Shown: positions 1 to 64,000 of the stretch, one piece after another
How positions within the stretch are numbered: position 1 is the first letter of the stretch
How the letters are laid out: every line of letters begins with the position of its first letter
Virus record (IMG/VR): IMGVR_UViG_3300028654_000001
Span: 62,001 to 126,000 of that record
DNA: 64,000 bases
Reading direction: 5' to 3' (one strand)
The notes under the pieces: generated by a model
What the model was told of the DNA's origin: nothing
The model's input: only the letters and a program-made list of their open reading frames with translations
Databases searched by the model: none
Translations under genes and position numbers: made by a program

Positions 1-1
1 C

Positions 2-2110
2 CTCATCTGGCAATACCGAGACTTCGTTGCTAACGCCTCTCTTACTGACACAGGCACAACAGGATCCCAACCTGATCACAAGCTCACACTGAGTGTACTC
101 GGAATTGATAGGAAGTTTGCCCCTTATGTGGAAGGTAAACTCGAGCTAGGAGCACGGGAACCAATCGGGACAGCGTATGTTCACCCATATTTCTGGGTTG
201 CATGTCACCAAGACGCAACTCTGATAGCGATCAATCCGGTAACTATGAAAATTGAGAAGACAGTCAATATTGACTATCTTCCAACGCGTATCCAGGTTGG
301 TGATGACGGGTTGTTATACATCATAGCAAGTGACACACCATCTGAAGTTGCTAGTAATGTTATTGATGTAGTAAATCCGGCGACTGGTGTAATTGTGCAT
401 CGATTCATTGGGTATCGAGCAATTGATGTATTCGTGCATGGGGGGTACATGTACCTATCCACCGATGTGAGCAGCAATCTAGCTAAGCTCAACTCTACTA
501 CCGGAGCGTTAGTAGCTACTGTTGATATTGGTGAGGGGGCGGGTCAATTTGCTTACGCGCCTGGAGGTCCGCTGTACATATCTACTCATACGGGTTGGGA
601 AACACAATCATCCGTTCGGATTTATGATCTCGCGACTGATACCGTAACTCATGTGATCCCCAATGTTGGACTGACCACTTACGGCATTGCCATTTGGAAC
701 ACTACCCTACTCACTGGTAATTATGGTGACGCTGGTGGGAAAGATGTGACCTTTATTGATCTAACTACAAACACCATCAAGAAGGCAGTAGCTATAGGGA
801 TTGGAGCCAATGTATTCGGGATTACTCCGAATAACCTTGCATTTGTTGGTTGCGCTGACTCATCTGAGGTGGTGGTTCTAGATTGCGTGGAAGAGAGAGC
901 AGTAGCTCGTTTTGCAGTAGGAACTTACATGATTGGTGGCGTGGCTTATGGTGGGGGTTACATTCTTGCCGTTGCTGATGGGAACTACCCTCCACCAGCA
1001 GGAGCCTATGCTGGTGGTAGAGCGACTGCGATCAAAGTAGCTTCCCGAGAGGATGTTACCATCACTTGGTCTGATCCAACCTACTGGGGGGCGGCTGATG
1101 CTGCTCCAACTACTAGCAATGGTGTGAAAGCTCTCCCCAAGTCAACACTAGGTGATCTACCTTCAGATCTTGTCTTCAATGCAACTGCTCAACACATGGT
1201 TGTAGCCTACCCTCAACGCGAGGGTTTAGTTGTACTATCCCAACCAGTAACAAGAACCTCAGTTGATGTGACCAATGCCAATGGAGTAGTTGAGTCCTAC
1301 GAGGTTTGTGACACTGGAGTTGTCACAGCTTCATTCGGGATTCAACATGTGTTCACGTACATCAGGGACTACGCAGATCTACAAGGCCTACTAGTTGATA
1401 TCGACCCTACAGCATTTAATAGACTGACTGTTGCTGCATCTGGGGGTGTTGCAGGAAGAGTGCAAGGTATCTTGGCAAGGCCAGGCACACTCTCTGGAGC
1501 TGTGTCCTACTCCTATGGTCCTATACTAAAAACCGGAGGTCTTGGAGGGCTACCTTACTTTGAATGCGGGCTTAGTGCAAACCCATTCAACGCTATGAAT
1601 ATCGGCACTTCCTGGGGGGATAACCCGATCTCGACCATAACAGCAGGGTGGGCTATCTTCGTCGGACAGATGAATACCGATCCTCCAACAGCTGGTAATG
1701 GTGCCTTGATGAAAATCGGTGGCGCTCAGGGTAATTGTTCATTCGTTCCGATTAGTACTGAATACGGTGGGCCAGGTATCTTTGATGGTTTTGGCACCAC
1801 AGTCTTTAAGAATACTGGGTATCTTACAGCTGGTGCTTCTGCACAACCGTTTGAGTATCAGGTTATGAGCAAGACAAATTCATGGCAATCACGATACAAC
1901 GACACTGTTACCCATGCTGCATTCACCCCAAACGTAGTGGACTTTGCGAGTACACCCCCGACAATCTTAGGGGATAACGCCAACATCTCTGCGTTTTTCT
2001 GTGGTAAGTTCTCCCGTTTCGCTCTATTCGACCACTACCCCAATGCTGACGAGATTCGTGCAATCAGCATCTTGAACAAGCACAAGTACGGGATCTCTTT
2101 AGTCTTGTAA
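2..2110 (+). CDS. Virion-associated protein: YncE/YVTN-like beta-propeller plus C-terminal lectin-like domain; 5' end outside window
   Basis: Frame is open from base 2 (LIWQYRDF...) into the 128..2110 ORF; repeated propeller blades (IDLTTNTIKKAVAIG, VDIGEGA, FAVGTY); C-terminus ends in LNKHKYGI. Confidence 0.6.
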   Translation, partial: LIWQYRDFVANASLTDTGTTGSQPDHKLTLSVLGIDRKFAPYVEGKLELGAREPIGTAYVHPYFWVACHQDATLIAINPVTMKIEKTVNIDYLPTRIQVGDDGLLYIIASDTPSEVASNVIDVVNPATGVIVHRFIGYRAIDVFVHGGYMYLSTDVSSNLAKLNSTTGALVATVDIGEGAGQFAYAPGGPLYISTHTGWETQSSVRIYDLATDTVTHVIPNVGLTTYGIAIWNTTLLTGNYGDAGGKDVTFIDLTTNTIKKAVAIGIGANVFGITPNNLAFVGCADSSEVVVLDCVEERAVARFAVGTYMIGGVAYGGGYILAVADGNYPPPAGAYAGGRATAIKVASREDVTITWSDPTYWGAADAAPTTSNGVKALPKSTLGDLPSDLVFNATAQHMVVAYPQREGLVVLSQPVTRTSVDVTNANGVVESYEVCDTGVVTASFGIQHVFTYIRDYADLQGLLVDIDPTAFNRLTVAASGGVAGRVQGILARPGTLSGAVSYSYGPILKTGGLGGLPYFECGLSANPFNAMNIGTSWGDNPISTITAGWAIFVGQMNTDPPTAGNGALMKIGGAQGNCSFVPISTEYGGPGIFDGFGTTVFKNTGYLTAGASAQPFEYQVMSKTNSWQSRYNDTVTHAAFTPNVVDFASTPPTILGDNANISAFFCGKFSRFALFDHYPNADEIRAISILNKHKYGISLVL

Positions 2111-2111
2111 G

Positions 2112-2318
2112 CTAGGGTTGATCTTTGAGGAGTCTCTCAAACCGAGTTGAGTACACGACCCTGAGGTATCGCTGACAGTTAAGTACAGTGTCGATTAGAT
2201 TAGCTTCCTCAAGATCTTTGTGCCCACAGATCCCATTCCACCTGGAACTAAGCTCCCGACTCGGTATCTTCTCTCGAGATATAAAGTACTGGCACGAAAG
2301 GCAAATGAGCTCAGCCAT
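2112..2318 (-). CDS. Small Cys-rich protein with C-terminal TRFERLL tag
   Basis: CLSC...C...C, ends YSTRFERLLKDQP. Confidence 0.75.
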   Translation of the reverse strand: MAELICLSCQYFISREKIPSRELSSRWNGICGHKDLEEANLIDTVLNCQRYLRVVYSTRFERLLKDQP

Positions 2319-2565
2319 TGTCCTTCAAGATCCTCTCAAATCGAGTGGGCCTCCCCGTCCAGCACGGAAGGTGCCGAGCATTACCTTCCGGATCATCCCA
2401 GATGTTGAAGTTGTCCTCGCAGTAACCATTGGCTGCCTGGAAGTCAGTTGGGAAGTGCACACACTCCTTGCACGGGGGACTCACCACTGAGGAGTGGTTC
2501 CCTCGTATGTGCGAAGGCAAGAGCTTGTCATGCGACATCAGGTAAGCGCTTCTAGATTGCTCCAA
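2311..2565 (-). CDS. Small Cys-rich protein with PTRFERIL tag (start may be downstream)
   Basis: CKEC...C...C, ends GRPTRFERILKDNG. Confidence 0.7.
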   Translation of the reverse strand: MEQSRSAYLMSHDKLLPSHIRGNHSSVVSPPCKECVHFPTDFQAANGYCEDNFNIWDDPEGNARHLPCWTGRPTRFERILKDNG

Positions 2566-2770
2566 CGATCCCCCTCAAGATCCGCTCAAACCTAGTAGGT
2601 GGGCTGTAGCGTGGGCACGTCGTCTTATGGGTGACATACTTATGATTACCATCCTCCTGTCGACAGTCTCCAAGCTGATCTCCTCTATCAGGGCGTAGGA
2701 ACAGCAAGTTTCTATGGGTGAACTTGGTGCACCCATTACAAAGACTAGGTTCGTTCGGGTCTTCATCCAT
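2552..2770 (-). CDS. Small Cys-rich protein with PTRFERIL tag
   Basis: CNGC...C...C, ends SPPTRFERILRGIVGAI; start taken at MDEDP. Confidence 0.75.
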   Translation of the reverse strand: MDEDPNEPSLCNGCTKFTHRNLLFLRPDRGDQLGDCRQEDGNHKYVTHKTTCPRYSPPTRFERILRGIVGAI

Positions 2771-2954
2771 CTTGAAGGATCCTTTCAAACCGAGTAGGCC
2801 TATACAGTGGGAGGTGTCTCTTGCATTCTGTTAGGAAGTCACCCTTGTAAGTCTGATCACTGAACCTAGCACCACAGGGAAAATGCCCATCTGGAACCTT
2901 CTTGGTTAGATAAGTACAATCGGAACAGGGGTTGCGATCTCGATTCGGAGGCAT
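2763..2954 (-). CDS. Small Cys-rich protein with PTRFERIL tag
   Basis: In-frame ATG at 2954 (MPPNRDRNPCSDC), ends YRPTRFERILQDG. Confidence 0.7.
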   Translation of the reverse strand: MPPNRDRNPCSDCTYLTKKVPDGHFPCGARFSDQTYKGDFLTECKRHLPLYRPTRFERILQDG

Positions 2955-2973
2955 CTTTCTCTGGCGTGGGAAC

Positions 2974-3231
2974 TCACGCATCTGCTGGCCGGATGTCCCC
3001 GGTGATAACGAGGTCAACTTCGAAGCCCTCGAACTCAGTCGGTATCTTGGGGCTCCTTGGCTTGTGGTGGAGCAGGATGTGAATGGTTGGGTGGGTCCGA
3101 GCCCCGTTGACCCCAACCCCCACGCCCGTTAGAGCGAAGCCTTGATCCTTGAGCTTCTGATGCAGCTTCTTACCCGCTCTCTTGCAATCAAGGAAAGCTG
3201 GGGAGTCCTCGGTAAGTATTGGCTTAGTCAT
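2974..3231 (-). CDS. Hypothetical protein
   Basis: 85-aa ORF; GGTATA motif 12 nt upstream of the ATG. Confidence 0.6.
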   Translation of the reverse strand: MTKPILTEDSPAFLDCKRAGKKLHQKLKDQGFALTGVGVGVNGARTHPTIHILLHHKPRSPKIPTEFEGFEVDLVITGDIRPADA

Positions 3232-3273
3232 CTAGGCGCACTATATACCACAGATGGTGTATACTTGGGAAGT

Positions 3274-3633
3274 ATGGCCGACAATGACATCGAATCCTTC
3301 TGGGATGGGCTACGACCGCCTCCACTGCCCCCTGAGGAGCAGAGACAGAAAGCCATTGAAACAGGGCTGTGTCGAGCTCGGGAGGAAGCGTTAAACCATC
3401 CTCACTGGGCCGTCTCCTGGAGGAACCCGGGTGAACCAGGGTCGGGGCCGCTCACTGACCTTGTCCGAGCTTTCACCGAGCTGGGGCTATCCGTCGACAC
3501 CCATTTCGAGTTCGATAGATCCGTTCTGTCCCTCGTCATTGGAGACCAGACCATCCACCTAGAAACAACCGATGGACAGACCCGTGTCAGAGTATTCGAT
3601 CTACTGCCAGACACACAAATTGTGATTGCCTGA
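3274..3633 (+). CDS. DIESxW-family protein
   Basis: ATG 3274 gives MADNDIESFWDGLRPP, matching the ORFs at 16618 and 20913; GGTGTA 12 nt upstream. Confidence 0.75.
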   Translation: MADNDIESFWDGLRPPPLPPEEQRQKAIETGLCRAREEALNHPHWAVSWRNPGEPGSGPLTDLVRAFTELGLSVDTHFEFDRSVLSLVIGDQTIHLETTDGQTRVRVFDLLPDTQIVIA

Positions 3634-3685
3634 TAAGCTTCAAGATGTCCCGCGGAGGTTGCCGAGTATCTGGCGTCTTAGAAAC

Positions 3686-4666
3686 CTAGTGTGGAATCTT
3701 TGAACACAGGCGAGCAGAGAACTGTTGGCCCGTCTCTTTGGCGAAGATTGCTTTGAGCTTTGCCACTTCTGCCCAGGCGAGCTGAATCCTCTCCCTGGTT
3801 GCATCTAAGTTGTATCTGTCAGTCCTGCCAGATGGGGTACTCCGGAGCCTCACCAGTTCTTGTTGTGACAACTTGATATCTTCGAGATCACCGCAAATAT
3901 TGGGGACGCTGTCGGTCACCGCCTCTGCACGAGCCCGATCGTGCATACACTTACGGCTGGCCCTGCAGGTGCTCTCTTTGGCCGCTAAGACCTTTATTTG
4001 TGCTTCAATGTCTTCGACATCCTTGGTGGCCCTTGTGAGATACTCTGGGTCACAAGATGAATCTTTGAGAACTTGTCGAACCTTGGCATCAGCCTCTACC
4101 CATCGTGTATCACTCAACTTTTCCGAGTTGAGGAAGTACTCCTCATTGAACATCCTCAACCACGAGAGATTGTATTCAACCGTTCGGACCTCTAAATAGA
4201 CCTTTCCGCGATCGGTCTTGATGACCAATTCTCTGTTCTCTTTAAGCAAGTCTACCAGCTCTTGTAGCAGAGGGCTTTTTAGCTCCTCTGCCATTTGAGG
4301 ATGATCCTTAGCGCCCTTCTTTAGATCATTCACCATACTCGATAAGATCTTTCCAAGCTCATCCACCTTTTTCTGTTGTGCTGTGAGATCACTACAGGTG
4401 GCCACCCGAAGAGACTTTGGTTTTAATCCGAACTCCTCCTTCCAGTGTTGTAAGAGTGCTTGCAACTTGTCCTGGTGACTGCGAGATGTATCGACCTGTT
4501 GCTGCATTTCGTCGTCCGTTGGAGGTTTGCTTGTCGGCTGCCTTGTGGTTGAACTTGAACCCGATGCAGTTTGCTGCACCTCTGAGGCCAGACTAGGTAG
4601 AGCCCGTGAGATCCAGGCCAGTAGAATGACCAACAGGATCAGAGTTTTTTGGAGTCTGAAGAACAT
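3686..4666 (-). CDS. Exported or membrane-anchored coiled-coil protein
   Basis: N-terminal hydrophobic signal (TLILLVILLAWISRA), helical body. Confidence 0.65.
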   Translation of the reverse strand: MFFRLQKTLILLVILLAWISRALPSLASEVQQTASGSSSTTRQPTSKPPTDDEMQQQVDTSRSHQDKLQALLQHWKEEFGLKPKSLRVATCSDLTAQQKKVDELGKILSSMVNDLKKGAKDHPQMAEELKSPLLQELVDLLKENRELVIKTDRGKVYLEVRTVEYNLSWLRMFNEEYFLNSEKLSDTRWVEADAKVRQVLKDSSCDPEYLTRATKDVEDIEAQIKVLAAKESTCRASRKCMHDRARAEAVTDSVPNICGDLEDIKLSQQELVRLRSTPSGRTDRYNLDATRERIQLAWAEVAKLKAIFAKETGQQFSARLCSKIPH

Positions 4667-4734
4667 GGCATTACCCCTTATTGAAGACTACGGATTTACT
4701 AGCTGAATTCTATTGAGTCCCTTGAATCCAGGAG

Positions 4735-4980
4735 CTAGACTCTTCTGCCTGTCTCGATTACCCTGACCATTTCCGAGGGTACCCCGATCGACTTCAACCA
4801 CTCAAGAGCGTAGCCCTTTCGAGTCTCTACTCTGAACGCAGGTCCGTAATCATCGTTAGGACTCTCGGCCTGAAGCTCAGGAAATGGAGTAGACCCTTCA
4901 AACTTGATCTCTACCAAGTCGGTTCCGCTTCCAGTAATTACCACTACAGAAGTAATCGAAACGTTGAGTTTAGTTGCCAT
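4735..4980 (-). CDS. Hypothetical protein (MATKLNV...)
   Basis: ATG 4 nt after a class-1 promoter hexamer. Confidence 0.7.
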   Translation of the reverse strand: MATKLNVSITSVVVITGSGTDLVEIKFEGSTPFPELQAESPNDDYGPAFRVETRKGYALEWLKSIGVPSEMVRVIETGRRV

Positions 4981-5013
4981 ACCAATACTACGTTCGAGGG
5001 GGCAGGATCTCAC
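4981..5013 (-). promoter_or_regulatory. Class-1 promoter GTGAGA-N17-TAGTAT
   Basis: One of about 20 copies of the motif. Confidence 0.7.
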
Positions 5014-5041
5014 CAAATTAGTGATAACTGCCCCACCCTTG

Positions 5042-5359
5042 TCACTCGACCTCACTCAGGAGTTCGCTCAGGTCCTGAAGATCAAACCAGATCTCACTCA
5101 GACCATTACTATGACCACGATCCCAAGCCTTCTCCCACAGAAGATCTGCCTTGGGGTGCTTGTACTTCTGATTCCCCTTCGAATCAACCTTCAGTAGTTT
5201 CAATTCTACCAGGGCATCAACCTTGAACTGCCCCTCGAGCCTAGCAATGTCGGCTCGGTATGCAGTATTTACTGCCAAGTCCTGCTTCCTATTCTTGAAT
5301 GGCAGGGTGGTCTTGTAATAACCCTCTTGAAGCTTTTCTGATACTCTCTTGTTTTCCAT
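5042..5359 (-). CDS. Phage hypothetical protein (HPKADLLWEKAWDRGHS)
   Basis: 105-aa ORF directly after a class-1 promoter. Confidence 0.75.
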   Translation of the reverse strand: MENKRVSEKLQEGYYKTTLPFKNRKQDLAVNTAYRADIARLEGQFKVDALVELKLLKVDSKGNQKYKHPKADLLWEKAWDRGHSNGLSEIWFDLQDLSELLSEVE

Positions 5360-5393
5360 GTCAAGTATTACGCTTGAGGGGGCAGGATCTCAC
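5360..5393 (-). promoter_or_regulatory. Class-1 promoter GTGAGA-N17-TAATAC
   Basis: Near-identical to 4981-5013. Confidence 0.7.
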
Positions 5394-5807
5394 CAAACTT
5401 GAAGGTTTTAGAGGTTCCGGAGGAGGTAGGCACTTGTAACAGGTCGGAATGACATAACACCGACGCCGTAACTCCACGACCCGTCCACATTGAACACAGA
5501 GGATTCTTGGATCAACCGGTGGTAGTTCCAGTACCTTCATTGGTCGAAGTCCTACTCTCAGACCGACATGGACAGGGACGCGTATGACCCCTAACATCAA
5601 AGTCACACCCAGAGCCCCCACACATCGGGCAGTCCCCACGACAAGAGCATGGCTCAACAAGTATGATCCCGTCCCCCCTCGTTGAGTGGGTCAGCACTGA
5701 ATCGCAATTAGAACACTTCAAGGTAACCATCAAGTAACACCCTCACGTTCAAATCAAATCTAGCCCAAGTGTCCCCTCGAGATCCAGAAGTTTCAGCCAG
5801 TACTTAC

Positions 5808-6821
5808 TTACCAGATTGGGAAAACCAGCATATTCCAAGGGTTGGCGAACGAGGTACTCGTTATTGGGGTTCCGGCTGTCCAAAGTCCAGTAACTATCGA
5901 GTAGCTGAGTGGTGTCACTGTATTATTATAGAAATCTGATGCTAGTGCGGTGTTACCAATCCCGTCATTGGCTATGGTAACCGATACAATAGCGTTGAAA
6001 CCAGTTATGGTTTGACCCGGGCTAAAAGTATTGGTGGCCGGGTCAAAGTTTACGGTACGGATGACTCCAGGCTCTCCCTCACCACCTCCACCAATTGCAG
6101 ATAGACCATCCGGACGCCAACATACACTCCGCAAAGTAACTGGTATTGAAACATGGTCCCAAGTAGTTCCATTCCAGATCAGACCATCCGATGGTAACCC
6201 TTGGTAACAACTACCAACAATGGCAGCATTACCAGAAGTAGAGATCCCGCTACAAAAGAACTTCTCAGTACTCCCACTAAGTGGAATGCCACTGCCGACA
6301 GACCAGATCCCTGTGCCAGGATCCCTGGCTAGTGGGTAGACATAAGGATCCCACTTAGGAACAGCTATCGCCCTAGATCCATCCCGAGTCATGCTCACTG
6401 AGTTGAAGTGTGCATCCGAAATACTAACTATAGGCTGAGCTTCCCAAAGACCTGACTCTGTGTTGAATTCATAAGGGGTAACCCCACCTGCGTAATCCCC
6501 TCCCGATAGTGCGTGCAACCCGTCATTGGACATTGCTACGGCATCACAATTTCCTCCACCCTGTGGAACGAGAGTCCCCGGTACCCAAGTAGTTCCGTTA
6601 TAGTCTAGTGGAACAACACCACCACCAGAGTAGTTGGCGTATAATACACGAGACCCTTGAATATTGGAGGCGAGCGAGGATAGGTTGTTAGTGGTTGGTC
6701 CTGCCGTGATAGCTCCAGCCACTACCCAACCACCAGTTCCTGAACCAATCAAGTGAGTTACTTGATTGGAACCGTAGTTTTCAACCAATGCATGGAGTGA
6801 GTACAAGAACTTACGGGGCAT
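5808..6821 (-). CDS. Beta-propeller virion/tail protein
   Basis: Repeated blades (VAMSNDG, VSMTRDG, CWRPDG) and W-x-x-G-x-x-I motifs; Gly/Thr/Ser rich. Confidence 0.6.
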   Translation of the reverse strand: MPRKFLYSLHALVENYGSNQVTHLIGSGTGGWVVAGAITAGPTTNNLSSLASNIQGSRVLYANYSGGGVVPLDYNGTTWVPGTLVPQGGGNCDAVAMSNDGLHALSGGDYAGGVTPYEFNTESGLWEAQPIVSISDAHFNSVSMTRDGSRAIAVPKWDPYVYPLARDPGTGIWSVGSGIPLSGSTEKFFCSGISTSGNAAIVGSCYQGLPSDGLIWNGTTWDHVSIPVTLRSVCWRPDGLSAIGGGGEGEPGVIRTVNFDPATNTFSPGQTITGFNAIVSVTIANDGIGNTALASDFYNNTVTPLSYSIVTGLWTAGTPITSTSFANPWNMLVFPIW

Positions 6822-6910
6822 AAAACCTAACTAGGCGAGCTATAAGCAAGTTATCCAACCTCACTTCCGATAGGTCTTGAGCTTCTAACCAGGGAACTCT
6901 ATTCTCCTAG

Positions 6911-9355
6911 TTAAACTGCAGCTGATACCTTGATCATAGCCCCGTTCGACCCAATACGAACAACAGTGGTCTTTCCTTGATCAAGCACAACCCCAGATCC
7001 AATGAACGGGTACTCGGTGAACTTGACTTGGAATGCCCCTGTTGTGTTGTTGTAGACTGCCCACTCAGCTCCAACCCAGGACGGACAATTGAGAAGTAGG
7101 TCACTATCTAGCACTCCTGTGACCTCTATTGATCTGCAGGTCATTTGAGAAGCTAATAACCCAAACGGACCCCCATGCCACGAAACGGTGGCCACCCCGC
7201 CTTGCTGCATAAAGATGATCTTTCCGGCCCCTGGCAGGAATGCCCCACCACTACAACCTGAGAAGTCACAGTTAGGTCCAACGATGATCGTTCCAGCATT
7301 TACCCACAACCCGTAAGCCCCACTGAATACAACGTTGTCGATGTAGAGAATACCTGCAGCATTATCAAGCTTGACGCAAATATCCCCAAGCCCCATCGCT
7401 ATACTGCCACCTGATAACTTGGTGACTCCTGTGCTACCGATTACGATACCAAGCCCATACGCCCCATTTGGCCTTAACAAGTCAAATCCAGTGATCACGT
7501 TAGGCCCTACTCCATTGAACACCCCAAATGAGTAAGCGTCATCCACCTCAGAGGTGTGCATCTTCCAACCATACACCTCGATTTCCCCAGCACATACAAT
7601 GCCATTCTTACAATCGTTGGTGTTTAGGCTGTAGCATTTAGTCCCCGTGACGTTAGCCCCAACATATACCCCTACTGGGGCTTTAACAAAGCTGCACGCA
7701 GTTAGTGTAGTGTCTGCTGTAATGTCTCCTGGGAAGTAGTCAATCAATGCACCATTCTGAAGTGCACCAATTGACGAGAAGTTGGAGATCTTGCTTCGAA
7801 TAGCACCAACTACCCACAAGCTAAATGCAGACCCGATATCCCCGCCACCTTCAATCGAGCAATCAATACTGCCAAAAGTCACCCCTGTAGAGAAGTCACC
7901 CGTAATCACATGTGCATAACCACAGCCGACTGTCCAATTGTTGATTGATCGGCAATTGTAACTATCCGTGAATCCACATCCCTGCTCAGTAAACCCAGTG
8001 AATCGACAATCGCGAATAACACATCGCTCAGTAGCCTGAGCATACATTCCAAAATATGCCAAACCACCAACATTATCATTGCGAGCTACGACGTTGACTA
8101 TCTCGGAGTCACGAGTACCGATATCTAGAGCACAAACTGTATGAACGGTTAGGTGTGGATCTGTTGCTCGATAGTGATAGTTGACATTCCTTAGTGAATA
8201 CCGGCGCCCCGCTGTAACCTCAAACTCCTGCCCGGCAGCCCCATACAGGTTACCCCCACGCATGTCGATATCAATGTCGTGCGGGGTATTGACATACAGG
8301 TCAATACTTGCCCCAATCGGTAACGGCCACACTACAGGACGATCGACTGCTATTGATAGGTTGGTTGCTGCTCCTGCAACTAGTCCAAGCAACGTGTTAG
8401 CAGTGCCAGATCCAACAACAATCGAAGTTACAGCTGATAGTGCTAGGTGATGGTTTGCTGCATCGTCAGTACAAAGGTTGAGAGCTGGCCATTTAGCGAG
8501 AATTGCCGCCAGAAAAGCCTTCTTCGTCGCAACATTTGTGGCCTTACTCAAGACCAGAGTTTGAGGCCCAGCACCATCAACATTCAGAATCAAGGTTAAC
8601 CCATCGAGAGTCGAGCTACCCCCATAGAGTGTTCCCGCTGAGATATCCGTCGTCCCTACGACAGCTTGACCTATGGAAATGACATCGTACATGCCACCAT
8701 TGTCTACAACACGTACAAACAACACCTCCCCCACAACTGGGGTTTGTACTAGAGGTACTGGTATGATAACGTTGCACACACTTTGTGTGACCGCTGTCCA
8801 CCCAAGTGGAGTTACATTGTCTGCGAGCGAGTAAAGGGCGTAATTCCCTACTTGATTAAACTTAATCTGTGTACCAGGGGCACAAGTGAGTCGAGTGTTA
8901 GACGGAATTGTACGACCACTAGAGCCTGCATCGAGAAGTTGGATCTCAGTAGTACCAGATAGTTGAAGCCCCTTTTGAGCATTAGTAGCTGCTACCAACG
9001 CATCCCTAAAGGCTAGCATATCATTGGATATACCGTCTATTGCGGTATAAGTGTTCCGTGAGATCTCGGTCTCAATCTCAGTTCGCATTTCATCGAGACT
9101 GCCACCGGTGAGAACTGCCACCACGACAGTTCCAGCTGCATGAGATGTTGCTGTAGTTCCTTCAACCCCTCTGGTAACCGTCCAAGTTGTGCCAGCAACT
9201 CCAGTGATCAGTATGAGCTCTTGGCCAACTCGAACTCGGAACTCTGGTTGGTTTGGAAAATGAGCTGCACTATCGACCGTGATCATCAAGTCCCCAAACC
9301 CCACCGGTGAAGACAAAGCTGTACTGGCCTGATTGACGAAGCGCTCGGTTGTCAC
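6911..9355 (-). CDS. Tailspike / tail-fibre-like protein with right-handed beta-helix
   Basis: Structural N-terminal module (TWTVTRGVEGTTATSHAAG), tailspike neck motif (DDxxAF-like NDMLAFRDA), pectate-lyase-like repeats. Confidence 0.7.
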   Translation of the reverse strand: MTTERFVNQASTALSSPVGFGDLMITVDSAAHFPNQPEFRVRVGQELILITGVAGTTWTVTRGVEGTTATSHAAGTVVVAVLTGGSLDEMRTEIETEISRNTYTAIDGISNDMLAFRDALVAATNAQKGLQLSGTTEIQLLDAGSSGRTIPSNTRLTCAPGTQIKFNQVGNYALYSLADNVTPLGWTAVTQSVCNVIIPVPLVQTPVVGEVLFVRVVDNGGMYDVISIGQAVVGTTDISAGTLYGGSSTLDGLTLILNVDGAGPQTLVLSKATNVATKKAFLAAILAKWPALNLCTDDAANHHLALSAVTSIVVGSGTANTLLGLVAGAATNLSIAVDRPVVWPLPIGASIDLYVNTPHDIDIDMRGGNLYGAAGQEFEVTAGRRYSLRNVNYHYRATDPHLTVHTVCALDIGTRDSEIVNVVARNDNVGGLAYFGMYAQATERCVIRDCRFTGFTEQGCGFTDSYNCRSINNWTVGCGYAHVITGDFSTGVTFGSIDCSIEGGGDIGSAFSLWVVGAIRSKISNFSSIGALQNGALIDYFPGDITADTTLTACSFVKAPVGVYVGANVTGTKCYSLNTNDCKNGIVCAGEIEVYGWKMHTSEVDDAYSFGVFNGVGPNVITGFDLLRPNGAYGLGIVIGSTGVTKLSGGSIAMGLGDICVKLDNAAGILYIDNVVFSGAYGLWVNAGTIIVGPNCDFSGCSGGAFLPGAGKIIFMQQGGVATVSWHGGPFGLLASQMTCRSIEVTGVLDSDLLLNCPSWVGAEWAVYNNTTGAFQVKFTEYPFIGSGVVLDQGKTTVVRIGSNGAMIKVSAAV

Positions 9356-9536
9356 ATCTGGGTAGACCTATAGAAGCTCTATTGACTGGTTTGGTCCCAA
9401 AATCTTTGCCGCTGTACCCAAACCCAGAACGCAGGTACTTTTCCGATCCGAACCGTCATTCAGATAAACAGGTCTCATCAAACGATGGATTCTTCGGGAT
9501 TAGTGGTCTCAATTGTACTCCATTGAGAGAAAGTTG

Positions 9537-9565
9537 GTGAGATCTGGGTCAGTCGAACGTAGTAT
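9537..9565 (+). promoter_or_regulatory. Class-1 promoter GTGAGA-N17-TAGTAT
   Basis: Motif match upstream of 9579. Confidence 0.6.
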
Positions 9566-9578
9566 AGTCAGGTAACCT

Positions 9579-9836
9579 ATGCCTGAAACGAAAAAGCCGC
9601 TCCCACACCAACGAGCTACCCTGGAAGCCATCGACCAGCTGATCAAGATCAACCTGTACCCAGACGATGAGAACTTCTCGAATTGTGAGGAGTCCATCGA
9701 TACCCTGTTCGGAGGACCCGAAGACTCTGGAATGATCATCGACATCCTCACCCTAGCGAGGATTGCCATCCTCCACCTTCGAGGTAATAGCTTCCTGGTC
9801 CACAAGGAGAAACCTACCACTGAACCTATTCAATGA
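9579..9836 (+). CDS. Hypothetical protein
   Basis: ATGA overlap with 9833. Confidence 0.6.
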   Translation: MPETKKPLPHQRATLEAIDQLIKINLYPDDENFSNCEESIDTLFGGPEDSGMIIDILTLARIAILHLRGNSFLVHKEKPTTEPIQ

Positions 9837-10849
9837 CTAGCATCCAGTTGTACCAAGGGCTACGGATAGGCTCTGTTGAACTAGTTGCTGAGGTAGAACC
9901 CCGAGACTCCGTCGATGGATCCAAGCACTTCCGGCAATGGGAGGTGCTCTGTGATTGTGGAGGCAGGGCATACCGAACAGTAACTAGATTAGTTTATGCC
10001 CTACAAAATGACCAGGATACCTGTTGTGAGCGGTGCCTGCAGGAACTCCGCCATGGACTCTACCTTGATAAGGAAGTTCAAAAACGGAAGTCTCGCACCG
10101 CGTTCTTTTCCAAGTGGATCAAGAAAACCGGTAGCCTGTACTCCCCTCACTTCTACAAGAGTGAACTCGAGGAAAACCTCTCAGATACTATCCAAGTTGA
10201 TACTTTCTCTCTAGGCTATCAAAACTACAACACAGACTTCGACTGGGTCAACCCTGACTACCCTCAACAAGATCAATGGCTTACTCCACTCAAGAGCACT
10301 GCCGGTTGGATCTGCTACCACTGCGAAAAACCCTTCACGAACGGTTGTGGGTGCCTCCGATGCCTCATCCGCCTATGTGACTCTTGTAAGAATTCGGGCG
10401 CTCATTGCTGCCCCAGGAACTGGATAGATACCTGGAAGGGTGAGGTGAAGGACGAAGGCCTTCTCGCCCGCCGAATCCAACTACTGAACCTGAACCCACT
10501 CAAACTCACCACCCGTAAAGACATCGAAGAAGCCAAGAGGTTCTATCGGGAAAGCTACATCCAATGGAAGCATGAGCAACAGCAGATCCTAGCCAAAGAA
10601 CACCAGGACTACACCAGACGAGTTAGGAAAGAAGTGTTAGAGAGAAGAAGGGCTGACGAACTGAGAGTAGCCCAGCTGAGAGCAAATGTTAAGGCCCTAG
10701 CGGATGCTAAGAAAGCAGTCAAAAGACGTGATAGGGATGAACTCCTCAAGAGGATTGCTAAGGATAGAGCCAAAAAAAGGGCTGAGGATAAACTGAAGGG
10801 TATGCCAAAACCCAAGTATAGAAACCCCTATCTGAAGTATGACCCGTGA
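9833..10849 (+). CDS. Zn-finger protein with N-terminal W-x-x-x-CDCG module (as in phage HNH/AP2 proteins) and basic coiled-coil tail
   Basis: GLRIGSVELV...WEVLCDCGG; several CxxC pairs. Confidence 0.55.
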   Translation: MTSIQLYQGLRIGSVELVAEVEPRDSVDGSKHFRQWEVLCDCGGRAYRTVTRLVYALQNDQDTCCERCLQELRHGLYLDKEVQKRKSRTAFFSKWIKKTGSLYSPHFYKSELEENLSDTIQVDTFSLGYQNYNTDFDWVNPDYPQQDQWLTPLKSTAGWICYHCEKPFTNGCGCLRCLIRLCDSCKNSGAHCCPRNWIDTWKGEVKDEGLLARRIQLLNLNPLKLTTRKDIEEAKRFYRESYIQWKHEQQQILAKEHQDYTRRVRKEVLERRRADELRVAQLRANVKALADAKKAVKRRDRDELLKRIAKDRAKKRAEDKLKGMPKPKYRNPYLKYDP

Positions 10850-10888
10850 CCCGGTTACACCAAGCACCAACCCAACAGTGATTCTTGA

Positions 10889-11278
10889 CTACGAGAAGAA
10901 CTCTACAAGTTCAGTACCAGTCGCATAACAGGCACAGCCAAGGTAAAGTAGAATGATCCCTATCCAAATTAGTAGGATTGTACGACCAGGGCGTAGGATA
11001 ACGTGCTTGTAGAAGAGCATGGCTCCTTTGGTTATTGCTGCGAGGATACCAAAGAAGAGGAGGGTTGCTAAAAACAGAACCGGAATCAGAGGGATAAGGT
11101 AGATCGCGAAACAAATCGTGAACCAACAAGCATCGGTGGTATCCATCCTAAACAAAGGAAGCCTCTGGATATACGGGATGAGGCTCACGAACCCAAAGAG
11201 GGCACCGACAAGACCTACAAGGAGTAGGATTCCGGCGATTTTTGAGAGCTGTTCTTCCCTAAGGCCAAAAGAGGGCAT
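10889..11278 (-). CDS. Membrane protein
   Basis: Three to four hydrophobic segments. Confidence 0.65.
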   Translation of the reverse strand: MPSFGLREEQLSKIAGILLLVGLVGALFGFVSLIPYIQRLPLFRMDTTDACWFTICFAIYLIPLIPVLFLATLLFFGILAAITKGAMLFYKHVILRPGRTILLIWIGIILLYLGCACYATGTELVEFFS

Positions 11279-11286
11279 GGTAGTTG

Positions 11287-11335
11287 AACAACTTTACCCA
11301 AGTGTCAGCCAGAAATCCAGTGGTTTCAGCTATCA
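11287..11335. repeat. 49-bp direct repeat, copy 1 (copy 2 at 12422-12470)
   Basis: 44/49 identical; both copies lie 8 nt upstream of a minus-strand ATG. Confidence 0.85.
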
Positions 11336-11409
11336 ACTTAGGAGCCTGCTTCTTTGGATCAATCCACATTACCGCCGCAGGTGCCTCGACCCTCATCGTA
11401 ACCATCTTG

Positions 11410-11443
11410 GTGAGATCGGAACTCCTCAAACGTAATACTGAGC
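11410..11443 (+). promoter_or_regulatory. Class-1 promoter GTGAGA-N17-TAATAC-TGAGC-ATG
   Basis: Consensus copy. Confidence 0.75.
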
Positions 11444-11689
11444 ATGACCCAAGACATTACAACCCAGCAGTTCGAAGAACAGTTCGGTATAGCCCCGGAG
11501 CAGGATGACCTCGAAAGAGCCAACTGCCCTGAAGCGGGCCTTCCAGGTCACAAGCAGTGTGGTGTATGCAAGGAACACAAGAAACCGAGGTTCCTCTGCG
11601 GATGCTACATCTCTGTAGTGAAGCCCTACGAAAGCCAAAGGGCCGCCATAGGGACGGCTAACCAGATGACCAAGAAAACTGAGGGGTAG
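11444..11689 (+). CDS. Cys-containing phage hypothetical protein
   Basis: DDLERANC...GHKQCGVC; leaderless start. Confidence 0.75.
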   Translation: MTQDITTQQFEEQFGIAPEQDDLERANCPEAGLPGHKQCGVCKEHKKPRFLCGCYISVVKPYESQRAAIGTANQMTKKTEG

Positions 11690-11806
11690 ACACGCTGGTG
11701 TCCACCCAAAAGAACTGACCACTGCTAAAGCTCTCGAACGAAAGGGCCTCATCGTCCTACATGTGATCTCAACCGCCAGCAAGGACTATTACGAAGCTGA
11801 GCTAAT

Positions 11807-12007
11807 CTAATCCTCCTTCGATAGGATCCTCTCGAATCGAGTCGGCCTCTCAAAAAAGTGCTCTGAGCACCCATCCATCTCGTGTAACTTCCAGCAAGTC
11901 TCATTGACCTGAGACAATGCCGTTCGCTTGCCATCCAACACAGGAATGAAAACCGACTCCCGAGTCCTGTACCGGTAGCAGTTGGAACAGGAACGAGATT
12001 CAGTCAC
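11807..12007 (-). CDS. Small Cys-rich protein with PTRFERIL tag
   Basis: CSNC...C...C, ends ERPTRFERILSKED. Confidence 0.75.
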   Translation of the reverse strand: MTESRSCSNCYRYRTRESVFIPVLDGKRTALSQVNETCWKLHEMDGCSEHFFERPTRFERILSKED

Positions 12008-12413
12008 CCTCCAAAGCCTTCCCCAGCTTCTCCCACGCTTCCATAGCCGTAGCCGGAACCTCCTTCAGCCTGTTCTCCATCCGAATGAAGTCATTGAAGA
12101 GCCGGAACGCCTCCTGTGCTGCCTCAGTTACCTCATAAAAGTCAAGCTGAAACACCAGCTTCGAATCATTGAGCTGCCTCAGAAAGTCATCAACCTCTGC
12201 CCACTTCTCCTCTGAAAGCTCCTTGGAAAATGGAAAGCAAACCATCTGATCGTCAGGGTTCCCTTCCATATTACCGCTGAATGTCACCTTGCATCGATCA
12301 GCTATCCGATCACAGATAACCTTTAACTGATCCATAGGCGGATGCTCCGCATCTACCCCCTCAACAATGAATCGGTCCGCCTCTATGCTGAGAAGAATCC
12401 TCTTCTTTGGCAT
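12000..12413 (-). CDS. Hypothetical protein
   Basis: 137-aa ORF coupled to 11807..12007. Confidence 0.7.
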   Translation of the reverse strand: MPKKRILLSIEADRFIVEGVDAEHPPMDQLKVICDRIADRCKVTFSGNMEGNPDDQMVCFPFSKELSEEKWAEVDDFLRQLNDSKLVFQLDFYEVTEAAQEAFRLFNDFIRMENRLKEVPATAMEAWEKLGKALEGD

Positions 12414-12421
12414 GATTACTC

Positions 12422-12470
12422 AACAACCTTACCTAAGTGTCAGCCAGAAGTCCAGTTGTTTTAGCTATCA
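12422..12470. repeat. 49-bp direct repeat, copy 2
   Basis: See 11287-11335. Confidence 0.85.
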
Positions 12471-12704
12471 GATGCCTCTAGATCAATAGACCTAACTTAG
12501 AAGTTTTTGTTGAGATTCATGGGTCAGGAGCGTATTACATGGGACTCAGTTGATCCGATCCCCAAGGTGTAAGCTGAAGGTTAGAACTACCTATTGCCCA
12601 CCGACGCTGAATAAACCTGCCAGAATACGAGTACTTCGGGGAGAGGTACAAGGGTATCCTACGTAACCAAAGACGGGGAAGAAATACTTGTTCGAGATTA
12701 GCTG

Positions 12705-13010
12705 ATGACCGAGTATGACTTTGACCAGGATGAACTGATGTTTCCGATTAGTTGGCCGGAGTGCCCTAAGCTACAGAACATGCTTCCATCTAGAGCCAAG
12801 CAGGTTCTCATCGAGCACTTCATCCACGTAATGGAATCAGTACCTCTTGGTTTCAGTGGTACTACCCAGTTCACATTCCCCGACGCAATGCTAACCGTAG
12901 ATCAGCTCCACGATGAGTGGGTCCGAAAGATAGCCCCGACCTGCTATGACGAGGCTCTGAAGTTGTTTAGGGCCAAGAAATTCAGTGAGATCAAGGCCCC
13001 TCATCCGTAA
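12705..13010 (+). CDS. Hypothetical protein
   Basis: 101-aa ORF. Confidence 0.6.
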   Translation: MTEYDFDQDELMFPISWPECPKLQNMLPSRAKQVLIEHFIHVMESVPLGFSGTTQFTFPDAMLTVDQLHDEWVRKIAPTCYDEALKLFRAKKFSEIKAPHP

Positions 13011-13018
13011 TACTGAGC
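12985..13018 (+). promoter_or_regulatory. Class-1 promoter
   Basis: GTGAGA-N17-TAATAC-TGAGC-ATG. Confidence 0.75.
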
Positions 13019-13288
13019 ATGGCAACCAACAGCGAAATTCATGAGTTCCTAGTCAACCTAGACACTGACAAGGAATTCCAATCAGTTGGGATAGAAAGCG
13101 TCGAGATCCTCAATGATGGGTGGCTTGTCACGCGCTCTGATGGTTTTTGGTTACATGTCACCAACGATATTGAAAAAGTTGCTCCTATTCCAGGTGAAAC
13201 CATGATTTGCTATGGGGCTGGGATCAAGAGCCCCGTCCGAGGGATAGTAATTAGTGGACGAGTGTATCGATACGAAGCCCCTTGGTAG
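13019..13288 (+). CDS. Hypothetical protein
   Basis: Leaderless start after promoter. Confidence 0.7.
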   Translation: MATNSEIHEFLVNLDTDKEFQSVGIESVEILNDGWLVTRSDGFWLHVTNDIEKVAPIPGETMICYGAGIKSPVRGIVISGRVYRYEAPW

Positions 13289-13339
13289 ACTGGTGAGATT
13301 AAACAAGCCTTCCAGGTTAGGGCTGGATCTCTTGAGTTG

Positions 13340-13594
13340 TCATCGGGACTCCACAATCCCAGATTGCCTCAAGTGATCTACCTGCTCTCGCCAAGCACGA
13401 AGACCATCTTCAATCTGTTCAGCTAGTCGGAGACCCGTTTCGTTGGGCATCAAATGAAACTCAACTCTACTATTCTCGTCATCGGTAGTGTCCTCACCAA
13501 GTATGGAAAGGATGGCATGACCCGAGGCTTTCATCTCAAGGAATACTGAATTCCCGTTGTGGTCGGTCACATCTTCTAATAGATCAGATGGCAT
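13340..13594 (-). CDS. Hypothetical protein
   Basis: GGTGTA 10 nt upstream of the ATG. Confidence 0.65.
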   Translation of the reverse strand: MPSDLLEDVTDHNGNSVFLEMKASGHAILSILGEDTTDDENSRVEFHLMPNETGLRLAEQIEDGLRAWREQVDHLRQSGIVESR

Positions 13595-13689
13595 TCTGGT
13601 TACCTACACCTTTAGAACCTCTTCCACATTCTCAACTACAAGCCGGTCTGAATTAGCACTAAGGATCAGCTTCTCGTTTGGCATTCAAA

Positions 13690-13923
13690 TCACTGGGTCC
13701 CGCTCAAAGCCTTCCAACCGATCACATCCCAGTTGAAGTCAATTTCCGAGTTGTCGTCTGCAGTCCTCCAAAAACAATCACTCTCATCCACATGAACTAG
13801 AACCGCCTCGACGAGCTTTCCTGTGGTGGCCCCTTTGAGAAGAGCTCTCACAGGAACACCAACCTCAGGACTTTGCTTCTTTGGATCAATCCACATTTGC
13901 TTGGACCTACGAGGGCTTATCAA
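13690..13923 (-). CDS. DUF551-like phage protein
   Basis: MWIDPKKQSPEVG...VIGWKAL pattern. Confidence 0.5.
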   Translation of the reverse strand: MISPRRSKQMWIDPKKQSPEVGVPVRALLKGATTGKLVEAVLVHVDESDCFWRTADDNSEIDFNWDVIGWKALSGTQ

Positions 13924-14263
13924 GAACTACTTTTCTTGACCCCTCATAAGCCTCTACCCTGGCCTCAAGTCGGGCCGCCAAAGCCGCTATGGTGGATTCA
14001 CACTCGAGCTTCAAAGACAACGTAGCCGCTACCTGAAGTACTTCCAGATTCCCCTCCACCCACTGACGAAGCTCAAGAGCGGCTAACTCCTGATGACTCG
14101 GGTCATGATCCTGATCCTTATCCAAAGGTGTCGTAATAATACGGGTCAACCCGTCCTCCAAGGTGAAACCACCCTTGACCTCGAAGAATGCCATGTACTT
14201 GAATGTGGGGGTCTCCCCAGAAATGGTCACTAGATTCTTGGAAATTAAAACTTGGTGCATCAC
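13907..14263 (-). CDS. Hypothetical protein
   Basis: Overlapping minus-strand operon 14496>13690. Confidence 0.6.
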   Translation of the reverse strand: MMHQVLISKNLVTISGETPTFKYMAFFEVKGGFTLEDGLTRIITTPLDKDQDHDPSHQELAALELRQWVEGNLEVLQVAATLSLKLECESTIAALAARLEARVEAYEGSRKVVLDKPS

Positions 14264-14496
14264 TCCTCAAGTCTATCCTTGGCTCGTACCCCATCCCAGG
14301 CTGTCTTCAATAGATCCGAGATGTCATACCGATGCATCCCATAAAAACCCTTCTCACTTAGCTGAGGGTGATTCTCACCCCCTACCCCAGCAAGTCGAAG
14401 GAATCGATGACAATCGTGAGAACTGAATAAAGCAAGCTCAGTATCACAATGAAGCTCAACGTAGCCAAGGAAGTCCCGATCTGAATCTTCAGCCAT
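14260..14496 (-). CDS. Hypothetical protein
   Basis: 78-aa ORF, ATGA overlap. Confidence 0.6.
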   Translation of the reverse strand: MAEDSDRDFLGYVELHCDTELALFSSHDCHRFLRLAGVGGENHPQLSEKGFYGMHRYDISDLLKTAWDGVRAKDRLEE

Positions 14497-15012
14497 CGCA
14501 GCCTGAGGCTACCCCAAAGAACTGAAAATTACAAGAGTCACCGGACATTTAGGACCTTTCCCAAAACTAGGGGTTGGTGGGGTCAGGTCCTCGAACCTCC
14601 CACACCAAACCCAGGGAAGGGTCCACCGGGTGGCTAGCTAATCAAAAAGTATTTTGGTGAGATCCGAGCCCCTCATCCGTAATACTGAGGGTGCTGCTCA
14701 AAAGCATATAACCCATGATGGGAGATAAGGGTCGGGGTACTCACCATGATAAAGCCACTGCCAATCAACCGTAGCCTCAGAGAAGTTGTATGGGAGACAC
14801 GGGACACCGTAACCATAGGACTCGGATCGAAGACTGCTGGTATTACAGTGAGGGATAGAAACCTTCGTACAGTACAGTGCCTGCTCACGGTTCAGTTGAT
14901 TGACTACCTGTTGGAGCAGCTATTAGTAGCACGGGCTCACTTGGTCACGAATAATACTCAAACCGGTCCGGCCATTCCAACTTTGGTCTCATTGACCGCC
15001 GTAAAGTAAACG

Positions 15013-15822
15013 ATGTCACCGAGTACGCTACCTTGCCCTCCACTCGAATCGTCTACTCAATCAAGTCCTTCATGGCCTATAGGGTTACACCAGGAGTATT
15101 CCTCCTCTCCCAGTGGCCGTAGTAGCCACCCAGTGGCCAACTTCTCCAAACCCGCCAGCCTCCGCTCCCAAGGCTTCAGCCTAAGACAAGTCTCAAAACT
15201 CACCAGCCTCCACCGGGAAACTCAACTTCCCCACGCCCGTCATAAAGGAAACTCCGGCAAAGCCGGACGGCTTTGCCTCAGACCCAAAGCCAAAATCCAA
15301 GAACTCTTCCAAGATAACTTACCACTCGTCACCTTCGAAGCCGCCAGAGCCCTCAAAAAAGTTCACCACGTCTATGACCTCAAAACCCTCATCCACTTTG
15401 GGTCAATCGGCCTCTGGGACGCCTGCAGGCGCTTCACCGGCGATGAACCCTCATTTCAATCCTATGCCCGTGTCCGCGTCCGGGGGCAAATCTGGGACGA
15501 GATCCGAACCGAATCTCATATCCCCCGCCGAATGATCCGGCCAGATAAAAAACCAACCTTCAACAACATCGACTCCGTTGTCCTCGAATCCCACAACCCA
15601 ACCCCAGAACACCTCCTCCATCTCAAAAACATCCTCCTACAAGTAGACTCTATCCCCTTCACCGACCGAGAACGCCAAGTCATTGACGCCCTCGCCTCCG
15701 GTCAATCACTAGGTGACCTCGCCCTCGCTTGGGGTACCTCCCAACCCTTCGTCAGCCAAATCAAAACTAGAGCCCTCCTCAAGATTGCTGACCTCGCCCA
15801 CAAGGCTGACCTGGATCCATAA
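15013..15822 (+). CDS. RNA polymerase sigma factor, FliA/WhiG-like region 2 plus region 4; start uncertain
   Basis: LIHFGSIGLWDACRRF...FQSYARVRVRGQIWDEIR (region 2); TDRERQVI...SLGDLALAWGTSQPFVSQIKTRALLKI (region 4 HTH). Confidence 0.85.
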   Translation: MSPSTLPCPPLESSTQSSPSWPIGLHQEYSSSPSGRSSHPVANFSKPASLRSQGFSLRQVSKLTSLHRETQLPHARHKGNSGKAGRLCLRPKAKIQELFQDNLPLVTFEAARALKKVHHVYDLKTLIHFGSIGLWDACRRFTGDEPSFQSYARVRVRGQIWDEIRTESHIPRRMIRPDKKPTFNNIDSVVLESHNPTPEHLLHLKNILLQVDSIPFTDRERQVIDALASGQSLGDLALAWGTSQPFVSQIKTRALLKIADLAHKADLDP

Positions 15823-15830
15823 GTCGTGGA

Positions 15831-16043
15831 TCAATCCTCTTCCTGGAGAATTCTCTCGAATCGCGTCGGGTATAGAGGCCTTGGATAGGGCAGGTATCTT
15901 AAACAACTCCTGATCTCTACGAACTCTAGGGGGCTGATTCTTTCCTCGCACCTTCGTTGCTTGAACTGACGCCCGTTGCCGGTGTCGACTAGCTCAAGCA
16001 CCCAGTGCTGGCAGTTGTCACAAGGGCAGGGAGGGTTTGGCAT
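15831..16043 (-). CDS. Small Cys-rich protein with PTRFERIL tag
   Basis: In-frame ATG 16043 (MPNPPCPCDNC), ends LYPTRFERILQEED. Confidence 0.75.
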   Translation of the reverse strand: MPNPPCPCDNCQHWVLELVDTGNGRQFKQRRCEERISPLEFVEIRSCLRYLPYPRPLYPTRFERILQEED

Positions 16044-16221
16044 CCTCATCCTCTTGAGGGAGTGGCTCTTGCCGGGGACCTCCGACGACTTGTTTAAACT
16101 CGAGAATGTAGGGACACTCTCGTATGATGAGAGTGTCAGTCCTCGGAGGAACAAGTCCCAAACTGCAAAGCTCTTCCTTCCACCGTTGACATCGATTACA
16201 AGGTCTCGGATCCTTTGGCAT
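16018..16221 (-). CDS. Small Cys-rich protein (same type, no tag)
   Basis: MPKDPRPCNRC...C...C; CTCTATGGTAG upstream, as at 20869. Confidence 0.65.
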   Translation of the reverse strand: MPKDPRPCNRCQRWKEELCSLGLVPPRTDTLIIRECPYILEFKQVVGGPRQEPLPQEDEDAKPSLPL

Positions 16222-16230
16222 CTGAGAAGG

Positions 16231-16262
16231 CTACCATAGAGAGCAGTTTCGGTGTAATGTCC
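16231..16262. promoter_or_regulatory. Conserved divergent-promoter cassette (second copy at 20876-20907)
   Basis: ctaccatagag-N9-ggtgta-n-tgtcc in both places. Confidence 0.6.
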
Positions 16263-16346
16263 TTTCATGTTGTGGACAATTATTGTATACGCCTTCGGTT
16301 GTTTAACTGGCTGGTATGTTCGTAAGATCTTGGAATAAGTGGCCTA

Positions 16347-16625
16347 ATGGTCGAAGATGAAGATGACATCGAGTCCTACTGGGAGGACATCCGGTTTTAC
16401 CCGCCGGAACCGGTGGACCCTATCATCAAGCTTCGAGCAGAGGAGCAGGCCAGGGAGGCCCTAGCCGAAGAGCTGGGTGAAGACGCCTACGACTTCCGGC
16501 ACCTTCCCTTCGAACGATTCCTCGAAGTCATGCGTTCCATTCGGGCTAGCCGGATGGAGTCAACCTTGATTCGAGACCTTCATGAGCGGCCTGGACCCCG
16601 AGACGGGATAACTAGACGTGGCTGA
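16347..16625 (+). CDS. DIESYW-family protein (short)
   Basis: MVEDEDDIESYWEDIRFYPP. Confidence 0.7.
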   Translation: MVEDEDDIESYWEDIRFYPPEPVDPIIKLRAEEQAREALAEELGEDAYDFRHLPFERFLEVMRSIRASRMESTLIRDLHERPGPRDGITRRG

Positions 16626-17160
16626 CGATGACATTGAATCCTACTGGGAAGGGATCAGACCCCCTCGAACTCCAGTTGGGGCTCGTAGAGAGTCTGGTCA
16701 CCTCACTACTTCTGGGGAGCAGTACCTGAGAAATCAACTAGCTGAAGTTGAAGAAAGGGCCTCTCTAATTAGAGACCAACTTCCGATCGAAGACCAGCAG
16801 CAAGGCTTAGTTCAAAATAGGTATGCTGATCGTCTCAGAGATCAGATAAACCAAGGACCCACCACTATACGGCAAGACCGCCTGGGGCGGCATCTGCAAT
16901 CCCATCTGGATAATCTCAGAAGACCGGGCTCCTTCGAGCATCCAACAGCCCCCGCTGTGCTACCAAGAACCCCCGAGGAGGACCTCTTCAACAATCTCAC
17001 CAATGCCCTCGCCGCTCTTGGGTTCCCTCCACAATCAATTAACCTCGAGAGTGACTTCGGTGAAGGCTTCTCCCTGACCATCACCATGTCCCCAAGCTAC
17101 GAATTCGAAACATCCTCTGACTCCGACGAGGTTTCCGTCACCTTCTCACATAGACACTAA
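16618..17160 (+). CDS. DIESYW-family protein
   Basis: MADDDIESYWEGIRPP; C-terminal LAALGFPPQSI...SLTITM. Confidence 0.8.
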   Translation: MADDDIESYWEGIRPPRTPVGARRESGHLTTSGEQYLRNQLAEVEERASLIRDQLPIEDQQQGLVQNRYADRLRDQINQGPTTIRQDRLGRHLQSHLDNLRRPGSFEHPTAPAVLPRTPEEDLFNNLTNALAALGFPPQSINLESDFGEGFSLTITMSPSYEFETSSDSDEVSVTFSHRH

Positions 17161-17169
17161 GTCAGGTTA

Positions 17170-18183
17170 TTATACTCCTAGTCCAGCTTCTCGCCACCGG
17201 AGCTTGAACTCCTGAATTAACTCAGCTCCACGCGTCCCCTCCTCAGCCCTGAATTCCTCTATCAGGTAGTGTTCCCCAGCTACATGAGTATAATCCTTTG
17301 GGTAAGCCCATCTACAACCACGACAAACATCAGGATCGTTGTTGTGGCACTTTGAACAAACATCTTCCTTATTTGTATTGTGGGAGGGGCACAGCAACAT
17401 TAGCGCCGATAACCCCTCTGCTCTGAAAACTGAGTTATCTACAATCCTCCAATGTATCCGGTGATCTCCTTGAAGGTTGTCAGTATCACCACAGAATTCG
17501 CACTTACCCCCATACATAGATATCAGAGCTTCCTTCTCTTTTCTACTAAGAGGGTACCTGCCTTCCCGAACCCTAGTAAACTTATCCGGGTCAAACTCAT
17601 ATCGAGTGGTCTGTCTACCATCAACAGTAAGGGATCTCCTTCGAAGAGGGATCCCATAATCCTCAAGTTCGTTGATCGCCCTCTCATCCCGTTCTTCCCG
17701 AACCTCTAAAGAAGTAACAAACCCCTTCTGTAGAATCAGATCACGAATGATGTTACACCTAGGATTGCGCTGTACTCTTCCAGTCTTGGGGGACCTCCTA
17801 GGGGCCAGAAGAGCATCAACAAAGGCTACGGAAGCCTCTGTCATGAGATCTTCTACTACAGTACGATTCGCCGAGGGTACCGCCGCCAAGATCCTTTCAA
17901 CTTGCTCGGATGCCTCAGGCCCGTAAATCCTCCCAATGGGCTCCACAGGAAAAGAACTCTCATCAATCTCCTCATCCCCATCAGGGAACTCAGAATCAAC
18001 TTTCGATCCCTTGCTGAAAAGATCCTTTAGGATCTCATCTTCGTCATCTGACATACTTGAGTACGCAGAAGTTGACCCCCCTTGACAACCATCACAGATA
18101 AACTTCAAGTCATCGGGTAAGCGATCCCCCTGAAGATAAGTCTTCCCACACACTTCACATGTTTTTTCAAAAGGTACAGGCAT
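17170..18183 (-). CDS. HNH endonuclease, KpnI-like restriction-enzyme family
   Basis: GIPL...DGR, CEFCG..LQGDHR, LMLLCPSHNTNK, CSKC..CRGCRWAYPKDYTHVA; N-terminal Zn ribbon. Confidence 0.7.
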   Translation of the reverse strand: MPVPFEKTCEVCGKTYLQGDRLPDDLKFICDGCQGGSTSAYSSMSDDEDEILKDLFSKGSKVDSEFPDGDEEIDESSFPVEPIGRIYGPEASEQVERILAAVPSANRTVVEDLMTEASVAFVDALLAPRRSPKTGRVQRNPRCNIIRDLILQKGFVTSLEVREERDERAINELEDYGIPLRRRSLTVDGRQTTRYEFDPDKFTRVREGRYPLSRKEKEALISMYGGKCEFCGDTDNLQGDHRIHWRIVDNSVFRAEGLSALMLLCPSHNTNKEDVCSKCHNNDPDVCRGCRWAYPKDYTHVAGEHYLIEEFRAEEGTRGAELIQEFKLRWREAGLGV

Positions 18184-18273
18184 TTAGAACTTCTCCTTAC
18201 TTCTGCTTGTGAGATTCAGATAGGTTGGGTGAAGTTGGAAGACACCAACTGATTCAAAGTAGCTCATGGGACC

Positions 18274-18313
18274 AAAAACCGCCGTTAGATGGGGCTTTTC
18301 AATCTAACGGCGG
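18274..18313 (-). terminator. Intrinsic terminator after the ParB-like gene
   Basis: 12-bp stem CCGCCGTTAGAT/ATCTAACGGCGG followed by T5 on the minus strand. Confidence 0.75.
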
Positions 18314-18332
18314 AAGTCAACAAACCCTCAGG

Positions 18333-19073
18333 TCAATTGATCCACTGGCTTGGATCGAAGTCCTTGCTCTGCCGAATCGAAGAGATGAACCTCCGAACCG
18401 AGTACACCCCCTTGGAACAAGTTTTCAACCATGCCTTGGCTTGAGCCTGACGTTTGGAGGATACCATGAGATACTCACCTATCTCCAGCAAGTCAGGACT
18501 CTCATCCTTCTTTTTAGAAGCTTGATTCGCCTTGATCAGAGTGTTTTCGAAAATCTCATGAAGGGCTTTGATCGTCTGCTGTATTGCCGGAGATGTTTTG
18601 CCTTTCCTCCCAATGTCAACAGCTCGAGTCTTGCCAAAAATAGTTACCATCCCACGAATGTGAGCCTCCAACGTCCGAGACCCTCTCCCAATCACCTTGA
18701 CATGATGATCCCTCTGACTAGCCGCGATCGTTGCCCAGGATTGAAAGTGATGCTCCGCAGTATAATGTACAGTCCCACTATTCAAAAGAGCTATCAAGTC
18801 CTCGGCCGCTAGCAAACTCTCCGCTACATAACAAAGAACTGAATCATACCCAAGAACCTCGGCTGCAGCCCGCCTCCGATGACCATCACAAATGATGTAC
18901 ATCCCAGGTTCATTAGCCCTAACTACCACCAAAGGACTAATAAGTTCACTCTCCTTAATCAACTGAGTCAGAGGCGTCTTCTCTGTAATACTCTTATGAC
19001 GCTGCTCCGGCTGAATGCTGTTAGCCAGTAACTTGCTCAACGGAATCTCGATTACCTCAGGCTTCTTTTTCAC
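18333..19073 (-). CDS. ParB/Srx N-terminal-domain protein
   Basis: IPLSKL..NSIQP, LISPLVV, YIICDGHRRRAAA. Confidence 0.8.
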   Translation of the reverse strand: MKKKPEVIEIPLSKLLANSIQPEQRHKSITEKTPLTQLIKESELISPLVVVRANEPGMYIICDGHRRRAAAEVLGYDSVLCYVAESLLAAEDLIALLNSGTVHYTAEHHFQSWATIAASQRDHHVKVIGRGSRTLEAHIRGMVTIFGKTRAVDIGRKGKTSPAIQQTIKALHEIFENTLIKANQASKKKDESPDLLEIGEYLMVSSKRQAQAKAWLKTCSKGVYSVRRFISSIRQSKDFDPSQWIN

Positions 19074-19557
19074 AGTTTACCTCGTATTGAAATGGCTTCG
19101 AAGAGCCGACCCTTTTGATTGTCTTGTTCGGTAGAAGAACGTTGTTGATGATCTGTTTCACAACCCGAACATCTGCCTCTAGGTAGCTTCCTAACTGCTC
19201 TGCTGTCCAAGCCGGGTGATCAATAAGAGTCAAACAAATAGACTCACCTGTCACAGGATCCGGAGGTACTGACCTAGGGGTCTTCACAGGTAACTTCCCA
19301 CCTGCCCCATTCGTAGGCTTCCCCAACTCAAGCCCCCTCTGAGTCCCTGCTGGCCTCCCAGGGGGCCTCTTCTGAATTGGTTCTGTAGATTCCATATCTA
19401 TGGTTCTACAAAGCGCAGTGCAAATCATAGTTACACATGCTTCGTGTCCAAGATTCCCAACCAGAATCTCCAAACACTCTTCTGAAGAATACTTGCGAAG
19501 AGGTTTCCCATCAACTGTGATATTAGGGAATGGTTTTCCTTGATGCTTGTCAATCAT
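19057..19557 (-). CDS. Putative DNA-binding protein (AT-hook-like plus winged HTH)
   Basis: KRPPGRP; WTAEQLGSYLEADVRVVKQII...KRVG..PFQY. Confidence 0.55.
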   Translation of the reverse strand: MIDKHQGKPFPNITVDGKPLRKYSSEECLEILVGNLGHEACVTMICTALCRTIDMESTEPIQKRPPGRPAGTQRGLELGKPTNGAGGKLPVKTPRSVPPDPVTGESICLTLIDHPAWTAEQLGSYLEADVRVVKQIINNVLLPNKTIKRVGSSKPFQYEVNCEKEA

Positions 19558-20460
19558 TGTTCAACCAAACCAAAGTACACCGAGACTTCCAAAGGGCCAC
19601 CCCGCAAAACCCCACTTTGGTCTCCACTGAACTTGATTCTGATTGGCAAGCTCTGAGTCGTTCTTCAGCTCAATTATCAGATCTCAAAAGTTATAGCCGC
19701 CCCAAGACAAAATTTGAAATCCGCCATGAGCCATCTAGGAGTCCCTTAAGGGGGGTGCCTAGCCCGCCCTGAGTCGGTCCAGAAAGAACCGCCACCGCCA
19801 TGAGCCATCTCTGGTCATGTCCACTCCGGTGTCTCGTCTCCGTGCCACCTGGACGCCCCTGCCAAGTTTGGTAGTTGTTACCCCGTCACCTAAATGTAGG
19901 TCGCTGACTAAATTAAGCCGGCCAACTAAACACCCCTAAACTTGCCCCGTCCTCTGCCCCTAGCCCCTGTCAGGTACAAGCCCAAGTTATTGCTTTTCCA
20001 GAAAAATTTGCCGCCGCAGGGAATTTTTTGCCCCTAGCCCCTTTTCAGGACAACTGGCAATGCCCCTACCCCGCTCCTGGGGTTTTTATGAGTCCAGAAA
20101 TACTAGGAACCATTGATTATTCTGGTAAAGTCCTACCGCGAAGCAGGTCGGGTTAAACCCGAAATACCTCACCGCCGCATAAAATGATCATGAGTACTAA
20201 ATACCCCAATTTAGGCAAGAACCGGTCAGTCGGAATGATAACCAAGCGAATTTCCATTATATTGGATCCAACACACATCTTCGTGTGTGTTTTACTTCAC
20301 ATCTCATCATCACACACCTAATACACACTAAAAGACTACACAACACACAGTTAGTACACAGATAGTGAGTAAATATGTGGGTCATGTGTGTGCACCCTAG
20401 GGTTACTGGCCAGCTACTGTGCTAGACAAGAGCCATGCCAAGTACCCTCTATAATAAATG

Positions 20461-20494
20461 GTGAGATAGTAGGGCCTCATGTGTAGTACTGAGC
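20461..20494 (+). promoter_or_regulatory. Class-1 promoter
   Basis: GTGAGA-N17-TAGTAC-TGAGC-ATG. Confidence 0.7.
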
Positions 20495-20698
20495 ATGGAA
20501 CACGTTCGATTCAGCCAAGACCAGAAACGAATCATCGTCCTGAATAACCAATATGCTCAGTGCGGGATCAACTACGACAAGGACACTCGGCGCATCGTAG
20601 AGCAAGACATACACACGAGGCCTACCCTCAAGGCCATCCCCATTGAGTACGAAGAGTACCGCCTGCAGACGGTCTCTCTAGGACCCCTCTTCACGTAG
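20495..20698 (+). CDS. Hypothetical protein, paralog of 24876..25067
   Basis: YAQCGINYDKDTRR vs YAQFGVSCDKATRR. Confidence 0.7.
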   Translation: MEHVRFSQDQKRIIVLNNQYAQCGINYDKDTRRIVEQDIHTRPTLKAIPIEYEEYRLQTVSLGPLFT

Positions 20699-20869
20699 GA
20701 TACGTTCGAACCGTGTGGGGTACAGCCGCAGAAGTGGCAGTTGTACAGGACACACATCAGTACCTAGGAGACAGGGAGGAGTAACTCCCTTTGAGCACTC
20801 CCAGTACCTCCGTACCATCAACGAGTGCTGACAGTCATCACAGGGGTAGGGCTGGTCAGGCATCGCCAA
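20678..20869 (-). CDS. Small Cys-rich protein with PTRFERIL tag
   Basis: PCDDC...C...C, ends LYPTRFERILREEGS. Confidence 0.75.
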   Translation of the reverse strand: MAMPDQPYPCDDCQHSLMVRRYWECSKGVTPPCLLGTDVCPVQLPLLRLYPTRFERILREEGS

Positions 20870-20912
20870 AGAACCCTACCATAGAGGGCCTTCTTGGTGT
20901 ACTGTCCATCCA

Positions 20913-21689
20913 ATGGCCGACGAGATCGAAGACTATTGGGAGGGGATTAGACCCCCTCGAGAGCCGGTTCCCCAGGCCTCGGACTGGCATAGGTTCTTCC
21001 CAGAGGGGCCGCCTAGTGCCGAACTCCCCTTCGGTATAACTCAGGACCTCCTAGCTAGGAACCGGGGTATCATTGAAGTAGTTCGTCAAGGACTCTACTC
21101 AGAGCTGGGTCGTGACCCTACTACAGATGAGATAATCACCGGACTAATCCCAGAGTTGGTATTTAGAGGGAGACTTCTGCAGCTGTACCCAGATCCTGGG
21201 CGGGATTTTGCACCTATTCGCCAGACACTCAGCACTCATCTGGGACGTGAGCCTAACATTCAAGAGATCCAAGACGCTTACAATAAAGAGGCCATCAGAA
21301 CCCTTAGCCAGTATAACCCCGTCCCCGAGACCCAAGAAGAGCTTGAGGCCTTACGGCCCGAGACACCCGCCGGTGAATCTCTTGGTAATAGGGTTGATCC
21401 AACCCATGCAGATATTCACCAAGCCCTTATAGATGGCTTGGGTCGAGATCCAACCATCCAAGAGATGAGTGAGGCCTACTCCTACCTAACCCGAGGGTTC
21501 AACCTCACCGAGCACCTCCTGAACCGGATCACCCATGACCTCGGGGCTCTTGGCTTCCCACCAGAGTCAATCACCATTGACCGGTCCATCGAAGGTGATG
21601 CACAGAGCCTGACCATCCACATGCCAAGGACCCAGCAAACCCAACTCACTGGACCTGGACACAGTAGCGTCACATTCCATAGATCATAG
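20913..21689 (+). CDS. DIESYW-family protein with three LGR(D/E)Pxx(D/Q)E repeats
   Basis: MADEIEDYWEGIRPP; LGRDPTTDEI, LGREPNIQEI, LGRDPTIQEM; C-terminal LGALGFPPESI. Confidence 0.8.
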   Translation: MADEIEDYWEGIRPPREPVPQASDWHRFFPEGPPSAELPFGITQDLLARNRGIIEVVRQGLYSELGRDPTTDEIITGLIPELVFRGRLLQLYPDPGRDFAPIRQTLSTHLGREPNIQEIQDAYNKEAIRTLSQYNPVPETQEELEALRPETPAGESLGNRVDPTHADIHQALIDGLGRDPTIQEMSEAYSYLTRGFNLTEHLLNRITHDLGALGFPPESITIDRSIEGDAQSLTIHMPRTQQTQLTGPGHSSVTFHRS

Positions 21690-22321
21690 AAGTAAATGTA
21701 CGCATGGTACCGGTTCCGTGCCTATATTAGCACGAACATGGTAAGTGCCTACATGTGGGCGAGAATCACTTTGGAACATATAGTCAGGAACCTGTTCCTG
21801 GAGTACATATGGAATACCCTGTAATCTGGGTGCAGGCTTTGGGAGGGCCTAAAACCAAACCCTGCAAAGCCTGCACTTTTGCAGGTACCAAGAATCATTG
21901 AGGTTGGCCAGCTGGCGGCAGGCTTTGCAGGGTTTAGGGACACGCATCAAAGCCTGCAAAGCCTGCAGGTAAGGTTCCGTACCCTTCCCCTAAATTCCCC
22001 TAGTTTCCCCTAAACTCCCTTATCTTCTGTTCCCTTACACCCATGACACCCCATGAATGGCCTCAACACCGCCCGAAGGGGCTCGTAAATGCGGACACCA
22101 GTGTCCCATTTACCCAAGCAGTGTGACATTTTACTTTGGGCCCTTGATCTTAGGAACCTCTCGGGTGTAGAGTCCAAGGCGTTACTGATCATTGAAGTGT
22201 TACTCCTGTCTAGAAGGTTTGAGCGGCCCTAGGTTTCTGGCATTACCTAGGGCCGTTCCCTTTTTGTTTTGGTGAGATCAGAACCCCTCAAACGTAGTAC
22301 TAGACGAACTGAGGGATCTTT

Positions 22322-22711
22322 ATGAAAGACGAAACAGACGTCATTAATGTGAAGGCCAAGGATATAGAAGTTGGTGCTGAGGTGTGGGTCGACATCAGCC
22401 AATACTGCGGCTGGGAGAGGGTCACCAATGTTCTTGTTACCTCTAACGGGAAGGTCAAGATTACGACTACCGACGGGGCCTACTACGACCAAGAACGGTT
22501 GTTTCGGGTCAAGAAGTACAAGCCTGCCTCTAAGGTCAAGGTCACCCTCGAAGAAGTCGTTCAGATCTCTGCCACCAATTGTACGGTTGACACTGTGCAT
22601 AAGCTCGCTGAAGTCATCTACCGAGGGGTCAGATCAGGTACGGTGACCGTTGACTCATTGGAAGCCAACCTGGGCCTCTTGCTCTTCAGCTCAACTTCCA
22701 AAGTAGCCTAG
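22322..22711 (+). CDS. Hypothetical protein
   Basis: Class-1 promoter at 22272-22300; GAGG RBS. Confidence 0.7.
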   Translation: MKDETDVINVKAKDIEVGAEVWVDISQYCGWERVTNVLVTSNGKVKITTTDGAYYDQERLFRVKKYKPASKVKVTLEEVVQISATNCTVDTVHKLAEVIYRGVRSGTVTVDSLEANLGLLLFSSTSKVA

Positions 22712-23261
22712 CCCCAACTTTGGATCGGCTCCGAGTCCTCCTTTCCTCGGAGCCATTCCCTTTTAAGAAGTGCCCATCGTACCCACTTCTTTTACTTTCG
22801 GGTCACTTCCGATACTTCCCGGGTTGCGCCGACCCAATGGAAACCAGACTTTCCTCAGCCCCCTTCGAGGCCTTGGAGTGTCCTGAACTGATCCGCTATG
22901 GATTAGCGAGCTCTTCTTCAAAGAGCCCAAAACACCCCATGACAGGTCACAAATGGTCACAGATCCCCATACTTAGAATAAAGGTTTGGATGCTCACTAT
23001 TCTAGACTAAGTAAATATAGGTGGTATGCTAATGCCCGACGGGGAGGGCATTAGTATTTGGGGACAATCCCATGTAGGTACTTCCCCTCTGACACCCCAT
23101 GACAGGCCATGGACACCTCACGGCACCAGAACAAGCTGTGGGTAACTCTATCCCAATAGAAGTTCAACACTTAGAGTTAAGGGGCGAGGGCCTCTGTGCA
23201 AAAGACCACAATCCACCAACTATTTTAGTGAGTTCTAGCTGGCTTGTATGTAATATTAGGC

Positions 23262-23570
23262 ATGGACCAGAACACAGCCAAGCAAGAAGAGCAACCTGTT
23301 AGGACAACCTTGATACCCGTCAGTGGTATCCGAACACCCCATCTCGACTTACTGTACAAATTGCTCAATGCTCACATTAAACTCAAGAAGGCTGTTCTTG
23401 ATCCCCCAGTTGTCTTAGGGGCGAGGGCCCTCGAGGAAGCAAAGTGGAGTCTTCAGAAGTTGGAGCTCTTGTTCGCGGACAGCTTCGGGAAGCGGGCCCC
23501 CACTACTATGGCCGAGATCTACCAGATGATCTCCTCAGGAGTCGACAACAGTCTTCGGAGTAGAGCCTAG
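23262..23570 (+). CDS. Hypothetical protein, paralog of 24015..24311
   Basis: KLELLFADSFGKRAP..EIYQMI vs KLELLYADHFGRMPP..KIYQMI; promoter 23228-23256. Confidence 0.75.
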   Translation: MDQNTAKQEEQPVRTTLIPVSGIRTPHLDLLYKLLNAHIKLKKAVLDPPVVLGARALEEAKWSLQKLELLFADSFGKRAPTTMAEIYQMISSGVDNSLRSRA

Positions 23571-23781
23571 GTCCAAACCTCTTTTTCTTACGCTTAAAAA
23601 CCACCTACCAAAGGATCCGATCCCATGTTCACTCGTCTACTCACTCGTATCAAGGCCTTCTTTCAAGCTCATCAAATCGCGGCTCGTAGCCGGAAGTTCA
23701 TACGGCTTGAGGCCGACGTCGAAGTTCACTCCCACCTAGGACTGTAGTTAGATCCAAGAGCCTCAAACGTAGTATTTGAGT

Positions 23782-24006
23782 ATGCTCAATCTCACTCCTG
23801 GCCAGCCCGTTGAAGTCCACTGCATGCTCCTAAGCAACGGAGCGTTCCTTGCCCCGACCAAGGTCTGGGCTTCAGGCTATGTGTTCGAGGGCTTCAACGG
23901 GGAACTGGTCGTTGTCAGACAGGTCAAGAAAGGACTTTTCAACAACTGTCTCATAAATTATGCCCTCGAAGATGTTCGTGGTGAGATCGAGGGCACTCAA
24001 ACGTAG
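23782..24006 (+). CDS. Hypothetical protein
   Basis: Class-1 promoter 23747-23775. Confidence 0.65.
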   Translation: MLNLTPGQPVEVHCMLLSNGAFLAPTKVWASGYVFEGFNGELVVVRQVKKGLFNNCLINYALEDVRGEIEGTQT

Positions 24007-24014
24007 TATTGAGT

Positions 24015-24311
24015 ATGATCATTAATTCAAGCACTAAGCTCCCTGTTGAAATACAAGCATTTGGCATGATGCTCGTTGATGCTCGGACCTCTCATACCAA
24101 CTTGCTGTACTCCCTTCTCAAGGCTCGTATTGCGGCCCTGAGAGATATATTTGATGACTCTCTGAATTGGGAGCTGGAGAAGCTGGAGCTTCTCTATGCA
24201 GACCACTTTGGACGTATGCCTCCAGAATCGTTAGTCAAGATCTACCAGATGATCACTACCGATTCCTCATCGATACCCTGGAAGAAAACCAACAATTGCG
24301 GACATAACTAA
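24015..24311 (+). CDS. Hypothetical protein, paralog of 23262..23570
   Basis: Class-1 promoter 23981-24009. Confidence 0.75.
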   Translation: MIINSSTKLPVEIQAFGMMLVDARTSHTNLLYSLLKARIAALRDIFDDSLNWELEKLELLYADHFGRMPPESLVKIYQMITTDSSSIPWKKTNNCGHN

Positions 24312-24507
24312 GTGAGACTCCCAATGAACACTGCTGAACAAGTTGAACAAACCTCCTATGAAGAGTGCTCCCTTGTCATCGTCGAGAAGGCCCCTAGGAC
24401 CTTATTCGATGCCGTCCGATCCGGTACCCTGACCCAGGACCAGTTTGAGACCTTGATGGCCTCTGCTTCTTTACGCGGTGCTTGGTCAACCCCACGATGA
24501 TTGAAGT

Positions 24508-24807
24508 GTGAGAATTATGAGCGAAACAACGTACTACTACATCAAGTATTGGGAGTCTTCTGGGATCTTGGCAATCAAGAGCGACTTTGAGCCCAGTCAT
24601 AGTGGCTCGGTCCACGTACGTGGCGACTACAAGGACAAGCCCTCCTACCTCCTATGGATCAACAAGGATGCTTTCCTGACGGTCGAGGAAGCTCGAGCCG
24701 CTATAGCCCCCAAGCTCAAGGCTGCCATCACGTCAGCTGAGAAGAAGGTTGCCAAGCTCAAGGCCATCGACCTATCCAAGTTGGAGGTAACGGTCACAGA
24801 GTCCTGA
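24508..24807 (+). CDS. Hypothetical protein, paralog of 26798..27064
   Basis: Shared KYWE.SGI...NKDAFLTVEEARA...KAID.SK. Confidence 0.75.
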   Translation: MRIMSETTYYYIKYWESSGILAIKSDFEPSHSGSVHVRGDYKDKPSYLLWINKDAFLTVEEARAAIAPKLKAAITSAEKKVAKLKAIDLSKLEVTVTES

Positions 24808-24875
24808 TTGGTGAGTACCCAAGGGTACGTGTCAAATATCGGTGAGATCCAAAGCTCTCAGATGTAGTACTGAGC

Positions 24876-25067
24876 ATGACAATCAAGATTACCCTCGAAC
24901 AACGACGAATCGAAGCTATGCGAGCATACTATGCTCAGTTTGGGGTCAGCTGCGACAAGGCCACTCGACGCTTATTTGAGTCCTTTCAAGAGGAGAGTCG
25001 TCCCACCGTCAAGCTCCTCCCTGTAGCATCCAACATGACTGTCCTTCAGATAGTGAGTCCCAAGTAA
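24876..25067 (+). CDS. Hypothetical protein
   Basis: Class-1 promoter 24842-24870. Confidence 0.7.
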   Translation: MTIKITLEQRRIEAMRAYYAQFGVSCDKATRRLFESFQEESRPTVKLLPVASNMTVLQIVSPK

Positions 25068-25080
25068 GACCTGGTAAGTC

Positions 25081-25359
25081 ATGGCAACAAAGAACCGCTA
25101 TACCTACAAGTACCCAACAACTACTTGGGACGAAATCCGAGCCGACTTGAGGACTCACAAGCGCTCCTATTGGTACTCCATCAAGAAGGCTGCTGATTGC
25201 ATCGTAAACATGATGAGGCCCGGGTATACCTCGGAACCCTACATGCAGTTGATTGAAGTGTCCCACAACGGCAGTATGCGAGTAGTAGCAGAACGAACTC
25301 AAGGCGAATGGCTCGTACCCAGCGTGGCTTCTGGCTTTACCTCTCGACGAGTTGCCTAA
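25081..25359 (+). CDS. Hypothetical protein
   Basis: 92-aa ORF in the plus-strand early-type cluster. Confidence 0.65.
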   Translation: MATKNRYTYKYPTTTWDEIRADLRTHKRSYWYSIKKAADCIVNMMRPGYTSEPYMQLIEVSHNGSMRVVAERTQGEWLVPSVASGFTSRRVA

Positions 25360-25619
25360 TGTCCTATCAAGTATCCACTGAAGACGGAACTTTCAATGAG
25401 CTGACCAAGCCCGAAGCTGACCTGTTGCACTCGGGCTTGGAATCTCTCCAAAAGGGTGAGTATACGGAACACCTCCTTTCGGTGTTCGATTCCTGGTGCA
25501 GAGCCACTGGGGCCCCTGACTCCATCCTTGTGCTGTCAACTGTCTTTCCAGTCAAGGCTCTCTTGTCCTTGGTTCGGTATTATCGGTGAGATCCAAGCCC
25601 CTCAAACGTAATACTGAGC

Positions 25620-25787
25620 ATGGCAACCAAGAACCCGATGTACTTCTACGATGCAGCCCCCTCAGGTCTAACTCGACAAGAGCGTATCGAGCTCGTGGCC
25701 CTCATGAACAAGCCCAATTGGACGAGTACTGAGAAGAGCCGTATCTCGGCCCTCAAGTCCAAGATGAACTACTACAGTGTTGGTTGA
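25620..25787 (+). CDS. 55-aa protein (MATKNPMYFY...), below ORF-track cutoff
   Basis: ATG 5 nt after class-1 promoter 25586-25614. Confidence 0.7.
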   Translation: MATKNPMYFYDAAPSGLTRQERIELVALMNKPNWTSTEKSRISALKSKMNYYSVG

Positions 25788-25790
25788 GCC

Positions 25791-26126
25791 ATGAAGAACA
25801 TAGATGCAGAACTGATTCAAGCGGGGTACACCAAGTACCCTAGTCCTGAAAAGTTTGCCCGTTGTGTCTTTCAAAAGAAGGTATGCAATCAGGGGTCGAC
25901 GGTCCTCTACTTCGTGGACATCACGGCCTACGAGATCCCCAACGACCTCAATGGTCACTACTATGGGGTTGAAGTATCACTGTACAAGCACCTAGGGAAA
26001 GACCCTGAAGCTATGCTGACCTTCCAAGTAAGCCTCAACGATAGGGTATCGCTCCAAGACGTCGAGACCGAGGTAGCCTCAATCTACGAGAAACTGGGTT
26101 GCATCCCGGACCCTCACAACAACTAG
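25791..26126 (+). CDS. Hypothetical protein
   Basis: 111-aa ORF in operon. Confidence 0.65.
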   Translation: MKNIDAELIQAGYTKYPSPEKFARCVFQKKVCNQGSTVLYFVDITAYEIPNDLNGHYYGVEVSLYKHLGKDPEAMLTFQVSLNDRVSLQDVETEVASIYEKLGCIPDPHNN

Positions 26127-26797
26127 GGGAAGTTATGAGCACCCGCCAAGAGATCAAGCGACTTCGAGGCCACAAGCTGGTCCGTCAAGATAAACACTTC
26201 GGATACTGGTGGTATGGGACCGAGGTCATCAACATAGCCCTCGTCAACGAACGCAGCGGCAATTGGAAGCTGACCATTGACTTCCTTCTCGCAGAGATCA
26301 GGATCAAGGTTGAAGGGGATACCGAGAAGATGGTCCGACGTGAGTTTGCCAGCATACTGAGCTCCTTGAAGGCCGGTATAGCGGTACTATGAACCCCCTC
26401 AACAACCTCTGTTGGCACGCCCAAAGAACCGTCCCGAGCACCATCCCCATCAAGGCTGAGTGCTCTCAAGAGATCATTGGCGAGGCTACCATCAAGGTTT
26501 GCCTTGCTTGCGGTCAGGTTGAGGGCACCGTCTCGAATGGATCCCTTCTCAACCCCTCAGGGAACCTCCCCCTGACCGTCTCTCCCGAGGGTGACATCGG
26601 TGTTGAAGCCCGGAGGGTCCTTGGACTCCCATAGTAACGAGCCCAGCACTGTCTTCACAGCCCCAGTACCCGAGAAACCCACTTCAAAACTGACTCCAGA
26701 ATTCATCATCCTGAACCTAGTAGCCGGAATGATCATTGCCTATTGGATTGTTCGTCTACTTAGCTGAGATCAAGGCCCCTCAAGTGTAATACTGAGC

Positions 26798-27064
26798 ATG
26801 GTAACATATTACTACACGAAGTACTGGGAAACCAGTGGCATCCAGATCGTAAAGTCTTCTGGTGAGCCTGGGGTACACGGCACCATTCTTGTCAAAGGGA
26901 CTGGTGGGTATGATTACTGCATCACCCTCAACAAGGATGCCTTCCTGACCGTCGAGGAAGCTCGGGCGGACGTGGTCAAAAGGCATGCAAAGGCCATCAA
27001 GGCTGCCGAGAAGAAGCTTGCCAAGATCAAGGCCATTGACCCCTCCAAGATTACAGTCAAGTGA
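26798..27064 (+). CDS. Hypothetical protein, paralog of 24508..24807
   Basis: Class-1 promoter 26764-26792. Confidence 0.75.
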   Translation: MVTYYYTKYWETSGIQIVKSSGEPGVHGTILVKGTGGYDYCITLNKDAFLTVEEARADVVKRHAKAIKAAEKKLAKIKAIDPSKITVK

Positions 27065-27726
27065 CCAATCAAGATAACAACTCCATGCCAGAAGTTCGTG
27101 AGTGGGTACGAAGTAACCTCTACTTCCGAGCCGTCTGGTCTCGAAAGAATGGCTTCTGGAAGGTCTATTCCAAAGTTAGTCCTTCCCTTACGGCCCCCTA
27201 CCAGTGCGATTGCACTGTGATCCTTAGTGAGGGTCTGGCTGCCACCTGTGACCAGATCAATGAGGGCGTCAAGAATGAGGTTAGGGATCTGCTGAAACGC
27301 CTTGATCGGCCTTCGATGGCTCTTCCTGGCTCACATCGAGACCCTGAAGGAACTGGTGTCAAAGGAAGGCAATGACCATCCCATCAGACCCAAAAGAGGA
27401 TTCAAAGCTCCTCCAACAGATCATCGCCGGGCTCGCAGAGCAGGGCCTTGAAGGGTTCGAGGGCCCTACCCCTGGAACCCTCCACCTGAAGGTCAAAGAC
27501 CTCTCAGTCAGGTTCCTTAGGCTCGAGGTGCAGGGCTACATCAGCTTCGATGAACTCAAGCACCCAGCGAAGCCTGAGTGCACCATCCTCGGAGCAGACA
27601 AGACCCGGCGCTCTCACACCAAGAAGAAGGTCCTCGAGATCGTCCGTACCCTTCGGTACCGACACCGGATCTATTCGAGTCATTGGCCATGTAGTGAGAT
27701 CAGAACCCCTCAAACGTAGTACCAGT

Positions 27727-27969
27727 ATGGCAAGAGACATCGCAGTCCCCCTCAACCACAAGGTAGCCAAAGAGCTCAAATCAAACCTTGAACTCTGGCT
27801 GGTCTTCTCAGCTAAGTTCAGCGGCTACGATTGGGAGATCGATTCCCTGCACCGGCCCGAGTGGGTCAGAGCCACCAAAGAGCACGAGGCTCAGCTCCTG
27901 GAAGAGTCCAAGGTCAAACTCGAGTCCCTCAAGAAGCTCCACGAAGACCTTCAGATCGTTCGATGCTAG
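27727..27969 (+). CDS. Hypothetical protein (MARDIAVP...)
   Basis: Class-1 promoter 27694-27722 fixes the start. Confidence 0.7.
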   Translation: MARDIAVPLNHKVAKELKSNLELWLVFSAKFSGYDWEIDSLHRPEWVRATKEHEAQLLEESKVKLESLKKLHEDLQIVRC

Positions 27970-28433
27970 TTCGTTTCAATCATCGTCCTGTCTTATTCAG
28001 CTTTCCTGGGTGACTACCCGCGAGAGGAAGGCCCTGAGCCTGTCTGGGGTGTCCAAGGTAACCAATCCGACCTGACCCTCGGATTATAATACCCTCAGAA
28101 CGTACATGCAAGCACTCAATGGACCCGTGAGGACTCCTGAGGGTTACTCTGACGGGGGCTTCCTACCAGGAGGGGTCAGTACCCGGTTCGCAATCACAGC
28201 ATCTACGGTTCGGATAGCCCTCACCGCTTGTTGGTACCGCTCACCCCTATTGACCATATTGATCTTCTTGCTCTTGATGGCCATCGCTACACGCCCATGA
28301 ACTGAACTAACACAGGCCTCACCACTCTTTGCAGGCTCACCCTCCATGGCTCTTATCGTATTGATAGCCTCAGCTGCCCTGGCATCAGCTGTCGATGGTG
28401 GAAGTGGCGCCCCTACCCTGCGTTTCATTGATT

Positions 28434-29054
28434 TCATAATACCTTGTCCCAATCCTTCTCGACACCAGGGGTCGCCTCCACAGGCTTGCTTGGGGCCGCT
28501 ACCCTGCCTCTCCCCAGTGCCCGTTCCAAGAGAAGCCTCACCACAAAGGACCGACTCACCTTTTTCCCCTGAGCCCGACTCCGCTTGCTCCGGATCTGGT
28601 CAATCTCGACCAACAGCTCGGTAGGGATACGTACCACAAGTGTCGCTTCTTTGTACTGTTTGACTTTAGGAAGCGTCTTAGGCTCAACCTCCCCGTTTAA
28701 TACCCTTTGGTACACACCCTCGACTTCTTCCGGTGCTGTATTGAACCACTCGTGCCCGCAACCCTCTTCCCGCAACCACTTCCCTTCTAACTTCAAAAGG
28801 TAGTGGATTCCTCTCTCAATAAGTTCCGGGGTATCAGTGTGAATTACAAGTCCTATGACCGGGGGTTCAGGCCAAGCTGTCCGAAGGCCTTGAGCCAGAA
28901 TTCTCTTGAGGGCGTCATTCTTCGTGTGACCTACCTTACATCTCCAGGATTCCAGTCCAGTGAGTTTAGCATTTTCCCTATGGGTCGAGTAGAACCATAC
29001 ATAGACGATCCCAGCTCCTACACCCACTTCCCGTTCATATCGAAGGTCAGACAC
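28434..29054 (-). CDS. GIY-YIG (T5orf172/MUG113-like) domain fused to a C-terminal ribbon-helix-helix
   Basis: GIVYVW...CKVGHT...KRI...IERGIH...GHEWF; TLVVRIPTELLVEID...SRSFVVRLLLERAL. Confidence 0.75.
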   Translation of the reverse strand: MSDLRYEREVGVGAGIVYVWFYSTHRENAKLTGLESWRCKVGHTKNDALKRILAQGLRTAWPEPPVIGLVIHTDTPELIERGIHYLLKLEGKWLREEGCGHEWFNTAPEEVEGVYQRVLNGEVEPKTLPKVKQYKEATLVVRIPTELLVEIDQIRSKRSRAQGKKVSRSFVVRLLLERALGRGRVAAPSKPVEATPGVEKDWDKVL

Positions 29055-29122
29055 TCTCGATTGGTATCATGTAATACACGTTTGATCAATGTAATACAAA
29101 TGGCACTCCACTTCTGGATTAG

Positions 29123-29401
29123 CTAGGTGTCCGGAAGCTCACCCCCATCATCGGGAGAAGGCACCGAGGGAGCCCTCCGGGCTGGTTCGCTAGCCTTGAC
29201 CTTGTCCCCTCCTTGTTCGTACTTGTCGGCCCCACTCTTCAAGAGTGCTCGAATGACCATTGCCCGTGTCAGTGGGAAGGGGACTGTCTTACTCATCTGG
29301 TCTCTGATTCGGTCAATCCGCTCCCCAAGTTCGAGATCCAGACGTATGTTGAATGCATATTCCATGGGCATATTGCTCACCTGTAACTCAGTGTAACTCA
29401 C
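29123..29401 (-). CDS. Ribbon-helix-helix regulator (true start probably MPMEY/MEY)
   Basis: FNIRLDLELGERID...LTRAMVIRALLKSG. Confidence 0.7.
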   Translation of the reverse strand: MSYTELQVSNMPMEYAFNIRLDLELGERIDRIRDQMSKTVPFPLTRAMVIRALLKSGADKYEQGGDKVKASEPARRAPSVPSPDDGGELPDT

Positions 29402-29413
29402 TGAGTTACACTG
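29389..29413. promoter_or_regulatory. Perfect 12-1-12 palindrome, putative RHH operator
   Basis: CAGTGTAACTCA-C-TGAGTTACACTG. Confidence 0.6.
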
Positions 29414-29759
29414 GTCAAGAACTCAGTAAATAAGTGTACGAAAACCCACGGTTCCTGCCTATAAGCATGAACATGGTACTTGCGTACATGTAGTTTTTAC
29501 TGTACTTCGTGCTTATAGTCACGAGTCCAGAGCCTGCGTACATTGTATTTAATACAAATCGACCTACCCTCGAGGGGGATTCTTCAGAGCCGGACATATA
29601 GGAGGCTTCGAGCGTACAACCCGCTTGAGACCTTCCCGGACGTCTACGATGTCCAATGGCTTTGGGGAACGAGCACCGACAGGCTTGGCCCCAAGGGCCG
29701 CGGCCACTCGTTTAGGATCAACCTTCCGCTCCATCTTGAACTTTGGCATCCCTACAATC

Positions 29760-30233
29760 TTAGACATCAGAATCAAGGATCCTTTCAAATCGAGTCGGCC
29801 TCTCTATAGGCTCCTCAGCACCCCGAACCAGGTGAGCATGTTTCAGGTCCATGACCGGCTGTGCTAATGTAGTGTGATCATCACACAGAAATGGGCCCCC
29901 TTGAGGATTCCATTTGAGGATTCTAAGTTCCCCATTGATGTAAGGTGTCAGCTCTGAACCTTCTTGAACCATCCTATCGAAGTGCCTTCTGAACGCTCGA
30001 GAGAGCTCCTCAGCAGTGAACACTTCGGGGGCGGCCATCACGAGCCGAAACAACCCGATCCCAACCCTCCAGAAGGTCTGTCCCTTCTCAGGAACATGCA
30101 TCCTCGTAGCTATCTTTGCACATACATGACAGCGAGGTGCAAAGTGCCTCAAGAAATTGTTCAGATCTTCAGACATCAGGCCCAAGAATCCTTTCAAATC
30201 GAGTCGGCCTCTCCACTGGAGGCCCCTCCTCAA
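29760..30233 (-). CDS. Zn-binding protein with PTRFERIL tag
   Basis: PRCHVCAKIATR...LCDDH; ends ERPTRFERILDSDV. Confidence 0.75.
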   Translation of the reverse strand: MRRGLQWRGRLDLKGFLGLMSEDLNNFLRHFAPRCHVCAKIATRMHVPEKGQTFWRVGIGLFRLVMAAPEVFTAEELSRAFRRHFDRMVQEGSELTPYINGELRILKWNPQGGPFLCDDHTTLAQPVMDLKHAHLVRGAEEPIERPTRFERILDSDV

Positions 30234-30588
30234 CTCGAACCAAGTTGGCTATGGGAAGGTCTTGATACCCCACACTGGCAGGACTCTGATGCTTGTCACA
30301 ATAGTACCAACCTCTAATCCTGGGCCAGTCCAATGGGTAAACTTCAACGTCGGCACTACCACTTCGAACCAAGTCATTCTCGATCAAGGTTCTCAACCAT
30401 GTGCGCCCTAGGTCACCTGCAACCTCAATCGAGGTACTCTGAAACAGAAAACAGAAGTCCTCACACCTTGCTTCAAATAAAGTATGGAACCATGTGGAGA
30501 CTGTGATTCGAGTAGCAAGCTCTCCACAGAAACAACACCGGGGCCCAAACTTACTCAGAAGGTCGACAACATCAGACATGGCTCTCAA
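30169..30588 (-). CDS. Zn-binding protein with PTRFERIL tag, tandem paralog of 29760
   Basis: PRCCFCGELATR...YCDKH; ends ERPTRFERILGPDV. Confidence 0.75.
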   Translation of the reverse strand: MRAMSDVVDLLSKFGPRCCFCGELATRITVSTWFHTLFEARCEDFCFLFQSTSIEVAGDLGRTWLRTLIENDLVRSGSADVEVYPLDWPRIRGWYYCDKHQSPASVGYQDLPIANLVRVEEGPPVERPTRFERILGPDV

Positions 30589-30791
30589 ACCTTCTCTAAT
30601 TGAGGCCTTGGTAAGGCCTTGTCAGCGGTCAGACCTTTCTCGAGGTACATCCTGACGATGGCCCCTAGAGAAATCCGATCTCTTTTGAGTTGACTCATCT
30701 GACGCCTCACCTCTTCAAGGCCTTCCCACATATCATGGTCGAGGTGAACCACTACGTTCCCACCGTCTACCTTCTTCTTACCACGTTTCAT
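30585..30791 (-). CDS. RHH-like small regulator
   Basis: VVVHLDHDMW...SLGAIVRMYLEKGL. Confidence 0.55.
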   Translation of the reverse strand: MKRGKKKVDGGNVVVHLDHDMWEGLEEVRRQMSQLKRDRISLGAIVRMYLEKGLTADKALPRPQLEKV

Positions 30792-31051
30792 GGATGAGCT
30801 TCACCAGAGTCAGCCTTCTTACCCTTGGGCACTACGGCCACGAAGTAGTATGTAGTCCCTCCACGGCATTGAATCTTGTAACCATCAGCTTTGCCATCCC
30901 CGAGGTCATGAGGGCCGGCTCCATGAGCTTCGAAAACTTCTTTCGCAACCGATGACACCCGATCTTTTTGAATGGTCAGAGCAGCCTCCACTCGAGCCAA
31001 TCGATCCTTCTCAACTCGATACTTTGTGATCAATTCTTCCTTGCTAGCCAT
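30788..31051 (-). CDS. Hypothetical protein (MASKEEL...)
   Basis: GGTGTA 10 nt upstream of ATG 31051. Confidence 0.65.
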   Translation of the reverse strand: MASKEELITKYRVEKDRLARVEAALTIQKDRVSSVAKEVFEAHGAGPHDLGDGKADGYKIQCRGGTTYYFVAVVPKGKKADSGEAHP

Positions 31052-31470
31052 ACTTACTCCATACACCGATCCGATGCCTCGTACCCCATCAGTACCGTGT
31101 GAATCAGACATTGTAGTTCACTGTTCTAATTAGAGTATTGTGACTAATAGAACCTACCAACAATCAGTTGTGTGCAAAACCAGGGCAAAAGACGCGAAGC
31201 GGGTCTAATGCAACGGTCATGCCATTAATGGTTTTCCATTTTCGTAGAATAATTCTCTTAGCCGATCATACTATTGGTTTACGAGGGTCCGGTCCTCAAC
31301 TTGGCTCTTCGGCCGTTGTTTTGATGAAGGGGAGTTAGGGGTGATTGGGCTCTTCGGCCTGGTTTAGGAGAAGGTTGATTGGGGGTTAAACTGACTCTGT
31401 GACCTGATTAGTATTAGGGGGAGGGTTCCTGTTCTTGGTACTATTCCTTCCCCTGTCCCTTGGCTCTCTG

Positions 31471-31683
31471 TCACTCGTTCTGGAGGATGCGTTGGAACCT
31501 GGTCAGGGGTTGATTCGATTCCAGATGGGGGCAAGGGTCGTAGTTGATGTTACGGCTGTTGGTGAGGCGGAGGAGGCCTTGGAGACCTACCCAGACGCGT
31601 TCACCCTTATCGCAGAGGGTGATGTTCTGGTCTTGGAGGGTGGGTTTGTTGTTCCAGTGGCACTTGTCACATTCGGTGGGCAT
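31471..31683 (-). CDS. Small Cys-rich protein with TRFQRIL tag
   Basis: MPTECDKC...CDKGER; paralogous to the N-terminus of 42372..42836. Confidence 0.75.
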   Translation of the reverse strand: MPTECDKCHWNNKPTLQDQNITLCDKGERVWVGLQGLLRLTNSRNINYDPCPHLESNQPLTRFQRILQNE

Positions 31684-31702
31684 GGTTGTGGGTCTTTAGG
31701 TT

Positions 31703-31804
31703 TCAGATGACTGGGTCCCGTTCGAATCTTGATGGGCGGTCTTGGTCTATCTCTTCCTCTAGGGGGAGTTGGTCAGGCACTGAGACAGTGTGGGGTAGGT
31801 TCAC
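31703..31804 (-). CDS. 33-aa peptide ending DRPSRFERDPVI (not in ORF track)
   Basis: Manual translation from GTG 31804; carries the RFERxxVI tag. Confidence 0.5.
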   Translation of the reverse strand: MNLPHTVSVPDQLPLEEEIDQDRPSRFERDPVI

Positions 31805-32415
31805 GAGCTAGGGGGTCACGACCTTTGACAATGAAGACTTGGTCGCTATCTTCTATTTCGAGGGTGGGCATACGGGGTCAGGTTTCAAGCAACCCAAGTT
31901 GAAGTTCTCTGGGTAGTCTTTGTAGAGTTGTTCCCATTCCTGGTGATGGCCGCAGGCAGGGGTACAGCGTTTGATGTTTTGAATTGGGTGTTTGGCACAT
32001 CGGGGGCAGGTGACATAGTTATGAAGCCAATCTGGGTTGGATTTGAAGGCCCACTTCGTGTAGGCATACCGGAGCTTTGGGAAGCGGCCAAGGGGCATCC
32101 AGACGAGGACATAGAAGGTGATGCAGCACCAAGGGAAGCCAGAGCATCGGCCGTGTCGGATGTCTAGGGAGAGCATCCTCAGCGTGTAGGGGATTGGCTT
32201 CATAGGCTTGACATCTTGTTCTTTCTTGTAGGCCCGGGGGCACAGAAGACGTAGACGACCATCATTATTACTTGGGTCTTCCAGGTGTAGTTCCCGAGGG
32301 GTAGTATTACGGTAAGCGACTCCAATAGTCCGAAGGCGAGGGTACCGATCCAGAACTTTCGATTCCTTTTGAGTTCTTGGAGTATGTGTAGGTACGGGTT
32401 CAAGTGATAGTTTTC

Positions 32416-32451
32416 GTTTCAATGAACGGGAAGATCCTATGCGCTTCCCAG
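32416..32451 (-). CRISPR. Solitary CRISPR repeat (type D), copy 1
   Basis: CTGGGAAGCGCATAGGATCTTCCCGTTCATTGAAAC: hairpin plus the array 3' end. Confidence 0.85.
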
Positions 32452-33345
32452 TGATTTAGTTAGTCAATTGAGAGTCAATGAGGTTCTTTCCACAGTTGGG
32501 GCATTTGGGGTGGGCTGTATTGGAGCAGCTCTGGCGGGTATGCACGGGGTCAGACCTTCTATCGTAGGTGGGAGAGCAGCATCCAGGAGAGCGCGAGGGC
32601 AAGGGTGAGGGTAACTGACCAGGTGAGGTAGTGGGGGCGTCTACAGTCCACCCAGAAGCCTTTGCAGGTGTACCCGAGGGACAGGTCTCCGGTTCCGACC
32701 CGGTGGGCACCACAGAGGGTCTTACCACATTGGACACAGGGGAGTGTTCCATCCGTGGAGCCGCAGACGGCACACGGTTTAGACTTCAAGGGGTGACCAT
32801 TGGTTTGGATAGGTTTAGAAACTCTTCTCGGGTGGGTTCGATCTTGATGACGGTTTCCATCGATTTCTGGAAGCCACCTCTATACTGTCGTAGTTTCATT
32901 GGGTGTCCTTTTGCTAGCAGAACTGGGAAAGGCACGGTTTGATACCGAGCTCTTTGTGAAGGCGGACGGGGACACCTGTTCCATCGCATCCGGGGCAGGT
33001 CTTGGAGCCACCATCTGGGGGTGAAGACGTATTCGTTGGTAGTCAGGTCACGGGAGAAGGAGCCCGTGGGGACAGATCCAAGGCAGTCATCGCAGAGTGG
33101 GCATTCAGGGTGTGGCATCAGGGTGAGCGATTCAGGTGCAAGCTGTTGTAGGAGCCGTCTGGGTTGACCGTCCATCGAGCTCCATGTTTACCGAGGTGAG
33201 GGCCTTCATGGCCTCTTGGTAGGTCGCACGGATCCATGTAGTGGACTTCCATGCATCTCGGGTGGTGCTGACAGCATATGAGGCAGAAGCCTGTATCATA
33301 CTCGTCTCGGCATTCCAGTTCTGGGTGGACAGGGCACTTCATGAT

Positions 33346-34143
33346 TTAGGCCAATCTGACAGCGAGAGAGGAGGATCCATCGGTGTCTTGTTGATCCCCG
33401 AACTGTTCTAGCTCTACTGATCCTTTGGGGACCTTGGGCTTATAGGTTCTGGGGGTGAGGGACTTTCGGAAGTGTCCTTCCTTTTTGTCCAGGTAGATCA
33501 GGGTATCGTCTCCTTGGGAGCAGACCAGCAGGTCATATTTGAGGGCTAGTTGGGCGATGGTTTTGGCATCGACGTCGATGGCTTGGCCGTCCATCCAACC
33601 CTCTTTGGCTAAGTCTTTGTCGATGTCGGTGGACTTTTTCCAGTTGATGATTCGGAAGACGGGTTGTTTTTTCGGTGTAGGGGCTGCCTTGATGATTTCG
33701 ACGGGTTTTTGAGGTAGTGGCACGGTATAGCTTGGGGTATCATCCATTGGGTTAACCTCATCGAGCAGGTCATCTGGTTCATCAGCGATGGCATTTGAGG
33801 AAGCGAGCCAGAGGTTGGGGTCCCAGGGGAAGTCACCGTTGAGGTGGCCGATCCATTCCTCTTTGGTGGCCATGCGCCATTGGCCCCTGAGTTCTTCCCC
33901 AGTGGAAGACTTGATTAGTTTCCCTCTCCAGATGTAGACGCCCTGGACGAGCGTACTGAGGTCTTTATCGAGGGAGGTATCGAGGGTACCGAGATCTTCT
34001 AAGTAATCTAGGGCAGGGCCAATATGGTCAAGGACGAGGCATCTTTGGTCTTGGACTACAACGAGGGCACGGTCTTTTGGGCAGGTGCCTTCTGGTTTGT
34101 AGACTCCACCTCTACTTTGTTCTACGCTTTGGATGGGAGTCAT
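33346..34143 (-). CDS. Hypothetical protein (MTPIQSVE...)
   Basis: The ORF-track start (TTG 34230) lies inside the solitary repeat; next ATG used. Confidence 0.65.
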   Translation of the reverse strand: MTPIQSVEQSRGGVYKPEGTCPKDRALVVVQDQRCLVLDHIGPALDYLEDLGTLDTSLDKDLSTLVQGVYIWRGKLIKSSTGEELRGQWRMATKEEWIGHLNGDFPWDPNLWLASSNAIADEPDDLLDEVNPMDDTPSYTVPLPQKPVEIIKAAPTPKKQPVFRIINWKKSTDIDKDLAKEGWMDGQAIDVDAKTIAQLALKYDLLVCSQGDDTLIYLDKKEGHFRKSLTPRTYKPKVPKGSVELEQFGDQQDTDGSSSLAVRLA

Positions 34144-34223
34144 AGGCTGATTCCGAGTTCCTGATGTAAGCGGACTAGGCACTTCATGATTTTCATGCCA
34201 ATTGGACAGCGAGGGCAGGGCCT

Positions 34224-34259
34224 GTTTCAATGAACGGGAAGGTCCTATGCGCTTCCCAG
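34224..34259 (-). CRISPR. Solitary CRISPR repeat (type D), copy 2
   Basis: 35/36 identical to 32416-32451. Confidence 0.85.
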
Positions 34260-34501
34260 TAATTTATCAATACTGGATAGACACTTATGAGTCAATGAGG
34301 TTATTCTCGGTGTACTTGCTTAGGTGTCCTACCGATATGCCAAGTCCTACATGGTTTTCATCAATGCTCTTCGTGAATGTTTGGGTTTAGGGCCAATTCC
34401 AGGTACAAAGGTTGAGGTAGAGGATCTCGAGTGGGACGCTTGGCCAGGGGGTGTTTGAGTGATTTTGGTGAGAACCCAAAAGATGGTATGTATCATTAGG
34501 C

Positions 34502-34768
34502 ATGGACATCCCAAACTTCGATGCAATGACTCCAGATGAGCTACGGGCCTTTTGGTCAAAGTGGCATGTGACCACCAAGAGGAATGCTGTTGAATTCACA
34601 GGTGACCGAGTGGATGCTCGTCAGATAATGGAGACTTTGGCTTGTTATGCCATCAACAAGTCTTGTGCCATGCGGCTTCGACTTGAGGGCAGGATAGCGA
34701 CCGCCTCTGGGTACGAGGCTGACTGTGAGCTTGCCTACAATCGACTTCCTGTCGACGTCCGGTGGTAG
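34502..34768 (+). CDS. Hypothetical protein, lone plus-strand gene
   Basis: Class-1 promoter 34468-34496, ATG 5 nt later. Confidence 0.7.
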   Translation: MDIPNFDAMTPDELRAFWSKWHVTTKRNAVEFTGDRVDARQIMETLACYAINKSCAMRLRLEGRIATASGYEADCELAYNRLPVDVRW

Positions 34769-35530
34769 TCAGTCTTCATCCTCGATGGAGTCAGGTTCGA
34801 AGGTAGCTGGATCGATGTCACTATCGGCCAGGGACTCGAGCTCCTCGAATAGTTCATCGCTGAGTACTTTGCGGGCGAAGCCTTTGAAGCGTTTGAGCTT
34901 AATTTCATAGGATGTGTTGTCTTGGTCGGCTTCTTGTCTACGGAGTTGACCGAGGGTGACTTGGATACCTTGGGACTCTTGTTTGAGGGCTTCAACTTGA
35001 GCTTCTAGCTTTCGATAGGCCAATGGGTCCATGTACTTATGGTACTTGATCACATCGGCTTTGGCCTTACCTAGTTTAAGTTTGGCTGAACGGAGGGCTT
35101 CATCCACCTCATGCTTGTGGAGCATCAATCGAGCCCGGTCACGTTCTAGTGGGTCATTGGCGTGTTTGAGGAGGGTAGCTTGTTGGGCCTCTTTGAGCTT
35201 CTGGTTTTGGGCCCGTTCTTGTTTCTCCTCCCTCATCTTACGACCTATTGATTGAGTCCAACGACCGGTTCCAACCTCTAGGGAGACACGGACAGTCAAG
35301 CCTGCGATACCCAGGGCTTGGGAAACGGCATCCTTTTCGAAGGGAGATCTGAGCTTTGGTAGTTGGAAATCCGATCCTTTGTGGGCATGAACGAGCATTG
35401 CTGTAGGGCGATTAGCGAACAAGACGATACGAACTGGGTTCTCTTCAGTGGGCATGTATCTGACTTTCTCTGTTAACCCGTCCCAATCTGGACGGGTTTG
35501 TTCTTTGGGGTTGTGCGTTTTATACCTCAC
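34769..35530 (-). CDS. Coiled-coil hypothetical protein
   Basis: 253-aa ORF. Confidence 0.7.
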   Translation of the reverse strand: MRYKTHNPKEQTRPDWDGLTEKVRYMPTEENPVRIVLFANRPTAMLVHAHKGSDFQLPKLRSPFEKDAVSQALGIAGLTVRVSLEVGTGRWTQSIGRKMREEKQERAQNQKLKEAQQATLLKHANDPLERDRARLMLHKHEVDEALRSAKLKLGKAKADVIKYHKYMDPLAYRKLEAQVEALKQESQGIQVTLGQLRRQEADQDNTSYEIKLKRFKGFARKVLSDELFEELESLADSDIDPATFEPDSIEDED

Positions 35531-36230
35531 TCATCCATAGTTGGTCCAATCGTTGGATCTCCTTACGGATGAGGGTGATGTTCTCATCGATGTTGGTCTT
35601 GAGATACTTGAGTTGGATTGTCCTACGTCTCTCCCACCAAGAGTCTACCTCGTCGGGGTTCTTTGGCTTCTGACCCAAAGACTTGACTTCTTCGATCAGT
35701 TCTTTGAGGGACTCTTCTTTGAAGAGTAGGGTTTCCGAAGCCGACAGGATCCGGTGGTCCACAGCTGTGGGACCTATCCTCAGACCCCACTCGTCGACGG
35801 CCCAATGGCGTTGATCCTTGTCAAGGGAGGCCTCTTGCTCCTCTGTGACCACCAGGACCGGTGTTTCGAAGGGTTCACAATCATAGTTGTAATAGGGCGT
35901 GGGCTGAGGGAATGTGACTACCACTTTGTAGTCACCATCAGTCTCGTCTGTCTTCATCTCAGTGAGACGGTCACCAACCTTAATGGCCATCCATCGAATG
36001 ACACTGTAGAGGTAGTCCCGTTCGAACCCACCCATTCCTGACTGATAGTCGAACCCGATCGAGGTTGGGCAACCAAAGACCTCATCAGTTAGGAGCCCGC
36101 TCGATCCACGCCACTTGTCGGGTTCCTTGCAGATGATCACTGGCCACCGGCGGTAGTTCTGCTCTATGAACTTGAAGAACTTGACTCTGAGCTTTTGGGA
36201 CTTGATGGGAATGGATATAGTGTAGCCCAT
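35520..36230 (-). CDS. Hypothetical protein
   Basis: 236-aa ORF in operon. Confidence 0.7.
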   Translation of the reverse strand: MGYTISIPIKSQKLRVKFFKFIEQNYRRWPVIICKEPDKWRGSSGLLTDEVFGCPTSIGFDYQSGMGGFERDYLYSVIRWMAIKVGDRLTEMKTDETDGDYKVVVTFPQPTPYYNYDCEPFETPVLVVTEEQEASLDKDQRHWAVDEWGLRIGPTAVDHRILSASETLLFKEESLKELIEEVKSLGQKPKNPDEVDSWWERRRTIQLKYLKTNIDENITLIRKEIQRLDQLWMSEV

Positions 36231-36668
36231 GATGTGATTACCGCTTCAAGAGGAGTCGAGCCAAGTCTGAGAGTGAGATACTGAGTTTTTTGGCTTCGTC
36301 TTCGAGTTCTTGTCGTTGCTGGTGTAATTCTGACTACGAGGGTGTAGTTCCGAGCTTCACCATCGGGGAGGAAGGGGCGCCCTCGATGCTTCGTTCTTGG
36401 CTTGGGTGCTGGGGTCATCGAGCTTCTTTGAGTTCTTTGATCTTGGTGACGACGTTAGTATAGCGTCGTTGTAGCTCTAACATGTCATTCCAGGCGTCTT
36501 GATTGGCTTGTTCGTTACCGAGGTCATCGAGGGATTGAAGGGCAGCGATACCTGCGTGGAGTTCGTCTCTATACTGTCTCAGGGCATGTAGGTCTTCACT
36601 GGTTGGGACTTCGAGTTTGAGGGCACGTTGACCGTCACCGAGTCTTCGAGTGGTGACTGAGGAGTACT

Positions 36669-37205
36669 TCATGTAGGTAACTTGAGGGTCTGTAAGAGTT
36701 CTCTGAGACGGTTTGCTGATAGATGACCGATATGTAGATCGAACACTGGTACAGGGTAACTGGATACTCGTCTGATGTATTTTCTGAACTCTGGGAACTC
36801 ATTACAGAGGTCAGCTTCGATCTGTATCGCTTCGGAAACACACTGTATTTTAGCGGCCTTCTGTTCGTGCATCTTTTTGGCCCCTTGATTCTGTAGCAGA
36901 ATCTCATCGTAGAGATCCTCGGTGAAGGTGGGGCTTAATTCACTCAGGAGGGATCCACGGTACAGTACTTCGTAGGGTTCCACTGTGATGGTAGAGATAT
37001 TAGCAAGGAGGGTGCCTTTGGAGGAGGAATCTTCTCCTAATGAGACAGCTACATAGTTTTCTGAGCACTCTTCGATGACCAGGAGGACTCGATAATAGTC
37101 TTCGGAGATAGCTGACTTGATGCCAGCCTCTGTGAACCTTGGTTGGAGGGCAGTTAGAATACTACGGGCTCGAGTGTCTAGTTCAGGGTTGCTGTACTTG
37201 GTCAT
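36669..37205 (-). CDS. Hypothetical protein
   Basis: 178-aa ORF. Confidence 0.65.
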   Translation of the reverse strand: MTKYSNPELDTRARSILTALQPRFTEAGIKSAISEDYYRVLLVIEECSENYVAVSLGEDSSSKGTLLANISTITVEPYEVLYRGSLLSELSPTFTEDLYDEILLQNQGAKKMHEQKAAKIQCVSEAIQIEADLCNEFPEFRKYIRRVSSYPVPVFDLHIGHLSANRLRELLQTLKLPT

Positions 37206-37212
37206 AGGTTAG

Positions 37213-37689
37213 TTAGTTCCCGAAAGCTTCTGAGACGAGCTTTTGAATCCCTTTGAGGGCTTTGGCTTGGTTCTTGTCAAGGAAGCTCAGGCTAGGGAGG
37301 TCAGGACAGGTGGCAACAAACTCCTGATCCTCATCAGACCAAGCGATCTGATAGGACAAGTGTTCTGGGTTTAGGGGTTTGGTTTCCTGATCTTCTTCCT
37401 TGATTGGGACGATAGGGGCCGGTGGGTAGTCTCGGTCACTCCCATGGGCGATCTCCCCGAAGGTGGGTCGATGGGCGATTTGTTCTCTTCGGCACCAGTC
37501 GGTCTTAGAAGGGACATCTTTGGGGTCACCACGGGAGGCACAGGTTGGGCAGCAAGCGACCTGCTGACCCCCTCTACGGCTCGGGAGAGAGGTCCACCAA
37601 GGGGTTCGGTCTCGACAGAAGCAACACTTCTCGAGATCGGTGTTCCGAGTCAGCTCGTCATCTTTTTCTTGGTGGATAGGGATTGGCAT
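37213..37689 (-). CDS. Zn-finger fused to HicB-like antitoxin domain
   Basis: CCFC...CCPTC; C-terminal YQIAWSDEDQEFVATCPDLPSLSFLD..QAKAL. Confidence 0.65.
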   Translation of the reverse strand: MPIPIHQEKDDELTRNTDLEKCCFCRDRTPWWTSLPSRRGGQQVACCPTCASRGDPKDVPSKTDWCRREQIAHRPTFGEIAHGSDRDYPPAPIVPIKEEDQETKPLNPEHLSYQIAWSDEDQEFVATCPDLPSLSFLDKNQAKALKGIQKLVSEAFGN

Positions 37690-37950
37690 GGGACCTTATC
37701 TCCGATCGGCAGTCTCTGGCAGTTGTTGCTCCTGAAGGCTTCGATCTCGTCACTCGATAGCTCAACGATATCGAGTAGTGATCCCTCATTGGGGTCTACG
37801 TGGACAAGTACACCTCCCGTGAAGGCATACTCTTCTCGTATGGGCTCACCTTTGGCCTCTACGCGGTCAAGGCAGTCACAGACGACTTCTAACGCTCTCA
37901 CGAAGACACGGGCTTCATTCTCGGTCAGTTCTAGTGTCGGCATAGAGGCC

Positions 37951-38397
37951 CTATTTTACTTCCAGAGCTGGTGACTGACCTACCTTGAGCCACTTCTTGG
38001 AGTTTGAACGGACTTTGATCTTCTTTGAGTAGGCGAGGATCCTTTTAGCAAGGCCATCGAGGTTGTGGGTGTAGTCTTTCATAGCCAGAGTGAGAGCTTT
38101 TTGAGGGTTATGAGAGCTTCCCTTACCGGTCAGATGTTCGTAGGGGTCACCCCCGTCCGGTAGATCCCCGACACTGGCATAATACTCGGCTATGTACCCA
38201 TCAAGGATGTAGGCATCGGTTGGGTACTTGGTGTTCCGTTTTAGTTTGACCCACTCGAGGTCGACGTAGATGAACAGGTCATCGTGAGGTGGATCTACAG
38301 GTTCATAGTCCTCATCCTCACTCCAAGAGAACCTAACGCCTTGGAACTTGAAGTCTGGTGGGATAAAGATTTCTTCTTCGGTCTTGGTGTTTGTCAT
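37951..38397 (-). CDS. Hypothetical protein
   Basis: 148-aa ORF. Confidence 0.65.
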   Translation of the reverse strand: MTNTKTEEEIFIPPDFKFQGVRFSWSEDEDYEPVDPPHDDLFIYVDLEWVKLKRNTKYPTDAYILDGYIAEYYASVGDLPDGGDPYEHLTGKGSSHNPQKALTLAMKDYTHNLDGLAKRILAYSKKIKVRSNSKKWLKVGQSPALEVK

Positions 38398-39153
38398 GAA
38401 CCTCAGTTTGACTTTCCAATCAGATTGGATAGTGGGTAGTCATTGGGGTACCTTACCGTAACGGGCACCTTTTCGACTCCGAAGGTGAGTTGGCCTCTCT
38501 TGTTTTTGCCCAGACGGAGCATGATACCGTTCACTGGTCTATTCGCGTACTGGGAGAGAGCAGCTTCTAACTGCTTCTCATTCGGGAGAGGATCAGTTTC
38601 ACTCAAGCCTAAGAGGCCTTTGATGGCAGCTTCTAGAGGGTTGTGCTTCTTAGTACGGTAGGTATGTTTGAACTTCATTGAGAACTCTCTTTCAAACACT
38701 ACTACGTTTGAGAGGCTAGGATCTCAACTAATTATTTGAATTCTTCTTATGTTCGGCGTCGAGGTGGGCAAGTCTCTCGAAGTCGATCTCTGAGCCTTTG
38801 AGTTCATCGAGAGAGAAGCTGATGGGCTCGCTGTTCGATTGGATGACTCTTCCGTCGTCAGTTGATTCGGTGTTACAGTCGAAGCATAGGATTCGATGGA
38901 GTTCGGCCACGGGTGGGTGTGCACAATTGTTCCTTCGGGCTTCGGCCTCAAGGCATCCTTTTGGATCGGACTCACCGAGGAGCAATTTTCTTGGCTTCAG
39001 AATGGCTGGCAAGGGAAGGCGGTTACCGTCTCGGTCGATTGCACCTGGACCATCGAGGCTATCCCCATCCCCTTCTGGTTCGATGTCTCCGGTCTCTGGG
39101 TAGCATACTTTGCATCGAGTGAGGGCTAGATCATGGCGGCAACTCATTGGGGA

Positions 39154-39936
39154 TCAATCCTTGTCTTCTTCGAACAGGTGTTCAAATCTTGTGGGTCTTG
39201 GGCCATCGTACGGTTCGACTTCTTTTTGGAGTTCGCGAGCGGTGGCTTGGTTTCGTTCTGGGGTGGGCTCTCCGGTGTCTTCGTCGGTAGCTTCATAGTT
39301 GGGGGACATAAAGCTATAGAGTTCGATGAGGTTCTCTCTGAGGGCCATCAGAGGGATGCTGAAGCGTTCACCCTCAGGGTAGCATTGGATGAGGTTTTCG
39401 ATTAATCTGGCTTGTCTTCTGGCATTTAGTAACGAGTCCTGGTTGACTATCAATCGTCGAATCTGTTGGGTTGTGGGTTCTACATACGATTGAGCTATTC
39501 GCAGTCGGCCCTCTGGTGTTAGTGCTGAGTGATTGACGAGATCCAAGACTGAGGGGATGGGCTCAGAGACTTGACTACTGAGGAACCAATCGAGGAACTT
39601 CTTCGAGGGTGACGGGTAATGCTCTTTGATGTACCTGATAGCTCCTCTGAAGTCGTGGCTCCCGGGGACGCTGAACTCATCGCAGAGGAGGTTCAAGAGC
39701 TCGTGATAGGTCGGCAGGGGCGGTTCCTGACCTGGTTCCGGTCTTGGGCTGGAGACGATATCGATGTCGATGGGCATGGGTAAATCCCTAAGTCGATTCC
39801 GTTTGAGCTCCTTCTGAAGGCCATCAATCCGGATGTTAGTTTGAATCCATCCAATCATGAAGAACACCGCGAGAACCAAGCGGTATTCCGTAACCAAGTT
39901 AGCGAGCTCTTTAGCGAGGGCTATCATATCAGTCAT
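39154..39936 (-). CDS. Four-member paralog family protein with N-terminal TM segment and PTRFEH tag
   Basis: KKFLDWF...TPEGRLRIA...PEGERFS; ends GPRPTRFEHLFEEDKD. Confidence 0.75.
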   Translation of the reverse strand: MTDMIALAKELANLVTEYRLVLAVFFMIGWIQTNIRIDGLQKELKRNRLRDLPMPIDIDIVSSPRPEPGQEPPLPTYHELLNLLCDEFSVPGSHDFRGAIRYIKEHYPSPSKKFLDWFLSSQVSEPIPSVLDLVNHSALTPEGRLRIAQSYVEPTTQQIRRLIVNQDSLLNARRQARLIENLIQCYPEGERFSIPLMALRENLIELYSFMSPNYEATDEDTGEPTPERNQATARELQKEVEPYDGPRPTRFEHLFEEDKD

Positions 39937-40440
39937 TCAATCCTCGTCGAGGATCCTTTCAAACCTAGTTTTTACCAATGGTTCTGGTAACCTACCCCTG
40001 AACTTACGGACTAAGGGTGCAACCTCGAGGTCTTGATATCTCCAATTGGGGTCTCCGCAGTAGTCACAATAGCAGGGCAGTGGGTCTTTCCAACTACTAT
40101 AGGGCTCTTTACGACTCTCAATCAAGGACTCAGTCAAGTCTCTGACTCCGGCGATAGCCTCCAGGTTGATTTCTTGAATCAGGTTGGTGAGCTCCTCTGA
40201 CTGGGATAGCTCAGCTAGCCACTCTCTACACTTATCTTGGATTTCATGTCGGACTGTTCGAGTTGAAGCTCCATCTTCCCCTACCACGCACTCTGTTTCT
40301 AGAGAGCCGAATCGGAGGGTTGTTGTCTTGTAGCCCTCTTGAGGTCGGATTTTTCTCCTGGTGGCCAAGCTGTAACACGCGACACATCTCTGGCCGTACT
40401 TTAGAAGCAACCTGATTGTAGCTCCAGAGGGCATAGTCAA
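39937..40440 (-). CDS. Zn-binding protein with TRFERIL tag (29760/30169 family)
   Basis: QRCVACYSLATR...YCDYC...YQDL; ends KTRFERILDED. Confidence 0.75.
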   Translation of the reverse strand: MTMPSGATIRLLLKYGQRCVACYSLATRRKIRPQEGYKTTTLRFGSLETECVVGEDGASTRTVRHEIQDKCREWLAELSQSEELTNLIQEINLEAIAGVRDLTESLIESRKEPYSSWKDPLPCYCDYCGDPNWRYQDLEVAPLVRKFRGRLPEPLVKTRFERILDED

Positions 40441-40808
40441 TCCTCGTTGAGAATCCTCTCAAACCTGGTGGGGTAGGGGCCGGTATAGACTCCAACTTCT
40501 TCAGGCTTGCTGCAGATCCTACAGAGGGTTTCTCGAAGGGCCGTGACAGGTTCACTGAAGCGTTCTTTTTCTGGAAAGCAGCTGATGAGGGTTTCGATGC
40601 TGAAGATGATCTGTCTGATCCCATCCAAACCTTGAGGCACATCGAGTTTAGTCTGTACCCTATTCAAGTAGGACTTGGCGATAGCGTCTCGTCCAGTTCT
40701 TGTACTCGCGTGGTACCCAAGCATGGGGTTGGTGAAGCCCTCTGGGCACTTGACTAAGTATTGGCCATTGAACCACTCTAGGAACTTCTTGGCGTGTTTT
40801 GATGGCAT
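40437..40808 (-). CDS. Four-member paralog family protein with PTRFERIL tag
   Basis: KKFLEWF...TGRDAIA...PEKERFS; ends GPYPTRFERILNED. Confidence 0.75.
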   Translation of the reverse strand: MPSKHAKKFLEWFNGQYLVKCPEGFTNPMLGYHASTRTGRDAIAKSYLNRVQTKLDVPQGLDGIRQIIFSIETLISCFPEKERFSEPVTALRETLCRICSKPEEVGVYTGPYPTRFERILNED

Positions 40809-40814
40809 GGTCTT

Positions 40815-41099
40815 TCACATGGACAGATCGATCAGATTGATGCCAAGTGCGTTGGAGATCTTCAAGAGGGTATTGAGGCTCACGTTACCGATGTACTTTG
40901 GGTTGTGGAGCCACTTCATGAGTATCTGACCGGTGCCCGAGGATTCCATGAACTTCTCTCTGGTCATCCCCTTGCGCCTCAAGGCTCGTTGGATCTTGAT
41001 CACCAGGACCTTCTTTATGACCAGTGCATTGACGACTTCGAGGTCACCGGTCTCCTTGAGAAGGGAGTCGAGGGTAGATCCGATGTGCTTGTTTGGCAT
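40815..41099 (-). CDS. XRE/HTH antitoxin-like regulator
   Basis: MPNKHIGSTLDSLLKE...IKKVL...GNVSLNTLLKISNALG. Confidence 0.7.
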   Translation of the reverse strand: MPNKHIGSTLDSLLKETGDLEVVNALVIKKVLVIKIQRALRRKGMTREKFMESSGTGQILMKWLHNPKYIGNVSLNTLLKISNALGINLIDLSM

Positions 41100-41715
41100 T
41101 AATCTCCGTTCCATACTTGAGCCAGGCTCAATCCTCCTCGGGAAGTACAGCTCCACAAGTACACATGCGGACCTTCTTAGGCCTGAGCTTCTCGACAGAC
41201 ACCGGTGGCCCCAGGGCTTCATCGCCTCCGATCACTATGTGGTTGGTGTTGAGTAGGTTGGACGCCACACCATAAGCCACATGGGTAAGGTCCTCACCGC
41301 GAGGGACCTCCACTTCGAGGATGAGCTTGGCCTTGCTTGGTAGCTTGGTGTTACCATAGGCTCCGAACAAGTTGTAAGTGACGCGGTAGCGGGCCATTAT
41401 TGGATCTCGATGGGCAGTCCGAGTTTGCTGCACTTGGTAGGGGTCATGGGTTGATCCCGAGAGCTTTGTTCCATACTCAACGTGTGCATTTAGGGCTTCT
41501 TCCTCTTGGGTTTACTAATCACTTTTGAAGTCTTGGTATGGGTCACACTTGTCTTCACGAACTTGCCCACCCGGGCTCTTGGGCGATACCTAAGGCACTC
41601 GCAGCGGGCACAGCCAGAGGTTGTGCTGTAGTGGTTGTTCAACGGGTGTCCACACTCGCATATGATCAACCCATACTTGAGGGCTTCTTCTACAGTCATT
41701 CGAATGGTGATATAC

Positions 41716-42099
41716 TTAGCCATCGGTGAGAATCCTCTCGAATCGAGTTGGTCGCGGCCCATAATAAGGGGAGGCTCTATTATACTTGGAAACTAAGTCA
41801 CAGAAAGCACTTCGTAGAGCCGTAGTAGTGTCAGTAAACCTCTCATCTTTAGGGAGTAAAGACATGAAGTCCTCACAATTATGGATAAGCCACCTAGTAT
41901 CTTCCATCTTTGATTGAATGAGTTCAACACTCCTACTCCCTACTGTACTTACTGAAGCGCAGAGGGACTTCGTTAGCTGGTCCCTACCGGCTTGAGTAGA
42001 GACTAGACCATTGATGTATTCAACTACAGACAGATCGTCACCTCTATCAAAGTAAGTTCTAAACCACTCAATGTAGTCTTCTGGGGTTACCTTTTTCAC
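41716..42099 (-). CDS. Four-member paralog family protein with PTRFERIL tag
   Basis: YIEWF...TQAGRDQL...PKDERFT; ends GPRPTRFERILTDG. Confidence 0.75.
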   Translation of the reverse strand: MKKVTPEDYIEWFRTYFDRGDDLSVVEYINGLVSTQAGRDQLTKSLCASVSTVGSRSVELIQSKMEDTRWLIHNCEDFMSLLPKDERFTDTTTALRSAFCDLVSKYNRASPYYGPRPTRFERILTDG

Positions 42100-42114
42100 T
42101 TTACTCAGATCCCT

Positions 42115-42366
42115 TCATACGGGCTTTCCAAACCTGTTGACCGTCGCCGGGTTTATCTCCACCTCAGTTACGGTGGCGTTCATGTACGCCTTATCGAAGT
42201 AGGTTTGGGCGGCCTTGATCAACTTATCTCGGGCCTCTTCAGGGGTATTACCGTAGAAGCGGTCATTATCGATTGGCCAGGGTGTTCCAATGGCGGTGGC
42301 CACGAAGGGGTCCGTAACATCAACTGTACCCTTCAAGCGTTGATAGGTCAGGATCTGGAATTTCAT
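42115..42366 (-). CDS. HicB-like small protein
   Basis: FVATA...YGNTPEEARDKL. Confidence 0.45.
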   Translation of the reverse strand: MKFQILTYQRLKGTVDVTDPFVATAIGTPWPIDNDRFYGNTPEEARDKLIKAAQTYFDKAYMNATVTEVEINPATVNRFGKPV

Positions 42367-42371
42367 GTGGG

Positions 42372-42836
42372 TTACTCGTCCTCTCGAGTGATGCGTTCGA
42401 ACCGAGTTGGGGCTTGAGTTTCTTCGATCTCAGGGGGTGGGTTCATGAAGAGCCTTCGGACTTGCTCGATGATGCTCTTGTCGAACCAACAAAGGTTCTT
42501 GGAGGTCATTGTTGAGCTGATCCAACCCATGTAGTGATGATTTTCGAAGTGCTCCCCGTAGTCGAGGAAGAGGTCAACAGTGTCACTACCGGTGTTCCAT
42601 ACGATCCTGAACCTGGAGGTGATGTCGATGTTCAACCTCACCTTCATGGTCTTTTGATCTGGTTCTAGGCGGTGGGGGCATGGATCAGTAGTGGCATCGT
42701 CCTTGATGCGGTCGATACGTAGGAGGCCTTCATGGGCTGACATCCAAATGCGTTCACCCTTATCACAGGTTGCTTGACCGCACTCCGGGATAGCTCTCCC
42801 GGTGTTCCACTGACACTTGTCGCATTCGGAGGGCAT
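42372..42836 (-). CDS. Cys-rich N-domain protein with PTRFERI tag
   Basis: MPSECDKC...; ends APTRFERITREDE. Confidence 0.75.
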   Translation of the reverse strand: MPSECDKCQWNTGRAIPECGQATCDKGERIWMSAHEGLLRIDRIKDDATTDPCPHRLEPDQKTMKVRLNIDITSRFRIVWNTGSDTVDLFLDYGEHFENHHYMGWISSTMTSKNLCWFDKSIIEQVRRLFMNPPPEIEETQAPTRFERITREDE

Positions 42837-43476
42837 GGCTCTTTAGCTTGGCATAGGCATCAGCCCATTTCGAAGAAGTTTTGGTTGGTGGACATGCTTA
42901 GGTATTCAGTTCGTAGGTTTTCCAGCAGCGAGGACAAGTGTCTTCAAGGGTGTCAATGGTATCGATAGGTTCCGTTTCAACCTCACAGTGCTTCCCGAGA
43001 AGAAGTTGAACGAGGGATTGAACTTCAATCGGGTTCAAAGGTCTGGAGCAGATAAGCGGGGTTCCGACTCGTATCTGGTTGCTCTCCTCAATGACCTCAA
43101 CCATCGAGACATACATGCCAAGGGTCGGATCCTCTGGAAAGCTGTGGTAGACACGGAAGGTTGGGTTTGATAACCCTGTCAATTCGACTTTCTCAACGGT
43201 CATTTTACCGCTCCCAGATGGTGGCTATCCCGTCAGATCCAAAGGTACAGGGCGTGATGGTTAGCCGTTGTTCCCTGATCTTGTGAAGACCTTCTAGGGA
43301 TGCTTGAAAGGACTCATCAGAGGAGTACTCCTCACGAAACTCAGGGTCAATCCTTCTGTGGAACTTCCCGAGAGCCGCCTCTTTGGAGGGGGCTCGGATG
43401 ACGAACATCCGCTCACTCGAGTTGCCATCGTATAGGATGCTGAAGTATTGATCTTGTGGTTTGAAGATGTTGGGGG

Positions 43477-43896
43477 TCATGGTTCCAACGAGCCTAGTGC
43501 AAACTTGAACTTGATTCCGAGAGGTGGTGTAATATCGAGTCTTGGGGTGCCGAGTGATCGACTTGCAATTGGTCGAGCATAACCTTCGTTGCTTCGGTAC
43601 AGGTTGAGCTGATCGAGGGTACAGAGCATAGGTGGGAAGAAGTAACCCTCGATGAGGAAGAAGTAACCACTGAGTGGTACGACGTCTTGAGGATCCAGTA
43701 ACTCGTTCATATCATCCATACTGAGTCGTCTAGGTTCTGGGACTGGGACTTTTACCAAACCAAGGTACTTGAGCTCGTGACCCTGGTAGGCGCCTCCTAT
43801 GTAGAGCTGGACAGGCGTGACCCTAGGGGGCTCCGGTGGCAGCCGATTGGGGCGAACCACCTTCCAGAAGTCATCCAGGTCGTCTAGAGGGGTCAT
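43477..43896 (-). CDS. Divergent DIESYW-like N-terminus protein
   Basis: MTPLDDLDDFWKVVRPNRLPPEPP. Confidence 0.6.
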   Translation of the reverse strand: MTPLDDLDDFWKVVRPNRLPPEPPRVTPVQLYIGGAYQGHELKYLGLVKVPVPEPRRLSMDDMNELLDPQDVVPLSGYFFLIEGYFFPPMLCTLDQLNLYRSNEGYARPIASRSLGTPRLDITPPLGIKFKFALGSLEP

Positions 43897-44421
43897 ATTC
43901 GTGGTTGATTCTCACTCAGTAGTGAAGATGAAGGCCTTCCACTCGTGGCTTATACCATCTGGTAGAGTGTCGCCTTCAAGAGCCTCCCCGAGAGTCCCGT
44001 CCTCGGTGAAGAGCAATCGGGCTATAGCCGTGAGCTGAATCTCACAAAGGGCGTCTGGGCACTCCAATGGGTATCCAATGAGGACTACTCGTTCACCATT
44101 GTCCTGAGTACCAAAGGCTCGGAAGTTGAACACACAGGTACTTGATGGATTATCAAGCTCAAATACAACCGTGGCGGTCTTGGGTGTCGGGAACGTTATG
44201 CTTTGGATCATCCGTGGGTAACCTTTCTCATGGGTAAGCTGAGAGAATTGGCTTGGAGTACCGCTTGAACAATCTCGATAGGGGCGACTCCAGTGGATAG
44301 GTAGAGAGTCCCCTCACGGATAGCTACAATACAGTCATACTCAAATGTAAAGATGAAAGCTGAGTAGAAGCCGCGGTAGTAACTCCACTCCCAACCCTCG
44401 AGCAATGGTGGTAGACCTGGG

Positions 44422-44742
44422 TTATTCCTCGCGTGTGACCCTCTCAAACCTCGTGAGGACGGGGACTTCTTCTGTATCGTTGATAACTTCACGAGCTTCG
44501 TTGATGAGGACTTGATGGAGGCTGCACCTTCTCGGTTCTGGCAAACCTTCAAGGTTCCGGATCCCGACGTAGCTTTCCGCTTGTGAGGTGCGGTCACTGA
44601 CCCAACCGAGGTTAATCCTTTGCTCGAAGTTCGGGCCGAACTCGATGACGAGGCTCGCAACTGCCCAGGAGCCTTCTTCTTGATTGATGATGATCCTGGC
44701 ATTGGTTTGGATGACCTTGGTCTTGGGTTCATGCTTGGGCAC
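44422..44742 (-). CDS. Protein with TRFERV tag
   Basis: Ends VLTRFERVTREE. Confidence 0.7.
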   Translation of the reverse strand: MPKHEPKTKVIQTNARIIINQEEGSWAVASLVIEFGPNFEQRINLGWVSDRTSQAESYVGIRNLEGLPEPRRCSLHQVLINEAREVINDTEEVPVLTRFERVTREE

Positions 44743-45353
44743 TAGTCAGCCATTACGCTAATGAGAGCACATTTTCTAGTATCTAGGGTGATACAGTACC
44801 GGTTGCTAGGGAGCTTGTAGAAGAGTCCAGCAGGATCTTTACCGCAGAGGTAGTTACCCGGCTCGTTGGGAATGGTCTCGAGGATCCCATCGGTAGGATT
44901 CCCAGTATGCACCCAGGTGATACCCCATTGCTGAGCCCTGGCGGCCAGGTGCTGGTACTCACTCTGGTAAGCGGTGACTGGGTCGAGCTTGAGCCGGCAA
45001 GCATCCAGGATGGCTTGTATCCTCTCCTGGATGCCTTCATCCTCGGCCTTGAAGGGTTGGATAGCGATGAGGGAAATCGGCTTGGTCGGGTCAACGCCCT
45101 CCGGGTTCTTGAAGAAGCTCCCTCCAACAAATGGAACAAGAAAGACCCTCTGAGTATCGGGATAGCACCTCTCTGAATGGATGGTAGTGCTATCAATGTC
45201 GTAGTACAGGATTGATCCATCTGGCCCCTTGTCTAGAATCGAGTCAGGAAAGACGTCGACTAGGAGTCCAGGCCAAACCTGTTTGAGAAACTCGTTCGGC
45301 TTGGAGTCGACGTAATCGATCACCTTGAAAACCCGTTCTAAGTTGTATTCCAC
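44742..45353 (-). CDS. Hypothetical protein (possible capsid-derived segment)
   Basis: In-frame GTG 45353 lies 10 nt after GGTGTA. Confidence 0.65.
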   Translation of the reverse strand: MEYNLERVFKVIDYVDSKPNEFLKQVWPGLLVDVFPDSILDKGPDGSILYYDIDSTTIHSERCYPDTQRVFLVPFVGGSFFKNPEGVDPTKPISLIAIQPFKAEDEGIQERIQAILDACRLKLDPVTAYQSEYQHLAARAQQWGITWVHTGNPTDGILETIPNEPGNYLCGKDPAGLFYKLPSNRYCITLDTRKCALISVMAD

Positions 45354-45401
45354 ATCAGTTCTATACACCAATCTGGACAGTTTTGGTGTAATAAAGGGGC
45401 C

Positions 45402-45788
45402 ATGGCTTTAGAAGCTGGACGATCCTTCGGGACGGTTGGTCGGCACGTTCATATCACTGATAGTTCTACTGGGATGTCCTATGCTGTTTACCTGGAAGTG
45501 GCAGAAGGGAATAGGTTGTCGTTTGTGGAACGGTTTCTCGGCTGGGTAAAGCCATTAGACGGCACTCAAAACTGTCCGTGGTATTGGACTGGGGCGTTGA
45601 AGTGGAATCGATTCAACCCGGAAGAAGTCCGGACCCTCGATCTTATAGAACCTGGGTCTGTTGGAGTCGACTTCTGGAATAAGCTGGCTCTTGACCTGGT
45701 GGACACGTATCTTACGGTAATGTCTGATCCGGAGTCCGAGTACCGAGGGCCTAGACCGAATCGATTCGAACGCGAGGAAGTGATCTGA
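45402..45788 (+). CDS. Protein with RFEREEVI tag
   Basis: Ends YRGPRPNRFEREEVI; GGTGTA 11 nt upstream. Confidence 0.75.
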   Translation: MALEAGRSFGTVGRHVHITDSSTGMSYAVYLEVAEGNRLSFVERFLGWVKPLDGTQNCPWYWTGALKWNRFNPEEVRTLDLIEPGSVGVDFWNKLALDLVDTYLTVMSDPESEYRGPRPNRFEREEVI

Positions 45789-46072
45789 TGTTGAAGTTCA
45801 TAATTGGCTCGTTCTTCTGTGTTGAGTACCGAGACCTTGAGCAGTTCATTCTCGAGGAGACTGGGCATGAGTACGAGATCATCCCCAATGAAGAGTTCAG
45901 GAACGACTCGGTTCATAGATATCGAGTCCATGCTGACCTCAAGACCCATTACTGGGAAGAGTTCAAAACCACAGGAGAGCAGAAGCCATTCAACCTAGAT
46001 GAGATCCTGCTCGGCCTCTGTGCTGATGGTAAGATCTCTGCAGGAAACTACCTCATCTGTGTTAGCTGGTGA
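45788..46072 (+). CDS. Phage hypothetical protein
   Basis: Ends GKISAGNYLICVSW. Confidence 0.7.
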   Translation: MLKFIIGSFFCVEYRDLEQFILEETGHEYEIIPNEEFRNDSVHRYRVHADLKTHYWEEFKTTGEQKPFNLDEILLGLCADGKISAGNYLICVSW

Positions 46073-46076
46073 GTCA

Positions 46077-46574
46077 ATGGAGAGTGCACCCAGACCTATC
46101 ACGTGGTGGAGGCTTGGGCCTCAAGACTTACCGATCTTCAACAAGCGACAAATGATGACGGTAACTATCCTAAGGGAGGGTGGAGAGGGTACTGTGGACG
46201 TATATCACCCCCGTCGAATTCTACTTCCCTTGGTTGACATCCTTTTTCCACCCTATGACTTCCTTCTCGAGAGGATGACAGAGTTAGTTCCTCACGACAC
46301 TACTGCCTGGAGAGAAGGGGGGTTAACTCCCCTGGCGATCCAAGGGAAGCTCTACGGTGTCCTACGACCGCACGCGACGGGTGAGTCCTACGGGATCTGT
46401 TTCTCCCCTGAGGATCTGACACCAGGTTTCCAAGATGAATTCCGGAACCCTGGACACATCTACGAGATGCCTCCCCCTGAGTGCCATCGGTATGGACTTC
46501 CTCTATGGGTGGATCCAGGCTCTCTCTACAACGGACCACGGCCAACAAGGTTCGAGCGCGAACCGGTGATCTAA
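46077..46574 (+). CDS. PRPITWW-family protein with RFEREPVI tag
   Basis: ATG 46077 (MESAPRPITWW); paralog of 46598. Confidence 0.75.
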   Translation: MESAPRPITWWRLGPQDLPIFNKRQMMTVTILREGGEGTVDVYHPRRILLPLVDILFPPYDFLLERMTELVPHDTTAWREGGLTPLAIQGKLYGVLRPHATGESYGICFSPEDLTPGFQDEFRNPGHIYEMPPPECHRYGLPLWVDPGSLYNGPRPTRFEREPVI

Positions 46575-46597
46575 AACCTCTGGTGTATCAGATCTAA

Positions 46598-47134
46598 GTG
46601 ATTCCTCCACGACCAATCACCTGGTGGGGCCTCGGCATGGGGTGCCTACCCGTACTCAATAAACCTGCAAGGACTCCATCCTTTATCATTGATGAGAATG
46701 CGGACACCATTTTTATGGTGTCCATCCCCAATCTTATCCAAGTACCAATCTTCGAGCTTCATTGTGGAGAGGAGGGCACTTCCATCGAAGAACAGATTCA
46801 GGAGCTCCTAGGAGTCTTGCTGGACGCTGCCAAGTTCGAGACTTGTACGAATGATACCGAACCAGGGGGAGCCTTCTACGGGCTCCTGAGAGCCAACTAC
46901 AGAATGCAGAATAGGGATGGTTGGATGTGGACCGTCGAATTGGGCCTGGCCTTCTCAGAGGAAGTCCTGACCCCTCACTTCGATGACCTTATGGCTTCTG
47001 GGGCCGTATTCTCGAGCCATGAGCTGAAACCTGATGAATGCCAAAGGATTGGGCTTCCAACTCTCTTGGAAGTGTCAGCATCTGAACCTGAGCTATACCG
47101 TCCGACTAGATTCGAGCGCGAAGACGTGATATGA
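46598..47134 (+). CDS. PRPITWW-family protein with RFEREDVI tag
   Basis: Shared YG.LR, FS.E.LTP.F, P.EC.R.GLP. Confidence 0.75.
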   Translation: MIPPRPITWWGLGMGCLPVLNKPARTPSFIIDENADTIFMVSIPNLIQVPIFELHCGEEGTSIEEQIQELLGVLLDAAKFETCTNDTEPGGAFYGLLRANYRMQNRDGWMWTVELGLAFSEEVLTPHFDDLMASGAVFSSHELKPDECQRIGLPTLLEVSASEPELYRPTRFEREDVI

Positions 47135-47143
47135 GAGTCAGTC

Positions 47144-47506
47144 ATGCTCGAGGTACTTGTTCAGGTCAGTGAAACTATAGATACTTACATAGTAGATGTA
47201 ATAGATGTGAGGGGGTCTACCCCAGACGATGAGCCTAATAACAATTATAACTCTGAGTTGAGAGTTGAATTGAACGAGATTATCGACGATGAGATTAGTA
47301 ACGTGGTCTCTTCTAGGGTAAGTAAGCTGGTCTCCCACTTGACTGAGAAGTATTTCATGTACTCGTGGAGGGTCATTGTGCTTAATGACGGTATCGAGGT
47401 CAATCGAATTGAGTGCAAAGTAGTAGGAGAGTCGAGCCAATCTGTCCAGGAAGAGCCAGCCCCTATTGAGCGGAGGTCTCGATTTGACCGGGATGACGTG
47501 ATTTAA
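47144..47506 (+). CDS. Protein with RFDRDDVI tag
   Basis: Ends ERRSRFDRDDVI. Confidence 0.7.
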   Translation: MLEVLVQVSETIDTYIVDVIDVRGSTPDDEPNNNYNSELRVELNEIIDDEISNVVSSRVSKLVSHLTEKYFMYSWRVIVLNDGIEVNRIECKVVGESSQSVQEEPAPIERRSRFDRDDVI

Positions 47507-47545
47507 GGTGGACGGCTTTTAGTCACCCATGGTATAGCTTGGCCG

Positions 47546-47998
47546 ATGGACTTTGAACGTAAACGTAGGCACATTTCAGACCATCTGGTAAGCATGAACC
47601 GTAGAAACCTCCTTCAGGCAGCAGGACTCGCGCTCCTATCGTTGGTACCCCTCAAGCTTCTGATGGAGGATCCAAAGGAACCTAAGTACTACCTGGGCTA
47701 CAACGAGCCTTATGATCGGTCTTTGGTTCGTATCTTTCGTCAAAGTATAGGGGATTGGCGAGCTGAATTGTTCTATGAGCACATACCTGGATCAGCTCCC
47801 TTGATGATGTCAGTGAATCTAATGGAGTATGATCCTGAAAAGATTCACCACGTCATGCAACTTAACCTTGAACGCCATAAGCTTCATGGTGTCACTAATG
47901 ACATTTTGGGTTATGACGAAGCTACGGATAGTTTGATCAATTGGACTAAACAAAGACATATCGACTCACCGCCTCAATTGCGCCGATATGTAGTGTAG
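47546..47998 (+). CDS. Protein with twin-arginine (Tat)-like signal
   Basis: MNRRNLLQAAGLALLSL. Confidence 0.55.
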   Translation: MDFERKRRHISDHLVSMNRRNLLQAAGLALLSLVPLKLLMEDPKEPKYYLGYNEPYDRSLVRIFRQSIGDWRAELFYEHIPGSAPLMMSVNLMEYDPEKIHHVMQLNLERHKLHGVTNDILGYDEATDSLINWTKQRHIDSPPQLRRYVV

Positions 47999-48004
47999 GA
48001 CTTA

Positions 48005-48688
48005 TCAGATCTTCTTCTCAAGTTCCTCAATGCGCTCATGAGTCTTTTGGATCGTATCCGGGCTCATATAGTCCAAGTTGATCTTGAGCTGAGTCCTCAA
48101 GCTTTCTAACTCGAGTCGGGCTTGGTACTTCTTCTCAGCAGCTCCACTACGGGGCTTGATGAGGTATTGGACTACGCCCCCTAATCTCCGCTTCCCCACG
48201 ATGGTCCCTGATGGAACATCAGTACCAATCGGAGTTGTCCTGAGTACAAAGGTGGCACCAGCATCATTGTCCCAACCCCGCCCCTCAATTCGAGCACCCT
48301 CTTCTTCGATATGACACCCAGGCTTCCAAGGCTTGGAGGACTCTTCCTTGGGGATCCGTTCTGGCTTCTTCGGTCTCCCATTCTTGTCAAGGTAAGTGAC
48401 CTCAACCGTTGAGTCCAAGTACCGTTGCCTCACTCGTCTCTCTAAATCACGCTTGTAGTTATCTTCCCACTCTTGGAACAATCGAGTGAGATTAACCCTA
48501 TCCTTCTGAGGTCCGAGAGCTACTGATATAAACCGAGTGAGACTTGCGGGGGGTCCTTGATAAATAGGACCATTGGAGTCATAATCACAGTCTCGAAGTG
48601 CGTCGATGAAGATGGGCCAATACTCCCCTTGGGAAGGCATGTGCTCGGCTCGCTCCACCAACTCCTTAATGATCGGATCGTTGTTCAT
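48005..48688 (-). CDS. Hypothetical protein
   Basis: 227-aa ORF. Confidence 0.7.
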   Translation of the reverse strand: MNNDPIIKELVERAEHMPSQGEYWPIFIDALRDCDYDSNGPIYQGPPASLTRFISVALGPQKDRVNLTRLFQEWEDNYKRDLERRVRQRYLDSTVEVTYLDKNGRPKKPERIPKEESSKPWKPGCHIEEEGARIEGRGWDNDAGATFVLRTTPIGTDVPSGTIVGKRRLGGVVQYLIKPRSGAAEKKYQARLELESLRTQLKINLDYMSPDTIQKTHERIEELEKKI

Positions 48689-49829
48689 ACTCTTTACCCC
48701 AGCATAAGAGGATTGTGACTACTCATCAAACTTCAGCTTGAGGACCCGCTCTCGTTGGGCGGTCTGCTCCTCTTCGGTGATGTACCGGCGCCCGTGTTCA
48801 TCCTGTCGAGGGCACACGAGCCGTCCATGTTCGATCGTGGGCCCCGGGAGCTGACCCCGGTCAATCATGTCTTGGAGAGCTCTCTCGTCTTTTGGGGACA
48901 GCTTCGGGTCGACCATACCCGGTCACTACACCGATTTACGTGGAAGCTAAGGGGACCCGTCGACGAGGAGGAACGGTAACGGCTGTCTTATCGATATAGA
49001 CCATGGCGTCATTTTGGTCGACCCCAATGAGGTACTTCCATTTAGGGAAGTCCTTGATGAGTTTGATAGCCATATCAACTGAGTAAATCTTAGCCTGCTC
49101 ACGAGGCCCCCAGTACCAATGAATGCCCTCATTGCAGAGGTACACTCCAGTGACGGTTCGGTGCATAATGAAGATGCTCATGACTTCTCCTCTGTGTGCT
49201 TGAGTTTGTAACTATCGGTCCAAGCTAATGATACCCTTTCCGGCACTACGTCACCGTCAACCACGACCGGAACAAGGGTCGTACCATTTGCTTCCAATGT
49301 CTTCTCAGCGGCTGCCACTTGCTCCTCAGTAAGACTTATCTTCTGAGAAAAGTTCTCACTAGGCACCCCACATGGATCAAAGCCGTAGATCACCTGTACA
49401 CCAATGTCACGGTCTCGTAGACTACACATTGGTGATCGAAGGTAACTCTCACCAACCAAAAGAACTGCAGGTTCAGGGTTTGGTTGCTTTGCCATTACTT
49501 TTGGATCCCCCGGCTGTACTTTTCAAGTGCATCAAAGATACTGAATCCGACCAATATGTTGCCACCCCCATCAACCATAATGACCGACTTCTTTGTGTCA
49601 GGAATGGGCTCCTCTTCCGAGGAAAGAGCGGTCACGAGACAGTACTCACTGCACTCGTCTTTGGTCCACTCCCCTAGTCGAGCGTTGTAGGTGTCCAAGA
49701 AGACCTTCTCACTCTGCACTGGGAGCATATCTGATCTCCATCCACCTTCTTGGCGATTCATCATCCAGAGCATCCCGAGGCTGTCTCGTCGAAGTACACA
49801 GTCACCTAGTAGGTTTCGCTTTGCCATGA

Positions 49830-50207
49830 TCACACCCGCCTCCAGCCATTGGCCCGCCAACCATCTTTGATTTTTTGCCACTCACCGTAGGTGGTTCGGA
49901 TCAATTTATCAGCGAGTACAAGAGTGATCTTCCCATCGTTATCGAAGTACACTGTACGAGTTTCAGCACCCTTCTGAAAGGTCTGAGACAACGTCAGCGA
50001 GTAGTGGACCCAACCTACATCCCGAATGAAGTCCCAACGGTCCAACCACTCACGAGTAGGAATGCTGAAGATCTCACCCTTGCTGTTCGACATGCGAACA
50101 TTCTGGCCGTCAAGATAACTTACGATCAGGGTGTTCTGATTAAGCTTCCACACACCAAAGGTTTGTTCAGCCGCTTTGATCTCGTCAATGGTTGCGTTAG
50201 TTGCCAT
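49830..50207 (-). CDS. Hypothetical protein
   Basis: Class-1 promoter 50213-50241, ATG 5 nt later. Confidence 0.7.
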   Translation of the reverse strand: MATNATIDEIKAAEQTFGVWKLNQNTLIVSYLDGQNVRMSNSKGEIFSIPTREWLDRWDFIRDVGWVHYSLTLSQTFQKGAETRTVYFDNDGKITLVLADKLIRTTYGEWQKIKDGWRANGWRRV

Positions 50208-50473
50208 GCCCTATATTACGCACAACCAGGGCGGCTCTCACTGACTTTTCATAATTAGTCTAGAAGGCCGAATCAAATCCTCGACTGGAACCTTAGTATT
50301 CGGATCAACTTCAATGCAGCTATAACTATCCCTGAGGATGATTGCGTGAGGCTTCGTGGTCAAACCCTGAGCAATTACGCGCCCATTGACCAAGGACAGA
50401 GCCTCATAAACCCCTGACTTTGGCCATAGGATCAACCCATTGCGGGCGGCGATGGTTACAAGATCTGAGCTAG

Positions 50474-50950
50474 TCATTGCACTATAGATTGAACTAAGGG
50501 CTCGTCAGTTTCAGTTTCGTTCGAGGGTTCCTCATCTATCTCTAGGAGCCGTTCGAACCTAGTGGGGCGAGGACCGTCATACTCTTCTGAGCTGGCCTCA
50601 ACTCCATGGCGGCTGTTGAGGAAGTCACAGAGCTCGAACAGCTGCTTTCGCATAGCCATGATGACTGGACTGAAGCGTTCCTCATCTGGGAGGAGGTTGA
50701 TGAAGTTCTCGAGCTCGATGACGAATCTTCGGATATCTCTTGAGGAAGACCAGAACCTCTTGATTTTCTCAAGCTTATTCTGTGATGCCTGCACCATAGC
50801 AAGAGCTATCTTGATCCTACCCTCCTTGGAGATGATCAACTGCTCTAGTGAGGTGAGGAGCTTTCGAGTACTCTCTGGAGGGCCGCTAGACTTATCCTTG
50901 ATGTCTCTGGTGGCGTACCATTCAAGGTATCTTTGAAAGTGAGGTTCCAC
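50474..50950 (-). CDS. Four-member paralog family protein with PTRFERLL tag
   Basis: RYLEWY...KEGRIKIA...PDEERFS; GPRPTRFERLL; AGGAG RBS. Confidence 0.75.
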   Translation of the reverse strand: MEPHFQRYLEWYATRDIKDKSSGPPESTRKLLTSLEQLIISKEGRIKIALAMVQASQNKLEKIKRFWSSSRDIRRFVIELENFINLLPDEERFSPVIMAMRKQLFELCDFLNSRHGVEASSEEYDGPRPTRFERLLEIDEEPSNETETDEPLVQSIVQ

Positions 50951-50972
50951 AGGAACTCCTTAAAGCGAGATA

Positions 50973-51160
50973 GGGCAGCCCGGAGGTCAGCAACACGTTA
51001 TTGCTGGTTCGGACTGCCCGCCGAATCGGAACCTTTCGGATCACCGACTACCTCTCCGGCTTCCTCGGACTAAGACTCACTACCTATTTTTGCCCTCCGA
51101 GGCCGCATTGAAATCCCGGCCCAGGTCGTAGATTCCCGGACAAGAAGCAATGCCAGGTGG
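50973..51160 (-). ncRNA. Structured non-coding region (ncRNA or 5' leader candidate)
   Basis: Long hairpin 50973-51019 and further stems; TTGACT-N18-TAGGGT upstream on the minus strand. Confidence 0.35.
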
Positions 51161-51287
51161 CAACCCTAGCTCTTGATACTGGATTTAGTCAAGAACTTTC
51201 AAAACCAACCCCGAATTTTTTATCTTTGGAAGGAATTAAGTGGAGACTTGGCATCCTAGAACGTAATACTCCATAAAGGAGGCATAA

Positions 51288-51656
51288 ATGCCTAAAGGTA
51301 AGACTGTAATCACCAACCCTAACAAATGTAGGTGCGGAGACCCTGCGTGTGAGGGACTTCACCAGTTCAATGAGAGTATGTTCCTAATGATTAAGGAACT
51401 ATTTCTTCGTGAGACTCAGAAGTACATGTCCGAAAAGGGGTTTGACAGCTCCTCTGACCTCGGGCATCGAGTACAGCTGGCAGCTGCAGATGCTCTTTTG
51501 AGTTTTGCTAGTAATGCCTACTACTTCAATCAGGGTCTAGCATCGAGAGCTGTTGACCAAGTACTGACTACGATAGAGAACTTGAGCGAGAGCTTGGGGG
51601 CAGTAGATGCTGCTGGACACCCAGTAGCATCTACACTTCAAGGTGGGCATAACTAA
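51288..51656 (+). CDS. Hypothetical protein
   Basis: Class-1-like promoter 51241-51269, AAGGAGG RBS. Confidence 0.75.
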   Translation: MPKGKTVITNPNKCRCGDPACEGLHQFNESMFLMIKELFLRETQKYMSEKGFDSSSDLGHRVQLAAADALLSFASNAYYFNQGLASRAVDQVLTTIENLSESLGAVDAAGHPVASTLQGGHN

Positions 51657-51693
51657 CCGGTTTACGTTCGTTTGTTTGTTTATTTGTTTCAAT

Positions 51694-53848
51694 GTTTCAA
51701 TGAACGGGGAGCCCTTCGGCTCCCCATCTGTTCTAACTTGATAAACACCAACCAACATCGCCTGGACGTGGGCGTCTGCGTTTCAATGAACGGGGAGCCC
51801 TTCGGCTCCCCTCACACCGGTACTCACCGTACCACCGGTCGCGCATGTTTCAATGAACGGGGAGCTCTTCGGCTCCTCTCACCTCGTACAGGGCGTCGAG
51901 AACGCTTAACCTTGGGTGACTTCACCAAAGGTTGGTTTCAATGAACTGGAAGCCCTTCGGCTTCCCTCACCGTACTTCATCCCCACTATCCCTGTGGTTA
52001 CTGCTTTGTTTCAATGAACGGGGAGCTCTTCGGCTCCCCTCACCTTGCTGCAGTGCGACAATTCAAATCCGACGTTTCGTTTCAATGAACGGGGAGCTCT
52101 TCGGCTCCCCTCACCGAGAAAGGCTTGTTGTTTTGTCAATCCGTTCCCAAGTTTCAATGAACGGGGAGCTCTTTGGCTCCCCTCACTCAAGATGTCTGGG
52201 ACCGTTACCAGGACGCGGAATTGTTTCAATGAACGGGGAGCCGAAGGGCTCCCCTCACTTTTCGGGGTAATGGGCTCCGGTGATGCTTTTATCGTTTCAA
52301 TGAACGGGGAGCCCTTCGGCTCCCCTCACACACCTTACCGCGGATGAGCTGCAACAGTACTTAGGTGTTTCAATGAACGGGGAGCCCTTCGGCTCCCCTC
52401 ACCTACCTGAGGCCAGGCTCGAACCCGCAAAGGAGAGTTTCAATGAACGGGGAGCCCTTCGGCTCCCCTCACCAAATAGACTTGGTTCCCCCTCCTCTTC
52501 GATGGCTGTTTCAATGAACGGGGAGCCCTTCGGCTCCCCTCACCCGGTTTTTTTCCGCCTGAGCCCGCGGATGATGATGTTTCAATGAACGGGGAGCCCT
52601 TCGGCTCCCCTCACCGACCGCTTCTTTTACGGACATTTTGATGGTTTCAATGAACGGGGAGCCGAAGGGCTCCCCTCACGATACAGACGCACTGGTTGCC
52701 AGTGTTGCTGGGACACCGTTTCAATTAACGGGGAGCCGAAGGACTCCCCTCACTTCGAGGGCAAATCGGTCCGGGCATTTAGCAAGTCGCGTTTCAATGA
52801 ACGGGGAGCTTTTTGGCTCCCCTCACTAGTGTCGCAAGGGTATGGATTGGAAGAGCCAGTTGTGTTTCAATGAACGGGGAGCTCTTCGGCTCCCCTCACG
52901 AACATGAACTATTGAACGCTCTCCTCCTTAGGCTGTTTCAATGAACGGGGAGCTCTTCGGCTTCCCTCACTCAGAACCGCCCAACTCGAACTTGATGGGG
53001 TCAACACGTTTCAATGAACGGGGAGCCCTTCGGCTTCCCTCACGAAGCAGAACGCTATTACTCGTCGGAGCCCCAGAGGTTTCAATGAACGGGGAGCCCT
53101 TCGGCTTCCCTCACGAAGCAGAACGCTATTACTCGTCGGAGCCCCAGAGGTTTCAATGAACGGGGAGCCCTTCGGCTTCCCTCACCTTCAGTAGGTCCCT
53201 TGAGGTCCTTTTCCATTCACGGAGTTTCGCGTTTCAATGAACGGGGAGCCCTTCGGCTCCCCTCACTGCGTGAGGGGACATCTAGCGGTTCCTTCTTTGG
53301 ATGTTTCAATGAACGGGGAGCTCTTCGGCTCCCCTCACAATCACGTCGAGGTCACGTCCACAGAGTACTAGATCGTTTCAATGAACGGGGAGCTCTTCGG
53401 CTCCCCTCACGACAACGGCAGTAGTCTGCTTGTCTATCCAACCGGTTGTTTCAATGAACGGAGAGCTCTTCGGCTCCCCTTCGGCTCCCCTCACTGGTAA
53501 TTAGCGCCAAGCTTGGCCTTTGGATTGGGAGTTTCAATGAACGGGAAGCCCTTCGGCTCCCCTCACCAGGGCGGATCGAACGCGAGCCAAGGTGGATCGA
53601 TTGGTTTTAATGAACGGGGAGCTCTTCGGCTCCCTTACTGAATAGGTTTGCTAAACCTCATAATTTCAATGAGCAGACCTTTTGATGATCCTACCGAAGT
53701 TCGTTTCAAGTCATTCCAAGCCGCATATGTTTCAATGTTTCAATGTTTCAATGAACGGGGAGCCGAAGAGCTCCCCTCACCTAACATGGGGGACCCGTTG
53801 GATTGTGACTTCGTTTCAATGAACGGGGAGCTCTTCGGCTCCCCTCAC
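51694..53848 (-). CRISPR. CRISPR array, repeat A (GTGAGGGGAGCCGAAGGGCTCCCCGTTCATTGAAAC), about 29 repeats
   Basis: 36-nt repeats with mostly 29-40-nt spacers; many variant repeats; degenerate distal end at 51694. Confidence 0.97.
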
Positions 53849-53893
53849 TTATCAACTCGGCTACCCCTGAGCCTGTCAGATGGGGGTTTGTTT

Positions 53894-54366
53894 GTTTCAA
53901 TGAACGTGGGGATCTTTTGATGATCCCCACCAGGCGAGTGAGCACTACCTGCGATGGTTAGCACCCGTTTCAATGAACGTGGGGATCTTTTGATGATCCC
54001 CACGCATCAATGGGCAGACTTCGCCCTTCGTGAGGGGTTTTTCAATGAACGTGGGGATCTTTTGATGATCCCCACTATGAGTCACCCGGCGTTTTCGGAA
54101 CTGCTTAGGTGTATTTCAATGAACGTGGGGATCTTTTGATGATCCCCACGCACCTGCTAAATCGAAAGCCCCACCCATTGCAACGTTTCAATGAACGTGG
54201 GGATCTTTTGATGATCCCCACCTACGATCTCCATGCTGATGACTCATGCTCGGAATGGTTTCAATGAACGTGGGGATCTTTTGATGATCTCCACACACGG
54301 ACCCGCTATATTGTAGGACGCTGGATCGATCACCAATGAACGTGGGGATCTTTTGATGATCCCCAC
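53894..54366 (-). CRISPR. CRISPR array, repeat B (GTGGGGATCATCAAAAGATCCCCACGTTCATTGAAAC), 7 repeats
   Basis: 37-nt repeats contiguous with array A on the leader side. Confidence 0.95.
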
Positions 54367-54560
54367 ACCCCTAGTTTCAATAGAGTAAAGACATCTGTTA
54401 CTTATGATTCAGTTTGCGAGAGGTTAGCTACCTGTCTAGTAGGCGGGTAGCTCTATACCGACCCCCACTTCAGTAGATCAATTTTCAAGGACCAAGTGAT
54501 ATGCGAGAGGCTAGGGAGTATCTGTTACCACCTAGCCTCTCGCATACCCGAACTAGTACA
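54367..54560 (-). promoter_or_regulatory. CRISPR leader for arrays B/A
   Basis: ATGCGAGAGG...CCTCTCGCAT inverted repeat plus TTGAAAATTGAT, shared with the array C leader. Confidence 0.75.
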
Positions 54561-54600
54561 GATCCTACCATGTGACGAGGATCTGTACCTCAATGCTGGT

Positions 54601-55128
54601 TTAGCCAGAACCAACCCCTTGATTTCCCCAAGTTATCTGATTTGGAGGGTGTACAATCATCGGAAGGTTATCTGGGTTACCATCGAACATCGACTCACCT
54701 ATTGGATACAGGGTGTCTTCCGAATAGCACAGTCCAATTTCATAATGATTACCACCAGCGCACCCGCCTCCAACACCGATTACTGCATAGACATGACCGA
54801 AGTCAATACCACTTGCTTGGATGAGTTTTTGAGCCCACCCAACCACAAGAGTTTTTTGGGCTTCATCAAAACCATCATCTAGGAAGCTTAGCTTGTCACC
54901 TTCGGGTATGACTCTAAGGTGAAACAACCGGTCTTTTCTTGAATCCACTAGTACCTGGGCCTCGTTGGTGAGCACCTCAGCTATTTCTGGAATGTTGGTT
55001 GTGTCAAGGTAGTAGACAACGGTGTCTGGTTCTCGACCAAAGTAGAATCCTTCATCGACCAGGTACTTGTCTGTTAGAAGCCAGTGTATTTGGATCTCAT
55101 TCATGACTTTTACCCTGTGTACAACCAC
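54601..55128 (-). CDS. Unknown protein, last gene of the cas operon
   Basis: Overlaps 55110..55349. Confidence 0.65.
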   Translation of the reverse strand: MVVHRVKVMNEIQIHWLLTDKYLVDEGFYFGREPDTVVYYLDTTNIPEIAEVLTNEAQVLVDSRKDRLFHLRVIPEGDKLSFLDDGFDEAQKTLVVGWAQKLIQASGIDFGHVYAVIGVGGGCAGGNHYEIGLCYSEDTLYPIGESMFDGNPDNLPMIVHPPNQITWGNQGVGSG

Positions 55129-55349
55129 CGGCTTGACTGGTCTGGGTTGCTACTGGGGGGTACCTGACCGTGGTCTAACTTCTCCTTGATCCTGCAGATG
55201 GCAATGCCAGCTGCGGCCTGTTGAGGGCGAACTCCAAGAGCTTTGGCCAACTGCTCAGTACTGAACTTTTTGTGCTTCTTGGCGAACTCCAAGACTCGGT
55301 TTGCATCCAATCGATCACTAGTTTTTGAACTCTTCTTACGCGCTGCCAT
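55110..55349 (-). CDS. Small winged-HTH protein
   Basis: FSTEQLAKALGVRPQQAAAGIA. Confidence 0.7.
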   Translation of the reverse strand: MAARKKSSKTSDRLDANRVLEFAKKHKKFSTEQLAKALGVRPQQAAAGIAICRIKEKLDHGQVPPSSNPDQSSRWLYTG

Positions 55350-55352
55350 TGA

Positions 55353-56105
55353 TTACCTATCCCATCTCGCCTTGTAGGCGGTTACCATTCCTGCTCTGAA
55401 GAACAGGCGAAGTGTTGCCATTTGTGAGAACGTCTTCCCATCACAATGGTAAAGCTGAAAGTTACTCATCAAGTCACTCACATTGGTAGCAGACCCAACC
55501 CACCCCTTGGATTTCAACTTATTGACCCAAAACTCAGCTTGTTTTTCTTTACTTCTGATCAGATCCCCACCCAACGTTGACTTTTGAACATAGGCATTCG
55601 TAATAACTGCACAGCACTTCAACGGCCCCTTGACTGTAGGTTCCACAACACCATCGACTATGCTGTCAATCTTGTCCACCCAATAATGGTGCCCGAGCTC
55701 GCCGGTGTCGTCAAAATTGAATATCCCGATTGGTCTAGTTGGTGTATTTTCACACAACTTTGAGGCCCGAGCATAACCGTCTGGTTGATACCCATACCTG
55801 AAAAGTATGTCTTTACCAACAGGGCCGCTGTACAGATCAAGATTCCTCTCGTACTCTAACCCTCTAAGTCGACAAATGACCTCTAGGTTGCAGTCAACTC
55901 CAATGAAGTCTCTGTCATCGGTCAGATACTTTCGAATCATGTTAAAAAACTGCCAACCTGAGTAACCTAGTAACTCATAGTAGGAGCAGATTAACTTACC
56001 TCCTGACCAGAGAGGCTTCAGCCTTGGATCTAGGAAAAATGTGCGGTTCATTCGCCACCAGGGGTCCTTGTCAAAAGGGCCTGATTCAGGATTACTCTTC
56101 TTCAT
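55353..56105 (-). CDS. Cas-associated protein, possible SAM-dependent methyltransferase fold
   Basis: YYELLGYSG (motif I-like), FIGVDCN (motif II-like), IFNFDDTG; ATGA-coupled to the helicase. Confidence 0.45.
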   Translation of the reverse strand: MKKSNPESGPFDKDPWWRMNRTFFLDPRLKPLWSGGKLICSYYELLGYSGWQFFNMIRKYLTDDRDFIGVDCNLEVICRLRGLEYERNLDLYSGPVGKDILFRYGYQPDGYARASKLCENTPTRPIGIFNFDDTGELGHHYWVDKIDSIVDGVVEPTVKGPLKCCAVITNAYVQKSTLGGDLIRSKEKQAEFWVNKLKSKGWVGSATNVSDLMSNFQLYHCDGKTFSQMATLRLFFRAGMVTAYKARWDR

Positions 56106-58501
56106 TGGTCGCTCGACTCCCCGCTAACTAGAGCACAGGCCTCTTCAAGAGTTAGACCTTCAGGTAGTTTTTTACCAACTAACCTGCGTAGGTACTTATA
56201 GACAGGGCACCTTCTTCCATGAGACTCCCTGAAGGCTTCTCTATTAGCAGCCACCACCTCATGGTAGTGATCAGTCCACTTATCAAGTTTCTCTCTCCAC
56301 AACTCACCGTACTTTCGTTTGATGGCCCATTGACGGAGCCCTCCAACAAGTACAGGCCCAAAAGCACCCCTCTTTAGGAACGAGTGGCAAGTGGCAAATG
56401 TATAGGTACTACTAGGAGTCAACTTATCCAGTATGTCCGGGCATCTCTCATTGAGTTCAAGAAAGTTATCATAGTATTGTTCCATGTCACTCATGGACTT
56501 TGGTATACACTTTGAGGATATACCACCAAACTTAGAACCCCAGTAAACTAAGTCAACAGATCCAAAGTTATGAAGGGAGTCCGATTGAGTCTTTATCTTG
56601 AACTCCTCACACAAGGCATCCAGTTCTTCTAGTAGGTCTGGGTTATTTGGATCCCTAGCTCGGGTCCTGCGGATGAAAGCCCCATCTAACTTGGGGGAGT
56701 CAGTACTCTCCATCAGACGTTGTATAATAGCCTCATTCAAAGCCTGATCATCAACCTCGATGTACTTTTTCCCGGCTTCCTCAACTTTAGGGATGGCAAC
56801 AAACTTCTCATACACTCTGGCCAACTTCCTGGGGTTGACATCAGCGTCATCCTCTGTTTTGACTGACTCCCACCACTTAAGGGCTTCTCCCACCAGTAAC
56901 CTGGCGTGAAGAGCCTCCTTTGGTTTCACCTGATTCTTTAGGATTGTGTCGGTAACATCGTGATTGAGCTCATTCAGTATGCCGTGCTTCTTGAACACAC
57001 TAATAATCAAGGATATGTTAGAAAGTCCCACCATGGTGGCCAGGGTACTGAGAAGACCCATCAAATATGGGCTACTCTCTTTTTGAGGCGCTGTGATGTA
57101 TACTTGTTTCGACACCCCTTGCCATTTCTCTGGGTAACCCTTGATAGTAGGTACCGCTGTTTTACTGTAGTCACGCTTTCCATTCTCATCCAACTCTATA
57201 TCTAGACGTAGTCTCATGAGACGACCAGGCAACTGTGCTGATAGTACCTCTGACTGTGGGATACCAATGGATATCCCAAGGCACCTGCAAGGGGAATCCA
57301 GCCCTTCAGTAGCTCTCTGGATGGCTAGTATGACAGGATTTTTTTGTATGTCAGAGTAAGTTACACCAGTTATCCTCTCTTTTTCAATGAGATCAGTCAA
57401 CTTATTGTTGCCGCCGAATCCTATGGCATCAACAACATCGACTCCAAACGGCTCCTTCTTGAAAGCCTCTCGTTGTGCAACCCTGAGATCCTCATTAGTG
57501 CTAGCTGGGCAAAAACAACAAGACCTAGAAACTGTAGGTACACGGCCATGCCTATCCCAAATGTCGACCACCTCTTGTGCTAAACCACCGATTTTTTCCG
57601 CCTTAGCCATCAGCATTTCCTGATCAGACTCGGAATCTGGTAGATCTCTCAAGGTGAGATTATCGCTCTGAACTAGTTCAAATTCTAGCCTTTCCGGCGC
57701 AAAACCCCTCAGCATCATTTCAGGGAGAGTTCTCTCAAGAACTAGTGTATCCTTAATGCTTACTTGGCTACCATCCCTCCAAAACCCCGAAGTATATTCA
57801 TTCCACGTTATCTCACGAGTATTTGGTGGCTTCCTGTCAGCTCTGAAGTTCGTTGCGGTAAGCCCACAGCTTGCTGTTGAACCTTGTTCAATTAGATTAG
57901 TTTCAAGATCTCCAAGATCAGTACCCTTAGTGGCTGCGTGGTGCTTCTCATCAGGAATCAGGAGAAGCCTTTTTTTGGAGCCCCTCTTAAACTCTTCCAT
58001 CAGTACTTTTTCGGCTTTTACAAACAACTGATGAGTTACCACGAGAATATTAGACTTCTTTGGAGCTGTAAGAAACCTCCCTAACACATCAAAGAGCTTA
58101 GGTGTATCATCGGAAGTAACTGCTACGACTTCAGGTGTCGTTCGCACCACCCCATTCTTACCTACCCTCTTGTACTTTTCCTGCTTGTACTTTTTCGGAT
58201 TGTCCTTTTCCGGTTTACCCCTAAATTGCTTAACAATGTTACTTTGAGGGGCTACTATCAAGATGTGTGTGAAGGGGTTGTTCTCGGAAGCTAGTATCTC
58301 GGAAGCAATAACCTTGGCTTCTAATGACTTTCCAAGACCAGTACCCCACCAAAGTACCACCCGCTCCTGACCCGCTAGGAGAGCTTGAACGGCCTTACCC
58401 ATATCCTCGTCTTGATAGTATCGTAGGGGTTTTGGAGCTTCTTCGTCACAAGGCGTCAAGGTCCTGACTTGCTTGTATTGTAATGTCTTTGGCATGGGCA
58501 C
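56102..58501 (-). CDS. SF2 DExH helicase without HD nuclease domain (not canonical Cas3)
   Basis: GTGLGKS (Walker A), IPDEKHH (Walker B), GLTAT, ATEGLDSP, QLPGRLMR; helicase core starts within about 25 aa; about 300-aa unknown C-terminus. Confidence 0.85.
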   Translation of the reverse strand: MPMPKTLQYKQVRTLTPCDEEAPKPLRYYQDEDMGKAVQALLAGQERVVLWWGTGLGKSLEAKVIASEILASENNPFTHILIVAPQSNIVKQFRGKPEKDNPKKYKQEKYKRVGKNGVVRTTPEVVAVTSDDTPKLFDVLGRFLTAPKKSNILVVTHQLFVKAEKVLMEEFKRGSKKRLLLIPDEKHHAATKGTDLGDLETNLIEQGSTASCGLTATNFRADRKPPNTREITWNEYTSGFWRDGSQVSIKDTLVLERTLPEMMLRGFAPERLEFELVQSDNLTLRDLPDSESDQEMLMAKAEKIGGLAQEVVDIWDRHGRVPTVSRSCCFCPASTNEDLRVAQREAFKKEPFGVDVVDAIGFGGNNKLTDLIEKERITGVTYSDIQKNPVILAIQRATEGLDSPCRCLGISIGIPQSEVLSAQLPGRLMRLRLDIELDENGKRDYSKTAVPTIKGYPEKWQGVSKQVYITAPQKESSPYLMGLLSTLATMVGLSNISLIISVFKKHGILNELNHDVTDTILKNQVKPKEALHARLLVGEALKWWESVKTEDDADVNPRKLARVYEKFVAIPKVEEAGKKYIEVDDQALNEAIIQRLMESTDSPKLDGAFIRRTRARDPNNPDLLEELDALCEEFKIKTQSDSLHNFGSVDLVYWGSKFGGISSKCIPKSMSDMEQYYDNFLELNERCPDILDKLTPSSTYTFATCHSFLKRGAFGPVLVGGLRQWAIKRKYGELWREKLDKWTDHYHEVVAANREAFRESHGRRCPVYKYLRRLVGKKLPEGLTLEEACALVSGESSDQ

Positions 58502-58561
58502 TCACCGAGTCAAGGGAGCAACTAAGGCCCCCTTGACTCCAAATGCTAACAGATCTGATGG

Positions 58562-59500
58562 TTAACCGTCAACTATTTCGATCTCAATCCCCTTTTCGGA
58601 AAGGCCGGAGGTGTCGATTGTGATGTCGTAGTCGTCAACCGAGCTCGGAGGGGGTAGCTCCTTGCCCGTCTGGTTCTTTCTGGTAACTTTGACTCTCCGC
58701 ATCAGGCTTGCGGCCGATTCCTTGCCGTTTGCATCAGGGTGCCGAAAGACAATCATCTTGTGGAAGTGATTGTTGGGCCTGGTTGTGGACCGGAATAGGT
58801 CATAGGACTCCCGAGCGTAGTCAAAAAAGTCAGTGAGATCACCGTAGGTGGTTCCCAAACGAGAGGCGCAGAACGGATTGACGTGGATGTTGGTTCGGAA
58901 CAACCCAAAGGATATGACTGGGATCTTACCCATGGTTCGCTCCTTGTCGATATCCTCCTCCTTGGACACGGCGCCGCGGGTGATGGACAGGTTCATGATC
59001 TCGACACGTTCAGCAGTTTCCCCGAAGCACACTTGGATGGGTCCAGTCACTTGTTCGTTGATCGGATTTGTCAGGGCTCCACCGAACCAGCAAACATCAA
59101 TGTACTTAGTCATCATTTTTACAGCGGCTTCCTTCACATCTCGAGATGACATCTTCGGGTCCGACTCTTTATCACCCTTGGCGCCTTTACCCTTGGCGCC
59201 CTTGGTGTCGGAATAGAGATCCCCACAAGCCTCCTTCATCTTGGTGGATAGGGGTAGACCACCGCGAGCGATGTAGACCTCCCTTCCATGAAGTTGTGCC
59301 GTAGCACGCACCCAGCTCTTGAAACACATGGGTGTCTTGATTCCGTTACCTGTTGACGGATCAACTCGTTGCATGTTGTCGTTATCTGGATCTCCATTGC
59401 CGTTGGATAGCTTGGAGTAGTCAATAAAGACAACATCATGCCGGCGATCAATAACTTTTTCACGGTCAAACTGTTTCATAGTATACATCCGATCTTTCAT
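58562..59500 (-). CDS. cas7: Type I-C Cas7 (Csd2)
   Basis: SNGNGDPDNDNMQRVDP, YIDVCWFG, QVTGPIQVCF, SITRGAV..E, ERTMGK. Confidence 0.93.
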   Translation of the reverse strand: MKDRMYTMKQFDREKVIDRRHDVVFIDYSKLSNGNGDPDNDNMQRVDPSTGNGIKTPMCFKSWVRATAQLHGREVYIARGGLPLSTKMKEACGDLYSDTKGAKGKGAKGDKESDPKMSSRDVKEAAVKMMTKYIDVCWFGGALTNPINEQVTGPIQVCFGETAERVEIMNLSITRGAVSKEEDIDKERTMGKIPVISFGLFRTNIHVNPFCASRLGTTYGDLTDFFDYARESYDLFRSTTRPNNHFHKMIVFRHPDANGKESAASLMRRVKVTRKNQTGKELPPPSSVDDYDITIDTSGLSEKGIEIEIVDG

Positions 59501-59596
59501 CTAATTGAATGGGGACTAACCCCAGTTCATGTAAGTTACTCTTGCTTCAATTATCGGGATACAAAGTCTGTACCCCACACATCCTAATTCAGGGGT

Positions 59597-61258
59597 TTAC
59601 TCTAGCCCTTCTTCAGCAGCCGTCGCTTTGATTTTCTCAGAGCGGTAGCGGTAGAGGCCTGCGTTCTGATGTTCATACCCTAGGACAACTAAGCCCTTTT
59701 GAAGGTTGTTTAGGTTACCTCTCGGAATGTTTATTACCTCTGAGGCAACTCTTCCAAAGTGCTCTCTGTATTCCTGAGGGGTTCGCTCACGATAGAGATC
59801 TGGGTTCATGTTTGCGAAGCAACTCTGGGGATTTGCCAAAAAGGTTCGGATTTCCTTGCACTCAGGAACTTTATTGCCTTTGTGGTAGCTGATTCGCATA
59901 TGGTGAAAAGAAGCGATGTACCGCCCCCAAGCATACGCAAGATCACCACACAAGTCTTCGGAGATGGATCCATCCATGAGTCTGATCTTGTCCTCCAACT
60001 CATCCTCGTTGTTTTCCTTCTTGAATGTAATCGACGTCGCCATTACTGTTAGTTCTTTCTGGGCAAGCCCGTGTTCTCGGTAGTAATTTATTTCAGTCCA
60101 CTTGGTGAAGTTAGCTAAGTAAAGGTCACTTGATATGCTGAATAGCTGTTGAGGGATTCGTCCTCCTGTCAGCAAAGCCCACATCGTGTCCTGAATCACT
60201 GATTCAGGGTAGATCGGTTCAAACTTCCCGTTCGAAGTTTCCCCCAGATCACACATGAGCCACCGTAGGTTGACTCGCTGTGGGTTCTGGTACCTCACCT
60301 GCTTCTGAAACAGGAGTAGGTTGTCACGTATCTTACCGACGGTAGTGATAGCCATGTTTCGGATCGAGATGCGAGACATGCTGGGGCGAATCTGAACCAT
60401 ATGAATAGGATCGTTGGTCGACTCAAGATCGGTCAGTATCTTCCAACAGCACTCAACAGCATCCTTGTCCGAGTACCCCATCCCGAGGATTCCCTGAGCC
60501 GCTTCAATGATTGGGTGACTGATTCCGGTAACTGGGATCATCACTATTGATGACTCGTTGGTGTGCACCGCATTGTTTGCAAGCGCGTAACTGAGCCCTG
60601 TCACAACAGTGATTGCTTCCCCAACCTCAATCATGAAGTTGTGCCCTTGCTTCATCCCGAGGAACTTATTGGCCCCTTCGTTAACCGAATGGAGCTTCCC
60701 GTTAGCCCTAACTAAACCAATTCCATTTACTTCGGGTTGGAGTCGAGCTTTTGACCCACCTTTAGCTCCAGACATTAGACTTGGTTCGGTCAGGCAGTCC
60801 GGGTTACCATCTTTCCCAAGGATAGTCAGTTTCTGACTTTGAAACAGCTTGTTGCAAGCTTCGTAACAGGCCGATCCAATGGATTCTAGACTACCAACTG
60901 GTGTACCCTTGAATGTCAGAACAACCCAGTTGGTGGGTTCGATCTCAGGATACTTCAGCGATCCCTCCAAGAACTTGATAGCTGCTTGATACAAGGTCCT
61001 GTGCTTTTTGAAGATCGGTAGGTGAACTTCCCAGAAGACAGACTCAGGGTCGAGTACGACCTTCTTGGAGTCATAGCCCGAACATGGATAGAGAGACGCT
61101 TCTGTGGCACGCCCCGTAATGGCCTTCTGAGGCATCACGAAGGTCTTGTGCTTGGTTGCGACTCCAGTGGTCAGCTCCAAGGTAAAAACATTCTTACGAG
61201 TCTCTGGGGTGGCATCAACTCGACTTCCTAGGGATTGGAGATCCCAATAGAGGTTCAT
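59597..61258 (-). CDS. cas8c: Divergent type I-C Cas8c (Csd1) large subunit
   Basis: KLHSVNEGA..FLG..QG.N, AYAWGR, QKGLVVLGYEHQ; lies between cas5 and cas7. Confidence 0.8.
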   Translation of the reverse strand: MNLYWDLQSLGSRVDATPETRKNVFTLELTTGVATKHKTFVMPQKAITGRATEASLYPCSGYDSKKVVLDPESVFWEVHLPIFKKHRTLYQAAIKFLEGSLKYPEIEPTNWVVLTFKGTPVGSLESIGSACYEACNKLFQSQKLTILGKDGNPDCLTEPSLMSGAKGGSKARLQPEVNGIGLVRANGKLHSVNEGANKFLGMKQGHNFMIEVGEAITVVTGLSYALANNAVHTNESSIVMIPVTGISHPIIEAAQGILGMGYSDKDAVECCWKILTDLESTNDPIHMVQIRPSMSRISIRNMAITTVGKIRDNLLLFQKQVRYQNPQRVNLRWLMCDLGETSNGKFEPIYPESVIQDTMWALLTGGRIPQQLFSISSDLYLANFTKWTEINYYREHGLAQKELTVMATSITFKKENNEDELEDKIRLMDGSISEDLCGDLAYAWGRYIASFHHMRISYHKGNKVPECKEIRTFLANPQSCFANMNPDLYRERTPQEYREHFGRVASEVINIPRGNLNNLQKGLVVLGYEHQNAGLYRYRSEKIKATAAEEGLE

Positions 61259-61905
61259 GCTGACCTCCTATTGAGCCGCTTGATTCCCATGTTTCGAACA
61301 ACGTCCCAAGAAGGATATCGAACAACCCCGTGTGACATGGTCAACGGTGCAAAGTAATACGGTGTTTCTGGATCATCCCAATCAACATCATAGAACATCA
61401 GGCCGAAGTCAGGCGAGATATCGACTGGGTTTGCAGGCTCTTCAGCGGCTTCCAAGTAACACTTGCACTCGGAGGTTCCAAAGTAGATGCGCCGTCGTTC
61501 AACACCCATCCGAAGACGATCTCGGAACATCTTGTCGAACTTTGGGATATTGTCCTCAGGGCCGGCTTTACTTGAAAGCTTGAATTGGCACTCAATAATG
61601 CAATCGTAATTCCGTAGATAAGTCGACGTTCGTTGAGTCCGGTCCTCTTCAATAATGATAGGTTTGTTTGGGGAGTTTGAGTCAAAGCTCAGTTCGTTGA
61701 GAAGCATAGGGTGGTATACTGGCTTACTTTGGAGGGATAGACTGAGGATCCTCCAATCAATTGCCTTGTGCCCGCATATCCCCCTTGGAAGGGCAACCCC
61801 CGCTGAGTGAGATGGGATCAGTGAACTGATCCTCTCTGACCTGAATGCTGGTTGGTTGAACAATGCATAGGGTCCCCATGCATGTATCCTGTATATTGGT
61901 GACAT
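61255..61905 (-). CDS. cas5: Type I-C Cas5 (Cas5c/Cas5d)
   Basis: WGPYALFNQP..RSER, IEEDRTQR, YFGTSEC, DFGLMFYDVD, MSHGVV. Confidence 0.92.
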   Translation of the reverse strand: MSPIYRIHAWGPYALFNQPAFRSERISSLIPSHSAGVALPRGICGHKAIDWRILSLSLQSKPVYHPMLLNELSFDSNSPNKPIIIEEDRTQRTSTYLRNYDCIIECQFKLSSKAGPEDNIPKFDKMFRDRLRMGVERRRIYFGTSECKCYLEAAEEPANPVDISPDFGLMFYDVDWDDPETPYYFAPLTMSHGVVRYPSWDVVRNMGIKRLNRRSA

Positions 61906-62059
61906 CTAGTTCGATTCCTCCTGGTTTGATTGACTTTCCTACTTGGGAGTGGCTAAGGTAGCCACCTTCTATGAAGTTTAGCAAGACACTTCTCAATCAG
62001 GTCGTATAATAAGTAGGATGTTGACCCACACCAGTGATTTTGGTTGAACTAGACTACCT

Positions 62060-62283
62060 TACCAGCTACATTCGAATGGATCTGCATCAGTTATGCGAGA
62101 GGTTAGGTGCCACTAAAAGTAAGGCAACCTCTCGCATACTAGCTAGGTCTTTGAAAATTGATATTAATCAATTAGCTAGCAGCTACCAATTGCACGAGTT
62201 TAACTGAGTTACCTGAAGTTCGAAACGTAGTTCTCGAGATCAATCCTGTAACTGGTTGGACTCTCTAGTTCTATAGGTGACTA
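62060..62283 (+). promoter_or_regulatory. CRISPR leader for array C
   Basis: ATGCGAGAGG...CCTCTCGCAT...TTGAAAATTGAT at 62093-62162. Confidence 0.75.
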
Positions 62284-63986
62284 CTGGGGATCCTTGATTG
62301 GATCCCCGTTCATTGAAACTCTCGATACAATGCTCCCAGAGGAAGCCTCTCGGTCAGCTGGGGATCCTTGATTGGATCCCCGTTCATTGAAACAGCTTCG
62401 CCACGATGACCGTTTGCGCCTCCCCGTCTTCTGGGGATCCTTGATTGGATCCCCGTTCATTGAAACCCGTAAAGGCGTCAACGTCATCTCGATTCCCATT
62501 CTTGCTGGGGATCCTTGATTGGATCCCCGTTCATTGAAACCTTTCAGTGCCGGTTCTCAGAGATGGGGAGAAGGACCTGGGGATCCTTGATTGGATCCCC
62601 GTTCATTGAAACGATTGTGTGCAGAACGTCGTCGAGCGCGGTGCGTCCTGGGGATCCTTGATTGGATCCCCGTTCATTGAAACACGGAAACTTGCGGAAG
62701 GTCGAATAAAGGGTGAGAACTGGGGATCCTTGATTGGATCCCCGTTCATTGAAACAATGTTGCTGTTTTCCCATCGCCACTCGCAGCGGTCTGGGGATCC
62801 TTGATTGGATCCCCGTTCATTGAAACCATCTCGTTGACCATGGTCCCACCCACTACGAGTGGCTGGGGATCCTTGATTGGATCCCCGTTCATTGAAACCA
62901 CGCTCTGAGAGGGGCATTCGTTACAGCAATGATGGCTGGGGATCCTTGATTGGATCCCCGTTCATTGAAACAAACGAGTCACGGCAATTGCACCGCGTAC
63001 TGGCCCGAGGTCTGGGGATCCTTGATTGGATCCCCGTTCATTGAAACAGGAGCTCTGCGTCTTGACGTAGGAGGCCTTCAGGCTGGGGATCCTTGATTGG
63101 ATCCCCGTTCATTGAAACCAAGTCCTCAAGTTCCTGCGATTCGCTCCGATCATTCTCTGGGGATCCTTGATTGGATCCCCGTTCATTGAAACGTCAATAA
63201 CCTAATGATTCGGTTCGCAGGCTCTGGGCCTGGGGATCCTTGATTGGATCCCCGTTCATTGAAACGAAGAGTATCATCGCTCGAAGTTTCACCTGTAGCA
63301 GGCTGGGGATCCTTGATTGGATCCCCGTTCATTGAAACGATCCACTGAAGACCCTGACTCCTCGGACTTAGGGCTGGGGATCCTTGATTGGATCCCCGTT
63401 CATTGAAACGGAGCCCTACCTAGTCTGTTCAAGAGCGAGGGAGAGCTGGGGATCCTTGATTGGATCCCCGTTCATTGAAACTGGAACCTTCTTCTGCTCT
63501 ACCGACAGACCGTTGAGCAGCTGGGGATCCTTGATTGGATCCCCGTTCATTGAAACGGCCCTCTTGGGCTGACACCCGGACCCATAAAGATCTGGGGATC
63601 CTTGATTGGATCCCCGTTCATTGAAACTTGGGTTTGATTTTGACTATCCGCTCTCCATAGCAGCTGGGGATCCTTGATTGGATCCCCGTTCATTGAAACG
63701 AGACCAAGACAAGGATTATTCCTCCTCGTCCAGTCTGGGGATCCTTGATTGGATCCCCGTTCATTGAAACACGTCCATGAGTCGCTTGGTCTGATTGGCG
63801 CAAAGTAGCTGGGGATCCTTGATTGGATCCCCGTTCATTGAAACTGGTTGAGGTGAAATCGGTTCGGGCAGCTCGTTGGCTGGGGATCCTTGATTGGATC
63901 CCCGTTCATTGAAACACTCAGCTCCCGAACTCGTTCGAGTCGCTCACGGACTGGGGATCCTTGATTGGATCCCCGTTCATTGAAAC
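62284..63986 (+). CRISPR. CRISPR array, repeat C (CTGGGGATCCTTGATTGGATCCCCGTTCATTGAAAC), 24 identical repeats, likely continues past the window
   Basis: Invariant 36-nt repeats with 34-40-nt unique spacers. Confidence 0.98.
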
Positions 63987-64000
63987 GACAGTAGCAACGC

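Follow-up and report, generated by a model that had tools for sequence, protein, structure and literature searches.

About one in five proteins of a 512-kb uncultured bacteriophage, from dozens of unrelated families, ends in the same 8-10 residue peptide (P-T-R-F-E-R plus one of two endings), which behaves like a protein address or docking label of a kind not described for phages. We analyzed a window of 64,000 nucleotides, corresponding to positions 62,001-126,000 of a 512,571-bp huge-phage contig (IMG/VR record IMGVR_UViG_3300028654_000001), and then followed the tag across the clade of this phage and into more distant huge phages.

A shared C-terminal peptide on 22 ORFs

An initial annotation, made from the sequence alone, had listed 22 ORFs of unrelated families that carry the motif at or near the C-terminus, in two variants. 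This observation was confirmed, as all 22 ORFs carry the motif. In variant 1, RFERIL is followed by an acidic tail, and in variant 2 the protein terminates in RFER-[ED]-x-V-I-COOH. The tagged ORFs are as follows, with the score against a profile HMM of the tag in parentheses.

2112..2318 (-), 68-aa Cys-rich ORF ending ...YSTRFERLLKDQP, variant 1 (16.3 bits)
2311..2565 (-), 84-aa Cys-rich ORF ending ...RPTRFERILKDNG, variant 1 (23.6 bits)
2552..2788 (-), 78-aa Cys-rich ORF ending ...PPTRFERILRGIVGAI, variant 1 (22.9 bits)
2763..3116 (-), 117-aa ORF ending ...RPTRFERILQDG, variant 1 (23.4 bits)
11807..12007 (-), 66-aa Cys-rich ORF ending ...RPTRFERILSKED, variant 1 (23.5 bits)
15831..16268 (-), 145-aa ORF ending ...YPTRFERILQEED, variant 1 (21.8 bits)
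20678..20869 (-), 63-aa Cys-rich ORF ending ...YPTRFERILREEGS, variant 1 (21.5 bits)
29760..30233 (-), 157-aa ORF (CxxC...LATR family) ending ...RPTRFERILDSDV, variant 1 (22.3 bits)
30169..30588 (-), 139-aa paralogue ending ...RPTRFERILGPDV, variant 1 (21.9 bits)
31471..31683 (-), 70-aa Cys-rich ORF ending ...PLTRFQRILQNE, variant 1 with Gln for Glu (TRFQRIL; 11.0 bits)
31703..31804 (-), 33-aa ORF ending ...RPSRFERDPVI, variant 2, possibly a remnant (too short for the HMM scan)
39154..39936 (-), 260-aa ORF ending ...RPTRFEHLFEEDKD, variant 1 (16.1 bits)
39937..40440 (-), 167-aa ORF ending ...VKTRFERILDED, variant 1 (17.6 bits)
40437..40808 (-), 123-aa ORF (EWF...ERFS family) ending ...YPTRFERILNED, variant 1 (24.8 bits)
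41716..42099 (-), 127-aa paralogue ending ...RPTRFERILTDG, variant 1 (24.7 bits)
42372..42836 (-), 154-aa ORF ending ...APTRFERITREDE, variant 1 (17.1 bits)
44422..44742 (-), 106-aa ORF ending ...VLTRFERVTREE, variant 1 (13.8 bits)
45402..45788 (+), 128-aa ORF ending ...RPNRFEREEVI, variant 2 (14.0 bits)
45999..46574 (+), 191-aa ORF (182 aa in the public call) ending ...RPTRFEREPVI, variant 2 (22.9 bits)
46598..47134 (+), 178-aa paralogue ending ...RPTRFEREDVI, variant 2 (25.2 bits)
47144..47506 (+), 120-aa ORF ending ...RRSRFDRDDVI, variant 2 (16.2 bits)
50474..50950 (-), 158-aa ORF (EWF...ERFS family) with ...RPTRFERLLEIDEE... 24 residues before the end, variant 1 with a long tail (20.3 bits)

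To test whether the motif could arise by chance, a condition that had been set beforehand, we compared its frequency with shuffled controls. The regular expression RF[ED][RH] occurs 22 times in the six frames of the window, and every occurrence lies 1-24 codons before a stop, whereas dinucleotide-type shuffles gave a mean of 2.6 and a maximum of 6. Residue-shuffled proteomes gave 0.6 occurrences against 17 observed in a crude gene set. The profile HMM split the ORFs of the window cleanly, with 21 ORFs scoring 11.0-25.2 bits and the next best scoring 5.9 bits; the 33-aa ORF 31703-31804 makes 22. A 23rd regex hit (22089-22232, ...SRRFERP) scored 4.3 bits and looks like chance.

Two entries required comment. 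The start given as 46077 in the initial annotation is an internal start of ORF 45999-46574. ORF 44422-44742 lies inside a 174-aa ORF in another frame that the public gene caller preferred, but the tagged frame is supported by homology to 42372-42836.

The claim that the carriers are unrelated also held, as BLAST of the protein bodies gave about 6 families in the window and 88 families among 144 tagged proteins of the clade. So did the claim that selection acts on the peptide and not on a DNA repeat. Over 82 distinct instances, codon positions 1 and 2 of T-R-F-E-R carry 1.0-2.0 bits and position 3 carries 0.2-0.5 bits (1.0 for the two-codon Phe). Arg uses both CGN and AGR codons, all three stop codons follow the tag, and nothing is conserved beyond it.

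We also considered that the motif has no shared function and is a relic of common ancestry of fast-evolving paralogues, or a by-product of a DNA-level element such as a recombination joint, a translational-coupling signal or a mobile cassette end. Many tagged genes are indeed small ORFans in tandem arrays, acidic-tail codons (GAG GA.) sometimes coincide with a Shine-Dalgarno-like sequence for the next gene, and the variants segregate by gene block. However, third codon positions are nearly free, and carriers include HU, RecA-like, kinase, Zn-ribbon/DUF3268 and HK97-capsid sequences of independent origin, some with untagged homologues elsewhere. The tag is also far better conserved than the bodies and is kept on orthologues at 36-51% identity. 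This reading is largely refuted by the codon pattern, and we consider it very unlikely.

Distribution, composition and age of the tag

Across the clade we found 215 distinct tagged ORFs, of which 96% have the tag within 20 residues of the end and none exceeds 386 aa (median 106 aa). About 21% of genes are tagged (22 of 105 called genes). The tag sits on a Pro-rich linker, and its core stays 87-95% identical while protein bodies fall below 30-60% identity. By residue, position 0 is T in 186 tags and S in 15 and never D, followed by R in 208 of 208, then F in 202 and L in 6, E in 185 and D in 14, and R in 204 and H in 4, with Pro at position -1 in 150 of 208. The two endings are equally common (100 versus 101 tags) and segregate by gene block, with 58 of 72 adjacent non-paralogous pairs sharing a variant (p = 1.6e-7).

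The tag is not strictly C-terminal, which was not apparent to the initial annotation. It is internal in an atypical protein kinase of the phage (L211:1517-2560 and L008:1931-2908; L numbers denote sampled sequences or lineages, followed by positions) and in a Cys-rich protein (L008:8138-8602), and it is doubled at the N-terminus of another protein (L013:5234-5773).

In untagged relatives, we detected 0 tags in 700 kb, comprising 150 kb of LR745208 and 550 kb around 80 intact-capsid-gene loci. In 596 Gb of GTDB genomes, real tags occur only on four phage-like contigs. No paper in the library searched contains the motif. The motif is nevertheless older than the clade, because orthologues in 54-63% GC huge phages keep it, at about 6% of genes; in 59% and 54% GC huge phages the orthologues carry the motif at the same place.

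A link between the tag and an atypical kinase family

A subfamily of the kinase carries [TS]-x-[FWY]-[DE]-x-[LI]-[LM] plus an acidic run at the same position. Other family members have an HPD J-domain instead, and the two were never found together (J-domain only, 30; element only, 7; neither, 22; both, 0). All four lineages sampled that have the element-bearing form (the phage studied here, L269, L270 and L272) also have tagged clients, and the oldest clients lie within about 10 kb of the kinase. In L272 the kinase has RSRYERIM and one client has RTRYERVM, where our clade has F and L in both. We note that this co-occurrence and co-variation rest on four related lineages and one client pair, and that the kinase may be just one more client that carries the tag internally. 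The kinase family lacks the HRD aspartate (HGAxLPxH), so its catalytic activity is uncertain.

One possibility is a phospho-switch, in which the near-invariant Thr would be phosphorylated by the phage kinase and the phosphorylated tag would be read by a pThr-binding module or change the behavior of the client; the kinase's own copy would then be an autophosphorylation or pseudo-substrate loop. Position 0 is Thr in 89% and Ser in 7% of tags and never Asp, although Asp is a good helix cap, and the oldest clients are syntenic with the kinase, which itself carries the motif. On the other hand, rare tags have Asn, Gln, Pro, Val or Ile at this position, the HRD Asp is missing, no FHA-type reader appeared in about 125 kb with Pfam records, and the pattern T-x-x-E is equally well explained as a helix capping box. 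We regard this possibility as quite unlikely.

Capsid loading and degradation as possible alternative functions

The initial annotation had proposed a phage-wide addressing code, acting as a capsid cargo-loading or injection signal, a docking motif for one hub, or a degron. This interpretation was partly supported: the tag behaves as a peptide-level, genome-wide address or docking code shared by unrelated proteins, but the evidence does not settle which of the three readings applies.

In the capsid reading, the tag would bind the assembling procapsid (shell, scaffold or portal), so that tagged proteins are packaged and delivered, and perhaps ejected, with the DNA, and variants 1 and 2 could mark two virion locations. 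The support is only indirect. Two tagged protein families are rearranged fragments of a phage-G-type HK97-fold major capsid protein, and one tagged 351-aa protein (L028:3834-4886) has a domain shared with virion structural, decoration and fibre PHROGs. The size ceiling of 386 aa, the share of about 20% of genes, which is similar to the virion share of jumbo phages, and the flexible linker, which mirrors encapsulin cargo peptides, would also fit. Tagged proteins such as the HU-like, RecA/Sak4-like and Tad2-like proteins and the kinase would make sense as early-acting cargo. However, the capsid-protein fragments lie among nucleotide-metabolism genes and not in a head module, and no portal, protease or scaffold was seen near tagged clusters. 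A shell protein carrying its own cargo tag is not how encapsulins work, the motif is unlike known cargo peptides, and this reading leaves the kinase and J-domain connection unexplained. Capsid loading is the main rival to our preferred explanation, although we consider it unlikely.

In the degron reading, the tag would be recognized by one of the phage's classical AAA ATPases, or by a host AAA+ protease, for timed removal or remodelling of a whole class of phage proteins. Exposed C-terminal tails are the usual handles of AAA+ machines, two PF00004 AAA ATPases flank the conserved tag-dense cluster, and variant 2 has a fixed hydrophobic carboxy-terminus. Genes directly behind the putative leaderless promoter are never tagged (0 of 14), which hints that the tag tracks an expression class. 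Against this, one of the ATPases (AAA-2) has full-length homologues in untagged phages such as Mx1 and XacN1 and is thus not clade-specific, the extreme C-terminus of variant 1 is variable, internal and N-terminal copies exist, and no protease or tmRNA was found in the sampled regions. Capsid-derived, HU-like and kinase proteins, and other probably stable proteins, would be odd degradation targets. This reading appears doubtful.

Comparison with known systems

Encapsulin cargo-loading peptides are likewise short conserved C-terminal peptides on flexible linkers of otherwise unrelated proteins, which dock cargo inside an HK97-fold shell, and HK97-fold sequences are present in this genome. The motif, however, is unrelated, hundreds of carriers are spread over the genome rather than one or a few cargo genes next to the shell gene, the HK97-type fragments are themselves tagged, the tag can be internal or N-terminal, and shell binding is conjectural. 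The capsid targeting sequence of phage T4 internal proteins also sorts several unrelated proteins to one destination, but it is N-terminal, about 10 residues long and removed by the prohead protease, whereas the present tag is mostly C-terminal, comes in two variants, marks about 20% of genes and shows no evidence of cleavage.

Hydrophobic tail motifs that dock to a kinase N-lobe pocket (the AGC-kinase hydrophobic motif and PIF pocket), and kinase docking motifs generally, share an aromatic and hydrophobic motif in flexible client tails and a copy within the kinase itself. Here the motif and the kinase family, which lacks the HRD Asp, are different, any pocket is hypothetical, and the scale of more than 100 clients is unusual. 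Among Hsp70 recognition elements (J-domain co-chaperones, DnaK-binding peptides and the KFERQ-like pentapeptide read by Hsc70), K-F-E-R-Q resembles R-F-E-R in composition and order, basic residues flank hydrophobic ones, the kinase family carries either a J-domain or the tag-like element, and a phage J-domain protein that binds host DnaK is a known precedent (PMC3486835). KFERQ-type targeting is, however, a eukaryotic lysosomal pathway, and Gln is normally absent here. Hsp70 sites are usually degenerate, extended and poor in acidic residues, whereas this motif is sharply defined, probably helical and followed by acids.

The C-terminal helices of ESCRT-III proteins (MIM), which bind the MIT domain of the AAA ATPase Vps4, and the C-terminal clamp-binding tails of T4 replication and late-transcription proteins also represent peptides shared by several different proteins that dock on one hub, and AAA ATPases are encoded beside a tag-dense cluster. 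Those hubs have a handful of clients, and the phage AAA ATPases are not specific to the tag-bearing clade. Finally, C-terminal secretion signals of type IV (Dot/Icm-type) and type I substrates and ssrA-type degrons mark many unrelated proteins near the C-terminus for one machine, but those signals are loose compositional biases or end in fixed terminal residues added by tmRNA. The present motif is a sharply conserved, encoded internal core with a variable or fixed ending, and no secretion system or tmRNA was seen.

A proposed docking or sorting peptide

Taken together, we favor, with moderate confidence, the explanation that the motif is a genetically encoded, portable short linear docking or sorting peptide read by one shared partner. 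From the residue pattern we infer a short N-capped amphipathic helix, with Thr/Ser as cap, Glu/Asp three residues later, and Phe plus Ile-Leu on one face, flanked by two invariant or nearly invariant Arg. Our analysis shows that the tag exists, is selected as a peptide, is portable and old, comes in two classes and is linked to the kinase family; its helical shape, the existence of a single receptor and the identity of that receptor are inferences from sequence, without direct evidence of binding to anything.

Our leading but tentative candidate for the reader is the kinase/chaperone axis. Either the kinase-like protein itself may bind the tag in trans and its own copy in cis, or the partner may be Hsp70/DnaK, which the J-domain forms of the same kinase family recruit. 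The internal and N-terminal copies, the age of the tag and its place in a kinase family whose other members carry a J-domain instead point to hub docking, possibly through the kinase or Hsp70, at least as strongly as to capsid loading, although the tagged proteins that look virion-related fit the latter better. As only about 150 kb of the 512-kb genome was covered, a dedicated receptor such as a PDZ, TPR or FHA protein or a scaffold could lie in the remainder.

In this view, the tag would label about a fifth of the phage's proteins, all small, soluble and mostly of unknown function, for recognition by one shared partner, and the two endings would define two co-transcribed client classes. The label would have begun on a few proteins, and inside an atypical kinase-like protein, of a wider group of huge phages, and would then have spread to more than 100 genes in this 49%-GC clade.

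Genomic context of the tagged proteins

The 64-kb window has a GC content of 50% and belongs to a huge phage (positions 62,001-126,000 of the JGI/IMG-VR contig Ga0265322_10000002, IMGVR_UViG_3300028654_000001, 512,571 bp), of which an independent ENA assembly of 512,069 bp exists. The phage encodes a tail-fibre-like protein of 814 aa, sigma-factor-like genes, a ParB-like gene and a type I-C CRISPR-Cas effector module, while nearly all other genes are unannotated; none of about 45 called genes around 29-50 kb has a Pfam record. Its capsid-protein sequences relate it distantly to Bacillus phage G, Tunturiibacter phage Tunturi_5 and the uncultured 485-kb phage LR745208. The CRISPR-Cas module and its arrays occupy window positions 51694-54272, 54601-61905 and 62305-64000, with two inverted arrays of about 33 and at least 24 repeats flanking the cas genes. 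The three ORFs after cas3 have no Pfam hit, so that no Cas1, Cas2 or Cas4 was recognized. Two solitary CRISPR-repeat-like units lie far from the arrays, each just upstream of a minus-strand gene, and they could be Cas-processing or regulatory sites.

Cas5: 61255-61905
Cas8c: 59597-61258
Cas7: 58562-59500
Cas3: 56102-58501
Solitary repeat-like unit: 32416-32458, just upstream of the minus-strand gene 31853-32422
Solitary repeat-like unit: 34224-34266, just upstream of the minus-strand gene 33346-34230

We also detected a conserved motif of about 40 nt, GGTGAGATC-N8-CTCA-N2-CGTA(A/G)TAC, with an ATG located 5-7 nt downstream. This is a likely phage-specific promoter that would give leaderless or near-leaderless mRNAs, possibly read by the phage sigma-like factors encoded at 15013-15822 and 20913-21689. 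The ORF directly behind this motif is never tagged (0 of 14). A search for sigma-70 promoters and terminators around tagged genes showed no excess over shuffled sequence.

Motif occurrences, plus strand: 11410, 12985, 14657, 20461, 22272, 23747, 23981, 24842, 25586, 26764, 27694
Motif occurrences, minus strand: 5013, 5393, 38727

The tag is under selection as a peptide

The initial annotation had described a shared C-terminal peptide on 22 ORFs from unrelated families, and had named an abundance no greater than in shuffled proteomes as an outcome that would count against it. The pattern RF[ED][RH] occurs 22 times in the six frames of the window, always 1-24 codons before a stop, whereas shuffled DNA gives 2.6 occurrences on average and residue-shuffled proteins give 0.6. 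A profile HMM of the tag separates 21 ORFs (11.0-25.2 bits) from everything else (5.9 bits or less). With the 33-aa ORF 31703-31804, this reproduces the 22 ORFs, including 31471-31683, which carries TRFQRIL. BLAST of the proteins shows about six families that share only the last ten or so residues. We note that the tagged 106-aa ORF 44422-44742 (minus strand) lies entirely within a 174-aa ORF (44208-44732) in another frame of the same strand, which the public gene call chose instead; one of the two may be spurious, or there may be a frameshift.

To distinguish selection on the peptide from a DNA repeat or mobile element, we compared codon usage over 82 distinct instances. Codon positions 1 and 2 of T-R-F-E-R carry 1-2 bits and position 3 carries 0.2-0.5 bits, Arg uses both CGN and AGR, and no conservation extends into the flanks. 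This pattern rules out the repeat or mobile-element explanation, and a DNA-level or purely historical origin is very unlikely. Stop-codon recoding was likewise rejected, because TAA, TAG and TGA all follow tags. The observation therefore holds, as does the claim that selection acts on the peptide rather than on DNA. The tag also departs from ssrA-type C-terminal degrons, which are added by tmRNA and have fixed extreme C-terminal residues: it is encoded in each gene, no tmRNA or known RNA element was found in the window, and only one of its two forms has a fixed end.

Scale and anatomy of the tag

Degenerate DNA patterns for the two forms of the tag recovered the motif only in this contig and a small set of related contigs in IMG/VR, and in JGI metagenomes, where 41 of 55 loci were real and all were near 48-51% GC. 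In all clade sequence examined, we counted 215 distinct tagged ORFs. In 207 of these (96%) the tag ends within 20 residues of the C terminus, and none is longer than 386 aa. An earlier subset of 144 fell into 88 body families. In regions with public gene calls, 22 of 105 genes (21%) are tagged, and none of the 22 has a Pfam hit, against 13 of 83 untagged genes (P = 0.065). Tagged proteins of the window have no known domain in Pfam or PHROGs, and a large protein search seeded on the last 40 residues returned only the query itself. Tagged proteins are shorter than untagged ones (median, 106 versus 150 aa) but do not otherwise differ in pI, hydropathy, Cys content or TM segments, and few have TM-like segments.

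The residue counts at each position are Pro at -1 (150/208), Thr 186 and Ser 15 at 0, Arg 208/208, Phe 202 and Leu 6, Glu 185 and Asp 14, and Arg 204 and His 4, with Pro-rich positions from -1 to -6. The core is followed either by Ile-Leu and an acidic tail of 3-7 residues (variant 1, whose extreme C terminus is variable) or by [ED]-x-Val-Ile and the stop (variant 2). A frequent longer form is Y-x-G-P-R-P-T-R-F-E-R. The pattern S/T-x-x-E/D/Q after a Pro, with hydrophobic residues at +2, +5 and +6 (and at +8 and +9 in TRFDRINALL), is what an N-capped amphipathic helix would show, although this is inferred from the residue pattern and not from a computed structure. The core stays 87-95% identical between homologues whose bodies are under 30% to 60% identical. 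Variants 1 and 2 are equally frequent (100 versus 101) and segregate by gene block, with 58 of 72 adjacent same-strand, nonparalogous pairs sharing the variant (P = 1.6e-7). In the window, variant 2 marks the plus-strand block at 45.4-47.5 kb and variant 1 marks the minus-strand genes.

Proteins that carry the tag

Most carriers are ORFans. The recognizable ones are listed below, where L followed by a number designates a sequence locus examined and the coordinates are those within it. Others are Cys-rich Zn-ribbon-type proteins (DUF3268/Zn_ribbon_Top1 in relatives), two capsid-protein fragments and a protein kinase, the last two of which are treated in later sections. Enzymes with Pfam hits (thymidine kinase, adenylosuccinate synthase, NADAR, phosphatase, nucleotidyltransferases, AAA ATPases and Cas proteins) are untagged.

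L032:10885-11271: HU-like protein (5.8e-10)
L040:3138-3794: RecA/Sak4-like ATPase
L028:3834-4886: 351-aa protein with a domain shared by virion structural, decoration and fibre PHROGs
One further carrier: a weak Tad2-like hit (0.0016)

The tag is not strictly C-terminal. It is internal in the kinase, internal between two Cys pairs in L008:8138-8602, and 65 residues from the end in L013:8626-9201. In L013:5234-5773 (minus strand), a 179-aa protein conserved in L009, two tag-like copies (MTRFDHDIEV and TSRFDRLDREVDL) are present at the N terminus and are followed by an internal duplication. This protein could be a regulator or a competitor for the tag reader.

Distribution and age of the tag

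We next asked whether the tag occurs outside this clade. No tags of 10 bits or more were found in 150 kb of LR745208 or in 550 kb around 80 loci with an intact phage-G-type capsid gene, against 7 in 21 kb of this phage. To test for mimicry of a host motif, we scanned one genome per species for 185,579 bacterial and archaeal species and obtained 66 hits, about the number expected by chance. Only four of these are real C-terminal tags, and the rest are internal matches in large conserved proteins; the tag is therefore not a general cellular motif. The four lie on short contigs of 48-50% GC (L068, L071, L104 and L120, JBAYMG01 contigs) binned into one MAG, Candidatus Omnitrophota SO_2016_LW1_34 (PVC group). 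These contigs are fragments of a relative of this phage and are at most a weak hint at the host, or a binning artifact.

A search with the kinase described below led to related huge-phage contigs of 458 kb (63% GC, L269), 206 kb (59% GC, L270) and 60 kb (54% GC, L272), all of which share the adenylosuccinate-synthase/kinase block. In L270, 2 of 35 genes end in ...SRFERIG... or ...NRFERIG..., and one of these is the orthologue (36% identity, in a syntenic block) of the tagged L211:10001-10495 of our clade, a family that keeps TRFDRINALL plus acids in all seven clade orthologues. In L272, two clients are orthologues of our tagged proteins, at 51% and 48% identity, and carry the motif at the same position. 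The Zn-ribbon/DUF3268 family has the tag in some lineages and not in others. Thus, a few carriers are ancient, and the 49%-GC clade expanded the tag from about 6% to about 21% of genes.

A tag-like element in the phage kinase

The eukaryotic-like kinase of the phage (L211:1517-2560), whose ePK-like fold was confirmed, contains ...GPRTRFDHILEDDDDD... at residues 45-60, before the conserved beta3 Lys, and its orthologue in another clade member has the same element. The family is large, with 1,795 relatives. It keeps the beta3 Lys and the DFG-position Asp but has HGAxLPxH in place of the HRD catalytic loop, so it may be an atypical kinase or a pseudokinase. The kinase is linked to an adenylosuccinate synthetase (PurA) gene at each of the huge-phage loci below and also in mycobacteriophage Dietrick (gp249 and gp252).

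L211:150-2560
L269:8704-12028
L270:8659-10987
L272:8679-10906
L274:19635-23351

A subfamily found on huge-phage contigs has, at the same place, an element [TS]-x-[FWY]-[DE]-x-[LI]-[LM] followed by an acidic run. All four lineages sampled with this form also have tagged clients. In L272 the kinase element is RSRYERIM and one client has RTRYERVM, where our clade has Phe and Leu in both; this covariation is suggestive, but it is a single case. The motif thus occurs both in client tails and in cis in the kinase, as in docking of the PIF-pocket type. Most other family members have an N-terminal J-domain with the HPD motif instead, as does Dietrick gp249 (with subthreshold Pfam DnaJ hits in the family), and LR745208 encodes a clear DnaJ-kinase fusion of a more canonical kinase type. 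In a rough pattern-based classification of 59 members, 30 have the J-domain only, 7 the element only, 22 neither and none both. J-domains recruit Hsp70, and a phage J-domain protein that binds host DnaK is documented (PMC3486835). The swap, which is only indirect evidence, suggests that the N-terminal module of the kinase, and by extension the tag, connects to the Hsp70 system or to the kinase itself. R-F-E-R resembles in composition the K-F-E-R-Q element read by Hsc70, a pentapeptide type with basic, acidic and bulky hydrophobic residues flanked by Gln, although Gln is absent here apart from rare TRFQRIL variants, and we regard the resemblance as a lead only.

Capsid-protein fragments in a tag-dense cluster flanked by AAA ATPases

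In a tag-dense cluster conserved in at least six related contigs (L013, L009, L033, L039, L041 and L045), two tagged ORFs (L013:2331-3080 and L013:4197-5237, contig positions about 220.8-223.8 kb) carry pieces of a phage-G-type HK97 major capsid protein. The solved reference is PDB 6WKK, and intact homologues are 87-94% identical across hundreds of contigs. The 249-aa protein holds capsid residues 3-67(86), and the 346-aa protein holds residues 209-291 followed directly by residues 87-143. The order is therefore permuted and the protein is split, and residues 144-208 were not found. A rearranged HK97 topology has a precedent in phage BPP-1 (PMC3863775). A monomer model of the permuted fragment reached a pLDDT of only 34 and was unusable. 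The cluster sits among nucleotide-metabolism genes and two AAA ATPases, not in a head module, and comparison with the head modules of phage G, Tunturi_5 and LR745208 showed no synteny beyond the capsid pieces. A search for an intact capsid gene in this genome with an MCP profile returned 80 loci, all close relatives of LR745208, and whether this phage has such a gene elsewhere could not be established.

These fragments raise the possibility that the tag directs proteins to the procapsid or virion. As in encapsulin cargo loading, a short conserved terminal peptide on a Pro-rich, presumably flexible linker is found on otherwise unrelated proteins. However, encapsulin cargo peptides are of a Gly/Ser/Leu-rich hydrophobic type, whereas the core here is P-T-R-F-E-R with its two Arg. 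Nor are the tagged genes adjacent to an intact HK97-fold shell gene in the roughly 150 kb of 512 kb seen; tags are spread over all sampled regions, and the only HK97-type sequences found are the two rearranged fragments, which are themselves tagged. The capsid targeting sequence of phage T4 is N-terminal and removed by the prohead protease, whereas 96% of the tags here are C-terminal and no protease was found in the sampled regions.

Two classical AAA (PF00004) ATPases (L057:91-1329 and L057:12941-14125, contig positions about 212.8-226.8 kb) flank the cluster, and we considered them as a hub of the MIM-MIT type that would co-occur with its clients. The second ends in a poly-Asp/Glu tail of about 25 residues and has full-length homologues in untagged phages, one of them in Myxococcus phage Mx1, and the first matches only generic FtsH-type modules. 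A role for either as a clade-specific receptor is therefore not supported.

Discussion

Taken together, these data fit a portable docking peptide that is read by a shared partner and defines two client classes. We are confident in this general statement and moderately so in the model in its full form. The existence of the tag, selection on it as a peptide, its occurrence at different positions in unrelated proteins, its two classes and its age rest directly on the sequence comparisons, as does the presence of a similar element in the kinase family. The helical shape, the existence and identity of a single reader, and any binding to the kinase, Hsp70 or a capsid shell are inferred, and catalysis by the kinase-like protein is uncertain. 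The initial proposal of a phage-wide addressing code is thus only partly supported, in that the data favor docking or sorting without singling out a destination. Our tentative first candidate for the reader is the kinase/Hsp70 axis. A procapsid or virion reader is less likely, an AAA+ or degron system is improbable, and a phospho-switch, which overlaps the first candidate, is more improbable still; an as yet unseen dedicated receptor accounts for the remainder.

A bolder possibility, which we consider doubtful, is that a bacteriophage runs its own proteome-wide protein-sorting code. In this view, two flavors of one peptide label would direct about 100 or more small phage proteins to one or two destinations or handlers, and the label would be read by a phage kinase-like hub or by hijacked Hsp70, in a lineage that has also split and permuted its HK97 capsid protein. 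This would be an organelle-style addressing system that evolved inside a virus of bacteria. Targeting and docking peptides as such are familiar. What appears to be new is this motif, its two-class form, its coverage of about a fifth of a phage proteome, and its embedding in a kinase family in place of a J-domain; in the literature searched, no paper contains the motif or describes a proteome-wide terminal sorting or docking signal in huge or jumbo phages.

Huge phages encode hundreds of proteins of unknown function. A label shared by a fifth of them groups this dark matter into classes at once and gives a simple experimental handle, since a 10-residue peptide can be used for pulldowns and fusions, and it could also become a portable tag for engineering. 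The link to a kinase family that otherwise carries a J-domain suggests a concrete, testable partner. If one receptor reads the tag, this would be the first phage-encoded sorting or docking code acting on the scale of a proteome, and it would bear on how huge phages organize infection, whether through cargo delivery, compartments, chaperone capture or kinase signaling.

What the first reader, a model, noticed from the sequence alone, without database searches (positions are those of the whole stretch)
2763..21689. Recurrent divergent module: Cys-rich tagged gene(s) back-to-back with a DIESYW-family gene
Seen three times (about 3.2, 16.2 and 20.9 kb): small CxxC proteins bearing PTRFERIL point left and a protein starting MADxxIExxWxGxRPP points right. 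The 16231 and 20876 spacers share ctaccatagag-N9-ggtgta-n-tgtcc. The right-hand proteins keep an N-terminal acidic-Trp motif and a C-terminal L..LG(FPP) domain around unrelated middles. A fifth, divergent N-terminus is at 43896. Inference: an N-terminal tag that complements the C-terminal one, or co-regulated partner pairs (effector/inhibitor).
Basis: partly seen in the sequence, partly recalled or inferred. Interest (0 to 1): 0.65.

Follow-up and report, generated by a model that had tools for sequence, protein, structure and literature searches.

The report
Two terminal address tags, huge phage
A 512-kb soil phage puts one of two short, near-invariant peptide tags (one at the start, one at the end of the protein) on about 75 to 85 otherwise unrelated small proteins, which looks like an undescribed protein-addressing system, and the flagged "module" is a four-times duplicated gene pair that carries one tag of each kind.

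Summary
The window is part of a complete 512,571-bp huge phage related to Bacillus phage G, from rhizosphere metagenomes.

- **C-tag.** Genome-wide, 56-61 proteins end in (P)TRFER followed by IL-x-acidic or by E-[D/E/P]-V-I-stop.
- **N-tag.** 19-26 proteins begin M-x(1-6)-D-D-I-E-S-Y-W-E-G-I-R-P-x-R. No protein carries both tags at its two ends.
- **Level of selection.** Synonymous codons vary freely inside the tag, so selection is on the peptide.
- **Carriers.** They belong to many unrelated families.
- **Distribution.** Both tags occur together in two related phage contigs. Both are absent from three relatives, one of them with 84% capsid-protein identity.

The flagged module is a duplicated cassette. 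It consists of Cys4 (CxxC…C…C) C-tagged gene(s) diverging from an N-tagged gene with a small C-terminal alpha+beta domain. There are four copies in this genome, three of them in the window. Divergent N/C neighbours number 5, against 0.4-0.7 expected.

Part of the shared spacer motif (GGTGTA) is a genome-wide start-proximal signal and is not specific to the module.

My best reading is that the tags are disordered docking or sorting peptides read by a common receptor, perhaps for loading into the procapsid. Direct tag-tag docking remains possible, and the one co-fold I ran gave no answer.

The parts
2112..2318 (-). Cys4 (CxxC..C..C) small protein, 68 aa. It ends in STRFERLLKDQP (C-tag, IL type).
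2311..2565 (-). Cys4 small protein, 84 aa. It ends in RPTRFERILKDNG.
2552..2788 (-). Cys4 small protein, 78 aa. It ends in PPTRFERILRGIVGAI.
2763..3116 (-). Cys4 protein that ends in RPTRFERILQDG. The longest ORF is 117 aa, and the likely start is further in, near 2981. It is the left arm of the 3.2-kb module.
3274..3633 (+). N-tagged protein, 119 aa (MADNDIESFWDGLRPPP...), with the C-terminal alpha+beta 'ALG' domain. It is the right arm of the 3.2-kb module.
11807..12007 (-). Solitary Cys4 C-tagged protein, 66 aa (…ERPTRFERILSKED).
15831..16268 (-). Cys4 C-tagged protein (…LYPTRFERILQEED). Its probable start is near 16049. It is the left arm of the 16.2-kb module.
16018..16221 (-). Overlapping-frame Cys4 paralogue whose tag has decayed (…ECPYILEFKQVV…).
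   Evidence: read directly from the sequence
16231..16262 (.). Shared 32-nt spacer element CTACCATAGAG-N9-GGTGTA-N-TGTCC. GGTGTA is the genome-wide start-proximal motif.
16347..16625 (+). N-tagged protein, 92 aa (MVEDEDDIESYWEDIRFYPPEP…). It lacks the ALG domain.
16618..17160 (+). N-tagged protein, 180 aa (MADDDIESYWEGIRPPRTP…), with the C-terminal ALG domain. This is the protein that was modelled.
20678..20869 (-). Cys4 C-tagged protein, 61-63 aa (…LYPTRFERILREEGS). It is the left arm of the 20.9-kb module.
20876..20907 (.). Second copy of the 32-nt spacer element. It ends 5 nt before the N-tagged gene's ATG and lies 6-12 nt from the Cys4 gene's start.
20913..21689 (+). N-tagged protein, 258 aa (MADEIEDYWEGIRPPREP…). 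The middle holds three HNH-associated helix repeats, and the C-terminus is the ALG domain.
43477..43896 (-). Divergent N-tagged protein, 139 aa (MTPLDDLDDFWKVVRPNRLPPEP). It belongs to an unrelated family.
29760..30588 (-). Two overlapping C-tagged paralogues (29760-30233 and 30169-30588; …ERPTRFERILDSDV and …ILGPDV).
39154..42836 (-). Run of five C-tagged genes interspersed with untagged ones: 39154-39936, 39937-40440, 40437-40808, 41716-42099 and 42372-42836.
44422..44742 (-). C-tagged protein, 106 aa (…LTRFERVTREE).
45402..47506 (+). Four C-tagged genes of the E-x-V-I-stop type (45402-45788, 45999-46574, 46598-47134, 47144-47506), with one untagged gene between them.
50474..50950 (-). C-tag-bearing protein with a longer acidic tail after the tag (…RPTRFERLLEIDEEPS…).

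Best explanation
SHOWN
- The window belongs to a complete 512-kb phage G-like huge phage.
- Two short peptide motifs are used as terminal tags.
- The C-tag is (R/P)-P-T-R-F-E-R followed either by I-L-x-D/E… or by E-[D/E/P]-V-I at the very end. It occurs on 56-61 proteins.
- The N-tag is M-x(1-6)-D-D-I-E-[S/E]-[Y/F]-W-[E/D]-x-[I/V/L]-R-P-x-R-x-P. It occurs on 19-26 proteins.
- Together the tagged proteins make up about 11-12% of the proteome, and nearly all lie in the accessory arm from 0 to 245 kb.
- Selection acts on the peptide, not on the DNA.
- The tags sit on unrelated domains and are set off by Pro/Glu-rich linkers.
- AlphaFold2 models the tags as low-confidence short helices, so they look like linear motifs rather than parts of a fold.
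- The two tags are gained or lost together across relatives.
- The flagged module is one expanded cassette: one to four Cys4 zinc-ribbon-like C-tagged genes diverging from an N-tagged gene of a single paralogue family (N-tag, variable middle, small alpha+beta C-terminal domain).
- The spacer between the two arms carries the phage's general start-proximal GGTGTA signal. There are four copies of the cassette in this genome.

INFERRED
- The tags are docking or sorting peptides read in trans by a common receptor that is specific to this phage clade or to its host. They would address a large and fast-changing set of accessory proteins to one place or one machine.
- These accessory proteins include relatives of anti-defence proteins.
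- My favoured destination is the assembling procapsid, so that the cargo is injected with the DNA. This is what T4 does with its N-terminal capsid targeting sequence on diverse internal proteins, and what HK97-fold shells do with C-terminal targeting peptides. I hold this sub-claim at about 0.3.
- The divergent pairing probably reflects co-regulated duplication of a two-gene unit. It is not a general rule for the tags.
For: Genome identity
- The record is a virus with terminal repeats and is 100% complete.
- The capsid protein matches phage G (38%), Tunturi_5 (48%) and LR745208.1 (84%).
- The head module holds capsid protein, protease, portal and terminase.

Tags
- Counts and positions.
- 54 of 63 TRFER-like matches lie within 14 aa of a stop.
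- All Arg, Phe and Glu codons are used within the tag.
- The carriers fall into many separate paralogue clusters.
- The few family hits are disparate: a Tad2-like domain, a truncated UvsX/RecA-like protein, an Ig-like 'head decoration' domain, DUF7448 and HNH repeats.
- Pro is 11% before the C-tag and 19% after the N-tag, against 5.4% overall.
- pLDDT is below 60 at the tags.

Co-occurrence of the two tags
- TRFER pattern: G001 43 hits and G002 26, controls 0-1. LR745208.1, Tunturi_5 and phage G have 0.
- N-tag pattern: 13 and 6 against 0, 0 and 0.
- HMM scan of LR745208.1: nothing.
- Tandem C-tag plus N-tag-like motif conserved in g227143 and its G002 orthologue.

Module
- Neighbour statistics. 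Cys4 alignment. N-family alignments. GGTGTA motif.

Capsid lead (weak)
- Two C-tagged proteins contain segments 48-56% identical to pieces of the major capsid protein.
- One has an Ig-like domain of head-decoration type.
- C-tagged genes also sit in a satellite-like island of a bacterial MAG, next to a VapE-like primase and a sigma factor shared with the phage.
Against: - No receptor was identified.
- No virion proteome exists for this uncultured phage.
- A sister phage whose capsid protein is 84% identical has no tags at all. The capsid protein itself is therefore unlikely to be the receptor.
- The N-tag-like W-E-D-I-R in the prohead protease is also present in that tagless relative, so it is not a tag.
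- Tagged genes lie in the accessory arm, not near the head module.
- Only 3 of about 80 tagged proteins show any capsid-related domain.
- The excess of N/C neighbours and the conserved tandem motif fit direct tag-tag binding as well as they fit a common receptor.
Confidence: 0.55

Rival explanations
1. The N-tag and the C-tag bind each other directly. They would act like the matched C-terminal and N-terminal docking peptides of multi-subunit PKS/NRPS enzymes, so that any N-tagged protein can pair with C-tagged proteins. On this reading the flagged modules encode cognate partners.
For: - N/C neighbours are in excess: 8 against 3.0-4.4 expected, and divergent pairs 5 against 0.4-0.7.
- In all three co-directional neighbour pairs the N-tagged gene is upstream of the C-tagged gene, once with a 4-nt overlap.
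- The two motifs lie side by side in one conserved protein, a Rosetta-stone type of hint.
- The two tags are present together or absent together across genomes.
- The charge order is complementary: the N-tag runs acidic then basic, the C-tag basic then acidic.
Against: - The numbers are unequal in every genome: 61/24, 47/10 and 31/9.
- In G001 none of 10 N-tagged genes has a C-tagged neighbour.
- The bacterial islands carry C-tags only.
- AlphaFold2 does not pack the two motifs together in the natural tandem; pLDDT is below 50 there.
- The co-fold gave no answer, which counts neither for nor against.
Confidence: 0.2
2. The tags are degrons, that is, terminal signals read by a host AAA+ protease or adaptor. 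They would give early accessory proteins a short, timed life.
For: - The location is terminal, in disordered context, on many unrelated small proteins of the accessory arm.
- One subtype must end exactly at E-x-V-I-COOH: 63 of 139 tags have exactly 4 residues after TRFER. This suggests that the free carboxylate is read.
- Bacterial ClpX substrates are known to use both N- and C-terminal motif classes (established knowledge, not tested here).
Against: - The motifs are longer and far more invariant than known bacterial degrons and match none of them (from memory).
- The phage encodes no ClpP, PDZ or S41 protease.
- The C-tag also occurs internally in conserved proteins, including a kinase-like one.
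- It is hard to see why 11-12% of a proteome would be built for destruction.
Confidence: 0.12
3. The modules are effector/inhibitor (toxin-antitoxin-like) pairs, and the motifs are merely family signatures.
For: - The pairs are small, recurrent and fast-evolving, and they lie in an accessory region rich in anti-defence genes.
Against: - The genes are divergent, not co-transcribed.
- Neither partner matches a toxin or antitoxin family.
- The same motifs sit on dozens of unpaired proteins from unrelated families.
- One to four Cys4 genes face a single N-tagged gene.
Confidence: 0.05
4. The motifs reflect a nucleic-acid signal (terminator, ribosome-binding site for the next gene, recombination linker), or chance.
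For: - Codons for F-E-R often read GAGAGG, which is Shine-Dalgarno-like.
Against: - Every synonymous codon is used at each tag position.
- Many tagged genes are last in their transcription unit.
- The motif is tied to the reading frame and to the distance from the stop or start codon.
- The reverse-pattern controls give 0-1 hits.
Confidence: 0.02

Closest known systems
Capsid targeting sequence (CTS) of T-even phage internal proteins (IPI, IPII, IPIII and their variable relatives)
   Same: - A short conserved terminal peptide is the only thing shared by a diverse, fast-evolving set of small accessory proteins, several of them anti-defence (PMC3012670).
- The genes lie in variable regions.
- The N-tag here is likewise about 15 residues at the extreme N-terminus.
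   Different: - The sequence is unrelated.
- There are two tags here, and the commoner one is C-terminal.
- About 80 carriers here, against a handful in T4.
- No T4-type protease cleavage site is recognisable after the tag.
- Virion location is not shown.
C-terminal targeting peptides of HK97-fold shells (encapsulin cargo-loading peptides; C-terminal tail of the HK97 prohead protease)
   Same: - A short C-terminal peptide after a flexible linker, on unrelated cargo.
- The shell here has a phage G-type major head protein, which I take to be HK97-fold from general knowledge of tailed phages.
   Different: - The consensus is unrelated to the encapsulin type (as I recall it).
- A sister phage with an 84% identical capsid protein lacks the tags, so a capsid-protein pocket is unlikely to be the receptor.
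Peroxisomal PTS1/PTS2, and the N- or C-terminal encapsulation peptides of bacterial microcompartments
   Same: - One destination is served by two signal classes: a common one at the extreme C-terminus and a rarer one near the N-terminus.
- The ratio of C to N carriers is about 3:1.
   Different: - The kinship is purely logical.
- No compartment is known for this phage: a phiKZ nuclear-shell homologue and tubulin were not found.
- No receptor is known.
Docking (COM) domains of NRPS/PKS subunits
   Same: - Matched short peptides at the C-terminus of one protein and the N-terminus of another.
- Fused versions exist.
   Different: - The numbers of partners are unequal, and no pair-specific code is visible.
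- The carriers are not enzymes of one pathway.

Membership tests
T4-type capsid targeting sequence | A conserved peptide of about 10-15 aa at the extreme N-terminus of otherwise unrelated small proteins | tested here: met
   N-tag on 19-26 proteins, with W at residues 7-14. The carriers fall in different clusters.
T4-type capsid targeting sequence | The peptide ends at a prohead-protease site (L/I-x-E in T4) and is removed on maturation | not testable with these tools
   A head maturation protease is encoded, but its specificity is unknown. No T4-like site follows the tag.
T4-type capsid targeting sequence | Carriers are found inside virions and bind the scaffolding core | not testable with these tools
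   The phage is uncultured. The only indirect hints are capsid-protein fragments and an Ig-like domain in three carriers.
Encapsulin / HK97 C-terminal cargo-loading peptide | A short conserved peptide at the C-terminus after a flexible linker, on unrelated cargo | tested here: met
   C-tag on 56-61 proteins, with a Pro/Glu-rich stretch before it and low pLDDT.
Encapsulin / HK97 C-terminal cargo-loading peptide | The peptide binds a pocket of the shell protein and co-varies with it | tested here: not met
   LR745208.1 has an 84% identical capsid protein but no tag at all.
NRPS/PKS-like docking pairs | The C-terminal peptide of one protein binds the N-terminal peptide of its partner | tested here: inconclusive
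   The co-fold of the 20.9-kb pair gave no answer. There is an excess of neighbours and a tandem fusion, but the counts are unequal.
Toxin-antitoxin pair | A co-transcribed two-gene operon with a recognisable toxin or antitoxin fold | tested here: not met
   The genes are divergent. No Pfam or PHROG toxin or antitoxin family was hit.
Terminal degron (ssrA / ClpX motif classes) | A match to a known degron class, and a cognate protease | tested here: inconclusive
   The phage has no ClpP, PDZ or S41 protease. Host proteases could not be tested. The sequence resembles no class I know.
Cys4 zinc ribbon (left-arm proteins) | Four Cys as CxxC…C…C with conserved spacing in a small domain | tested here: met
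   15 paralogues follow CxxC-x(6-42)-C-x(6-30)-C, with the last Cys 3-15 residues (mostly 8-10) before the tag. Metal binding was not tested and there is no Pfam match.
Phage nucleus (chimallin) import cargo | The phage encodes a nuclear shell protein and PhuZ tubulin | tested here: not met
   The phiKZ gp54 query and Pfam Tubulin found nothing in the genome. The gp54 search used a single sequence, so a distant homologue is not excluded.

The most novel reading that the evidence does not exclude
A clade of rhizosphere huge phages runs its own protein-addressing system with two signal classes, one at the extreme C-terminus and one at the N-terminus. The logic would resemble PTS1/PTS2. The system would send a tenth of the proteome, mostly orphan and anti-defence-type proteins, to one phage-specified destination: the procapsid for co-injection, or an unknown intracellular structure. 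Satellite-like elements in the host genome would have copied the C-terminal signal to ride on the same machinery.
Probability: 0.35. Interest if true: 0.85.

Novelty: new variant of a known kind. Interest (0 to 1): 0.7.

Why it matters
If the tags are addresses, they mark about 80 proteins of unknown function in one phage, and about 140 C-tagged and 43 N-tagged proteins across three genomes, as sharing one fate. That turns a mass of orphan genes into a defined cargo set.

It would also provide portable 9-15-residue tags for loading foreign proteins into, or recruiting them within, huge-phage infections.

The clean presence/absence split between sister phages gives a handle for finding the receptor. 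The C-tagged genes on a satellite-like island in a deltaproteobacterial MAG give a second handle, and they also point to the host.

A full-text search found no paper that mentions these motifs.

Tried and rejected
- **Co-fold.** I folded the 20.9-kb pair (258-aa N-tagged plus 61-aa Cys4 C-tagged). The verdict was no answer, ipSAE 0.00, and the controls were not run. This is not evidence either way.
- **Fold search.** The model of the 180-aa N-tagged protein gave a best Z of 5.3 and only generic matches, so there is no functional lead for the C-terminal domain.
- **Natural tandem protein.** In the AlphaFold2 model of g227143 the tags have pLDDT below 50 and show no mutual packing.
- **Protease N-terminus.** The prohead protease has QAVWEDIR near its N-terminus, which could have been an N-tag. 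I rejected this because the tagless relative LR745208.1 keeps W-D-N-I-R at the same place.
- **Receptor hunt by conservation.** The proteins most conserved between this phage and G002 and missing from LR745208.1 turned out to be metabolic or anti-defence enzymes: NAMPT, adenylosuccinate synthetase, OMP decarboxylase, a macro domain, a CCA-adding enzyme and an Acb1-like protein. No candidate receptor emerged.
- **Family searches in the phage.** PDZ, ClpP, S41 protease, tubulin, phiKZ shell protein and Terminase_6N all found nothing.
- **Homologue search.** The 180-aa protein found only itself and one 313-aa metagenomic relative with the same ends. The DNA of that relative's contig could not be fetched.
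- **ESM Atlas.** The look-up of a Cys4 protein returned only unnamed viral clusters.
- **Equivalent tag in LR745208.1.** A de novo search for a different terminal motif found none at a comparable count.
- **First alignment.** The alignment of all 19 N-tagged proteins was too diverse for the locus scan.
- **Not run.** Read laying was not used, because no RNA run holds the region.

Full report
**What the sequence is**

The window is bases 62,001-126,000 of a single 512,571-bp virus record with direct terminal repeats, rated complete. GC content is 49%. The record has no 16S gene. It carries 41 tRNAs, a suppressor-type tRNA(CTA) and a tmRNA, all clustered at 458-499 kb.

The head module lies at 403-418 kb. 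It encodes:
- a 289-aa major head protein
- a decoration-like protein
- a 556-aa maturation protease
- the portal
- the large terminase

The capsid protein is 84% identical to that of the uncultured 485-kb phage LR745208.1. It is 48% identical to that of Tunturiibacter phage Tunturi_5 and 38% to that of Bacillus phage G. The DNA is held by rhizosphere metagenomes. This is therefore a phage G-like huge phage from soil.

**Check of the observation**

- At 3.2 kb, four tandem leftward genes (2112-3116) each have a CxxC…C…C pattern and a tail of the type PTRFERIL. They diverge from 3274-3633, which begins MADNDIESFWDGLRPP.
- At 16.2 kb, a leftward Cys-rich gene ending in YPTRFERILQEED diverges from two rightward genes. 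These begin MVEDEDDIESYWEDIR (16347) and MADDDIESYWEGIRPPR (16618).
- At 20.9 kb, the leftward gene 20678-20869 (…YPTRFERILREEGS) diverges from 20913-21689 (MADEIEDYWEGIRPPR).
- The minus-strand gene 43477-43896 begins MTPLDDLDDFWKVVRPNR.

The 32-nt spacer pattern matches exactly twice in the window and in none of 100 shuffles.

The right-hand proteins share a C-terminal segment (…ALAALGFPP.SI…SLTI.M…VTF). AlphaFold2 models it as one helix plus three strands at pLDDT about 80, while the variable middles are poorly predicted.

**The motifs are genome-wide terminal tags**

Six-frame scans of the whole genome gave these counts:
- 56 proteins (61 with a looser pattern) have [T/S]-R-F-[E/D]-R lying 2-14 residues from the stop.
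- 19 proteins have [D/E]-x-[F/Y/W]-W-x-x-[I/V/L/M]-R within 14 residues of the start. The count rises to 24-26 with looser patterns and a small HMM.
- No protein has one tag at each end.

Of 63 TRFER-like matches in all ORFs of at least 40 aa, 54 are within 14 residues of a stop. Position alone would give about 23%.

Pooling this genome with two related contigs gives 139 C-tags and 43 N-tags.
- C-tag consensus: (R/P)-P-T-R-F-E-R, then either I-L-x-D/E… (70 cases) or E-[D/E/P]-V-I-stop (52 cases). 63 tags have exactly four residues after TRFER.
- N-tag consensus: M-x-D-D-I-E-[S/E]-[Y/F]-W-[E/D]-[G/D]-[I/V/L]-R-P-x-R-x-P.

Inside the C-tag all Arg codons (CGN and AGR), both Phe codons and both Glu codons are used. 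What is conserved is therefore the peptide and not a DNA or RNA signal.

**The carriers**

The tagged proteins are small. The median is 133 aa for C-tagged and 162 aa for N-tagged proteins. 71 of 75 lie in the accessory arm at 0-245 kb. An all-against-all comparison puts them in many separate clusters.

Only a few match known families:
- a Tad2-like domain
- a truncated paralogue of the phage's UvsX-like recombinase
- an Ig-like domain of head-decoration type
- DUF7448
- HNH-associated repeats

The residues next to the tags are rich in Pro and Glu. In two AlphaFold2 models the tags are short helices with pLDDT below 60. These are the marks of short linear motifs on flexible ends.

**The two tags form one system, and it is narrow**

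- An IMG/VR-wide scan for PTRFERE[D/E/P]VI found only eight contigs, from four metagenomes.
- G001 (228 kb) and G002 (145 kb) have 43 and 26 TRFER patterns and 13 and 6 N-tag patterns. Reverse-pattern controls give 0-1.
- LR745208.1, Tunturi_5 and phage G have none of either tag. An HMM scan and a de novo search of LR745208.1 also found nothing.
- Orthologues in G002 keep the tags. Tag identity is 91-95% against 64-67% for the rest of the protein; the pairs were chosen by tag, so this is an upper view.
- One 191-aa protein, g227143, and its G002 orthologue hold both motifs in tandem inside the chain: RPTRFER[I/L]LR[E/D]NEIWEDYRP.
- A kinase-like protein has GPRTRFDHILEDDDDD near its N-terminus, conserved in G002.

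**A bacterial context**

A scan of one genome per prokaryotic species found the E-x-V-I-type tag in an ~8-Mb MAG labelled as an uncultured deltaproteobacterium. The tags there sit in two islands.

One island holds three C-tagged small genes next to a VapE-like primase. It also has a sigma-like gene that is 40-49% identical to a phage gene at 483.4-484.2 kb. Outside the islands, the pattern is at background level in that genome.

I read this island as a satellite-like or prophage-derived element. It suggests the host lineage. It also shows that the tag is a property of the mobile elements and not of host proteins.

**What the module is**

With tagged genes forced into a simple gene call of 711 genes, N-tagged and C-tagged genes are direct neighbours 8 times, against 3.0-4.4 expected. 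They are divergent 5 times, against 0.4-0.7 expected (p about 0.001).

Four of the five divergent pairs have the same layout and the same families.
- The left arm holds one to four genes of a Cys4 family with conserved spacing, which has 15 members in the genome.
- The right arm holds a gene of the family N-tag / variable middle / alpha+beta domain.

The module is thus an expanded two-gene cassette. In G001 none of 10 N-tagged genes has a C-tagged neighbour. In G002 the two such pairs are orthologues of pairs in this genome.

In the spacers, GGTGTA lies 10-12 nt before the ATG of the right-hand gene. The same hexamer sits 9-13 nt upstream of about 75 start codons across the genome, an 18-fold enrichment, and often as an inverted pair in divergent spacers. 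It is therefore a general expression signal. The remainder of the 32-nt match is best explained as shared ancestry of two cassette copies.

**How it most likely works**

A short, invariant, flexible terminal peptide on dozens of unrelated proteins is how cells and viruses address cargo to a receptor.

The closest precedent in phages is the T4 capsid targeting sequence. [quoted passage not shown] HK97-fold shells use C-terminal peptides for the same purpose (my knowledge; not tested here).

I therefore favour a common receptor and, with less weight, the procapsid as the destination.

Three hints point to the capsid:
- two C-tagged proteins carry 48-56% identical pieces of the capsid protein
- one C-tagged protein has an Ig-like head-decoration domain
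- the satellite-like island carries C-tags

Three points count against it:
- the tagless sister phage has a nearly identical capsid protein
- the tagged genes are far from the head module
- a seeming N-tag in the protease is not specific to tag-bearing phages

A phage nucleus is unlikely, because no shell protein or tubulin was found.

**Rivals**

- *Direct docking of N-tag to C-tag.* This fits the neighbour excess, the fixed N-then-C order of the three co-directional pairs, the tandem fusion and the mirrored charge pattern. It does not fit the roughly 3:1 numbers or the C-only islands. The single co-fold allowed returned no answer.
- *Degron.* This fits the strict E-x-V-I-COOH subtype. The phage encodes no ClpP, PDZ or S41 protease, and the motifs are unusually long and invariant for degrons.
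- *Toxin-antitoxin-like pairs, or nucleic-acid signals.* I consider both unlikely.

**Novelty**

Terminal targeting peptides are a known kind of device. This pair of motifs, their scale (about 11-12% of a phage proteome), their joint presence and absence across relatives, and their reuse on a bacterial island appear to be undescribed. A full-text search for the motif strings found nothing relevant.

Noticed in passing
window 51690-54370 and 62280-63990; cas genes 55353-61905: The phage encodes a CRISPR-Cas locus with three arrays: 29, 7 and at least 24 repeats of 36-37 nt, all starting GTTTCAATGAACG. They flank genes that look like cas3, cas7, cas8c and cas5 of type I-C. I saw no cas1 or cas2. 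The cas calls are by eye and were not scanned against families.
   Followed up: partly
genome-wide; e.g. window 3250-3262, 16251-16256, 20896-20901: GGTGTA lies 9-13 nt upstream of about 75 start codons, an 18-fold enrichment. It often forms an inverted pair, TACACC…GGTGTA, in divergent spacers. It is either a promoter element for near-leaderless transcripts or an unusual ribosome-binding signal.
   Followed up: partly
genome 220848-221597, 222714-223754, 462580-463089, 133474-133821 (outside the window): Four accessory proteins contain segments 41-56% identical to different pieces of the 289-aa major capsid protein: residues 1-62, 245-289 plus 85-137, 159-228, and 9-46. Two of the four carry the C-tag, and both are conserved in G002.
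   Followed up: partly
genome 227143-227718 (L012:11596-12168) and G002 27566-28138: A conserved protein carries the C-tag followed directly by an N-tag-like motif inside the chain: RPTRFER[IL]LR[ED]NEIWEDYRP. The motifs also occur internally in g246657 and in the kinase-like g240283.
   Followed up: yes
L104 (G003:C27:138000-157999) and L105 (G003:C40:229000-247000): An ~8-Mb MAG, labelled as an uncultured deltaproteobacterium, has two islands of small genes ending in TRFERE[D/E/P]VI. One island also holds a VapE-like primase, a possible prim-pol gene and a sigma-like gene that is 40-49% identical to a phage gene. FRG and Ymh-type genes lie next to it. This looks like a satellite-like element and gives a clue to the host.
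   Followed up: partly
window 16018-16221 (-) and 16267-16338 (+): An overlapping-frame Cys4 paralogue has a decayed tag (…ECPYILEFKQVV…). A 23-aa hydrophobic mini-ORF (MLWTIIVYAFGCLTGWYVRKILE) starts 10 nt after the spacer's GGTGTA.
   Followed up: no
genome 22318-23595, 59326-60663, 414860-415906, 418512-418904, 460734-461924: A third recurrent N-terminal motif, …L-[T/S]-L-R-V-A-A-R-[F/Y]…, occurs on several proteins, two of them in the head module. Some of these proteins have homologues in the tagless relative.
   Followed up: no
genome 457935-498674: There are 41 tRNAs, a tmRNA (tag VADLPRDSLGSG) and a tRNA with anticodon CTA, which is amber-suppressor type. ORFs in the window read normally under code 11.
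   Followed up: no
genome 10102-10578, 175779-176309, 229783-230343, 239139-245442: The phage has a rich anti-defence and NAD toolkit: a C-tagged Tad2-like protein, a macro domain, an Acb1-like 2H phosphoesterase, NAMPT plus an NMNAT-like cytidylyltransferase, an adenylosuccinate synthetase and a protein kinase.
   Followed up: partly
window 2-2110 and 6911-9355; genome 13138, 19699, 164453, 389275, 510316: Seven tail-fibre-like paralogues are scattered through the genome. At least two begin with a near-identical N-terminus: MTTERFVNQAST (window 6911-9355) and MTTERFSNQAST (the gene ending at window 2110).
   Followed up: no

What the first reader, a model, noticed from the sequence alone, without database searches (positions are those of the whole stretch)
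32416..34300. Two solitary CRISPR repeats about 18 kb from the cas locus, inside an ordinary gene cluster
Seen: 36-nt units at 32416 and 34224 (35/36 identical) have their own GGGAAG/CTTCCC hairpin and the same CGTTCATTGAAAC end as all three arrays. They are oriented with the minus-strand genes, and each is preceded by AACCTCATTGACTC (contains TTGACT). I see no second repeat one spacer away. Known: solitary repeat units can act as RNA anti-CRISPRs (Racrs) or as crRNA-like regulators, and Cas5c processes I-C repeats. Inference: these are single-guide units, Racr decoys against a host I-C system, or Cas5-cut processing sites that trim the 5' ends of the downstream mRNAs.
Basis: partly seen in the sequence, partly recalled or inferred. 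Interest (0 to 1): 0.78.

Follow-up and report, generated by a model that had tools for sequence, protein, structure and literature searches.

The report
Two orphan CRISPR repeats in huge phage
A 512-kb soil phage that carries its own nuclease-less type I-C CRISPR system also has two stray copies of a CRISPR repeat inside an ordinary gene cluster; they are real and look cuttable by the phage's own Cas5c, but nothing yet shows what they do, and the nearest relatives lack them.

Summary
Two 36-nt units (32416-32451 and 34224-34259, read on the minus strand) are 35/36 identical. They are the only such units outside the arrays in the complete 512,571-bp phage genome. Each has a 6-bp GGGAAG/CTTCCC hairpin followed by the 13-nt tail CGTTCATTGAAAC, which all three arrays share.

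The cognate system is the phage's own: cas5c-cas8c-cas7-helicase, with no Cas1 or Cas2. No array with this tail exists in 185,579 species genomes or in IMG/VR.

All differences from the array repeats lie in the upper stem and loop, positions that Cas5c is reported to tolerate. So the units are plausible Cas5c substrates.

- AACCTCATTGACTC is not a sigma-70 promoter. It belongs to a duplicated unit of 70-79 nt counted from that block.
- The "spacers" are local gene sequence and have no PAM-flanked target in the phage.
- The two nearest relatives keep the flanking genes and the same cas operon but have no such unit. The units sit at synteny breakpoints.

Best reading (about 0.4): they are processing or Cascade-loading sites for the phage's own system inside a polycistronic mRNA. 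A functionless recombination relic is nearly as likely. No RNA data were available.

The parts
32416..32451 (-). SRU1: 36-nt solitary CRISPR repeat with a 6-bp GGGAAG/CTTCCC stem, a 10-nt loop and the tail GTTCATTGAAAC
34224..34259 (-). SRU2: second copy, 35/36 identical to SRU1 (one loop difference)
32452..32485 (-). Upstream part of the SRU1 unit: TAAATCA (32452-32458), 13-nt variable stretch, conserved block AACCTCATTGACTC (32472-32485). The block matches the 5' handle TTCATTGAAAC at 8 of 11 positions
34260..34302 (-). Upstream part of the SRU2 unit: TAAATTA (34260-34266), 22-nt variable stretch, AACCTCATTGACTC (34289-34302). Homology with relative L057 stops just upstream of this block
32380..32415 (-). 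Pseudo-spacer S1. It contains the TTG start and first codons of the 67-aa ORF, which is homologous to the N-terminus of a 113-aa gene in L057
34188..34223 (-). Pseudo-spacer S2. It is partly a duplicate of the junction between the 265-aa and 74-aa genes at about 33330-33385, and is followed by an 18-codon ORF (34140-34196) that overlaps the 265-aa gene start
   Evidence: (family D19)
33346..34143 (-). 265-aa ORFan gene downstream of SRU2. It has homologues in relatives (70% and 92% identity) that have no SRU upstream
32559..32789 (-). 76-aa zinc-ribbon ORF upstream of SRU1, equivalent to the C-terminal half of the single 113-aa gene in L057
32200..32403 (-). 67-aa two-TM ORF directly downstream of SRU1, equivalent to the N-terminal half of the same L057 gene. 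The two halves are in permuted order around SRU1
54601..61905 (-). The phage's own type I-C variant operon: cas5c 61255-61905, cas8c 59597-61258, cas7 58562-59500, ResIII helicase 56102-58501 (no HD domain found), unknown 250-aa and 175-aa genes. There is no Cas1 or Cas2 anywhere in the genome
51674..54366 (-). Arrays 1 and 2, with two hairpin types and the same tail CGTTCATTGAAAC
62267..64000 (+). Array 3, which continues to about 64720 beyond the window. It has a third hairpin type with the same tail and is the array repeat closest to the SRUs (29/36)
59499..59580 (-). Degenerate repeat-like mini-unit between cas8c and cas7: hairpin plus GATAATTGAAGC (59544-59580), 19 nt, then a second hairpin plus ATTCAATTAGAT (59499-59524). 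It is conserved in relatives L097 and L098

Best explanation
The two units are orphan copies of the phage's own type I-C repeat family. They are embedded, in the sense orientation, in a long minus-strand transcription unit made of small ORFan genes. [quoted passage not shown] Each cut would give an upstream mRNA that ends in a hairpin and a downstream mRNA that begins with the 11-nt crRNA 5' handle. Cas5c/Cas7 could then assemble over the first 35 nt or so, which hold the TTG start of the 67-aa ORF (13 nt after SRU1) or the ATG of the 18-codon ORF (28 nt after SRU2). The expected effect is Cas-dependent uncoupling or tuning of the flanked genes, with some titration of Cas proteins as a side effect. 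It would not be guided targeting. Shown: identity, uniqueness, orientation, a cognate cas operon in the same genome, and changes confined to positions tolerated by Cas5c. Inferred: transcription, cleavage, and any effect on expression.
For: The tail and stem base are identical to those of all three arrays. The differences lie only in the upper stem (compensated) and the loop. Cas5c is reported to read the cut site and the downstream handle, not the loop (PMC8524198). Cas5c, Cas8c and Cas7 are encoded 20-27 kb away. The handle is specific to this phage lineage: no array with it exists in 185,579 species genomes or in IMG/VR. The relative's arrays use the same or a 1-nt variant handle. Divergence within the duplicated unit is uneven: 2 differences in 57 positions of the two conserved blocks, against 4-5 in 13 plus a 9-nt indel between them (Fisher p about 0.009). 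The flanks are at chance identity. This points to constraint on the repeat. Both units are intergenic and co-directional with the genes. The only phage-type promoter motif upstream on that strand is at 38727, and sigma-70 promoter-like and terminator-like sites are not enriched. That fits co-transcription. A third, degenerate repeat-like unit lies inside the cas operon and is conserved in relatives. So repeat-like hairpins inside mRNAs recur in this lineage.
Against: There is no RNA evidence at all. The units are absent from the nearest relatives, which keep the flanking genes and the same cas operon. They sit at rearrangement breakpoints among gene fragments. The hairpin is much weaker than in the array repeats, and in the SRU2 context an alternative fold competes with it. 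Cas5c has Phe where the catalytic His normally is; the Lys is kept, and such replacements are reported in the family, so activity is not assured. Identical contigs from four other samples show only that the same strain is present, not that selection acts.
Confidence: 0.4

Rival explanations
1. The units are a functionless relic or a recombination module. A roughly 75-nt 'gene end + repeat' module was copied during rearrangement of a hyperplastic gene island. It persists because it is harmless, or because direct repeats promote cassette shuffling, as PeSL motifs do in T4-type phages.
For: The units are absent from relatives L057, L058 and L059. SRU2 lies exactly where about 6 kb present in L057 is missing. 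SRU1 lies between the permuted halves of a gene that is single in L057. Both are preceded by gene-end remnants (NLIDS), and S2 is a duplicated gene junction. The region 31.2-35 kb is a compositional outlier: the inter-SRU segment has GC 54.1%, in the top 0.6% of genome windows, and skew in the top 1%. No promoter, terminator or target was found.
Against: The repeat and the 14-nt block are far better conserved than the stretch between them. The handle is intact at 13 of 13 positions in both copies. The hairpin differs from every array repeat by compensated changes, so this is not a fresh copy from an array. No deletion or circle joint between the two copies appears in contigs from four samples, although the power of that test is low.
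Confidence: 0.3
2. The units are Racr-like decoys. The solitary repeats soak up Cas5c/Cas7 of a host (or competing-phage) type I-C system whose repeats share the handle.
For: Solitary repeat units in viruses can inhibit CRISPR-Cas. A type I-C example, RacrIC1, lies 11 nt downstream of a gene and is co-transcribed with it (PMC10651486). The phage lacks Cas1 and Cas2 yet has about 70 spacers. Huge phages in that state may rely on host Cas proteins with similar repeats (PMC7162821). If so, a compatible host system could exist.
Against: The decoy would poison the phage's own Cascade to the same degree. No array with this handle exists in 185,579 species genomes. No strong promoter was found. No acr or aca gene is recognisable nearby. 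The units are not conserved in relatives.
Confidence: 0.13
3. The units encode crRNA-like regulatory guides. Either the RNA after the repeat (handle + S1 or S2) acts as the guide, or a short guide is formed by the degenerate handle-like block CTCATTGACTC, a 20- or 29-nt stretch, and the repeat hairpin. The guide would direct the nuclease-less Cascade to silence a promoter.
For: The system has a helicase in place of Cas3 and no HD domain, so repression rather than cleavage is plausible (PMC7162821). The left block matches the 5' handle at 8 of 11 positions, with a chance probability of roughly 0.03-0.04 by my own estimate. The architecture resembles the mini-unit in the cas operon. Viral crRNA-like regulators are described (10.1101/2024.10.29.618823).
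Against: None of S1, S2 or the two short stretches matches the phage genome beyond what shuffled controls give, and there is no TTC+seed match longer than 9 nt. None matches the cas promoter region. S1 and S2 are local coding or duplicated sequence. No hairpin precedes the left block, so Cas5c could not create that 5' end. The host genome is unknown.
Confidence: 0.1

Closest known systems
Viral solitary repeat units / RNA anti-CRISPRs (Racr; RacrIC1 for type I-C), PMC10651486
   Same: A single CRISPR-repeat-like unit in a phage genome, with repeat-like sequence and hairpin. It lies just downstream of a gene and in the same orientation.
   Different: Here the matching arrays and cas genes are in the same phage genome. 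No host repeat is known to match, no promoter or acr neighbour was found, and a decoy would hit the phage's own complex.
crRNA-like regulatory RNAs (CreA/crlRNA; viral Cracr), 10.1101/2024.10.29.618823 and 10.1101/2024.12.27.630466
   Same: Repeat-derived elements outside arrays that load Cas effectors for regulation. The effector here lacks a nuclease domain. There may be a degenerate upstream handle followed by a short spacer.
   Different: No partially complementary PAM-flanked target was found in the phage. The second repeat is absent (downstream) or reduced to an 8/11 handle-like block (upstream).
Type I-C variant CRISPR systems of huge phages (no Cas1/Cas2, helicase instead of Cas3), PMC7162821
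   Same: The cas operon in this window has exactly that make-up, and the genome is a 512-kb phage.
   Different: I found no solitary repeats away from the arrays in the passages of that paper that I read.
PeSL promoter-stem-loop motifs of T4-type phages, PMC2839356
   Same: A short repeated intergenic motif with a stem-loop that flanks small variable ORFs and coincides with insertion, deletion and replacement breakpoints between relatives.
   Different: There are only two copies, no demonstrable promoter, and the stem-loop is a CRISPR repeat. No recombination products were seen.

Membership tests
Type I-C CRISPR repeat (this phage's repeat family) | Unit of about 36 nt with a stem-loop and an 11-12-nt 3' tail ending in ATTGAAAC, identical to the tail in the cognate arrays | tested here: met
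   the tail is 13/13 identical to all three arrays and a hairpin is present (-9.0 kcal/mol)
Type I-C CRISPR repeat (this phage's repeat family) | Occurs in a regularly spaced array with spacers | tested here: not met
   both are single units 1808 nt apart, with no full repeat 30-40 nt away
Type I-C CRISPR repeat (this phage's repeat family) | Cognate Cas5c endonuclease present and catalytically competent | tested here: inconclusive
   cas5c is present. The triad Lys is kept but His is replaced by Phe. PMC8524198 reports that only the Lys is invariant.
Racr (RNA anti-CRISPR) | Solitary repeat unit in a virus or plasmid that mimics a CRISPR repeat in sequence and structure | tested here: met
Racr (RNA anti-CRISPR) | Mimics the repeats of the host's CRISPR-Cas system | tested here: inconclusive
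   The host is unknown. No array with tail GTTCATTGAAAC exists in 185,579 species genomes. The match is to the phage's own arrays.
Racr (RNA anti-CRISPR) | Not associated with cas genes in the element that carries it (as SRUs are described in PMC10651486) | tested here: not met
   a full cas5c-cas8c-cas7 operon lies 20-27 kb away in the same genome
Racr (RNA anti-CRISPR) | Own promoter within about 250 bp upstream | tested here: inconclusive
   there is no sigma-70-type site on the minus strand. The host's promoter type is unknown. SRU2 alone has a TGATAAATT stretch, read directly from the sequence, that resembles an extended -10 element.
Racr (RNA anti-CRISPR) | Inhibits CRISPR interference | not testable with these tools
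   This needs an interference or repression assay.
crlRNA / CreA / Cracr regulatory guides | Spacer-like segment flanked by (degenerate) repeats | tested here: inconclusive
   There is no downstream second repeat. The upstream block matches the handle at 8/11 positions, lies 20 or 29 nt before the repeat, and has no hairpin.
crlRNA / CreA / Cracr regulatory guides | Partial, PAM-flanked complementarity to a promoter (of a cas gene, a toxin or a defence gene) | tested here: not met
   nothing beyond the shuffled controls in the phage genome. The host genome could not be tested.
PeSL-like mobile regulatory cassette motif | Repeated intergenic promoter + stem-loop motif at indel or replacement breakpoints between related phages | tested here: inconclusive
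   The breakpoint position is met. A promoter is not shown, and there are only two copies.
PeSL-like mobile regulatory cassette motif | Recombination products (deletions or circles) between copies | tested here: not met
   no joints in contigs from four other samples. The data are low-depth contigs only, so this is weak evidence.

The most novel reading that the evidence does not exclude
A phage-borne, nuclease-less type I-C system uses stray copies of its own repeat as Cas5c-dependent cut-and-cap sites inside polycistronic mRNAs. The copies include the conserved mini-unit between cas8c and cas7. They would set the stability or translation of neighbouring genes, making them a natural counterpart of the synthetic Csy4/Cas6 operon insulators.
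Probability: 0.2. Interest if true: 0.75.

Novelty: new variant of a known kind. Interest (0 to 1): 0.5.

Why it matters
Solitary repeats in viruses have so far been interpreted as weapons against a host's CRISPR system. Here the only known cognate system belongs to the phage itself, and it lacks both an adaptation module and a nuclease. If the units are processed, CRISPR repeats would be serving as cis-acting RNA elements for a virus's own gene expression or for dosing its Cas proteins. If they are relics, they show how repeat modules spread and mark recombination hot spots in huge-phage genomes. In either case the test is simple: express Cas5c with an SRU transcript and map the RNA ends.

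Tried and rejected
- Exact and N-padded searches for the unit in IMG/VR found nothing. The 15-nt tail gave only chance hits without hairpins.
- In the JGI metagenome contigs, only the phage's own record holds the units.
- Searches for an array-spaced handle in species genomes and in IMG/VR returned five non-CRISPR tandem repeats and nothing else.
- GenBank phages have no similarity to the region.
- No RNA run was listed.
- Contigs from four other samples are identical, so they say nothing about selection.
- Spacers of this phage against the loci held and against its own genome, and spacers of relatives against this genome, gave no meaningful matches.
- Rfam has no match.
- Pfam, PHROGs and the protein atlas give the flanking genes no function.
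- The Cas5c-RNA complex prediction was not folded by the tool and counts as no evidence.
- I could not build a covariance model of the repeats, because MAFFT put the stems of the different repeat types out of register. I used a custom hairpin+core scan instead.
- The idea that the SRUs exactly bound a compositional island was rejected. The anomaly spans about 31.2-35 kb, wider than the SRU pair.
- The gene remnants upstream of the units have no parent gene elsewhere in the genome.
- Two weak hits for the 29-nt stretch (TTC + 9 nt at genome position 340119; 19/29 with TTC at 40074) were judged to be chance after allowing for multiple tests.
Full report
**What the window is.** The window is bases 62001-126000 of a complete 512,571-bp virus record with direct terminal repeats, assembled from a rhizosphere metagenome.

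It carries a type I-C variant CRISPR-Cas locus on the minus strand:
- cas5c at 61255-61905
- cas8c at 59597-61258
- cas7 at 58562-59500
- a ResIII-type helicase at 56102-58501, with no HD domain detected
- two unknown genes of 250 and 175 aa

No Cas1 or Cas2 profile matches anywhere in the genome. [quoted passage not shown]

Three arrays flank the operon. Arrays 1 and 2 lie at 51674-54366 on the minus strand. Array 3 starts at 62267 on the plus strand and runs to about 64720. Their repeats have three different hairpins but the same 13-nt 3' end, CGTTCATTGAAAC.

**The observation.**
- In the functional (minus-strand) orientation they read CTGGGAAGCGCATAGGA[T/C]CTTCCCGTTCATTGAAAC.
- They differ at one loop position.
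- A scan of the whole genome with up to three mismatches finds only these two.
- Looser scans (handle with mismatches plus any hairpin; ATTGAA core plus a G-rich hairpin) find no further full unit outside the arrays.
- The predicted hairpin has six G-C/A-U pairs plus a closing U-G pair, a 10-nt loop, and an energy of -9.0 kcal/mol.
- That is clearly weaker than the array repeats, at -15.6 to -20.7 kcal/mol.
- The closest array repeat is that of array 3, at 29/36.

**Anatomy of the duplicated unit.** Homology between the two loci is not limited to the repeat.
- It ends exactly at the repeat's 3' end.
- Upstream it runs through TAAAT[C/T]A, then a variable stretch of 13 nt at SRU1 and 22 nt at SRU2, then the block AACCTCATTGACTC (14/14 identical).
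- Beyond these limits identity is at chance level: 16/51 upstream and 12/50 downstream.
- The block occurs nowhere else in the genome, so it is not a general promoter motif.
- No sigma-70-type promoter is called on the minus strand near either unit.
- In frame, the block encodes the last residues (NLIDS) of short gene remnants that have no parent gene elsewhere in the genome.
- Divergence within the unit is uneven. The two conserved blocks show 2 differences in 57 positions. The stretch between them shows 4-5 differences in 13 positions plus a 9-nt indel (Fisher p about 0.009).
- That pattern suggests constraint (or gene conversion) on the repeat and on the 14-nt block.
- The block also resembles the 5' handle (CTCATTGACTC against TTCATTGAAAC, 8/11), and it lies 20 or 29 nt before the repeat.
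- I estimate the chance probability of that resemblance at a few percent, so I treat it as a lead only.

**The "spacers" are local gene sequence.** S1, the 36 nt after SRU1, contains the TTG start and first codons of a 67-aa two-TM ORF. S2 is partly a duplicate of the junction between the 265-aa and 74-aa genes about 850 nt downstream (family D19). Neither S1, S2 nor the two short upstream stretches matches the phage genome better than shuffled controls do. No TTC plus seed match longer than 9 nt exists. A guide function against the phage's own DNA is therefore not supported. The host genome is unknown and could not be searched.

**Relatives.** The 265-aa protein downstream of SRU2 has two homologues in 5.8 billion proteins.
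- The first is 70% identical. It lies on a 297-kb JGI contig (locus L057) and on a Logan contig (L058).
- The second is 92% identical and lies on a 1-kb ENA contig (L059).

None of these loci has a repeat-like unit near the gene. In L059 the upstream gene abuts the homologue directly.

The 297-kb relative carries the same cas operon (Cas7 88% identical). It also has two arrays with the same two hairpin families and the handle GTTCATTGAAAC or GATCATTGAAAC. So the SRUs are missing from a phage that does have the cognate system.

Gene order is collinear from window 38082 down to about 34305. Collinearity then breaks immediately upstream of the SRU2 unit, where about 6 kb of L057 is absent.

At SRU1, a gene that is single in L057 (113 aa, two TM helices plus a zinc ribbon) is present as two ORFs in permuted order. 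The C-terminal half (32559-32789) lies upstream of SRU1, and the N-terminal half (32200-32403) lies just downstream.

The surrounding 31.2-35 kb is a compositional outlier. The inter-SRU segment has GC 54.1%, in the top 0.6% of genome windows, and |GC skew| 0.19, in the top 1%. The anomaly is wider than the SRU pair.

Exact-pattern searches found the SRU stem-plus-tail nowhere else in IMG/VR or in 241 million metagenome records.

A more distant relative (Cas7 45% identical, L100) has array repeats that begin TTGGGAAG and end CTTCCGTAGTTGAAAC. So the SRU's hairpin type does exist as an array repeat in the wider clade.

Contigs from four other rhizosphere samples are identical across both units and show no deletion joints. 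This shows the same strain, not selection.

**Whose repeats are they?** The 12-nt tail at array spacing was found in no array in 185,579 bacterial and archaeal species genomes, nor in IMG/VR. The five hits were non-CRISPR tandem repeats. The only known cognate machinery is therefore the phage's own, or that of its close relatives.

Published work on Cas5c covers the following (PMC8524198):
- It recognises the cut site and the downstream handle.
- Loop and 5'-overhang changes are tolerated.

The SRUs keep the three G-C pairs at the stem base, the CT 5' overhang of array 3, and the whole tail. All their differences are in the upper stem (compensated) and the loop. On sequence grounds they should be substrates.

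The phage Cas5c aligns with solved Cas5c proteins (E about 1e-19). It keeps the triad Lys but has Phe in place of His. The same paper says only the Lys is invariant, so catalytic competence remains open.

**Transcription context.** The window contains a strong repeated motif, GTGAGATC-N7-CTCA-N3-GTA[A/G]TA[C/T]T. Most copies end a few nucleotides before a start codon. There are 13 copies on the plus strand and 3 on the minus strand. The only minus-strand copy upstream of the SRUs is at 38727. Sigma-70 promoter-like and terminator-like sites are not enriched in the cluster. I infer that the SRUs lie inside a long polycistronic RNA. No RNA run was listed, so this is untested.

**A third repeat-like element.** Between cas8c and cas7 (59499-59580, minus strand) lies a degenerate repeat: a hairpin plus GATAATTGAAGC, then 19 nt, then a second small hairpin plus ATTCAATTAGAT. 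It is conserved in L097 and L098, with a G-U to G-C change in the first stem. Its 19-nt stretch has no PAM-flanked match in the genome or in the cas promoter region. It shows that repeat-like hairpins inside mRNAs recur in this lineage, and it deserves separate study.

**Weighing the explanations.** I rank them as follows.
- **Own-system processing or loading sites in mRNA (about 0.4).** This fits the intact tail, the cognate Cas5c, the orientation, the intergenic position, the uneven conservation and the parallel inside the cas operon.
- **Relic or recombination module (about 0.3).** This fits the absence from relatives, the breakpoint positions, the weak hairpin and the surrounding gene debris. 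PeSL motifs of T4-type phages (PMC2839356) are the nearest described analogue.
- **Racr-type decoy (about 0.13).** This is known for type I-C (RacrIC1, PMC10651486). Here it would hit the phage's own complex, and no host match is known.
- **Regulatory guide (about 0.1).** This lacks any target.
- **Seed for new arrays.** This is unlikely without Cas1 and Cas2.

None of these can be settled without RNA or biochemical data.

**Verdict.** These are real solitary repeats, cognate to the phage's own system and probably processable. They are lineage-specific and of unproven function. This is a new variant of a known kind (viral solitary repeat units) and of moderate interest.

Noticed in passing
window 59499-59580 (minus strand), also L097:9900-9990 and L098:2725-2815: A degenerate repeat-like mini-unit lies between cas8c and cas7: hairpin + GATAATTGAAGC, 19 nt, then a second hairpin + ATTCAATTAGAT. 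It is conserved in the relative, with a G-U to G-C change in the stem. No PAM-flanked target was found.
   Followed up: partly
window plus strand: 9537, 11410, 12985, 14657, 20461, 22272, 23228, 23747, 23981, 24842, 25586, 26764, 27694; minus strand: 5013, 5393, 38727: A repeated motif GTGAGATC-N7-CTCA-N3-GTA[A/G]TA[C/T]T, most copies ending a few nucleotides before a start codon. It is probably a phage-specific promoter giving leaderless or near-leaderless mRNAs.
   Followed up: partly
window 62080-62150 (plus) and 54470-54540 (minus); also L097 about 7340-7400: The leaders of arrays 2 and 3 share a long hairpin (TATGCGAGAGG...CCTCTCGCATA) followed by CTTTGAAAATTGAT. The relative has it as well.
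   Followed up: no
window 54601-61905 and the whole genome: The type I-C variant has a ResIII helicase and no HD domain, and the 512-kb genome has no Cas1 or Cas2. Yet the arrays hold about 70 spacers. None of them matches the phage itself or the relatives' loci held here.
   Followed up: partly
window 32200-32403 and 32559-32789: A two-domain gene (two TM helices + zinc ribbon) is a single 113-aa ORF in relative L057. Here it is two ORFs in permuted order, one on each side of SRU1.
   Followed up: partly
window about 31200-35000: A compositional island. The inter-SRU segment has GC 54.1% and GC skew +0.19, among the most extreme 1% of windows in the genome.
   Followed up: partly
window about 51690-51710 and 53725-53745 (minus-strand array ends): The trailer ends of the array-1 sub-arrays finish with tandem copies of the 8-nt ATTGAAAC (two or three in a row). 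Array 1 also mixes repeats whose loop is inverted (CGAAG against TCTTC).
   Followed up: no
window 2313, 2762, 11809, 29762, 30171 and 15833, 39936, 40436, 41715, 44421: Two families of roughly 43-nt repeats (core GGATCCTYTCAAAYCGAGT) are scattered through the window, apparently at gene ends. Their nature is unknown.
   Followed up: no
L100:4500-7500: A distant relative (Cas7 45% identical) also mixes two hairpin types with one handle (GTAGTTGAAAC) in a single long array. One type begins TTGGGAAG, like the SRUs.
   Followed up: no
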